DNA of 25,756 nucleotides from Armatimonadota bacterium. Its GTDB lineage: Bacteria > Vulcanimicrobiota > JACPDS01 > JBDRKI01. A program made the translations under genes and the position numbers. Positions 1-25,756 of this stretch are shown here, piece by piece. The stretch is taken from NCBI GenBank assembly GCA_043814095.1, contig JBDRKI010000044.1, forward strand, positions 1 through 25,756. Reading direction: 5' to 3'. Numbering within the stretch: the first letter of the stretch is position 1; every line of letters begins with the position of its first letter. Below the pieces are notes generated by a model. It was not told the origin of the DNA, made no database searches, and saw nothing but the letters and a program-made list of their open reading frames with translations.

Positions 1-411
1 ATAAGAGAATCCCGTTTTTTTAATATTCTGTGCGGTGGATTTACTTATTAATGTACCGTTAGTTGATAAAACGTATTTTAATCCTTTGCTCCCGGCATAG
101 GAAGCAAGATGGAAAAGATCGCTTCTTGTAAGGGGCTCGCCACCTGAGAATAATATATGTGGAACTTTAAAAGAAGCAAGATCATCAATGACTTTTTCCG
201 CTTGTTTTGTGGTTAATTCGTTTTCTATATGGACGTCTTTGGAGTCATAGTAGCAGTGTATACAGCTTAAGTTGCACCTTTTTGTCAGGTTCCACACGAC
301 CACCGGTTTTATGCTTGACAGGGAAAGCTCTTTGCCTTTAAGTCTTTTCCTGTATCTTATGTAATCTCCGGGAGTGCTTATCCCGCAGTAAAGTTTTGTC
401 ACATTAACCAT
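1..411 (-). CDS. ahbC: Radical SAM protein, AhbC/NirJ1 (alternative heme biosynthesis) family; 5' part only, runs off the window edge
   Basis: Not in the ORF track. Manual translation from the ATG at 411 gives MVNVTKLYCGISTPGDYIRY...KPVVVWNLTKRCNLSCIHCY...ILFSGGEPL...LSTNGTLI...GFSY. It has the CxxxCxxC and GGEP motifs and the KLYCG...PVVVWN N-terminus typical of AhbC/NirJ1. The frame is open to position 1. Confidence 0.8.
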   Translation of the reverse strand, partial: MVNVTKLYCGISTPGDYIRYRKRLKGKELSLSSIKPVVVWNLTKRCNLSCIHCYYDSKDVHIENELTTKQAEKVIDDLASFKVPHILFSGGEPLTRSDLFHLASYAGSKGLKYVLSTNGTLISKSTAQNIKKTGFSY

Positions 412-585
412 TATTTTTTCCTGTAAATTATATAATAATAAAGTAATTACACAGCATAAATTTAATTAGTTTATATAATAACATACCATGGGAAAATATG
501 GAAGCCTCTTAATAGTTGTAAATTCTAATAATAAATGTTAATATGGTTTTCGCACAACATAAATATATATAACAAGGAGATCTGT

Positions 586-1293
586 ATGTCTAATGAAACA
601 ATGATTTTACTCATAACCGCGGCATCCATAGGTTTTTTTCATACATTAATGGGACCGGATCATTATGTCCCGTTTATTGTTATGGCAAAAGCGCGCAAAT
701 GGTCAATGCCTAAAACAATTACGGTTACAGCTCTTTGCGGCGTGGGCCATATAGGGAGCTCAGTTCTGCTGGGCTTTATAGGTGTTGCTTTGGGCTTAGC
801 GGTAGGGAAGCTGGAAGTTTTTGAGGGTTTCAGGGGCAATATAGCTGGCTGGCTCCTTCTTGCATTCGGCTTTGCCTATTTTATATGGGGCATCCGCCAG
901 GCAATAAAGAATAAACCTCATACTCACGCTCATTTTCATGAAAACGGCATAAAACACGATCACGAACACAAGCATAAAGACGAACATGTCCATGCTCATG
1001 AAAAAGAAAAGAAAAATATAACCCCCTGGATACTTTTTACCATATTCGTTTTCGGTCCGTGCGAACCCCTAATACCCTTACTTATGTATCCCGCCTCACA
1101 GCATAATATGTTTTCATTGATACTTGTAACAGCTACTTTCGGGATAGTAACTCTTTCAACCATGCTCGGCATGGTTGTTCTGGCAACTAAAGGAATAAGT
1201 CTTATTCCTACTGCTAAAATTGAAAGGTATGCTCACGCTATAGCCGGGTTTACTATTTTCTTATGCGGCGTGGCAATACAGATGGGTCTTTAA
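586..1293 (+). CDS. His-rich membrane protein, Ni/Co transporter-like (UreH/NicO/RcnA-type superfamily)
   Basis: N-terminal GFFHTLMGPDHY motif, GHIGSS, a central His-rich loop (HTHAHFHENGIKHDHEHKHKDEHVHAH), GPCEP motif and about 6 hydrophobic helices. AAGGAG precedes the ATG at 586, preferred over the 535 start. Confidence 0.75.
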   Translation: MSNETMILLITAASIGFFHTLMGPDHYVPFIVMAKARKWSMPKTITVTALCGVGHIGSSVLLGFIGVALGLAVGKLEVFEGFRGNIAGWLLLAFGFAYFIWGIRQAIKNKPHTHAHFHENGIKHDHEHKHKDEHVHAHEKEKKNITPWILFTIFVFGPCEPLIPLLMYPASQHNMFSLILVTATFGIVTLSTMLGMVVLATKGISLIPTAKIERYAHAIAGFTIFLCGVAIQMGL

Positions 1294-1298
1294 ATATT

Positions 1299-1931
1299 AT
1301 GCAAGAAATTCAAAATATTTACAAAAAGATAAAAAAGGATATAAAAATACGGCTCATGGAGTTTAAAAATATCTGGGAGGAAGGCTCCGAAGAAGATATA
1401 TTTACCGAGCTTGTCTTTTGCTTGTTAACTCCTCAATCCCGGGCTAAATCCTGCTGGGCGGCCGTCCAGAGGCTTGCAGGAAAAAATCTTCTTAAAAACG
1501 GCACAAATACACAGATTGAGAAAGAGCTTGCGGGAGTGAGGTTCCATCATAATAAAGCAAGGTATATTGTTGAAGCCAGGAAAATATTTCTTGCAAACGG
1601 CGGGTTTGCCGTAAGGGAAAAAATAGATCATAAAAACATATGTAATGCACGCGAATGGCTTGTAAAAAACGTTAAGGGCCTGGGCTACAAGGAAGCGAGC
1701 CATTTTTTGAGAAATGTGGGATTCGGCAAGGAAATAGCCATTCTTGACAGGCATATATTGAAAAATCTTAAGAAGTACGGCGCGGTTAAAGATGTGCCCC
1801 CGACTCTTACAAAAAATAATTACTGCGCTATAGAAAACAGGATGAAGGCATTTACGAAAAAGGTAAATATACCGCTTGATCATCTTGATTTTATCCTCTG
1901 GTATAAAGAGGCAGGGGAAGTATTTAAGTAG
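1299..1931 (+). CDS. ogg: N-glycosylase/DNA lyase (8-oxoguanine DNA glycosylase, Ogg archaeal/Thermotoga type)
   Basis: ELVFCLLTPQS, RFHHNKARYI, the helix-hairpin-helix VKGLGYKEASHFLRNVG, AILDRHIL and the C-terminal LDFILWY...GEVFK. The ATG at 1299, 5 nt after the upstream stop, is preferred. Confidence 0.88.
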   Translation: MQEIQNIYKKIKKDIKIRLMEFKNIWEEGSEEDIFTELVFCLLTPQSRAKSCWAAVQRLAGKNLLKNGTNTQIEKELAGVRFHHNKARYIVEARKIFLANGGFAVREKIDHKNICNAREWLVKNVKGLGYKEASHFLRNVGFGKEIAILDRHILKNLKKYGAVKDVPPTLTKNNYCAIENRMKAFTKKVNIPLDHLDFILWYKEAGEVFK

Positions 1932-2008
1932 GAAATAAGCTTTATTGCGTATATTGCGAAAAGGATGTTTTTAAAAAACAGAGAAAATGAACCATATTGA
2001 GGATAATA

Positions 2009-2329
2009 ATGAGAAAAATATTACAGGAAATAATAAAAGAAATTAAAGAAAAATATGACCCTATTAAGATAATACTTTACGGTTCTTACGCTTACGGTGA
2101 ACCGACAGAGGACAGCGATATAGACCTGTTAATTATTAAAGATACAAATAAGAGGCCTATAGACAGGTGGGTGGAAATAAAAAAAATACTGCGTAATGTG
2201 TCTAGAAAAACAGCCGTTTCCCCGCTTGTTTATAATCCGGGGGAAATAGAAGAAAGAATGGCTATGAAGGATTTTTTTATGGAAGAAATCTTTGAAAAAG
2301 GAAAGGTTCTTTATGGACGAAGCTTATAA
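2009..2329 (+). CDS. Minimal nucleotidyltransferase (MNT) domain protein, antitoxin of HEPN/MNT pairs
   Basis: IILYGSYAYGEPTEDSDIDLLII (GS...DxD motif), about 106 aa, ending EIFEKGKVLY. Confidence 0.88.
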   Translation: MRKILQEIIKEIKEKYDPIKIILYGSYAYGEPTEDSDIDLLIIKDTNKRPIDRWVEIKKILRNVSRKTAVSPLVYNPGEIEERMAMKDFFMEEIFEKGKVLYGRSL

Positions 2330-2454
2330 AAAACAGACTTTAGAATGGTTTGTAAGAGGGGATCATGATATAGAGACTGCCGAACTTCTTTATAATCAAA
2401 AAGGATTTGGATGGAGCAAAGAAATTAATAGATAAAATAAAAACAAAACAATAA
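2313..2454 (+). pseudogene. HEPN-domain toxin remnant with internal deletion
   Basis: The ATG at 2313 overlaps the MNT end and gives MDEAYKKQTLEWFVRGDHDIETAELLYNQKG (HEPN-like first helix), stopping at 2435. A different frame at 2401-2454 gives KDLDGAKKLIDKIKTKQ*, resembling a HEPN C-terminal helix. The central part is absent. Confidence 0.65.
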
Positions 2455-2481
2455 TCCGCCGGTAAGGCGGATTATTGTTTT
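2445..2481. terminator. Bidirectional intrinsic terminator
   Basis: Perfect 16-bp inverted repeat AAAACAATAATCCGCC-ggtaa-GGCGGATTATTGTTTT between convergent genes. Confidence 0.85.
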
Positions 2482-2509
2482 TATCATTCAAACCAGTTAT
2501 TATAAAAGC

Positions 2510-4207
2510 TTATTTCACAAACTGTTCGGCGTAATACTGCGGGTTTAATCTTTCGCCTGTCGCTTTCTCTATCATGTCATTCCAGTAATATTTCGCGCTC
2601 GGTTTAAATACATTCTCTTTCAGCCATGCTCCCGCTTCGGGCTTGTTCACAAAATCAACTTCTTTCCAATCGGAGACTTTAAGAACATCATTGCCTATTT
2701 TATACATAAGCTGTGAAGCGAACATTTCCCCTAAAAGGTAATTATGATAATACACGGGCGCGATGGTAAAGTGAATTTTTGCCGACCAGTCCGCATTATC
2801 TCTTCCTTCGGGCTGTTTCACAAACTGGTATCTTCCTTTTAAGTCCCACCAGAGATTGTTTAGGTCCTGATCTGGGTTTTCGTACAGCGCTTTCTCAAAA
2901 CGCGCCATTACCTGTGACCATCTTGCGAAAATAAGCATACCGAGTTTCTGGTTTTCCGCAAGAATTTCATTTACTTCGTCTATCCTGTCTTCGGGAAGGA
3001 GGCCCATTTTATTCAGCCAGTATGCGTTTTTTGTGCCTCTCTCCATCATCATTGCTATGGCTTCGGTTGTGAGTATATGGGCAGGGTCTCTTAATGTCCA
3101 GGTGAGCGTCATATCCAGGTTTTCGTCATATACCGCGTGACCGGATTCGTGAAGGAGTGTCCCTGTCCACTGTTCGTTATCTTTCATGTTAAGCAGCATT
3201 CTTACATCCCCTGATTTATCTATATGTGTGCAGTAAGCGTGGGGCTGTTTGCCCGGAGCTTCATAAAGGGAGCTTCTTTTAAGAATGCCGTCTATGGGCA
3301 GGCCTATGCCTTCGTAGAATTTGGTGACTATTTCTATATTGTTTTTGCCCTTGAAGAATTCATCAAGCTCCACAGTCTCACTTATATTCGGGGCGGACTG
3401 GAAATAGGGGTCAGCATAATCCCATACCATGACTTCTTCTTTTTCTATGTGGTGTTTCTTGGCCAGCGCCGTATCCATTTTGTCTTTTAATTTCTTAAAT
3501 GGTTCATCCGTAAGTACCGCCAGCTTATCAAATACTTCGTATAATTCATCCTGGTTTATCTCCCTTGCTTCCAGCATCATGGAATAATAATTATCGTAAC
3601 CTAACTGCTGCGCGGCTTTGTTTCTCAGCTTTACAAGATTGATTAATTTGGGGGCTACTTCATTTGCAACCTGTTTGCTTGCTTCCCACGCTTTCTGGCG
3701 CAGAACCACATCATCTGAAGAAGCAAGAATTTCGTAAATCTCGTTATTTGTCACTTCTTTGCCGTCAATCTTCCCGCGGAAAGTTGAGAATGTTTTTTCG
3801 GTTTCTGTCTCGGCGTCCACTATCTGCTTCAAGAGGTCTTTATCAATCTGTTTAGGCAGGTAGCTGTTGTATATGACATCTATGGATCTTTTGATTATAG
3901 GGTCATTTAACTGCCCGGATTCCTTAAACATCTTTATTTTCTCAAAATCTTCTTTATTTGAATGTATCGTGTCAAGTTCCAAGCTGTATCTGGCGTAAAT
4001 GTCGTAATCTTCGTCTTTACCCGATATGGACGCGTTCCAGTAAGCGATCCCCGCTTCTTTGAATACAGGCGATACTTTTGCTTCATAGTACTGTATGAAT
4101 TCACGGGCTTTGGTATCCATGTCTTCCCCTTCTGTGTTGTTTTGAGCACAAGCCATGCATATGCTCAAAATAAAAATAACCAGGAGCAGTAATGATAATT
4201 TTCTCAT
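2510..4207 (-). CDS. Exported zinc metallopeptidase, M2 (peptidyl-dipeptidase A)/M3-like family
   Basis: HExxH (LLHESGHAVY), downstream TEAIAM Glu ligand, KIHF...PVYYHNYLLGEMFASQL. Signal or lipoprotein-like N-terminus MRKLSLLLLVIFILSICMAC. GAGGAGGGG RBS before the ATG at 4207. Confidence 0.85.
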   Translation of the reverse strand: MRKLSLLLLVIFILSICMACAQNNTEGEDMDTKAREFIQYYEAKVSPVFKEAGIAYWNASISGKDEDYDIYARYSLELDTIHSNKEDFEKIKMFKESGQLNDPIIKRSIDVIYNSYLPKQIDKDLLKQIVDAETETEKTFSTFRGKIDGKEVTNNEIYEILASSDDVVLRQKAWEASKQVANEVAPKLINLVKLRNKAAQQLGYDNYYSMMLEAREINQDELYEVFDKLAVLTDEPFKKLKDKMDTALAKKHHIEKEEVMVWDYADPYFQSAPNISETVELDEFFKGKNNIEIVTKFYEGIGLPIDGILKRSSLYEAPGKQPHAYCTHIDKSGDVRMLLNMKDNEQWTGTLLHESGHAVYDENLDMTLTWTLRDPAHILTTEAIAMMMERGTKNAYWLNKMGLLPEDRIDEVNEILAENQKLGMLIFARWSQVMARFEKALYENPDQDLNNLWWDLKGRYQFVKQPEGRDNADWSAKIHFTIAPVYYHNYLLGEMFASQLMYKIGNDVLKVSDWKEVDFVNKPEAGAWLKENVFKPSAKYYWNDMIEKATGERLNPQYYAEQFVK

Positions 4208-4342
4208 AGAACCCCTCCTCAAATTTAGTTTGTACATTAATAAATTTGTATAGTCCCATAATAATTCCTTTATTTTCGAATTAATAAGCAGGGAAACATA
4301 TATAAAAAAAGAATAAATATAATTAATATACGGGGGTATGTT

Positions 4343-5188
4343 ATGCATTTAAGGAAAAAAGGCTTTACAATGATAGAACTGGTCGTGGTGATAGCCATTC
4401 TCGCTGTTTTTACGGCCATAGTGGTAGTTCAGTATAGAGGATATATAAAAAGGCAGCAGGTAAAAGCCGCCACGGAAGAGATTGTAGCAGAGCTCCGTCT
4501 TGCGCAGTCCGAAGCCGTAAAGTTTGAGCAGTATTATTCAGCTGTTTTTTCTCCAGGTAAGCTTGTTATAAAGAAGGATGTGGATGAGGCAGGCGCAGGC
4601 GGGGAGATAGTTAAAGAGATTTATTTTAATGTCCCGGTTGATATAAGTTTTTCAAACGGTAAAAATATTGTTATTTTTGATCCTTTCGGCAGGATAAATT
4701 TTTTATCCGGAGGGAACAGTTTAAACGGAGGAATATCCTTAAACTTGATTATTCCGCGTCAGCTTGCTGTGCGGAGGTTCATTAAAGCTTCTCCTAAGCT
4801 TATTATCGGCGCGGCGCACGCGAAGGAACCGGCCTTGATCGCACAATTCATTACCCCGAACCCGATCTTGACTCCGACTACAACTACAAATACGCCTACG
4901 TCGCCGGGTTTCATTGATCTGGGTCAACCGGCTATTACCCCAACACCCACCCCGACTCCAATTAGCAATCCAAAGGGACTTCCGGGCACAACTACGCCTA
5001 CGCCAGGTTCCACGCGTCCGCAAATTCCAAAACCGACAGCAACAGGACCCATGCCGACAATTACCCCGCCGGTTCCGCCTGTTCCTCCGGTCCCTATGAC
5101 AGAGACGGTTACAATTACCGTAACTTCAGGCGGTAAAAACGGTTATATTGATATACAGCCGGGTGGCAAGATAACTCACAGGTATTAA
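4343..5188 (+). CDS. Type IV prepilin-like protein, FimT/GspH type, with a Pro/Thr-rich insertion
   Basis: Class III signal KKG|FTMIELVVVIAILAV (G-1, F+1, E+5), ELRLAQSEAVK helix, IVIFDPFGR motif and a terminal TITVT...IDIQPGGKI hairpin. Confidence 0.85.
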   Translation: MHLRKKGFTMIELVVVIAILAVFTAIVVVQYRGYIKRQQVKAATEEIVAELRLAQSEAVKFEQYYSAVFSPGKLVIKKDVDEAGAGGEIVKEIYFNVPVDISFSNGKNIVIFDPFGRINFLSGGNSLNGGISLNLIIPRQLAVRRFIKASPKLIIGAAHAKEPALIAQFITPNPILTPTTTTNTPTSPGFIDLGQPAITPTPTPTPISNPKGLPGTTTPTPGSTRPQIPKPTATGPMPTITPPVPPVPPVPMTETVTITVTSGGKNGYIDIQPGGKITHRY

Positions 5189-5193
5189 GATTT

Positions 5194-5946
5194 ATGAATT
5201 TTAATAAAAAACATAAGGAAAGAAATAACGATAAGGGCATTGCCCTTATGACCACGCTTTTTATATCAATCCTTATATTTCTGCTTGCCGGAGGACTGCT
5301 TCTTTATACCCGGCGCGAATATCAAATAGGCGGCGGGCAGTTAACAAGCATGCAGGCGCAATATGCGGCAGATGCGGGTATTCAATATGCGATAGCAAGT
5401 ATGCAGAAAGTAATGGCGGATAATTCCGATTTTCAGGATATAAAAATCAAATCTTATTACTGGCCGTTAAGCAATACAAGTTTATACGACCCGAACAATT
5501 TGGAAGCATCAAGCACAGTAGCCGTGCCTCCATATAATCAACCTTACTGGTGGCCGCATACTCATACTGCTCTGCCCGGCGATCAAAGTTATATCTGGAA
5601 GTGTAAAAATTTATATAAATTAGCAAATGATCCCGAATGGAGATGGGTTCTGCGGTATAGCGGAGCTCTGCCTTCTTCATATAATTTAAATGTTCCGCTG
5701 AAAGGCATAGGCGCTGCCTCCGCTTCTTTTTTAACAGAATGGAGCTTAGACAATACAATCTCTTCTTTTAATATTGATGACGCGTCGGTTTACTTATGGT
5801 GGTATGATCAGCTTGTTACGATTAAATCCACGGGAGAGGTTGGATATGGATCTAATGTCGCGGGTAAAAGAAGTTATGAGGCGGAGCTTAAAATATTCGC
5901 CAAAAGAAAACCGACAAGGTGGTATTATGGCTCCAAGGGCTATTGA
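5194..5946 (+). CDS. PilX/GspK-like minor pilin
   Basis: DKG|IALMTTLFISILIFLLAGG, lacking E+5 as is typical of PilX/GspK. It also has QAQYAADAGIQYA (PilX N-terminal motif) and a C-terminal VTIKSTG. Confidence 0.8.
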   Translation: MNFNKKHKERNNDKGIALMTTLFISILIFLLAGGLLLYTRREYQIGGGQLTSMQAQYAADAGIQYAIASMQKVMADNSDFQDIKIKSYYWPLSNTSLYDPNNLEASSTVAVPPYNQPYWWPHTHTALPGDQSYIWKCKNLYKLANDPEWRWVLRYSGALPSSYNLNVPLKGIGAASASFLTEWSLDNTISSFNIDDASVYLWWYDQLVTIKSTGEVGYGSNVAGKRSYEAELKIFAKRKPTRWYYGSKGY

Positions 5947-6598
5947 CAAAAAAAACAAAACGGGTTTTTCCCTGCTTGAATTAATTGTGTCTTTGATGAT
6001 TATGGTAACTGTTGTATTCAGCGTGGCAGCTTTATTTGTGTTGAGCACAAAAACCATCAAGCAGTCATCGGATGTTGCAACTTTAACATTTTTAGCTCAG
6101 TTAAAAGCAGAAGAGCTGAAATCCAAACGTTTTTCTTTTTTGCCGGCAGAGACAGATCCCGCGCTTGCAGGAGGAGTTCATGAAGGTAATTTCGGACAGG
6201 AGTTAAATGACGCTGATTTTTCCCTGTATAATTACAAGGCGGAAATAGAAGATTCCATGAAAGACTCGAGCAATAAGACTACTCTGTTGAAAAAGGCGGT
6301 CATTACCGCATACGGTCCCGGAAAGTCCGGTAATGCGGGTACTCCAAGAGTTTCTTTGACCGTCTTTATTCGCTGTTATGACACCAGAAATAATATAGTT
6401 ATAGGGCCTCAGCCCTTTCCGCTTCAGCGCAGGGCCGCGACGGTATATACGGATAAAGTTGAAATAGTGAACGGACGACCGGTTGCCAGAAACTGGTCGG
6501 AAGAAGAAAAAACACTGGCTAAGTTTTACCCGGTGGAGATATTTGATAAAACAAAAAGAAACTTTAATAACTTGTTGACTAATTCACCTCAAATTTAG
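5927..6598 (+). CDS. PilV/GspI-like minor pilin
   Basis: KTG|FSLLELIVSLMIM class III signal and LAQLKAEELK helix. The ATG at 5927 places the cleavage motif near the N-terminus, preferred over 5774. Confidence 0.82.
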   Translation: MAPRAIDKKNKTGFSLLELIVSLMIMVTVVFSVAALFVLSTKTIKQSSDVATLTFLAQLKAEELKSKRFSFLPAETDPALAGGVHEGNFGQELNDADFSLYNYKAEIEDSMKDSSNKTTLLKKAVITAYGPGKSGNAGTPRVSLTVFIRCYDTRNNIVIGPQPFPLQRRAATVYTDKVEIVNGRPVARNWSEEEKTLAKFYPVEIFDKTKRNFNNLLTNSPQI

Positions 6599-6611
6599 GA
6601 GTTTTTTGCTT

Positions 6612-7301
6612 ATGACGGGATATACGCAAAAATACGAAAAAAACAAAGGCATGACCCTAATAGAAGTAATTATTTTTGTGGCTTTATTCTCTGTCTTTAT
6701 AATGTTTACGGCAATGATATTTAAAAACGCTGTTAATGTATACCGGTTCGGCAAAACCAGGACAGATATTAAACACAATGCCGCAATATCCCTTGATTCT
6801 ATATGCAGGGATCTGATGACCGCGCGGTATGTAGAAGTTGAAGGAGGCGCGCCTTATCCGGTATCTTTAAATAAATGTAATCTGGTTATAAATTACAGCA
6901 AAAAACAGGCTGATGATTCCACTAAACTCGGTATCATATACAGAATTGCCGTAGATAAAAATGGAGTAAAACAGTTAGTCAGAAAAAAGATAATAAGCAC
7001 GGTTTTGGCCGATAATCTGAGCATACCGTATGAGCCCGTGGCAGAGTATATAGATGATGTAATTGTTTCAAAAATTACAACCCCGGACCCCTATAATCCG
7101 GGTAAAAATCTTCATGAATCTTACAGAGTTAAAGTTACCGCTAAAATAGAAAAAGGCGCCGTTTTCGGGGTTCCGGAGGGAAAACTTGTTCTTATATCTC
7201 AGATTACCCCGCGTGCTTATACAGAAGATGCTGTTCTTAAGCCGGTTGTTATTTGTGACGGCACAGTTAGCGGCTTTTACGGTTTAAAACCGCAGCCGTA
7301 A
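6612..7301 (+). CDS. PilW/GspJ-like minor pilin
   Basis: NKG|MTLIEVIIFVALF class III signal and AAISLDSICRDLMTA helix. AGGAG RBS at about 6597. Confidence 0.82.
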   Translation: MTGYTQKYEKNKGMTLIEVIIFVALFSVFIMFTAMIFKNAVNVYRFGKTRTDIKHNAAISLDSICRDLMTARYVEVEGGAPYPVSLNKCNLVINYSKKQADDSTKLGIIYRIAVDKNGVKQLVRKKIISTVLADNLSIPYEPVAEYIDDVIVSKITTPDPYNPGKNLHESYRVKVTAKIEKGAVFGVPEGKLVLISQITPRAYTEDAVLKPVVICDGTVSGFYGLKPQP

Positions 7302-7336
7302 AAATATATAATACTGTTTATTATAGGAGATCAATT

Positions 7337-7855
7337 ATGAAAGAAAAAACATTTTACAGTAAATTAGACTTAATAAGAAAAATAAGGAAGAAATATCCCG
7401 CTCCGACAAAGCTTTTCTTTTTCTTGCTTGCCGGAGCTCCGTTTCTTTCGGGGCTGGCTTCTCCCGGCGCGCAATCCGGTTCGGAAGCCATGGCAGATGT
7501 GCCGCTTTATAAATCGGAACCCGTGAAAAACTGTAAAATAGTTTTAACAGATGAGGAAATAAGCATGCCTCAAAATGCGGTATCAGTGAAAGATACGGCA
7601 TTTGTTAATTGCCTGACGAACTGTAACTGCGCGACCATTAACTGTAACTGCAGTCAATATTTTAAGGAGTGTACTCTACTGGCGTGTCAATGCAATGCTA
7701 ACCATCAGTGGGGGGGATACGGGGCCTGCGGCGGCTACCCCTGTGACTGTTACCATAACTGTAACTGTGTTACACAGTGTCAGTGTGATCAAAATACCGG
7801 CAGCGCAATTTTTGAATGCAATTGCGTGACAAACTGCCAGAATCCAAATATGTAG
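7337..7855 (+). CDS. Cys-rich CxC-repeat protein, candidate radical-SAM-modified precursor (RiPP-like)
   Basis: 172 aa with an AGGAG RBS. Basic then hydrophobic N-terminus. Residues 92-167 hold 18 Cys, including seven CxC motifs (CNC x4, CQC x2, CDC). It lies 21 nt upstream of the radical SAM genes. Confidence 0.7.
   Translation: MKEKTFYSKLDLIRKIRKKYPAPTKLFFFLLAGAPFLSGLASPGAQSGSEAMADVPLYKSEPVKNCKIVLTDEEISMPQNAVSVKDTAFVNCLTNCNCATINCNCSQYFKECTLLACQCNANHQWGGYGACGGYPCDCYHNCNCVTQCQCDQNTGSAIFECNCVTNCQNPNM
7619..7768 (+). repeat. Short coding repeats AACTGTAACTG(C/T) encoding NCNC
   Basis: Copies at 7619-7630, 7640-7651 and 7757-7768. Confidence 0.8.
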
Positions 7856-7876
7856 CCCGGAAGGATTTAGTTTTTT

Positions 7877-10800
7877 ATGAAAAAGGCGGTATTTTTTTCC
7901 CCTCCTTTAGATGATTTTTGGACAATACCTTCTTATAATATAAATCTTTTAGCCACAATGGCTTCAAAAACAGCCAATTGTCAGGTTTTTGTTTTTGACG
8001 GTGTCCGTTATTACAATGAAAAATACGGCCCTTTTTCCGTCACGGCGCTTTCACGTGCCGCTAAATTTTTAGATGAAGTAATAAATGAGATTGAAAAGTA
8101 TACCCCCGATATGCTGTTTATGACATCAACCCTGTATTCACTGCCATTTATAAGCGAATTTGCGAAGTCCTATAAAAGACGCAATCCCAAAACAATAATT
8201 ATTTTAGGCGGCATTGCCGCGACGGCGATACCCGGGGAATTGTCAAGAAGAATACCGGCGATAGATCATTTTGTCGCAGGCGAAGCAGAATATCTGATAA
8301 TAGACTTGATCAATAAATTAAGCGGGAAAACGAACAGCTTAACAGAAAAAATAATAACTAACAATCAAGACATAAACCTGGATAAAGTTCCATATGTTGA
8401 CTATGATTATTTAAACAGAACCTTGTCCTGTTTATATATTGAAACAAGCCGCGGATGTCATTATGAATGTAGCTTTTGTTCGGCGAATACCGTTCAAAAA
8501 ACTTACAGAAAAAAAAGCATTTCCAGGGTTATAAACGAAATTATTTTTTATAAATCAAAGTATAGTACTAAAAATTTTACGCTTATTGATAATAATTTTA
8601 CGAATGATAATGTCTGGCTTAGAGAATTCTGTATAGCCTTAATAGAAGAGAAATTAAATATATTTTGGGACTGTTCTTCGCGCATAGATGCTTTAAATAA
8701 AAAAGACCTGTATTTAATGAAAAAGAGCGGCTGTTACAGTATTTTTATCGGACTTGAAAGCATATTTTTAAAAAATTTAAGTTTTTGCCGCAAGAATATG
8801 AAAACCATAGATTTAAACTTAATTAAAGAATGTCAAAAAATGGGTATAAAACCGAAGGTATCTTTGATAACCGGTTTTCCCGGTGATACAGAAGCTCAGA
8901 TCAATAAAATTTTTAATTATGCCAGCCGGCTTGAGAAAGAAGGCGCGGAAGCGCATCTTTCATCTTTAGCCGTTCTGCCGGGTTCCGCATTGTATGAAAA
9001 ATTTAAAAAGGGAAAGATGGAAATATTTTTTTCAGACAAAGGATTAACGGCCAAAAACGAGATTATAAATATGTTTGCAGATAAGTATAAGAAATTCAGC
9101 AATTTTGCACCCTATATGTGGTTTGTGAAAAACAAGAACTTGAAAAACAGCGAACTGGAAAAAATAATAAATAATAATTCAAAAATATTAGCCGGTAAAT
9201 CTAATAAAGAAACAGAAATAAGCGATTTTAGAGCAAATTACAAAATTAACCAGCGCTCTAAAAAGGATTTTTTGGTTATAGTTCCTGCGGCGGCCAAAAT
9301 GGATTACGGAATGACTTATTTTCCGATATATTTTACCACGCGTCTCAGGGCAAAAGGCGTAGAAGCGGTACTGTTTAGCGAGGAATATTTTCCGGGTCAT
9401 GATGAGGATTCGGCAAGGGAAAACGAATGCCTGGATTTTTACGTGAAAACAGTTAACGATTTATGTTCAAAAAATGTTTTGATATATACAATGATATCTA
9501 ATTTTCCTTTCGTAATTGAACTTGTCAAAAAACTTAAAACCGACAGTCCGGGGTTGAAAATAATTTTAATAGGCGAAGTCTATAAATTTTTAAGCGAAAA
9601 AAACCAATATATTCTTAAAAACGCCGATTTTGTAATGGATTCTTTTTCTGAGGAAAGCATTGAGAAACTCGCATATTATCTTAAAGGCGGTCATAAAAAA
9701 ATACAAAAAACAGGAATAAAGCCGTTCTTATTTCGCGGCTTTGCTGATTATGACGCGATACTTAATTATAATAATTTTAAAAAGGGAATTGTGGAGATCA
9801 ATAACGGCTGCGGTCATAATTGCAGGTTTTGTGCCAGAACCGATAAAAAAGTTTATTTAAAAGATCCCGCCTTCGCCGTTGAATATCTTAAGTATATGAA
9901 AAAGCGTTTTTCGCTGGAGGAATTTATTTTTTCCGACAGTTCTATATCGGCAGATTATAACTGGCTGAAAAAATTCTGTTCCCTCCTGATTAAAGAAAAG
10001 CTGGATATACGCTGGAACGCGCTTTCAAGGGCGGATACGGTTGACAATTATTTGCTCGGGTTGATGAAACAGGCGGGATGCTATCTTATAAGTTTTGGCT
10101 TGGAAAGCGCAAATGAGTCTTCGCTTAAATTTTTGGGAAAAGCCAGGAATATAAAAGAATATATGGAAAAAAGTTACAGGAATATAGAACTATCCCTCAA
10201 AAATAATATTTCCGTTCATGCTTCGCTAATTACCGGCCTGCCTGTTGAGACCGAAAAAGAAATTAAAAATACCGCTAAATTAGCCGGAAAATTAAATGAT
10301 CTCGGCGTGGTTGTCAAGCTGGAACTTCTTTCGGTAGCGGCGGGAAGCGCTTTGTGGCATTATTGGAAGTGTGGTAAAATTCAACTGGTTGAGATTAAAA
10401 ATGAGAATTTGAAAAAATGGGTAAGAAGGGTTAACTGTTCCCCTCTTTTTTTCCTTGACAGGTACTCTGATTGTCCGGATATCGCGCCTTTTAGCTGGAG
10501 AATAAAAAATGAATATATTCCGGATGATTATTTAGAAAATTTATTATATGAAGAATTCCGCGCTTTTGCTCCCAATAAAGGGCGCAGTAAATTAATGTAC
10601 AGGAGAACGGAAGCATCCCCGGACGGACGGTTTAAGGTTATGGAAAACCTGGATTTTTTTGTAAAAGAAATACGCGTTAACGCGGCGCCCAGAAGCGTCA
10701 AGGGATCAGCCGGCGAAATGGACTGTTCTTTATTTGTGGACAGAAAAAAAGCGCAGGATTTTAAAATTAATAACGATATTAAATTTACAAATACCGTAAT

Positions 10801-10921
10801 CGTTTTAAAATCAGTGCTGGATCCAGGCAGATATAAAGTTTCGGTTGTTTCAAAATCCGGAGACAATAATTTATTTGTGCGTTTTGTCGATTTTGCCGGC
10901 GAACAGTATATATGCGTTTGA
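7877..10921 (+). CDS. Tandem two-module cobalamin-binding-type (class B-like) radical SAM protein
   Basis: Two CxxxCxxC motifs: ETSRGCHYECSFC (Cys codons 8456-8479) and EINNGCGHNCRFC (9809-9832). Each is preceded by a B12-binding-like domain (IILGGIAAT...DHFVAGEAE; more degenerate in module 2) and followed by SR(I/A)D, GCY.I..GLES and SLITG.P.(D/E)T motifs. Confidence 0.88.
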   Translation: MKKAVFFSPPLDDFWTIPSYNINLLATMASKTANCQVFVFDGVRYYNEKYGPFSVTALSRAAKFLDEVINEIEKYTPDMLFMTSTLYSLPFISEFAKSYKRRNPKTIIILGGIAATAIPGELSRRIPAIDHFVAGEAEYLIIDLINKLSGKTNSLTEKIITNNQDINLDKVPYVDYDYLNRTLSCLYIETSRGCHYECSFCSANTVQKTYRKKSISRVINEIIFYKSKYSTKNFTLIDNNFTNDNVWLREFCIALIEEKLNIFWDCSSRIDALNKKDLYLMKKSGCYSIFIGLESIFLKNLSFCRKNMKTIDLNLIKECQKMGIKPKVSLITGFPGDTEAQINKIFNYASRLEKEGAEAHLSSLAVLPGSALYEKFKKGKMEIFFSDKGLTAKNEIINMFADKYKKFSNFAPYMWFVKNKNLKNSELEKIINNNSKILAGKSNKETEISDFRANYKINQRSKKDFLVIVPAAAKMDYGMTYFPIYFTTRLRAKGVEAVLFSEEYFPGHDEDSARENECLDFYVKTVNDLCSKNVLIYTMISNFPFVIELVKKLKTDSPGLKIILIGEVYKFLSEKNQYILKNADFVMDSFSEESIEKLAYYLKGGHKKIQKTGIKPFLFRGFADYDAILNYNNFKKGIVEINNGCGHNCRFCARTDKKVYLKDPAFAVEYLKYMKKRFSLEEFIFSDSSISADYNWLKKFCSLLIKEKLDIRWNALSRADTVDNYLLGLMKQAGCYLISFGLESANESSLKFLGKARNIKEYMEKSYRNIELSLKNNISVHASLITGLPVETEKEIKNTAKLAGKLNDLGVVVKLELLSVAAGSALWHYWKCGKIQLVEIKNENLKKWVRRVNCSPLFFLDRYSDCPDIAPFSWRIKNEYIPDDYLENLLYEEFRAFAPNKGRSKLMYRRTEASPDGRFKVMENLDFFVKEIRVNAAPRSVKGSAGEMDCSLFVDRKKAQDFKINNDIKFTNTVIVLKSVLDPGRYKVSVVSKSGDNNLFVRFVDFAGEQYICV

Positions 10922-10939
10922 AAGAAAGGTTGATTTAAA

Positions 10940-11992
10940 ATGAAAACAAAAATAATTACAGTTTTATTTATCTTAATGACCGCGTTTTTAATAAGCCCCT
11001 TATGTGCGGACAGAGACTGGGATGTTGCCATGGACGGCGCCATGAAATTTTTAAATGATCCGCCGCCGTGCAGAGTCAGTTTCAGGATTAATATGTATAA
11101 CGACGAGAAAGATGTAATAGATGCGGTAACTTATTTTAATAGAGAAACTTTATACCGTACGGAAGGTAAAATTTACAGCCGCGGCAGGGTTTATAAAATA
11201 AACGAACTGTCCTCAGAGATGAAAAAATTGAATTATTTTTCCATAGAACCGCAGAGAAAATACCCTTCGCTTAGAGTTAACGGCATGGAATCATCCACTA
11301 ATATAACAGATATGGCGCCCTATCCGGTTGCAGGGCTTATGGAAAAATTTCAACCCGCAAATAAGTCTAAGTCTGAAAAAGTAGCCCGTCAGAGCGTAAG
11401 AAAAACCACATATAACGGCATACCCAGTCTTTATGGCGAGTTTGATAGCAGATACGGCAAAGCGTGCGGATGGGTAAATATGGAAAATTCCTGTCCGCTG
11501 GAATTAAGATTTCCGCTCCCCGGAGGTCAGAATTTCGTGACAATCCAGTACTTAGATTATAAAGAAGTTCCGCCGCGCATGGTTCCTTTCAGGTGCAGGG
11601 GATATATAAATAAGACCCTTTGCTGGGAGGCAAGCATCAGCAATATAGAGATGAATGTTGATATGCCGCTGGATATATTTAACCCCAAGCTGTTTAATAA
11701 GAAAAGTTTGAACAAAATGCTGGAAGAGCACGCCGCTCTTGAAAAAATGAGAGCGGAATATATGGCTAAAAAAGGAGTTAAGCCGGAAGCCAGTCTTTCT
11801 CCGGGGCAAACCGGCCAGGTGCAGCCGGTATCAACGCCTATGCCGTCCCCCGGACGGGTTTCGGCACAGAAGGAAGTTCCAGGAGTTAAAAAGACCCATG
11901 GAAATATCTTATGGAAAATTATTTTTATAATTATTTTCATGATTGGAGTTTCGGCAATTGTCTATTATTATTTAAAAAGAAAAAAAGAATGA
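10940..11992 (+). CDS. Exported membrane-anchored protein, possible LolA-like/lipoprotein-sorting fold
   Basis: Signal peptide MKTKIITVLFILMTAFLISPLCA, a YLDYKEV...MVPFR...ISNIEMNVDMPLDIFNP segment typical of LolA-like domains, a Pro-rich linker, and a C-terminal TM helix with a KRKKE tail. Confidence 0.55.
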   Translation: MKTKIITVLFILMTAFLISPLCADRDWDVAMDGAMKFLNDPPPCRVSFRINMYNDEKDVIDAVTYFNRETLYRTEGKIYSRGRVYKINELSSEMKKLNYFSIEPQRKYPSLRVNGMESSTNITDMAPYPVAGLMEKFQPANKSKSEKVARQSVRKTTYNGIPSLYGEFDSRYGKACGWVNMENSCPLELRFPLPGGQNFVTIQYLDYKEVPPRMVPFRCRGYINKTLCWEASISNIEMNVDMPLDIFNPKLFNKKSLNKMLEEHAALEKMRAEYMAKKGVKPEASLSPGQTGQVQPVSTPMPSPGRVSAQKEVPGVKKTHGNILWKIIFIIIFMIGVSAIVYYYLKRKKE

Positions 11993-12008
11993 TATAAAAA
12001 ATAATATT

Positions 12009-13652
12009 ATGAAAATAACAGTAATAGAACCCTATAATATGCCGTATGCACCGCGGCACAGTTCGTCTCTTATTAATGCGTATATTTATTCTTTTTTAAA
12101 GAAGTATGCCTGCGAATTCAAGTTTATTGACTGCGGCGGAATAATAAATATTAATCCCTTCGATGATAATATATCCGAAAACCAGGTGCGTTGGCTTGAA
12201 GAAGTCGTGTTTTTGGCAGAAAAAGAAAAGCCCGATATAGTACTGTTTAATTACAAAACACTTGCCCTGCCGTTCATAAACGAGGTCTCGCTTATGATAA
12301 AGCAAATTCTTCCGGATGCAGTTACGGTGTTGGGCGGTTCGTCTTTAGAGCTGGCGGAAGAATTAATTGATTTGAATTTTGCCGTTGATTATTTTTTAGT
12401 CGGGGATATTGAATTAACCCTGAAAATTTTTTTAGATGACTTTAAAAATAAATCTTTAGAAAATATTATCTACGGCTGCGGGGAAGTTAAGAATTTAGAT
12501 TCGGTTACTCCAAGCTTTGATTTATACGAAAACAGTAATTTGGAGCTTTTACCGTATGATATAAGCCGCGGGTGTGCGTTTAACTGTGAATTTTGCACTA
12601 AATCCGGAAGCAGGTTCCGGAATAAATCCGTGGGGAAAGTAGTCTGCGACCTAAAAAAATTAAAAGAAAAATATAAAGTTAGGCAGATTGGATTTGTTGA
12701 TGAATTTTTCAATTTTGACCGGAAATACCTGTATGAATTTTGTTCGGAAATCAGGAAAAATACCACGGGTGTTGATTTTGCGTGTAATTGGGTCTTAAAT
12801 GAGCCGATCGATTTTGAGCTAATAAAAGAGCTTAAAGCCGCAGGATTGAAGTGCGTGGCTTTCAGTATAGAAAGTTTCCCTGGACGAGAGTTTTCCAGTG
12901 CGGAATTTTATGACAAACAGTATTTATTTGAATATTTAAAAGAAAGCATCATCAAAATAAAGAAATTAAATATAGCGGTTATGGTAAATATTCTGACTAA
13001 TTCATATAATGACACGAGAGAAAGTTTTGAACTGGTGGATAATTTTATAAAAGACGTGACTCCGCACGCCGAACTTTATATAGGACAGGTTTTACTTTTG
13101 CCTCCAAGCCCCCTGTGGCGATTATATAAAAAAGGGGGGATGAAAATAATACCGCGGGCAAAAAACGATTTTCCGGTTCAGAAAGAACACCCGTTCAGCA
13201 AGAAATACAGAGAAACCGTGATTTTTTCGCCGCAATACTGGATGGTAGATAATAAATATATTTACCCAGATATAAAAAGAATATTAAAATATGAAGATTA
13301 TTTATATATTAAGCAAAGGGAACCGGTGCAGAATAGGTATTCATATATTTTCACGGGAGGAGATTTAAAGGCACGGGTAAAATCCGATAAATATATCAGC
13401 GCCTTGAGAGTTAACGCTGCCCAGCGAAAAGCAGTTATTTATAAAGATTTTTATTTAAAGGTTCAGGAGAAAGTGGATGTATTAATTGACGATGTAAAAA
13501 TGGGCGAATTTTATTTGGATAAAGGGTTGTCATTTGATATTTATGATATCAAACTGGAGCACATGATAGAAGCCGGTAGGCATACAATAGAATTTGCGGC
13601 AAAACAGGATAATGTTTTTGTTGATAAAATGGAATTAATAACGAAAGATTAA
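12009..13652 (+). CDS. Cobalamin-binding-type radical SAM protein
   Basis: VTVLGGSS...DYFLVGDIE N-terminal domain, ISRGCAFNCEFC (Cys codons 12573-12596), GFVDEFFN, FSIES. Confidence 0.85.
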   Translation: MKITVIEPYNMPYAPRHSSSLINAYIYSFLKKYACEFKFIDCGGIININPFDDNISENQVRWLEEVVFLAEKEKPDIVLFNYKTLALPFINEVSLMIKQILPDAVTVLGGSSLELAEELIDLNFAVDYFLVGDIELTLKIFLDDFKNKSLENIIYGCGEVKNLDSVTPSFDLYENSNLELLPYDISRGCAFNCEFCTKSGSRFRNKSVGKVVCDLKKLKEKYKVRQIGFVDEFFNFDRKYLYEFCSEIRKNTTGVDFACNWVLNEPIDFELIKELKAAGLKCVAFSIESFPGREFSSAEFYDKQYLFEYLKESIIKIKKLNIAVMVNILTNSYNDTRESFELVDNFIKDVTPHAELYIGQVLLLPPSPLWRLYKKGGMKIIPRAKNDFPVQKEHPFSKKYRETVIFSPQYWMVDNKYIYPDIKRILKYEDYLYIKQREPVQNRYSYIFTGGDLKARVKSDKYISALRVNAAQRKAVIYKDFYLKVQEKVDVLIDDVKMGEFYLDKGLSFDIYDIKLEHMIEAGRHTIEFAAKQDNVFVDKMELITKD

Positions 13653-13665
13653 AAAGGGTATAGGT

Positions 13666-14940
13666 ATGTATATAAATGAGGTTTTAGAGCTGTCCGCGCC
13701 CGTATTCTGTTTCTTGGAAATAACAAATCTTTGCAACAATAAATGCCCGGGCTGCGGGAATGTTTTTGAACACGGGATTCAAAAACAGCTTTCTCTGGCG
13801 CAATGGGAAAAGGCGATAAACGAGATAAGCGAACAGGTAAGCTCTGTCAGGGTAACGGGCGGTGAAGCTTCTTTAAGAGAAGATTTTTGGGAGATTTTAG
13901 ACCTGCTGGAAAATAAAAATTTATGTTTTTCGGTGTTCAGTAATGGCAGATGGAAAAGTCCTGAAAAATTTCTGGATAAAATAAAAAGCTATAAATATTT
14001 CAAAGGATTTTTAATTTCTCTGCACGGACACAATGCTGAATCTCACGATAAATGGAGCGGCGTGGAGGGAAGCTTTAATGAAACAACCGGCAATTTAAAA
14101 TTGGCCGCCGGTAAAAACATAATATTCAGCACGAACGCGGTTATTTCGCCGTATAATTATAATTTTATTAAGGAAATAACGGATCTGGCTTTTTCTTTGG
14201 GCGCGCGCGGCGCCGTATTTAACCGTTTTTATCAAAGCGGTGAAGAAAGTTTAAAAGCGGTGGTTTCGGAAAAAGAGCTTTTATCCGCGATTTCTTCCAT
14301 AGAAAAATTAAAAAGAAGTAATTATAAAAACTTTATAAATTACGGAAACTGCATCCCTCACTGTTTTTGTCATTCTGCTTCAAACGGATGCACAACGGGA
14401 ACCACCTTCTGCACTATTGATCCTTTTGGCAATATGAGACCCTGTAATCACGCAGAGTATATTGCCGGCAACATATTAGAAAAAGGTTTTTTAAATATAT
14501 GGAAATCCGAAAAAATGAGAATCTGGCGCGGTTATATTCCCGGGGAATGCAAAAAATGCGCCGCTTTCTTAAACTGTCACGGCGGATGCCGTGCTTTAGG
14601 CATGAAATACGGACAAGATCCGCTGATGAAAACCCCGATAGTGAAAACCGAAACGATTGAAGACATTCCGGAAGTTAAAATAAATAAACATACAAAAGTC
14701 CGGTTAAACACAACCAAAATAAGACAGGAAAAATTCGGGTATTTATTAATGAATAATGACAGTTTTTCGGCAGTAAAAAAAGAAGCATATGATTTTTTAG
14801 CGAATCTTAACCGTTTTTCCAGTATTGAAGAAATTTATAAAGAAAAAGGCGAAGAAGCGGTTGCTTTGTTATATAAATTATATAACAGGGGAATAATTGC
14901 GTTTGAAAATTCTCAAGAAAAGACAGAAGTTCCTGCTTAG
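13666..14940 (+). CDS. Radical SAM/SPASM domain protein with C-terminal PqqD/RRE-like domain; candidate peptide maturase
   Basis: LEITNLCNNKCPGC, TGGEA, FSNG, ISLHG. SPASM cysteines GCTTG..FCTIDPFGNMRPC...GNI...CKKC...CHGGCRA. C-terminal IRQEKFGYLLM... segment. Confidence 0.88.
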   Translation: MYINEVLELSAPVFCFLEITNLCNNKCPGCGNVFEHGIQKQLSLAQWEKAINEISEQVSSVRVTGGEASLREDFWEILDLLENKNLCFSVFSNGRWKSPEKFLDKIKSYKYFKGFLISLHGHNAESHDKWSGVEGSFNETTGNLKLAAGKNIIFSTNAVISPYNYNFIKEITDLAFSLGARGAVFNRFYQSGEESLKAVVSEKELLSAISSIEKLKRSNYKNFINYGNCIPHCFCHSASNGCTTGTTFCTIDPFGNMRPCNHAEYIAGNILEKGFLNIWKSEKMRIWRGYIPGECKKCAAFLNCHGGCRALGMKYGQDPLMKTPIVKTETIEDIPEVKINKHTKVRLNTTKIRQEKFGYLLMNNDSFSAVKKEAYDFLANLNRFSSIEEIYKEKGEEAVALLYKLYNRGIIAFENSQEKTEVPA

Positions 14941-16724
14941 TTTATATGATTTTTCTTTATTTTTTCGTATAAAGGCATAAACTCTTCTTTTTCGGGGTCC
15001 GTTGCTTTCGGGATGAAAGTTTTGAACTGCTCATATGCTCCGGCAGTATCTCCCAGCGAATAGTAGATTTTTCCCAGCATAAGGTTAAGCCATGTGTTTT
15101 GCGGATTTTTCATCAGGGCTTTATCCAGATACTGTTTTGACTTTGTATAATCATTCAGGTTTAAATAGGCAAAAGCTATCCCGGTATTGTAATCATAAGA
15201 TGGATTATATCTCATAGCCGTATTTGACCAAAAAATAACATTATTCCAGTTTTTTTGCATCATTGCCAGCAGTATGAGGTTGTCAAAAATATTTTTGTAA
15301 TGCGTGGAATATTTTAATGCTTCCGTAAGGTTTTTTTTCGCCGCTGAGGTTTGTTTGGTTTGTATATAAACATAGCCCAGGCTGTTGTGGATATATTCGT
15401 CTTTTAATCCTGAATTTACCGCTTTTTTAAAATAATCTTCGGCGATTGAATAATTATCATAATAAGCGTTTATTAATCCCATAGCATATAAATAATAAGG
15501 GTTGTCGGGATATTTTTGTGTAAGAAGATTAAACTCAGCCGCTGTTTTCTGTAGCTGGTTTTGACTTTCCATGCAGTTTATGTACATTTTTAATGCGTAA
15601 GAATTATTTTCTTTTGAAAATGCCTGCTTAAACAGATCGGCAGCCTTATTGATATTTTTTTTTGAATATTCGGCCTGGCCGTTGTTGATAAGTCGCTGGT
15701 TTGCAGATATAGAATATTTATGGCTCCCGGGCGCGTCTTTAATTCGGGGCGGATTTAATTTCGGCGAAGCAGATTTTGTTTCTTTTATTTTTTTTATTGT
15801 ATAACTTAAGTTTACATCTATTTTGCTCTTATCTAATTCGGGGTTGCTCAAGTAAAAGGAAAAGGGCACCCTGTTATTCTCCCAGAGAGTTATGTAATTA
15901 TCCCGTATTTCCCCGAAACAGCAGTACCGTGATTCCGGATTAAATCTTCCCAGCGTGGGATCTATGTAAAGCCATCCGTATTCGGGCACATAAGCTTGTG
16001 CCCAGGAATGTGTTTTTGTGAATTTCCCGTCTTTATCGTTATAAAATATTCCCGCTTCGAATTTTGCGGGTATATTTATGCTCCTGCACAAGGCGATTAA
16101 GAGAAGGACTGAATCGGCGCACTGGGCCTTACGGGTATTTAATACTTCCAGCGCGCTTGAACATTTTTTATCTTCTGCGTAAAGAAGTTTTGTTCTCGTA
16201 AAATCGTATAATTTTATAAGCTTGTAATAATCATTGCTCTCATTTTTTGTTATATCAAGAGCTGTTTTCTTGATATTTTCCGAGTTGGTTTCTATGTCCG
16301 GCTCTTCTTTTAAATGCAAGCCGTCTATAGCGGTCTTATTCTGCCGTAGTTCCGGTTTGTTTTCAATATGAAATATTTTAGCATTAAAATTTATTCTTAT
16401 GTTTGCTTCCTTCCCGGGATTAAATTCGTTTATTTTAATAAGATATGCCTTGTTATTATTATGGGGGATGGAAATTGTTTGGTATTTATGATTTATAGAA
16501 AAGTTATAAATTTTCTGGCGGGGGTATATATTCTTTATCTCGGGGACAATACAGAAAAGTTCGGAAGGCGCGTCCGATCCGTTTTTAAAATTAATATTAT
16601 ATGAAATATGGTAAATTGAACAAGTTTTTAAACCTGATCCATTAAGATTATTGCGGCTAAAAATAGAAAAAACGGAACAAAAAACAGCTAAAATTATAAA
16701 TGCCGCTATAAGTATTTTTTTCAT
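14937..16724 (-). CDS. Exported transglutaminase-like cysteine protease domain plus TPR repeats
   Basis: Signal peptide MKKILIAAFIILAVFCSVFS, triad motifs AQCADSVLLLIALCRSINIPA / HSWAQAYVP / GWLYIDPT, and C-terminal TPR-like repeats (YYLYAMGLINA, IHNSLGYVY, LNLMLGKIYYSLGD). Confidence 0.85.
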   Translation of the reverse strand: MKKILIAAFIILAVFCSVFSIFSRNNLNGSGLKTCSIYHISYNINFKNGSDAPSELFCIVPEIKNIYPRQKIYNFSINHKYQTISIPHNNNKAYLIKINEFNPGKEANIRINFNAKIFHIENKPELRQNKTAIDGLHLKEEPDIETNSENIKKTALDITKNESNDYYKLIKLYDFTRTKLLYAEDKKCSSALEVLNTRKAQCADSVLLLIALCRSINIPAKFEAGIFYNDKDGKFTKTHSWAQAYVPEYGWLYIDPTLGRFNPESRYCCFGEIRDNYITLWENNRVPFSFYLSNPELDKSKIDVNLSYTIKKIKETKSASPKLNPPRIKDAPGSHKYSISANQRLINNGQAEYSKKNINKAADLFKQAFSKENNSYALKMYINCMESQNQLQKTAAEFNLLTQKYPDNPYYLYAMGLINAYYDNYSIAEDYFKKAVNSGLKDEYIHNSLGYVYIQTKQTSAAKKNLTEALKYSTHYKNIFDNLILLAMMQKNWNNVIFWSNTAMRYNPSYDYNTGIAFAYLNLNDYTKSKQYLDKALMKNPQNTWLNLMLGKIYYSLGDTAGAYEQFKTFIPKATDPEKEEFMPLYEKIKKNHIN

Positions 16725-16859
16725 AAATAATAACTTTAATTTTACTTTTTAAAATCCTTCAAAAATTCTTAATAGCAGGGATTTATGCTTATTTCTAAAA
16801 GAATATACAGCAAAATAATATTGTATTATAACGATAAGTTAAATGCGGACGGTTGGATT

Positions 16860-17708
16860 ATGGATTGTCTTAATATTGAAAAATACAAATATCATAAGAA
16901 CTTATTCGGCATAAAAGAAACTCCCTATATTAAACTTTTTGAAGAATTTATTTGCAGTTCAAACGATTTTTTTATAGAATGTTCGTTAAAAATAAATAAA
17001 AACAAGGTGCATCCCTTGCGCATAAATGTTTATTATTGGAACAAAAACGATGTAAAGGAAAATTTTGATAAAATATTGCGATTTTTTGAAAAAATGGGGA
17101 AACTCCCGGATGTTTCCATAAATTCCGGGTTTTACGATAAAATTATTGATAAGGATATGAATTTTAATAAAGTGCTGGGCGTTGCCGTCGGGATAGATTT
17201 TAGACAGGATAGTGCTTTATCGAGAGTAAAATTATGGACAGGCTTTAAGGATTACCCGGAAAAAGAACAACAGGTTTTATCGCTTCACGGATTTAATAAA
17301 GACATAAAAAATATTTTGACTTTGTTTGATTCGGATATGTTTTCTTTCGGCTTTGACTTTTATTTTAACGGCAAAAGCAGAATAAAAATTTATCCGCATA
17401 TACAGGAAAGTCTTAAAAGCATGGCTCTCCGCGAGCGCCTGCGCGCGTATTTTCATGAAAGCGTATATGATTTATTGGATAATTCCTGCAGGATTCATCT
17501 GTCTTTTGACGGCGCCGACTATAAAAAGATAATTCATTTTTTCCCACATCCTTATTCTTATACTGATTTTATAAGAAAGCTGAATTTTAAACAACTGGAA
17601 AAACTGCACGAACAAATTTATAAAAAATACAATAAATACAGAATAATAGCGGTGGCGGAAGATGAAATTATCAGCGGAAAAATCACAAATGCAGGTTTAT
17701 ATTATTAA
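16860..17708 (+). CDS. LynF/TruF/PatF-family (cyanobactin-type ABBA) peptide prenyltransferase
   Basis: HKNLFGI...FEEF, IECSLKI...HPLRIN, FFEKM...MNFNKV..VAVGIDFR...SRVKLW...DYPEK, FGFDFYFNGKSRIKIYP and a terminal ...LYY follow the motif order I recall for this family. The start is either 16785 or 16860. Confidence 0.8.
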   Translation: MDCLNIEKYKYHKNLFGIKETPYIKLFEEFICSSNDFFIECSLKINKNKVHPLRINVYYWNKNDVKENFDKILRFFEKMGKLPDVSINSGFYDKIIDKDMNFNKVLGVAVGIDFRQDSALSRVKLWTGFKDYPEKEQQVLSLHGFNKDIKNILTLFDSDMFSFGFDFYFNGKSRIKIYPHIQESLKSMALRERLRAYFHESVYDLLDNSCRIHLSFDGADYKKIIHFFPHPYSYTDFIRKLNFKQLEKLHEQIYKKYNKYRIIAVAEDEIISGKITNAGLYY

Positions 17709-17785
17709 ATAATAGAAATATTGATAAAATAAAAGTTTAAGATATTTAAGGAAACAGTCTGTTTATTGAAAGAGGAGGGCCTAAA

Positions 17786-19801
17786 ATGAGCAATAATATC
17801 CATCTTCCGGAAAATGCCTTCAGGCCATTAAAAGAAGGCGAAAAATACGTTCCCATAGTCCATAAGGAAAAAGGCGTGCTTGAGGTTACGGTTTATTCCG
17901 TAATAATGGGCTTTTTTATGGGGCTTATATTTTCCTGTGCCGCGGCATATATTGCATTAAAGCTGGGCCAGGGAATAGAAACGGCTATCCCCATAGCCAT
18001 TCTGGCGGTAGGAGGGTCGGCGATTTTAGCCAAGAAAAACGCCTTGCTTGAGAATGTGAATGTTCTGGCAATAGGCGCGACTTCCGGTATTATCGTCGGG
18101 GGGTCAGTCTTTACAATGCCCGCAATCTATATTCTGGGCATAGAGGGCTTATCCGGATTTTTCCAGATATTTATTGTTCCTTTCTTCGGCGCAGTGCTGG
18201 GGGTCTTGTTTCTTATCCCGTTCAGGCGCTATTTTGTATCTGAACAGCACGGGCACCTTCCCTTTCCGGAAGCAACCGCTACGACTGAGGTGCTTGTAAC
18301 CGGCGAGAGGGGCGGGGATAACGCCAAGGTTCTGACAGGTGCCATAATTCTGGGCGGCGTATTTGATTTTCTTGCTGTTTCAATGCAGGCCTGGGCAGAA
18401 AATTTTACAACCTCCGCGATTAAGGGATTGTCTCTTTTTACGGATAAACTGAAGATGGTATTTTCATTAAATACTTCCGCCGCGATAGCGGGTCTCGGTT
18501 ACCTTATAGGAGTGCGCTATGCGATGATAATATTTACCGGCTCTATGATGTCCTGCTTCGTGATCGTGCCTTTATTTGCGTATCTCGGTAACTTTATCAA
18601 TGTTCCTATTATACCCGCAAAAGTGCTTATATCCACTATGAGCGCTGATGACATTTATTATAATTATGCCAGATATATAGGCATAGGCGGGATATTTGCA
18701 GCCGGGGTTATATCTATTTTAAAAATGTCAAAAGTTATCGTTAATGCTATAAAACAGGTTATAAGCGAGATGTTTAAGTCCAAGCACAAAAAAGAAGAAG
18801 GCGGTGAAAAATCACGCCTTGATACCGATATAAATATGTCGGTTGTTTTCGGATTAATGGCGGTAATGTTTGTCGTAATTTTCCTTTATTTTAAATTTGC
18901 GGTGCTTAAAGAATATCCGAACGGGACAATGCTTGCGTTTATCGCGGTTCTTGTCACGTTTGTTATAGGGTTCCTGTTTACTTCGGTATCTGCCTGGGCA
19001 ATAGCCATGATAAGCGTAACCCCCATATCCGGCATGACGCTCATGACCCTCATAGTTACAGCCATTATTTTCTCACAGATGGGCTTAAAGGGGCCTCACG
19101 GGATGCTGGCGACGCTTTTAATAGGCGGTGTTGTCTGTACGGCGCTTTCCATGGCGGGCACGCTTGTTACGGAGTTTAAAATAGGGTACTGGCTGGGTTC
19201 TACTCCCCGCATAATACAGTGGAGCAATATTATAGGGGCGGTTTTCGCGTCAGTTGCGGTTACTATCGTTATTATGCTTCTTGCGAAGGTTTACGGTTTC
19301 TGTCCGAGTCCGGATCATCTCAACCCCCTGCCTGCTCCCCAGCCTAATGCCATGGCCGCTGTTATAAGTTCGCTTATGTCCGAAGGGGGAGCTCCCTGGT
19401 TTTTATACGGGTTAGGCGCCGTATTTGCGGTAATTGTCGAGTTTCTCGGCATATCAGGGCTTGCCTTCGCGCTGGGTATGTATATCCCCATGGAGCTTAA
19501 CTCACCTATCTTAGTCGGCGCGCTGGTTGCCTGGCTTGTCAACCATTCCACAAAAGATAAAAATCTTGCCAAAGCAAGGCATGACAGAGGGATACTTATT
19601 GCATCGGGTCTTATTGCAGGAGGAGCTTTGATAGGGGTTATAAGCGCTGTTATAAAGTTCTTTGAGGATAAGTACAGCATAACCATCGTTAAGAGTTTAA
19701 ATAATACGGGCAGTTTCGGCAATATACTGGGCATAGTGCTCTTTTTAGCCCTTTGCGCGTATATATACTGGGATTCAAGAAGAGCTAAATCAGAAAAGTA
19801 A
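17786..19801 (+). CDS. Oligopeptide transporter, OPT family
   Basis: AYIALKLGQGIETAIPIAIL, LENVNV, LIPFRRYFV...LPFPEATATTEVL, TPISGMTLMTL, EFKIGYWLGSTP, LPAPQPNAMA. Many TM helices and a GAGGAGG RBS. Confidence 0.92.
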   Translation: MSNNIHLPENAFRPLKEGEKYVPIVHKEKGVLEVTVYSVIMGFFMGLIFSCAAAYIALKLGQGIETAIPIAILAVGGSAILAKKNALLENVNVLAIGATSGIIVGGSVFTMPAIYILGIEGLSGFFQIFIVPFFGAVLGVLFLIPFRRYFVSEQHGHLPFPEATATTEVLVTGERGGDNAKVLTGAIILGGVFDFLAVSMQAWAENFTTSAIKGLSLFTDKLKMVFSLNTSAAIAGLGYLIGVRYAMIIFTGSMMSCFVIVPLFAYLGNFINVPIIPAKVLISTMSADDIYYNYARYIGIGGIFAAGVISILKMSKVIVNAIKQVISEMFKSKHKKEEGGEKSRLDTDINMSVVFGLMAVMFVVIFLYFKFAVLKEYPNGTMLAFIAVLVTFVIGFLFTSVSAWAIAMISVTPISGMTLMTLIVTAIIFSQMGLKGPHGMLATLLIGGVVCTALSMAGTLVTEFKIGYWLGSTPRIIQWSNIIGAVFASVAVTIVIMLLAKVYGFCPSPDHLNPLPAPQPNAMAAVISSLMSEGGAPWFLYGLGAVFAVIVEFLGISGLAFALGMYIPMELNSPILVGALVAWLVNHSTKDKNLAKARHDRGILIASGLIAGGALIGVISAVIKFFEDKYSITIVKSLNNTGSFGNILGIVLFLALCAYIYWDSRRAKSEK

Positions 19802-19816
19802 AAAGAGAGGTTAATT

Positions 19817-20701
19817 ATGTTTAAGAAAATATTAATACCTACGGATTTTTCAGAACCGTCAGTTAAGATTATTGAAAGGATACCACAGTTTAAAGCCATG
19901 GGGACAGAAGAAGTTATTATTTTCTTTGCTTTAAGGACTCTTGACGCTTTCATGGGGGAGACTTATATAGAATTCAGCTATATTGAAGATGTTGAGAATT
20001 ACGCTAAAAAAGAAATGGCAAAGATGAAGGAATACCTTGAGAATCACGGGTTGAAAGCAAAGATACTGATTGAATTCGGAAATCCTTCCATCTTGATTCT
20101 TGACGCGGCAAGAAACGAAGACGTCAACCTTATAATCATGTCGTCGCACGGGCACGGAGCGGGGCGTGATTTTCACCTGGGAAGCGTTGCCCATTCGGTC
20201 CTTCATCACGCGCAGCGCCCCGTTTTAATTGAAAAAGTTAAATGGGAAAAAGATAAAAACGGCAAAGATGTAGCCAGATATATTTCAAAACAGGCTTACT
20301 CAAAAGTACTGTTACCGACCGATTTTTCCGAGCGTGCAGAGTATGCTCTTTCCGCACTTAAGTCTTTTGTGAAGATGGGAGCCAAAGAAGTTGCGCTTCT
20401 TCACGTACAGGATGTGGGAAAACTGGTTCCCCATCTTGAGTATAAGATATTTGAGTTTGACTCAATAGACAATGAAAGACTTAACAAGGTAAAAACGGAA
20501 CTTGACCCCTTAGGGCTTAAAGTTAAAACCATTGTAGATCACGGAGTTCCCGCTGATGAGATAATTAAAAAAGCAGAGGAAGTAAAAGCTAATCTTATTA
20601 TAATGGGTGCTTACGGCAGAAATCCTTTTGCCGAGTTTTTCTTGGGTTCAGTAAGTGAACGCGTTGTCCAGAAAAGCTCTAAAGATGTTCTGGTAATATA
20701 A
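19817..20701 (+). CDS. Universal stress protein, two UspA domains
   Basis: KKILIPTDFS...LIIMSSHG...LGSVAHSVL, followed by KVLLPTDFS...LIIMGAYG...LGSVSERVVQKS. Confidence 0.92.
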   Translation: MFKKILIPTDFSEPSVKIIERIPQFKAMGTEEVIIFFALRTLDAFMGETYIEFSYIEDVENYAKKEMAKMKEYLENHGLKAKILIEFGNPSILILDAARNEDVNLIIMSSHGHGAGRDFHLGSVAHSVLHHAQRPVLIEKVKWEKDKNGKDVARYISKQAYSKVLLPTDFSERAEYALSALKSFVKMGAKEVALLHVQDVGKLVPHLEYKIFEFDSIDNERLNKVKTELDPLGLKVKTIVDHGVPADEIIKKAEEVKANLIIMGAYGRNPFAEFFLGSVSERVVQKSSKDVLVI

Positions 20702-20809
20702 AGGGCCTAAAAATACAACAGAAAATTTGTTCGACTTAGATTTTTATTTGAGGAAAAAATATATTTTTTATAACCGGAATCCCTTGATGCATATATTTTT
20801 CCTATTCAA

Positions 20810-20838
20810 TTGACACCATATTACAATAGATTTAAACT
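20810..20838 (+). promoter_or_regulatory. Sigma70-type promoter for the second USP gene
   Basis: TTGACA (20810-20815), 17-nt spacer, TAAACT (20833-20838). Confidence 0.65.
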
Positions 20839-20900
20839 ATAAGTGGAGCCTGTATTTTTTCTCTTCTTTCTTAATCGGCTTCAGAAAGGAGGGGGGTGTT

Positions 20901-21791
20901 ATGATTAGAAAGATCTTGGTACCCACAGACTTTTCTGAGCCTTCAGTAAGAATCGCGAACCGTGTGCATCGCTTTAAAACTCTCGGACTGCAGGAAGTTG
21001 TTCTATTTCACGCACTGAGAACGATAGACGTTTATACCGGTGAACTTTATATTGAGATGAGCTATGTCGCTGAGTTTGAAGAATACGCCAAAAAAGAACT
21101 TGATAAAATCAGTAAAGAGCTTGAAGGACACGGAATAAAAGCAGAAACAGTAATTGAAACCGGCAACCCCTCTGTTTTGATCTTAGATGTCGCTGAACGG
21201 GAAAAAGCAGACCTTATAATAATGGCCTCTCACGGACAGGGGAAGAGCCGCAATTTTCACATGGGAAGCGTTGCTCATTCAGTACTGCATCACTCGCACG
21301 GCATACATGTCCCGGTTCTTATTAAGAAAGTTGAGTGGGAAAAGACAAACGGTATCGCAAAACCTAAATTTAGAGAAAGTCAGTGCTTTACCAAATCGGT
21401 ATTTCCCACCGATTTCTCAGACCGTTCGGAAGAAGCGCTTTCAGTCTTAAAATCTTTTATCAGTGTAGGTCTAAAAGAAGTTGTGCTGGTGCATGTACAG
21501 GATACCGGTAAGCTTATGCCTCATCTGGAAGACAAAATGGAAGAGTTTGACGCAATTGATCAGGAAAGACTCAACAGGATAAAAGAGAATCTGGAAAAAC
21601 TCGGATTGGAAGTTAAAACGGTCATAGACAGGGGCGTTCCCACTGAAAAAATAGTTGAAGTATCGGCAAGAGAAAATGCCGACATTATTGTAATGGGCGC
21701 TTATGGCAGAAGCCCTGTCGCGGAATTCTTCTTAGGTTCGGTTAGTGAACGCGTTGCTCAGAAAAGCTCCCAGGCCGTACTTGTTGTATAA
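20901..21791 (+). CDS. Universal stress protein, two UspA domains (paralog of the upstream gene)
   Basis: RKILVPTDFSEPSV...LIIMASHG...MGSVAHSVL, followed by FPTDFS...IVMGAYGRSPVAEFFLGSVSERVAQKS. Confidence 0.92.
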   Translation: MIRKILVPTDFSEPSVRIANRVHRFKTLGLQEVVLFHALRTIDVYTGELYIEMSYVAEFEEYAKKELDKISKELEGHGIKAETVIETGNPSVLILDVAEREKADLIIMASHGQGKSRNFHMGSVAHSVLHHSHGIHVPVLIKKVEWEKTNGIAKPKFRESQCFTKSVFPTDFSDRSEEALSVLKSFISVGLKEVVLVHVQDTGKLMPHLEDKMEEFDAIDQERLNRIKENLEKLGLEVKTVIDRGVPTEKIVEVSARENADIIVMGAYGRSPVAEFFLGSVSERVAQKSSQAVLVV

Positions 21792-21816
21792 CCCGGTATG
21801 GCGTGAAGGGAAGTGG

Positions 21817-21859
21817 ACAAAAAGAGACATCCCGCTTTAAGCGGGATGTCTCTTTTTGT
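21817..21859. terminator. Bidirectional intrinsic terminator
   Basis: 19-bp perfect inverted repeat ACAAAAAGAGACATCCCGC-tttaa-GCGGGATGTCTCTTTTTGT between convergent genes. Confidence 0.9.
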
Positions 21860-21881
21860 ACCTATTATATAATTTATGGTT

Positions 21882-23627
21882 TTATTTAATCGGGTTTTGT
21901 TTTACTTCATATACAGGCAGCAGGTCCACCGGAAGATCATTAAGGGAGTTTAAGCTGTTCTGGAGATAACCGGGCAGATAGCAGTAAGCTTTAAGCAGTT
22001 TGTTTGATTCTTCATAATTTCCGGTTGCTTCTATCTCAAGGAGTTTTTTCACGAGCCCGTCTAACGCGGGTTTAAATTTATCAAAGTTTACGCTGTAGTA
22101 TCCCGTGTTTTTATCGTATACAAATCCACCGTGCTGCATCATCCAGTTAAACTGGAGTATTACACCCCTGCCGTGCGCTTCATGTATGCCGAACCTTATG
22201 GAACGGAACATGCCCGCAAGATAATCCACCATAAGGCTTTCCATCTTCTCTTCGGGATAGCGGTCTGTTTTCATAAGGTATAAAAGGTTATAGGCGCCGA
22301 GCGTGTCGGCTTTTGCTTCTTCTATGGCGCTGTAATTGTTCTTCAGGCATTTTGCCACGGTGGTTTCTTTCCCGTCTTTTATTATTATGCCGGGCCCTAT
22401 GCCGTGCGCGAGTTCGTGTGAAAGTATCTGATCAAAGAAGGTCTGGAAGCTTAAATATTTCTGCTGGGAAGGATTAATAAGTTTTTCGCAGATAGGAGTT
22501 AAGATTTTATCAAATTTTCCTTCTATGACGTTTTTAAGCATTACTTTTTTTGAACCTTTGGCTTCCCTTACTCTCTCGTCATTGGGAAGGTTAAAAGCAA
22601 GGGTCTGGACTCCGGCGCGGGTATCCCCCGCGGAGTATATAAGCTGTACTACCTTTATGGGAGATGTGAGCCTTCTTTTGAAGTTTTTATGTTCATCGGC
22701 TATAGGAAGATTCTTTTCCAGCTCGCCAAGGTAAGTTCCGTATTTTTCAAGTTTTTCCGCTTCAACAGGGTCATTTAAAGTAATAAACGCTTCATAAGCT
22801 CCTTTGTAATTAAAGAGCGTGTCTTCATAAACCTCATAAGGCCCTATAACTACTTCAAAGGTACTGTCATTTAAATCCATCCAATCCATATCGCTCTGAA
22901 AGTAATCATTTGACAACAGGGCATCGGCGCGTGAGTTTAAATAACTTTTTAAATCTTTACTGTCTGTCAGCCGGGCGGCTTCTTTTAATGCTTTATGTGC
23001 GGGCTCTAGAAGATCTTTATACTCTTGTGGATAAGGTACGGCTACAAGGCCGTCTCCCTGCCTGCGTATCACGGTAAAGGTATCGGTAAATGTCTTTTTG
23101 TCCCCGGGATGATTGGTGAGCCATGAATCAAATTCTTCTTTTGTCATGTCAACAGGATAGTAATTAGCGCCTTTTGGATGAACGCCTGTTCCGTAAAAGG
23201 TTTCAAATTCCCGGAGCCGGTCAAACGGCCCGTAATTTATTTTAAAGAGCCGGAGGTAGATTTCATCTTCGGGTTTTGTTGAATTTTGAAGATTCTTTAG
23301 TATCTCTTCATTTTTGTAATAGGCCTGGCGCAGGAATATTTGATCTATGTAATCGGCCGCTTCAATTAATTTCTCCAGGACTTTTTCATCCTTGCCTTTT
23401 ACGAGGGATTTATCGTAAGTAAGAAGGGTAGGGGAGAATTTTTTAAGCTGCGCCCGGGCATAGCTTAAATTTGTTATTTCGTCAATCTCAGTTACCGTGG
23501 TTGAGTCAGGCAGTTCAACTATGAGTTCTTTAATTTTTTCAACAGATGCTTCCCGGGTTAGCGCGTAAGTTAAAGAAAGCGCGCAGAAGATAAAAACAAA
23601 AATTAAACACAGAGCAAATTTTCTCAT
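21882..23627 (-). CDS. Exported M49 (dipeptidyl-peptidase III-like) zinc peptidase
   Basis: GANYYPVDMTKEEF, IGPYEVYED.LF.YK, QTLAFNLPNDERV...GSKKVMLKN, HELAHG (HExxH), IEEAKADTLG. Signal peptide present, with a GGAGG RBS before the ATG at 23627. Confidence 0.87.
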   Translation of the reverse strand: MRKFALCLIFVFIFCALSLTYALTREASVEKIKELIVELPDSTTVTEIDEITNLSYARAQLKKFSPTLLTYDKSLVKGKDEKVLEKLIEAADYIDQIFLRQAYYKNEEILKNLQNSTKPEDEIYLRLFKINYGPFDRLREFETFYGTGVHPKGANYYPVDMTKEEFDSWLTNHPGDKKTFTDTFTVIRRQGDGLVAVPYPQEYKDLLEPAHKALKEAARLTDSKDLKSYLNSRADALLSNDYFQSDMDWMDLNDSTFEVVIGPYEVYEDTLFNYKGAYEAFITLNDPVEAEKLEKYGTYLGELEKNLPIADEHKNFKRRLTSPIKVVQLIYSAGDTRAGVQTLAFNLPNDERVREAKGSKKVMLKNVIEGKFDKILTPICEKLINPSQQKYLSFQTFFDQILSHELAHGIGPGIIIKDGKETTVAKCLKNNYSAIEEAKADTLGAYNLLYLMKTDRYPEEKMESLMVDYLAGMFRSIRFGIHEAHGRGVILQFNWMMQHGGFVYDKNTGYYSVNFDKFKPALDGLVKKLLEIEATGNYEESNKLLKAYCYLPGYLQNSLNSLNDLPVDLLPVYEVKQNPIK

Positions 23628-23650
23628 GTTATACCTCCAGAAATTATGTC

Positions 23651-25147
23651 TCAACTTTTTACTTTCTGTTTTTTCGGGGAATGTATCCCTGTTTTTTCGT
23701 TGAATTCGTTGATCAGTTTATCCCAGTCTTTAACCTGGTTGAATATTTTATTCCAGATATCGCGGTCATACCAGAGCTGGTTTAAGTCTGCAACTTCCTT
23801 GCCCTGCTGTTCAACCCAGGTAAAATATTTTAAGTTATGAATCTGTTTTTTGTCGCGGTAATTAAGTTCGCGCATGTTATCGGTTGAGTAGCCCAGCATA
23901 TATCTTTCCCAGTCTACCTGTGCCTGGAATTCGTCATATAGCCCGTACTGTTCGCGCAGTTCCCGCACTCTTGATTTATACATGTCCGCGGAGTCGGTTG
24001 CTATCGTGAATATTATGTCTCGGCCCGTCATTTCATAATATTTTGCCGTTTTAATGGCAGTAAGCAGGTTGCTTATGCCGGATATGCCGAGCAGGGATAG
24101 TTTTTTAATAAATTCGGGAGATAATCCATGAGTTTTTAACATATCATGTCCCGCTTTTTCATTGAATACGCGCAGCAGCCGCATGCAGTGCTCATCATCA
24201 ATTGCGGCAACCATATCGGTGTTTTTAACATTATGGACCCAGGGAACGTGTTTATCGCCTATACCTTCTATCCTGTGTCCCCCGAATCCGTTAAGCAGAA
24301 GAGTAGGGCACTGCAGCGCTTCCGAAGCTACGGTTTTCATGCCCGGGAATACTTTTTTCAGGTAGTCGCCGGCCGCTATTGTACCGGCAGAGCCAGTGGC
24401 GGATATATAGGCGGATAAAGAAGAGTTGCCGGCTTTAACTTCATTATATACTTCTTCTATCGCGCTTCCTGTTACGTGGTAATGCCAGCATGAGTTGCCG
24501 AATTCGTCAAACTGGTTGAATATAACGCAGTCCGGTCTTGTATTTCTGATCTCCCAGCATTTATCGTAGATTTCTTTAACATTTGATTCGCATCCGGGGG
24601 TCGCTATGACTTCGGCTCCGATATCCTTAAGCCATTCAAATCTTTCTTTACTCATCTCTTCCGGGAGTATGGCAACTGCCTGTACGCCCATAAGGTATGA
24701 ATCAAAAGCGCCGCCCCTGCAGTAGTTGCCTGTTGAAGGCCACACGGCTTTATTTTTGGCGGGATCAAACTGACCGGTAACTATTCTCGGCGCGAGGCAT
24801 CCGTATGCCGCGCCCACTTTATGCGCGCCCGTGGGGAAATATTTGCCTACAAGCATTATAATTCTTGCGTCCACGCCCGTTAATTTTTTCGGTATTTCAA
24901 TATAGTTTACTTTTCCGTAAAGCCCGCCTGTCTCGCGGGGTTCGTTTTTCCATGTTATCCTGAACAGGTTTAAAGGATGCAGGTCCCACAACCCTATTTT
25001 TTTAAGCTGGTCTTTCACCGAAGAAGGAATTAGTTCCGGATTTTTCATCTGTTCAAAAGTGGGAAGGATTAAGTTTTTATCTTTAGCTCTTTTTACCGCA
25101 CTCTCAAGCGCTTTTTTGTCGGTTATCTTATTCTCTATTTTTATCAT
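23651..25147 (-). CDS. PLP-dependent enzyme, fold type II (cysteine synthase/threonine synthase-like)
   Basis: FPTGAHKVGAAY (PLP Lys), WPSTGNYCRGG, SATGSAGTIAAGD Gly-rich phosphate loop, HRIEGIGDKHVP. AAGGAG RBS before the ATG at 25147. Confidence 0.85.
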   Translation of the reverse strand: MIKIENKITDKKALESAVKRAKDKNLILPTFEQMKNPELIPSSVKDQLKKIGLWDLHPLNLFRITWKNEPRETGGLYGKVNYIEIPKKLTGVDARIIMLVGKYFPTGAHKVGAAYGCLAPRIVTGQFDPAKNKAVWPSTGNYCRGGAFDSYLMGVQAVAILPEEMSKERFEWLKDIGAEVIATPGCESNVKEIYDKCWEIRNTRPDCVIFNQFDEFGNSCWHYHVTGSAIEEVYNEVKAGNSSLSAYISATGSAGTIAAGDYLKKVFPGMKTVASEALQCPTLLLNGFGGHRIEGIGDKHVPWVHNVKNTDMVAAIDDEHCMRLLRVFNEKAGHDMLKTHGLSPEFIKKLSLLGISGISNLLTAIKTAKYYEMTGRDIIFTIATDSADMYKSRVRELREQYGLYDEFQAQVDWERYMLGYSTDNMRELNYRDKKQIHNLKYFTWVEQQGKEVADLNQLWYDRDIWNKIFNQVKDWDKLINEFNEKTGIHSPKKQKVKS

Positions 25148-25329
25148 GCCAATCTCCTTTATTATATTAATTAATAACAATTCTAATATTTTTTCTAATA
25201 TTTGTCAAAATAAATATTATAAATGTTAACAAATTATCATAAACAGCTATAATAGCAAAATTGTAAGGAATCTTTGTATTTCAGGGAGATTATTTATGAG
25301 CAGTAAAAGCAAATAAAAGAGGGGGTATT

Positions 25330-25608
25330 ATGGCTGGTATAAAAGGAACAGAGGCAAACAATATTACGGCAAGCAGGACCGGAACAGCTAAAGATGCGGA
25401 CGTGATAAATAAAAAGAAATGGGAAGCAAAGCAGAAAGAAAAAGGCAGTGCTTTAGAAAAATTTTTAAAAATTCTTGAGGAAGTATTTAAAAAGAACAAC
25501 GGTAAAAGCAGGGTTGAGATATCTGATGAAATTGAAAAGGCAGTAAAAGATTTAGACCTGTTAGAAATTAAAGACAAAATAATGGATCGAATTAAAACAC
25601 AACTTTAA
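25330..25608 (+). CDS. Hypothetical charged helical protein (92 aa)
   Basis: GAGGGGG RBS, open frame, followed by a terminator-like hairpin. No recognisable family. Confidence 0.6.
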   Translation: MAGIKGTEANNITASRTGTAKDADVINKKKWEAKQKEKGSALEKFLKILEEVFKKNNGKSRVEISDEIEKAVKDLDLLEIKDKIMDRIKTQL

Positions 25609-25635
25609 AAAATATGACATTGACAAAATAAATAA

Positions 25636-25673
25636 AAAAGGGGTTGTCCTTGGAAAAAAGAACAACCCCTTTT
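25636..25673. terminator. Intrinsic terminator, probably bidirectional
   Basis: 12-bp inverted repeat AAAAGGGGTTGT ... ACAACCCCTTTT. Confidence 0.7.
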
Positions 25674-25685
25674 ATCTTCTCTCAT

Positions 25686-25756
25686 TTATGTTCTCCCGGG
25701 GATTTTTTCGAGATTATTTATATTCTGTTTTTTTATCTCTTCCAACTGACTGGTTA
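25686..25756 (-). CDS. Possible 3' end of a minus-strand gene entering from outside the window
   Basis: Open frame ...TSQLEEIKKQNINNLEKIPGRT* ending just before the terminator hairpin. Confidence 0.35.
   Translation of the reverse strand, partial: TSQLEEIKKQNINNLEKIPGRT

What the first reader, a model, noticed from the sequence alone, without database searches (positions are those of the whole stretch)
4343..17708. Candidate novel system: minor-pilin operon fused to a Cys-rich precursor, multi-radical-SAM and prenyltransferase modification cluster
Seen: nine + strand genes from 4343 to 14940 either overlap or have gaps of only 5-35 nt, with no obvious terminator. The order is four prepilin-like genes, a CxC-rich 172-aa protein, a double B12-rSAM, a LolA-like anchored protein, a B12-rSAM and a SPASM rSAM with RRE. 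A transglutaminase-TPR gene and a PatF-type prenyltransferase are adjacent. Known: SPASM/RRE rSAMs, class B B12-rSAMs and PatF enzymes are each RiPP maturases, but from different RiPP classes (ranthi/sactipeptides, proteusin-like methylated peptides, cyanobactins). Inference: this is a hybrid pathway that cross-links, methylates and prenylates one Cys-rich substrate, possibly displayed on or exported through a type IV pilus or T2SS-like apparatus. I know of no described system with this combination.
Basis: partly seen in the sequence, partly recalled or inferred. Interest (0 to 1): 0.92.

Follow-up and report, generated by a model that had tools for sequence, protein, structure and literature searches.

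The report
Rare radical-SAM island for Cys-rich protein
A very rare, probably imported gene island looks built to chemically modify an exported protein full of Cys-Asn-Cys repeats, while the pilin genes in front of it look like ordinary neighbours and not part of the machine.

Summary
Four prepilin-like genes lie at 4343-7301. They are followed by a 172-aa protein with 18 Cys in its last 84 residues, a fused double B12-radical-SAM protein, an anchored LolA-fold protein, a third B12-radical-SAM protein and a SPASM radical-SAM protein. A transglutaminase-TPR gene on the opposite strand and a LynF/TruF/PatF-family prenyltransferase gene follow.

My reading is that 7337-17708 is one rare, compositionally foreign island. 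It matures the Cys-rich protein, much as RiPP precursors are matured.
- The Cys-rich protein has only 4 homologues among 5.8 billion proteins.
- At least two of them share contigs with split versions of the double radical-SAM protein.
- One sits directly between a transglutaminase-TPR gene and a B12-radical-SAM gene.
- A complex model places the C-terminal domain of the SPASM enzyme on a conserved motif (residues 51-75) of the Cys-rich protein. The score was 0.70; the best control scored 0.00.

The pilin link is not supported. Composition changes at the pilin/island junction. The one readable relative has no pilin gene in front of its Cys-rich gene. The genome holds 33 prepilin motifs.

The chemistry (thioethers, methyls, prenyl) and the export route are inferred. 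Interest is moderate to high, as a candidate new class of modified protein.

The parts
4343..7301 (+). Four prepilin-like genes: 4343-5188 (GspH/ComGD-like, with a Pro/Thr-rich tail), 5194-5946 (GspK-like N-terminus without Glu5), 5927-6598 and 6606-7301. They are adjacent to the island and probably a separate, native minor-pilin cassette.
   Evidence: N_methyl and TIGR02532 hits. GC is 0.422 and tetranucleotide use is typical of the genome: 25% of random windows are as far from the genome mean. No orthologous cassette was found in 400 other genomes of the phylum.
7283..7312 (+). Promoter-like site (TTTAAA-18-TATAAT), 25 nt upstream of the start codon of the Cys-rich gene.
   Evidence: Consensus scan, 10 of 12 positions matched. 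This is weak: the region holds 60 such sites against 45.4 expected. L002 has TTGGCG-17-TACAAT before its own copy of the gene.
7337..7855 (+). Cys-rich precursor protein, 172 aa. Residues 1-45 (7337-7471) form a basic N-region plus a hydrophobic, signal-peptide-like segment. Residues 51-75 (7487-7561) hold the conserved PLYK...KNCKIxLTDE leader-like motif. Residues 89-172 (7601-7852) are the core, with 18 Cys and 14 Asn, mostly as C-N-C.
   Evidence: Only 4 homologues, 34-61% identical, conserved over the whole length. Composition. No Pfam or NCBIfam family. AF2 pLDDT 34.6. Modelled contact with the SPASM enzyme through residues 51-60 and 63-75.
7877..10921 (+). Fused double class-B (B12-binding) radical-SAM protein, 1014 aa. 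Each half has a CxxxCxxC motif. The C-terminal part of about 120 aa forms a beta-rich domain.
   Evidence: Pfam and NCBIfam. The halves exist as separate proteins in relatives: P0012 (34% identity to residues 1-450) and P0009 (41% identity to residues 451-1014).
10940..11992 (+). Exported protein of 350 aa, anchored by a C-terminal transmembrane helix, with a LolA-superfamily-like half-barrel at about residues 16-256.
   Evidence: One homologue, P0007, at 38% identity. Atlas structure matches to the TP_0789-like, LolA and MucB_RseB families, TM about 0.5. The Foldseek top 8 are all LolA superfamily, on a model with pLDDT 45.4. Hydrophobic N- and C-termini.
12009..13652 (+). Third class-B radical-SAM protein, 547 aa. 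It has the same C-terminal domain type as the second half of the fused protein.
   Evidence: Pfam Radical_SAM 44.2 bits and B12-binding 28.6 bits, below the cut-off. It aligns to residues 640-1001 of the fused protein.
13666..14940 (+). Radical-SAM/SPASM protein, 424 aa, with a C-terminal winged-helix-like domain (residues about 330-424, 14653-14937) that behaves like a peptide-recognition (RRE) domain in a model.
   Evidence: Pfam Radical_SAM and SPASM; TIGR04085 45.8 bits. CKKCAAFLNCHGGC motif in the translation. No PqqD hit. Weak winged-helix hit to 2xvc, E 0.047. Complex model.
14937..16724 (-). Exported or anchored transglutaminase-core plus TPR protein, 595 aa. It is convergent with the SPASM gene (4-nt overlap) and is a candidate leader protease or cross-linker.
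   Evidence: Pfam. A homologous TPR tail lies directly upstream of the Cys-rich gene in L002, on the same strand. The QCAD, HSW and DPT motifs are conserved in the 3 sequences that have the domain.
16785..17708 (+). LynF/TruF/PatF-family (ABBA) peptide prenyltransferase, 307 aa, divergent from the transglutaminase gene (60-nt spacer).
   Evidence: TIGR04445 146.6 bits against a cut-off of 140, and PF19156 121.6 bits. PDB relatives: SmiF 4e-35, LimF 4e-26, PagF 5e-19, PatF 3e-7. Lowest GC in the window, 0.312. Shares the compositional signature of the radical-SAM genes, r 0.77.

Best explanation
Bases 7337-17708 form one rare, horizontally acquired maturation island for a ribosomally made, Cys-rich exported protein. 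It follows RiPP logic, applied to a small protein.

Proposed path:
1. The 172-aa precursor is made with a basic and hydrophobic Sec-type signal-like N-terminus, a conserved leader-like motif (residues 51-75) and an 84-residue core of C-N-C repeats.
2. In the cytoplasm the C-terminal winged-helix domain of the SPASM radical-SAM enzyme docks on the leader motif. This is modelled, not shown.
3. The SPASM enzyme then modifies the core, most likely by making Cys-to-carbon thioether links.
4. The three class-B radical-SAM domains add methyl groups or other radical modifications.
5. The PatF-family enzyme adds a prenyl group.
6. The product is exported. It is handled outside the cytoplasm by the membrane-anchored LolA-fold protein and by the exported transglutaminase-like/TPR protein, which trims the leader or cross-links.

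The four prepilin-like genes upstream are a native minor-pilin cassette next to which the island landed. They may be co-transcribed with it, but they are not part of the conserved system.

Shown: gene content, rarity, conserved linkage of the precursor with B12-radical-SAM and transglutaminase-TPR genes, and the compositional island.

Inferred: every chemical step, the export route and the role of the prenyltransferase.
For: Rarity and conserved linkage:
- The Cys-rich protein has 4 homologues among about 5.77 billion proteins. It was found in 1 of 41 related genomes, the window's own, and in none of the species genomes scanned.
- In L002 the gene order is transglutaminase-TPR tail, Cys-rich gene, B12-radical-SAM gene, all on one strand. 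The 49 N-terminal residues of that radical-SAM ORF are identical to P0012.
- Recorded contig lengths place P0005, P0012 and P0015 on a 26,133-base contig, and P0004 and P0009 on an 11,433-base contig.
- P0012 and P0009 are the best matches of the first and second halves of the window's fused protein, at 34% and 41% identity.

Substrate recognition:
- The complex model of the SPASM protein with precursor residues 50-112 scored 0.70; the best of 3 controls scored 0.00.
- That mark was reached by 58 of 80 solved complexes and by 2 of 110 mismatched pairs.
- The runs agree in at least 50% of their contacts. The partner's pLDDT is at least 46, that is, under 50.
- The interface joins SPASM residues 334-342, 357-358, 368-377 and 387-405 to precursor residues 51-60 and 63-75. 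The second stretch holds the invariant K64, K67, L70, T71 and D72.

Island:
- GC is 0.357 for 7877-17708, against 0.393 for the genome, 0.422 for the pilin genes and 0.427 downstream.
- The tetranucleotide distance of 7337-17708 from the genome mean is reached by 0.7% of random windows of the same size. The figure is 25% for the pilin genes and 57% for each flank.
- The deviations of the radical-SAM segment and of the transglutaminase+prenyltransferase segment correlate at r 0.77; 0 of 400 random windows reach that. For the radical-SAM segment against the pilin genes r is -0.06.
- TIGR04445 was found in 1 of 401 sampled genomes of the phylum.
- No close homologue of the fused radical-SAM protein turned up in 400 other genomes of the phylum; the best reaches 36% identity over one domain.

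Location outside the cytoplasm: the precursor, the 350-aa protein and the transglutaminase-TPR protein all have hydrophobic N-terminal segments, and the 350-aa protein also has a C-terminal transmembrane helix.

Precedent: RiPP precursors that carry a Sec signal peptide are modified in the cytoplasm and then exported. These are the bufferins (PMC11626156, passages read).
Against: - No modification has been observed. The enzyme families do not reveal their chemistry: every NCBIfam equivalog score is far below its cut-off, for example ApyD 174.9 against 750 and MftC 103.8 against 265.
- The recognition domain has no PqqD/RRE profile hit. The complex pass may only reflect likeness to solved RRE-leader complexes, and the partner's own fold is uncertain.
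- The signal peptide is judged from hydrophobicity alone. The bufferin paper notes that macrocyclic or bulky peptides would be poor Sec substrates.
- The prenyltransferase link rests on adjacency, composition and rarity in one genome. I could not see whether relatives carry the gene.
- The case against the pilin genes rests on one readable junction (L002), whose DNA further upstream is unknown. The 35-nt same-strand gap without a terminator fits co-transcription.
- Composition cannot place the left border more finely than 7301-7877. The Cys-rich gene itself has GC 0.439.
Confidence: 0.55

Rival explanations
1. One reading: the four minor pilins and the modification cluster are one functional unit. 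The modified Cys-rich protein is either carried at the tip of a type IV pilus or pseudopilus, in the gene position that PilY1-type tip proteins hold after minor-pilin sets (recalled, not from a call), or it is a dedicated type II secretion cargo.
For: - The genes share a strand, with a 35-nt gap and no terminator-like site or stable hairpin at 7301-7337 (z -1.24).
- The set has three pilins with Glu5 and one GspK-like protein without it, read from the translations. That is what a priming or tip complex looks like.
- The Cys-rich protein is predicted to leave the cytoplasm, as pilus-tip proteins and T2SS cargo do.
- About 20 pilin clusters in roughly 2,300 genes (my estimate) gives only about 1-2% for an adjacency by chance.
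Against: - The compositional break lies exactly at this junction.
- In L002 a transglutaminase-TPR gene, not a pilin gene, precedes the Cys-rich gene.
- A promoter-like site precedes the Cys-rich gene in both loci, though this is weak.
- There is no prepilin motif in the Cys-rich protein.
- This contig carries no assembly ATPase, platform or prepilin peptidase gene; those lie on other contigs.
- The genome has 33 prepilin motif matches on 16 contigs.
Confidence: 0.15
2. The Cys-rich protein is not a substrate. It is a metallothionein-like or iron-sulfur-type metal-binding protein, and the radical-SAM enzymes, the prenyltransferase and the LolA-fold protein act on a lipid or other small molecule.
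For: - CxC repeats are classic metal ligands (my knowledge).
- AF2 gives no fold without metal.
- The best NCBIfam hit of the 547-aa protein is a lipid-biosynthesis B12-radical-SAM family, and HpnJ ranks high for the fused protein, all far below their cut-offs.
- LolA-fold proteins bind lipids (my knowledge).
- The other B12-radical-SAM genes of this genome sit in glycan clusters, not peptide clusters.
Against: - The SPASM enzyme's C-terminal domain is modelled specifically onto a conserved, non-Cys motif of the protein, with controls at 0.00.
- The PatF family is known only as peptide prenyltransferases (family name; PDB relatives).
- The x in CxC is Asn in 25 of 33 motifs. Metal binding alone does not explain that.
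- The window has no isoprenoid or lipid biosynthesis genes by Pfam.
Confidence: 0.1
3. The core system is only the precursor, the radical-SAM enzymes, the LolA-fold protein and the transglutaminase-TPR protein. The prenyltransferase gene is an unrelated passenger with a substrate elsewhere.
For: - It is transcribed separately, divergent from the transglutaminase gene.
- No relative could be checked for it; both scans that might have reached one were blank.
- No precursor of the cyanobactin type and no PatA/PatG-type protease is in the window.
Against: - It shares the island's compositional signature, r 0.77 with 0 of 400 random windows reaching that, and has the lowest GC in the window.
- It is the only family member in 401 genomes of the phylum.
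- It lies 60 nt from a gene whose membership is supported by L002.
- The window holds no other candidate substrate gene.
Confidence: 0.3

Closest known systems
Sactipeptide and ranthipeptide systems (SPASM radical-SAM maturases such as CteB, PapB, SkfB and AlbA acting on Cys-rich precursors)
   Same: A radical-SAM/SPASM enzyme with a full CX2CX5CX3C motif sits next to a Cys-rich ribosomal precursor. A peptide-recognition domain is modelled on a leader motif. PDB relatives are SkfB at 7e-14, PqqE at 2e-11 and 5wgg at 7e-6.
   Different: The recognition-like domain is C-terminal, whereas I recall it as N-terminal in the characterised enzymes. The precursor is 172 aa with a signal-peptide-like N-terminus and 18 core Cys. 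Three B12-radical-SAM domains, a prenyltransferase, a LolA-fold protein and a transglutaminase-TPR protein accompany it. No NCBIfam equivalog cut-off is reached.
Bufferins (BufA/BufB/BufC; PMC11626156, passages read)
   Same: The working principle: a Cys-rich precursor longer than usual, with an N-terminal Sec signal, is modified in the cytoplasm and then exported to the periplasm by the general pathway. A metal-binding role is plausible.
   Different: The enzymes there are MNIO (DUF692) with DUF2063 partners. Here they are radical-SAM enzymes, and the window has no MNIO. There is no sequence similarity. Neither the signal peptide nor metal binding was tested here.
RiPP pathways with cobalamin-dependent radical-SAM C-methyltransferases (ApyD of aminopyruvatide, PMC10635010, passages read; TIGR03975 'RiPP maturation radical SAM C-methyltransferase')
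   Same: ApyD is the best NCBIfam match of the fused protein, at 174.9 bits, and TIGR03975 scores 142.2 bits. ApyD methylates a C-beta of a ribosomal peptide.
   Different: The scores are far below the cut-offs (750 and 281.85). The window has three such domains, two of them fused. They have no detectable RRE but a beta-rich C-terminal domain of unknown role. The target residues are unknown.
Cyanobactin F-type prenyltransferases (LynF, TruF, PagF, LimF; the inactive PatF, PMC3668578, passages read)
   Same: The protein passes the family's NCBIfam cut-off and aligns end to end with solved members. It has Asp138, Arg140 and Lys149 with the spacing of the positions where inactive PatF has His125, Gly127 and Met136 (judged by spacing, not by a residue-level alignment to PatF).
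   Different: The window has no PatA/PatG proteases and no PatE-type precursor. The context is a radical-SAM island. The family was not found in the 400 other sampled genomes of the phylum.
Minor-pilin or minor-pseudopilin sets (GspH-I-J-K; FimU-PilV-PilW-PilX)
   Same: Four consecutive prepilin-like genes, one of them GspK-like without Glu5.
   Different: All family-specific scores are far below their cut-offs and cover only the N-terminal helix. No major pilin or assembly genes are on the contig. Nothing ties these genes to the island except position.

Membership tests
Radical-SAM/SPASM peptide maturases (sacti/ranthipeptide type) | CxxxCxxC radical-SAM motif and a SPASM domain with CX2CX5CX3C | tested here: met
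   PF04055 56.4 bits, PF13186 36.0 bits, TIGR04085 45.8 bits. The motifs CNNKCPGC and CKKCAAFLNCHGGC are in the translation.
Radical-SAM/SPASM peptide maturases (sacti/ranthipeptide type) | RiPP recognition element (PqqD-like winged helix) that binds the leader peptide | tested here: inconclusive
   No PF05402 hit even at E up to 10. A weak winged-helix hit, 2xvc at E 0.047. The complex model scored 0.70 against a best control of 0.00 (mark reached by 58 of 80 solved complexes and 2 of 110 mismatched pairs; runs agree in at least 50% of contacts; partner pLDDT at least 46). Contacts run between residues 334-405 and precursor residues 51-75. The pass may reflect likeness to solved RRE-leader complexes.
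Radical-SAM/SPASM peptide maturases (sacti/ranthipeptide type) | Thioether (Cys S to carbon) formation on the precursor | not testable with these tools
   This needs anaerobic co-expression and mass spectrometry.
Class B (cobalamin-binding) radical-SAM enzymes | N-terminal B12-binding Rossmann domain followed by a radical-SAM core | tested here: met
   First half of the fused protein: PF02310 49.3 bits plus PF04055. The 547-aa protein scores 28.6 bits for PF02310, below the 32.1 cut-off. For the second half there is no direct PF02310 hit; its orthologue P0009 aligns to the first half over residues 42-431 at 28.5% identity, E 7e-43.
LynF/TruF/PatF peptide prenyltransferases | Full-length match above the curated family cut-off | tested here: met
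   TIGR04445 146.6 bits against 140; PF19156 121.6 against 28.8. 15 PDB relatives, the best being SmiF at 4e-35.
LynF/TruF/PatF peptide prenyltransferases | Prenyl-diphosphate-binding Asp, Arg and Lys, which are lost in inactive PatF (His125, Gly127, Met136) | tested here: inconclusive
   The motif GIDFRQDSALSRVK gives Asp138, Arg140 and Lys149 with the same +2 and +11 spacing. The PatF alignment itself was not displayed, so the equivalence rests on spacing and on the offset of the hit.
Cyanobactin pathways | PatA/PatG-type subtilisin proteases and a PatE-type precursor with recognition sequences | tested here: not met
   No such domains in any of the 20 window ORFs scanned against Pfam.
Type IV pilin-like proteins / T2SS pseudopilins | Prepilin N-terminal cleavage/methylation motif (G|FxxxE plus a hydrophobic helix) | tested here: met
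   Genes 1, 3 and 4 hit N_methyl/TIGR02532. Gene 2 has only a GspK-like N-terminus without Glu5.
Type IV pilin-like proteins / T2SS pseudopilins | The Cys-rich protein is itself a pilin-like subunit | tested here: not met
   No N_methyl hit and no G-F-x-x-x-E motif in any of the 5 family members.
Bufferin-type Sec-exported RiPPs | Sec signal peptide on the precursor, and an MNIO modifying enzyme | tested here: not met
   A signal-like basic and hydrophobic N-terminus is present in all 5 homologues, but no signal-peptide predictor was available. No MNIO/DUF692 gene is in the window. It works like a bufferin system but is not a member.
LolA superfamily | Unclosed beta-barrel with a helical lid | tested here: inconclusive
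   Atlas model (pTM 0.63) matches the TP_0789-like, LolA and MucB_RseB families at TM 0.45-0.53. My AF2 model has pLDDT 45.4. Its 8 best Foldseek hits (E up to 1.1e-4) are all LolA-superfamily entries, but with TM of 0.18-0.39. No Pfam hit.
Transglutaminase-like cysteine proteases | Transglut_core domain with Cys, His and Asp | tested here: met
   PF01841 69.4 bits. QCAD, HSW and DPT are conserved in the window protein, P0159 and P0160. That these are the catalytic residues is my reading of the motif, not a tool result.

The most novel reading that the evidence does not exclude
The radical-SAM-modified, prenylated, C-N-C-rich protein is a non-pilin cargo or tip module of a type IV pilus or pseudopilus. 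It would be encoded where PilY1-type proteins sit after a four-gene minor-pilin set, with the transglutaminase-like protein fixing it in place and the LolA-fold protein shielding its lipid. That would be a chemically cross-linked, possibly metal- or mineral-binding pilus tip in an uncultured groundwater bacterium.
Probability: 0.12. Interest if true: 0.9.

Novelty: new variant of a known kind. Interest (0 to 1): 0.6.

Why it matters
If the reading holds, this is a new class of radical-SAM-modified small protein. Several features stand out:
- an unusual repeat chemistry target (Cys-Asn-Cys);
- a recognition domain at the C-terminal end of its SPASM enzyme;
- three cobalamin-dependent radical-SAM domains acting on one substrate;
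- a cyanobactin-type prenyltransferase in a radical-SAM context;
- export by the general secretion route, known so far for MNIO-modified bufferins.

It would extend the 'signal-peptide RiPP' idea to radical-SAM chemistry. It would also give enzymologists four uncharacterised radical-SAM catalysts together with their substrate.

The family is tiny: 5 members in 5.8 billion proteins. It would therefore be missed by family-based genome mining.

Tried and rejected
- Expression data. No RNA holder was listed for 5500-15400. The two DNA runs I laid hold only short, low-depth pieces identical to the window. None bridges the 7301/7337 junction informatively, so they say nothing on transcripts or on other arrangements.
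- More related loci. The metagenome scan gave one 1,583-base contig. The scans of species genomes with the precursor alignment and with the prenyltransferase, and the viral-contig scan, found nothing. The tool that fetches contigs by protein is closed, so I could not read the 26,133-, 11,433-, 6,422-, 4,414-, 3,439-, 3,164- and 2,620-base contigs that hold the relatives.
- Synteny of the flanks. The upstream peptidase matched 1 of 4 related genomes and the OPT transporter 3 of 4, on unrelated contigs. This gave no insertion site.
- Pilin cassette in relatives. The gene-2 protein matched 17 of 401 genomes, its own included, only over its N-terminal 60-95 residues. There is no orthologous cassette.
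- Paralogous clusters. The other B12-radical-SAM loci of the genome lie among glycosyltransferase genes, and a SPASM gene lies in a haem operon. None resembles this island.
- RNA features. No Rfam family and no tRNA in the window. No significant RNA structure at the pilin/precursor junction.
- Structure of the precursor. pLDDT is 34.6 and the Atlas matches are meaningless, TM up to 0.28.
- Earlier notes of this scan hold nothing on this locus.
- Literature. No listed paper joins radical SAM, pseudopilin and RiPP: 'pseudopilin' occurs 0 times in the 10 papers listed. No paper holds 4 of the 5 terms cobalamin-dependent radical SAM, cysteine-rich, precursor peptide, thioether and transglutaminase. 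SmiF and FjoF are not in the library. A broader search for cyanobactin-type prenyltransferases outside cyanobacteria listed nothing that bears on this locus. Supplements were not consulted.
- A lanthipeptide prenylation paper (PMC12715784, passages read) proved irrelevant.

Full report
**What is there**

The window is a whole 25,756-base contig (C44) of a 2.5-Mb, 129-contig genome that is 99% complete. Genes run on the + strand at 4343-5188, 5194-5946, 5774/5927-6598, 6606-7301, 7337-7855, 7877-10921, 10940-11992, 12009-13652 and 13666-14940. The gaps are 5, overlap, 7, 35, 21, 18, 16 and 13 nt. None of the + strand terminator-like hits falls in one of these gaps.

A 595-aa gene on the minus strand (14937-16724) converges on the last gene with a 4-nt overlap. 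A 307-aa gene (16785-17708) diverges from it across 60 nt. An OPT transporter gene follows after 77 nt.

The listed start of the upstream peptidase ORF (4348) overlaps the start of the first pilin gene. Its likely true start is the Met before a lipoprotein-like signal, about 4207. That leaves about 135 nt of divergent promoter space (the homologue in G003 matches from residue 41).

**Identities**

- Genes 1, 3 and 4 carry the prepilin cleavage/methylation motif. Gene 2 has only a GspK-like N-terminus without Glu5.
- All family-specific pilin scores (GspH, ComGD, GspK, Verru_Chthon cassette) are far below their cut-offs and cover only the N-terminal helix.
- The 1014-aa protein has two radical-SAM cores and a B12-binding domain.
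- The 547-aa protein is a third class-B radical-SAM enzyme. Its B12-binding score is just under the cut-off.
- The 424-aa protein is a radical-SAM/SPASM enzyme.
- None reaches an NCBIfam equivalog cut-off. The best hits are ApyD (174.9 bits against 750) and MftC (103.8 against 265). The enzymes are therefore unassigned members of their superfamilies. ApyD is a RiPP C-beta methyltransferase (PMC10635010, passages read).
- The minus-strand protein has a transglutaminase core plus TPR repeats. Its QCAD, HSW and DPT motifs are conserved in the three sequences that have the domain.
- The 307-aa protein passes the LynF/TruF/PatF cut-off, 146.6 bits against 140. It is much closer to active solved members (SmiF 4e-35, LimF 4e-26, PagF 5e-19) than to inactive PatF (3e-7).
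- The 307-aa protein has Asp138, Arg140 and Lys149 with the spacing of the three positions that are His, Gly and Met in PatF (PMC3668578, passages read). This equivalence is judged by spacing only.
- The 350-aa protein has no family. It has a hydrophobic N-terminus and a C-terminal transmembrane helix. Its fold looks LolA-like in the Atlas model, TM about 0.5. The 8 best Foldseek hits of my own low-confidence model are also LolA-like (pLDDT 45.4).

**The Cys-rich protein**

It belongs to no family and has only 4 homologues, 34-61% identical, among 5.77 billion proteins. The homologues are conserved over their whole length. Three regions can be told apart:
- a basic N-region followed by a hydrophobic segment at residues 26-40, present in all five;
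- a conserved motif, PLYK...KNCKIxLTDE, at residues 55-73;
- a core of 68-84 residues with 14-19 Cys and 10-17 Asn and almost no charged residues.

Of 33 CxC motifs in the five proteins, 25 are CNC, 3 CQC, 2 CDC and 3 CHC. The first and last core motifs (VNCLTNCNC and CNCVTNCQNPN) are nearly invariant. AF2 gives no fold, pLDDT 34.6.

**What travels with it**

The one related DNA I could read (L002, 1,583 bases) has three genes on one strand:
- the TPR tail of a transglutaminase-TPR homologue, 57% identical;
- then the Cys-rich gene;
- then, 10 nt further on, a radical-SAM ORF. Its 49 N-terminal residues equal those of P0012.

P0012 (564 aa) is the best match of the first half of the window's fused protein, and P0009 (581 aa) of the second half. 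So the fusion is particular to this genome.

The collection's recorded contig lengths tie P0005, P0012 and P0015 to a 26,133-base contig, and P0004 and P0009 to an 11,433-base contig. This is a fingerprint, not a reading of the contigs.

The 350-aa protein has one homologue. The transglutaminase-TPR protein has two besides itself. Nothing close to the fused radical-SAM protein occurs in 400 other sampled genomes of the phylum: 56 of 401 have a match at E up to 1e-20, but the best non-self match is 36% identical over one domain. The Cys-rich protein was found in 1 of 41 related genomes, the window's own.

**Substrate recognition**

A complex model of the SPASM protein with precursor residues 50-112 passed. 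The median score was 0.70 (runs 0.64, 0.75, 0.70) and the best of 3 controls was 0.00. The mark was reached by 58 of 80 solved complexes and by 2 of 110 mismatched pairs. The runs agree in at least 50% of their contacts. The partner's pLDDT is at least 46, so its own fold is uncertain.

The confident contacts join the enzyme's C-terminal domain (residues 334-342, 357-358, 368-377, 387-405) to precursor residues 51-60 and 63-75, which is the conserved non-Cys motif. RRE-leader complexes have been solved, so the pass may reflect likeness. It supports an RRE-like role but does not show binding. No PqqD profile hit exists; there is only a weak winged-helix hit.

**Island**

- The genome's GC is 0.393. 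The pilin genes have 0.422, 7877-17708 has 0.357 (lowest 4.6% of 5-kb windows), 14937-17708 has 0.334 (lowest 0.2%) and the downstream genes have 0.427.
- The tetranucleotide distance of 7337-17708 from the genome mean is reached by 0.7% of random windows of the same size. The figures are 0.5% for the radical-SAM segment and 1.5% for the transglutaminase+prenyltransferase segment. They are 25% for the pilin genes and 57% for each flank.
- The two island segments deviate from the genome in the same direction, r 0.77; 0 of 400 random windows reach this. The pilin genes do not, r -0.06.
- The PatF family was found in 1 of 401 sampled genomes of the phylum.

I read this as one imported block that includes the prenyltransferase and excludes the pilin genes. 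Low GC drives part of the correlation. The left border cannot be set more finely than 7301-7877, because the Cys-rich gene has GC 0.439.

**The pilin question**

For a link:
- the genes share a strand, with a 35-nt gap and no terminator;
- the Cys-rich gene holds the place that a non-pilin tip protein holds after minor-pilin sets (recalled);
- an adjacency by chance has a prior of about 1-2%, given about 20 pilin clusters (my estimate).

Against a link:
- the compositional break lies at the junction;
- L002 has a transglutaminase-TPR gene and no pilin gene in front of its Cys-rich gene;
- promoter-like sites precede the Cys-rich gene in both loci (weak);
- the precursor has no pilin motif;
- there are no assembly genes on the contig, while 5 full-length GspE/PilB-type ATPase genes and the single prepilin peptidase gene lie elsewhere;
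- the genome has 33 prepilin motif matches on 16 contigs. Earlier notes on this genome also mention a pilin-like gene family (unchecked notes).

I put the functional link at about 0.15.

**Mechanism proposed**

Steps 2 to 6 are inference.
1. The precursor is made.
2. The SPASM enzyme docks on the leader motif and forms thioethers. Asn, Thr or Gln carbons next to Cys are the obvious partners, by analogy with ranthipeptides (recalled).
3. The class-B radical-SAM domains methylate.
4. The prenyltransferase adds a lipid.
5. The protein is exported through the signal-like N-terminus, as shown for bufferins (PMC11626156). That paper cautions that bulky macrocycles are poor Sec substrates.
6. The anchored LolA-fold protein and the transglutaminase-TPR protein process or place the product outside the cytoplasm. 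Lipidated, membrane-bound RiPPs have a precedent in DAG-RiPPs (PMC13056109, abstract read).

**Verdict**

The thing is a new variant of a known kind: a radical-SAM RiPP-type maturation cluster with a new precursor family and an unusual set of partners.

The tallies, and probably those, include one unpublished genome (G329). No claim depends on it.

Noticed in passing
proteins P0010, P0011, P0013, P0016: The public collections hold giant proteins of 1,800-2,700 aa with 4-5 separate matches to a B12-radical-SAM domain. Multi-domain class-B radical-SAM 'assembly lines' therefore exist, and the window's two-domain fusion is a small example.
   Followed up: no
window 2510-4348 (-) and 4343 (+): The longest ORF of the M2/M3-like peptidase overlaps the start of the first pilin gene by 6 nt, head to head. 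The real start is probably the Met before a lipoprotein-like signal (MRKLSLLLL...), near 4207, which leaves about 135 nt for divergent promoters.
   Followed up: partly
window 4343-5188: The GspH/ComGD-like prepilin has a Pro/Thr-rich tail of about 90 residues (TPTPTP..., PPVPPVPPVP). This is unusual for a minor pseudopilin.
   Followed up: no
window 19817-20701 and 20901-21791: Two adjacent paralogous genes each encode a tandem double universal-stress-protein domain. They lie right after an OPT oligopeptide transporter gene that has a 49%-identical paralogue on contig C118.
   Followed up: no
G000 C126:26000-41000 and C72:11000-14000: Three and two further B12-radical-SAM genes, plus SPASM-type genes on C126, are embedded among glycosyltransferase and flippase-like genes. 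This genome appears to use class-B radical-SAM enzymes in glycan or envelope biosynthesis.
   Followed up: partly
P0159 C-terminus and L002:2-60: The 336-aa transglutaminase fragment P0159 (3,439-base contig) ends with the same FIKKGTDAFFYGG stretch with which L002 begins. The stretch is unlike the window protein at that place. The two contigs probably abut at an assembly break, so about 2.4 kb upstream of that organism's transglutaminase gene exists but could not be read.
   Followed up: no
window 14937-14940: The SPASM gene and the transglutaminase-TPR gene converge with a 4-nt overlap and no terminator space. In L002 the transglutaminase-TPR gene is upstream of the Cys-rich gene and on the same strand, so a rearrangement separates the two loci.
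   Followed up: partly

Follow-up and report, generated by a model that had tools for sequence, protein, structure and literature searches.

The window analyzed here is the whole 25,756-nt stretch of contig JBDRKI010000044.1 from an Armatimonadota bacterium, and it contains a forward-strand operon headed by a small gene (7337..7855 including the stop codon) for a Cys/Asn-rich protein of 172 amino acids, the putative precursor. The genes behind it encode B12-radical-SAM domains (three in all), an exported protein of the LolA-like type, and a radical-SAM enzyme with a SPASM domain; the successive intergenic gaps, starting behind the precursor gene and ending at the SPASM gene, are 22, 19, 17, and 14 nt. 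The precursor ORF starts with ATG, and an AGGAG ribosome-binding site (7325-7329) is separated from this codon by 7 nt. A consensus scan also returned a promoter-like site upstream on the same strand (7283..7312; TTTAAA/TTAAAA, a spacer of 17 to 18 nt, and TATAAT) with 10 of 12 consensus matches; it was rejected, as the 56 such sites in the region are within the chance expectation from shuffled sequences (41.5 ± 7.1).

The second gene (7877..10921, forward strand) encodes a protein of 1014 aa in which two B12-binding/radical-SAM modules are fused, both having a CxxxCxxC motif (Pfam Radical_SAM, 2.1e-33 in two stretches; B12-binding, 5.2e-13); its best NCBIfam matches are far under their cut-offs (ApyD, 174.9 versus 750; rSAM_ocin_1, 142.2). 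The third (10940..11992, forward strand) encodes a 350-aa exported protein consisting of a signal peptide, a LolA/TP_0789-like domain (residues ~20-255), a Pro/Ser-rich linker, and a C-terminal membrane anchor, assigned from its sequence and from an Atlas structure search that gave TM scores of 0.45 to 0.53 to outer-membrane lipoprotein-sorting (LolA/TP_0789/MucB_RseB) clusters. The fourth (12009..13652, forward strand; Pfam and NCBIfam) encodes a 547-aa B12-binding radical-SAM enzyme that aligns with both halves of the fusion and shares with it a C-terminal domain of ~80 aa. The fifth, at 13666..14940 on the forward strand, encodes the 424-aa radical-SAM/SPASM enzyme. Convergent to the operon is a reverse-strand gene (14937..16724) for a 595-aa exported protein with a signal peptide, a transglutaminase-like core (Pfam Transglut_core, 3.7e-19; C202/H239/D255 present), and C-terminal TPR repeats, which is a candidate periplasmic leader protease or cross-linker. 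Signal peptides are thus carried by both non-radical-SAM partners, and the radical-SAM enzymes have none. The host genome encodes BamA, secretins, and prepilin peptidase, indicating that the cell has a periplasm.

Directly upstream of the precursor gene is a forward-strand cassette of four minor-pseudopilin genes (4343..7301), recognized by the prepilin N-methylation motif and by weak NCBIfam matches, every one below cut-off. In order, they are GspH-like (4343-5188), GspK-like (5194-5946), ComGE/F-like (~5927-6598), and Verru_Chthon-C-like (6606-7301).

A rare protein family with a repetitive cysteine core

The precursor belongs to an unnamed and very rare family, with five proteins among ~15 billion searched. 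It can be aligned from end to end with four homologues, at BLASTP identities of 61, 52, 46, and 34% (63, 53, 48, and 37% in the multiple alignment), which establishes ORF 7337-7855 as a true gene rather than a fortuitous reading frame. When 1.84 billion representatives were searched with a profile, only these four came back as true matches; two further matches, P0009 and P0010, were left out because both are translated tandem repeats. Searches of 400 other genomes of the phylum and of genome contigs found no member, and a metagenome search found a single 1.6-kb locus. From four DNA runs compared with the locus came only identical fragments of small size and depth, besides chance matches, which are uninformative on variation and expression. 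The bacterial list of radical-SAM-associated Cys-rich proteins in Dataset 1 of the CrpA paper might include this family (PMC13692751). The precursor has no match in Pfam, even at an E value of 10, or in NCBIfam; neither SCIFF nor any other named precursor family matches it, in line with the first-pass annotation, which set it apart from SCIFF and CXXX-repeat precursors. Metallothionein models were likewise without a match in both collections, and the Atlas gave no look-alike. AlphaFold2 with a five-row alignment reached a pLDDT of only 34.6 and a pTM of 0.15, meaning that the protein has no usable predicted fold, and an Atlas feature search found no usable match, with all structure rows below TM 0.3.

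The three-part anatomy proposed at first reading (a basic/hydrophobic N-region, a spacer with one Cys, and a Cys-rich core) is present in the translated ORF, and the signal-like N-terminus, a leader motif, and both core ends are conserved across the family. Residues 1-41 (7337..7459, forward strand) have, by hydropathy and charge, the character of a signal peptide or a signal anchor: an N-region of net charge +7 is followed by a hydrophobic stretch of 15 to 16 residues ending in G-L-A. The net charge before this stretch, about 15 residues long throughout the family, is +6 to +10 in 5/5 members, and the position of A41, the aligned –1 site, holds a small residue in all five (A/A/S/A/A), with Pro directly past it (+1) in P0005. 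The basic N-region spans 25 residues and is conserved, an unusual length for a Sec signal. The hydrophobic stretch is moderate, with a mean Kyte-Doolittle value of 1.2 to 1.9 over 19 residues compared with 2.7 to 2.95 for the anchors of two neighbors, and Gly/Pro occur within it. The cleavage site suggested earlier, A51-M52-A53|D54, exists in this protein but is not supported as such: the homologues have KIGE, GIGE, GIME, and SSLE at the same place; it also falls within the precursor stretch that the complex model described below places on the enzyme.

Residues 51-77 (7487..7567, forward strand) form the conserved leader motif, in which P56, K64, K67, L70, T71, and D72 are invariant among the five aligned members, and which the alignment and a confident interface in the complex model mark as the predicted recognition sequence. 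The Cys/Asn-rich core follows at residues 89-172 (7601..7852, forward strand). Of the 19 Cys in the protein, 18 are in residues 86-172 (the last 87) and one, C66, is in the spacer. The core count given in the first-pass annotation was reproduced on the translated ORF, with seven C-x-C motifs (four CNC, two CQC, and one CDC) in which x is always Asn, Gln, or Asp. When the 87-residue core was shuffled 100,000 times, C[NQD]C occurred 0.98 times on average and never seven times; seven or more CxC of any kind arose with P = 0.026 and absence of adjacent CC with P = 0.012; CC is missing from the core in 5/5 family members. Two acceptor-type motifs occur in the core: NCNC, which formally constitutes an NxxC unit, and C-[LV]-T-[NQ], of the CxxN/Q type. 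The repeated CxC units may be iterative modification sites, as suggested at first reading. A conserved leader preceding a variable core had been expected. In the five-member alignment the leader motif is indeed conserved, but so are the start (FVNCLTNCNC) and tail (ECNCVTNCQ.PN) of the core, which are nearly invariant, and just the core middle varies.

The SPASM enzyme, its C-terminal domain, and linkage in relatives

The SPASM enzyme was assigned by Pfam (SPASM, 8.3e-9), Cys positions, and solved relatives, and its motifs are intact: CxxxCxxC at C23/C27/C30 and CxxCx5Cx3C at C295-C308. Among 14 SPASM homologues, eight Cys (C229, C233, C242, C260, C295, C298, C304, and C308) are invariant and a ninth, C249, is nearly so; the enzyme has the Cys set for two auxiliary clusters found in ranthipeptide and sactipeptide SPASM enzymes. 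Its closest solved relatives are the peptide maturases PqqE (6e-27), SkfB (3e-22), SuiB, CteB, and anSME. It scores below the NCBIfam cut-offs of the ranthipeptide and sactipeptide families (PapB, 41.3/340; AlbA, 70.4/850; SkfB, 56.2/300; StsB, 62.9/625).

Residues 334-424 of this enzyme (14665..14937, forward strand), the C-terminal domain to which attention had been drawn earlier, are modeled by AlphaFold2 (pLDDT, 65.8) with strands first and then three helices, an RRE-like winged-helix arrangement. Foldseek placed the RRE of PbtF first (8t19_A; E value, 4.5e-3; probability, 1.00), followed by McbB, LynD, TigE, ThcOx, lasso B1, and PqqD, none of them at E ≤ 0.001. VIA-align gave Z scores of 8.6 for the TigE RRE, 8.6 for PbtF, 8.2 for lasso B1, and 7.7 for PqqD. 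Each match is modest, a Z score of 8.6 being near the typical best of unmatched models; among the best 25 VIA-align rows, 13 are RiPP enzymes or RRE domains, judged by entry titles. Pfam PqqD matched 0/14 SPASM family members, and the best PDB sequence-profile match of the domain to PqqD had an E value of 0.18. By fold, though not by sequence, the modeled domain resembles a PqqD-like RRE.

A multimer model that pairs the precursor and the SPASM enzyme, a test of the kind proposed in the first-pass annotation, was predicted with a median ipSAE of 0.67 versus 0.00 for the best control; the mark that it passes was reached by 58/80 solved complexes and 2/110 mismatched pairs. In the predicted interface, precursor residues 51-77 lie on enzyme residues 334-405, with runs agreeing in at least 60% of contacts. 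The partner has a pLDDT of 47 to 48, under 50, which leaves its own fold uncertain, and the core is without confident placement. The high score may stem from the resemblance of the pair to RRE-leader complexes already solved and not from binding by this particular copy.

Linkage to these enzymes recurs in relatives of the precursor. In the homologue locus L002, the gene 3' of the precursor begins like the B12-radical-SAM fusion (pair E value, 5e-4), and the gene 5' of it shares 60% identity with the TPR portion of the transglutaminase-like protein. SPASM orthologues (62 and 48% identical) are on contigs of the same size as those of precursor homologues, namely 11433 (P0004/P0015) and 26133 (P0005/P0133), and the one homologue found for the LolA-like protein (38%) and a 66% identical SPASM orthologue likewise come from contigs of equal size, 6422; co-location is deduced from these equal sizes. 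Because the SPASM orthologues sit on equal-sized contigs, the enzyme link is counted in 2/2 homologues on contigs longer than 10 kb, and the other two contigs, at most 3.2 kb, are too short to judge. The substrate role beside radical-SAM enzymes suggested at first reading is therefore supported, in that the link returns in every homologue locus that can be judged (L002 and the size-matched contigs). Members of the wider SPASM family that keep the C-terminal domain (32 to 40% identity) mostly adjoin P-loop proteins. Of 58 such loci, a B12-radical-SAM gene is nearby in one (L032); a Cys-rich ORF screen of the 58 gave only spurious-looking ORFs in GC-rich DNA, none resembling the NCNC core, and homologues of other window proteins were absent except for the L032 B12-radical-SAM enzymes.

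Proposed maturation route and alternative readings

From these data we infer that ORF 7337-7855 encodes a RiPP-like precursor protein that undergoes modification in the cytoplasm before it is exported, a reading to which we assign a probability of about 0.62. The nascent chain would be retained in the cytoplasm while the SPASM enzyme grips the leader motif (~51-77) through its RRE-like domain, by β-strand addition, and delivers the Cys/Asn-rich core to the catalytic center, at which Cys sulfur would most likely be joined to side-chain carbons of adjacent Asn, Gln, or Asp as ranthionine-type thioethers; the three B12-radical-SAM modules would subsequently decorate the chain, most likely by C-methylation. 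The basic/hydrophobic N-terminus would next carry the modified chain through Sec, with trimming by signal peptidase and/or by the exported transglutaminase-like cysteine-protease/TPR protein. A possible holder of the product is the exported LolA-like protein with its membrane anchor. The product itself would function in the periplasm or farther out, perhaps by binding metal; a metal-binding end product is compatible with the precursor reading.

The B12-radical-SAM enzymes may not act on the precursor, because their best matches include lipid enzymes. The NCBIfam models closest to the 547-aa enzyme are lipid-type (ladderane-type, 63.1 bits; HpnJ; HpnR), all far below cut-off, and LolA-like folds, one of which is assigned to the 350-aa protein, carry acyl chains. 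The cluster could then be a composite, in which no enzyme but the SPASM one acts on the Cys-rich protein, while the B12-radical-SAM modules and the LolA-like protein produce and transport something else, such as a modified lipid or small molecule; the RRE-like domain, present in the SPASM enzyme only, and the predicted docking, run on that enzyme alone, fit such a division. However, the B12-radical-SAM fusion directly follows the precursor both here and in L002, RiPP-type models score equally or higher for that fusion, and a Pfam scan found no lipid-synthesis genes in the operon, so that we regard a composite as unlikely. Nor do we favor the view that the Cys-rich protein is simply secreted or anchored in the membrane, using free thiols to bind metal, like a metallothionein, or to form disulfides, beside enzymes that have another substrate. 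CxC is a classic metallothionein spacing, the N-terminus is signal-like, the cluster has two exported proteins, and the precursor is without fold or family match, yet in the judgeable loci it again accompanies these enzymes, a conserved motif between its signal-like part and its core is predicted to dock on one of them, the operon has no other candidate substrate ORF, and Pfam gives no metallothionein match; these points make such a protein unlikely.

The long, conserved basic N-region and the hydrophobic stretch of 16 to 19 residues would also suit an uncleaved signal anchor, by which the modified protein would stay tethered to the membrane as a partner or cargo of a pseudopilus (e.g., its tip) instead of being released as a peptide. 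The cassette directly upstream agrees with this, and in the distant locus L032 four pseudopilin genes with the identical order of best matches adjoin the B12-radical-SAM genes, so that the cassette is possibly linked to the precursor system. In contrast, the stretch is only moderately hydrophobic for an anchor and contains Gly/Pro, and no pseudopilin gene is directly upstream of the precursor in L002; an uncleaved anchor is accordingly very improbable. L032 has putative signal-bearing precursors of its own, which are His/Thr/Asn-rich and not Cys-rich. Two L032 ORFs whose leaders seemed similar by eye were discarded, as the leader HMM matches neither, its sole match there (E value, 8.9) being another ORF on the opposite strand. 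The cassette might even define a new class, in which four minor pseudopilins are coupled to a Sec-exported protein rebuilt by B12- and SPASM-radical-SAM enzymes as fiber cargo or tip, an idea that we consider doubtful. If the idea holds, a fiber resembling those of type II secretion systems or type IV pili would carry the modified protein as its cargo or functional tip, for instance as a metal-binding or redox-active head. Our literature search found no report pairing peptide modification with pseudopilin fiber-type secretion, and a recurring pseudopilin neighborhood, if real, would tie the two together.

Relation to known systems and significance

For the precursor reading, a close parallel is CrpA of Methanococcus voltae, a substrate of protein size that is rich in Cys, begins with a leader-like part, and has a repetitive Cys region toward its C-terminus; the RRE-bearing SPASM enzyme CrpC, encoded alongside, installs ranthionine links in it at a CxxQ/D motif (PMC13692751). 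As here, the Cys motif stands beside Gln/Asp-type acceptors, and the AlphaFold model of CrpA is, like that of the present precursor, of low confidence (PMC13692751). The RRE is C-terminal in the present enzyme but N-terminal in CrpC as described (PMC13692751); the motif here is C-x-C with N/Q/D, the host is bacterial, and the present system has in addition exported partners, a signal-like start of the precursor, and three B12-radical-SAM modules. The SPASM enzyme here is outside the CrpC family, whose model TIGR04463 (rSAM_vs_C_rich; cut-off, 525 bits) gave seven sub-cut-off matches in the whole genome (best, 56.8), none in the window and all on contigs other than that of the precursor.

The ranthipeptide makers NxxcB, PapB (freyrasin), and CteB (SCIFF) are, as generally described, leader-binding SPASM enzymes that join Cys sulfur to β or γ carbons of Asn/Asp/Gln-type residues. 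Their precursors are ~40 to 50 aa long, whereas the present one has 172 aa and 18 core Cys, is accompanied by B12-radical-SAM enzymes, and lacks an ABC/C39 exporter in its cluster; the 424-aa enzyme is also outside the PapB family by score. NxxcB in particular is outlined as forming a β-thioether from Cys to Asn, with Gln and Asp tolerated (PMC9389541).

For the order of events, QhpC and the bufferins offer partial precedents. QhpC is described as a small Cys-rich protein that receives several Cys-to-Asp/Glu thioethers from the radical-SAM enzyme QhpD in the cytoplasm, is held via a leader, is trimmed by a dedicated protease, and is then moved to the periplasm (PMC7876137). QhpC differs in that its leader is removed in the cytoplasm, export is by an ABC transporter, and the product ends as an enzyme subunit (PMC7876137); dehydrogenase subunits, subtilisin, and an ABC transporter are absent here. 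Bufferins are summarized as unusually long Cys-bearing RiPP precursors (BufA) with Sec signal peptides, modified in the cytoplasm by the MNIO system BufB/BufC and acting as periplasmic metal binders (PMC11626156), an order shared with the reading proposed here. The enzymes there are of the MNIO/DUF2063 type and not radical SAM, and the signal peptide here is putative; none of the 20 window proteins scanned with Pfam is an MNIO (DUF692), a DUF2063 partner, or a DUF2282-/BufA2-type precursor.

Radical-SAM cross-linking of protein-sized Cys-rich substrates is experimentally recent (CrpA/CrpC, 2026; QhpC, earlier), and Sec-route RiPP precursors are described as rare, with bufferins as the known case. 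The present locus would unite the two and would add three B12-dependent modules on one substrate, a C-terminal RRE on the SPASM enzyme, and two dedicated extracytoplasmic partners, all in a compact, testable five-gene set. It raises the questions of what chemistry is possible on an alternating C-N-C-N lattice, whether cross-linked chains can cross Sec, and whether such products handle metals in groundwater-type anaerobes.

The proposed cysteine-rich precursor and its family

The open reading frame at 7337-7855 (forward strand) was recovered exactly as the first-pass annotation gave it, with an ATG start, preceded at 7 nt by AGGAG, and a product of 172 aa. The protein contains 19 cysteines, C66 in the spacer and 18 in residues 86 to 172, and the seven C-x-C motifs described for it, each with Asn, Gln, or Asp in the middle, are indeed present (four N, two Q, and one D). 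When the 87-residue core was shuffled 100,000 times as a composition control, C[NQD]C motifs averaged 0.98 per core, and seven were reached in 0 of 100,000 shuffles; the probabilities of at least seven CxC and of no adjacent CC were 0.026 and 0.012, respectively. Composition alone therefore does not account for the alternating C-x-C pattern.

When 5.8 billion protein clusters were searched through a word index, four homologues of 158 to 169 aa were recovered, with identities of 61, 52, 46, and 34% and coverage of 99 to 100%. A profile search run exhaustively over 1.84 billion representatives revealed no genuine homologue beyond these four; two extra matches were discarded as translated tandem repeats. 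No member was found when 400 further genomes from this phylum were searched, nor among 185,579 species represented by one genome each, and the precursor has no Pfam or NCBIfam match and no Atlas look-alike.

The alignment of the five members comprises four conserved blocks: a basic N-region (Y7, K9, and K18 invariant), a hydrophobic stretch with a small residue at its end, a leader motif (P56, K64, K67, L70, T71, and D72 invariant), and both ends of the core (FVNCL.NCNC and CNCV.NCQ.PN). Between these ends the core is variable in both sequence and length; C-x-C is kept there (x is N, Q, D, or H), and CC never occurs. Residues 1 to 25 (7337-7411) are conserved in all five members and predicted to be helical; this N terminus exceeds the needs of a Sec n-region. 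The residues of the AMA|D cleavage site proposed earlier are not kept in the family, and position 41, a small residue throughout (A/A/S/A/A), is a better candidate for the signal-peptidase site; in the homologue P0005, a Pro follows the aligned residue.

Operon and exported partners

The precursor gene is the first of a tight gene run with intergenic gaps of 14 to 22 nt. It is followed on the same strand by genes for a 1014-aa fusion of two B12-binding/radical-SAM modules (7877-10921), a 350-aa protein without family match (10940-11992), a 547-aa B12-radical-SAM enzyme (12009-13652), and a 424-aa radical-SAM/SPASM enzyme (13666-14940). CxxxCxxC is present in all four radical-SAM modules, and the SPASM Cys set of the 424-aa enzyme is invariant in 14 homologues. 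The fusion and the 547-aa enzyme have in common a C-terminal β-rich domain of ~80 residues (9920-10921 and 13380-13652) that opens with an RVNAA.R motif and has no family assignment; it may be a substrate-binding module.

Judged from sequence, the 350-aa protein carries a signal peptide as well as a membrane anchor at its C terminus. Its Atlas model resembles lipoprotein-sorting proteins of the LolA/TP_0789/MucB_RseB type (TM about 0.5), and only one homologue was found. A convergent gene on the opposite strand (14937-16724) encodes a 595-aa protein that has a signal peptide and combines TPR repeats with a transglutaminase-like core retaining Cys-His-Asp. The C-terminal tail of the precursor, C-Q-x-P-N-[LM] (7838-7852), is invariant, and its Gln may serve as an acyl donor in cross-linking, instead of proteolysis, given the exported transglutaminase-like enzyme encoded nearby. 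Farther along lie genes for a DUF5838 protein (16785-17708) and an OPT oligopeptide transporter (17786-19801), followed by two adjacent genes (19817-21791) whose products each carry two universal-stress-protein domains in tandem.

Predicted leader docking and conservation of the linkage

Throughout its wider family, the SPASM enzyme has a conserved C-terminal stretch of ~90 residues. Modeled alone from 13 sequences, this domain folds into a series of short strands leading to three helices (pLDDT 65.8). Foldseek placed RiPP recognition element (RRE) domains on top, with PbtF first (E 4.5e-3), then McbB, LynD, TigE, ThcOx, lasso B1, and PqqD, and no match reached E 0.001. An independent all-against-all aligner matched TigE residues 3 to 86 (Z 8.6, RMSD 2.5 Å, 76 aligned residues), the PbtF RRE (Z 8.6, 2.3 Å, 75 residues), lasso B1 (Z 8.2, 2.4 Å, 71 residues), and PqqD (Z 7.7, 2.7 Å, 80 residues); judged from titles, RiPP enzymes or RRE domains make up 13 of its best 25 rows. 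Sequence models miss this domain: the Pfam PqqD model matched none of 14 family members, and a PDB profile match to PqqD had an E value of 0.18.

The multimer check proposed in the first-pass annotation was run with the full enzyme and precursor residues 44 to 110, and the leader/spacer was predicted to dock on the C-terminal domain, with a median ipSAE of 0.67 (best control, 0.00). For comparison, this mark was attained in 58 of 80 solved complexes and in 2 of 110 mismatched pairs. At least 60% of contacts recur between runs, and the partner pLDDT is 47 to 48. The confident interface joins enzyme residues 334 to 405 with precursor residues 51 to 60 and 63 to 77, which form the conserved leader motif, and residues 68 to 71 are modeled along the enzyme strand 337 to 341. 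Because solved RRE-leader complexes exist, this result may stem from likeness; the model supports, but does not show, binding of the leader motif to the SPASM C-terminal domain.

One homologue locus was read directly, a 1583-bp metagenome locus (L002) carrying the most distant precursor. Its gene 3′ of the precursor begins like the B12-radical-SAM fusion (pairwise E 5e-4, residue 1 aligned to residue 1), and the 5′ gene matches the TPR part of the transglutaminase-like protein at 60% identity. For the remaining homologues, linkage was read from contigs of equal size, not from gene order. The close orthologues of the SPASM enzyme number five (70, 66, 62, 48, and 46% identity); beyond these, identity falls to ≤40%. 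The 62% orthologue lies on an 11433-base contig, equal in size to that of the P0004 precursor; the cluster of the 48% orthologue includes a protein on a 26133-base contig, equal in size to the longest contig of P0005; and the 66% orthologue and the sole LolA-like homologue are on contigs of equal size (6422). The radical-SAM neighbors on which the earlier reading depended thus accompany, by equal contig size, both homologues on long contigs, a count that excludes two others whose contigs measure ≤3.2 kb.

Four pseudopilin-type genes lie upstream of the precursor on the same strand. The third as listed (5774-6598) has a TTG start and overlaps the second (5194-5946) by about 170 nt; an internal Met at about 5927, ahead of the prepilin motif, is its more likely start. 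BamA, secretins, and prepilin peptidase are encoded elsewhere in the genome, and the host therefore has a periplasm and fiber machinery. Among 58 genome loci of a widespread clade of SPASM relatives with 32 to 40% identity, mostly Chloroflexota and Desulfobacterales records, the RRE-like domain is kept, and no Cys-rich partner or obvious small precursor was found. Of these loci, 48 gave a strong match, and in most of them two large P-loop (STAND-like) proteins precede the SPASM gene (~960 aa in 38 and ~510 aa in 29). A different arrangement is seen in one distant locus, L032 (14304 positions), which has four B12-radical-SAM genes and a SPASM enzyme with an RRE-like tail. Directly before its SPASM gene are two tandem ORFs (4051-4770 and 4640-5347) with signal-like segments and His/Thr/Asn-rich repeat tails; a leader likeness to the precursor, seen by eye, failed an HMM test. 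This locus also contains a centrally placed glycogen synthase gene. Its four-gene pseudopilin cassette (11043-14304, minus strand) gives best NCBIfam matches in the same order as the window's four, and prepilin motifs occur in no other locus of the 59 scanned. Recurrence of the cassette beside B12-radical-SAM genes (two of two such loci) is a lead, not a result; against it, the gene directly upstream of the precursor in L002 is transglutaminase/TPR, not pilin. The literature searched contained no description of a pseudopilin/radical-SAM pairing.

Relation to known systems and proposed maturation

The system would work like the ranthipeptide, CrpA, and QhpC systems in its Cys cross-linking type and like bufferins in its export logic, but it falls outside these groups, the family models tested being far below cut-off or absent. 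New are a precursor family with an alternating C-N-C lattice (a comparison that does not extend to the CrpA paper's supplementary list of radical-SAM-adjacent bacterial Cys-rich proteins), an RRE at the C terminus of the SPASM enzyme, three B12 modules, and exported LolA-like and transglutaminase-like partners.

By analogy, the SPASM chemistry is most likely thioether formation, because the closest solved relatives are the peptide maturases PqqE, SkfB, SuiB, CteB, and anSME, because NCNC in the core is an NxxC unit as used by NxxcB, and because C-[LV]-T-[NQ] resembles the CxxQ/D motif described for CrpA (PMC13692751). NxxcB joins Cys to the Asn β-carbon and accepts Gln and Asp too (PMC9389541). 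The best family matches of the three B12 modules are all far under cut-offs and scattered over RiPP, lipid, and cofactor enzymes. We interpret the protein as a RiPP-like precursor. In this reading, enzymes without export signals would modify it in the cytoplasm, its own N terminus would then direct its export, and the exported LolA-like and transglutaminase-like partners would afterward trim or handle it.
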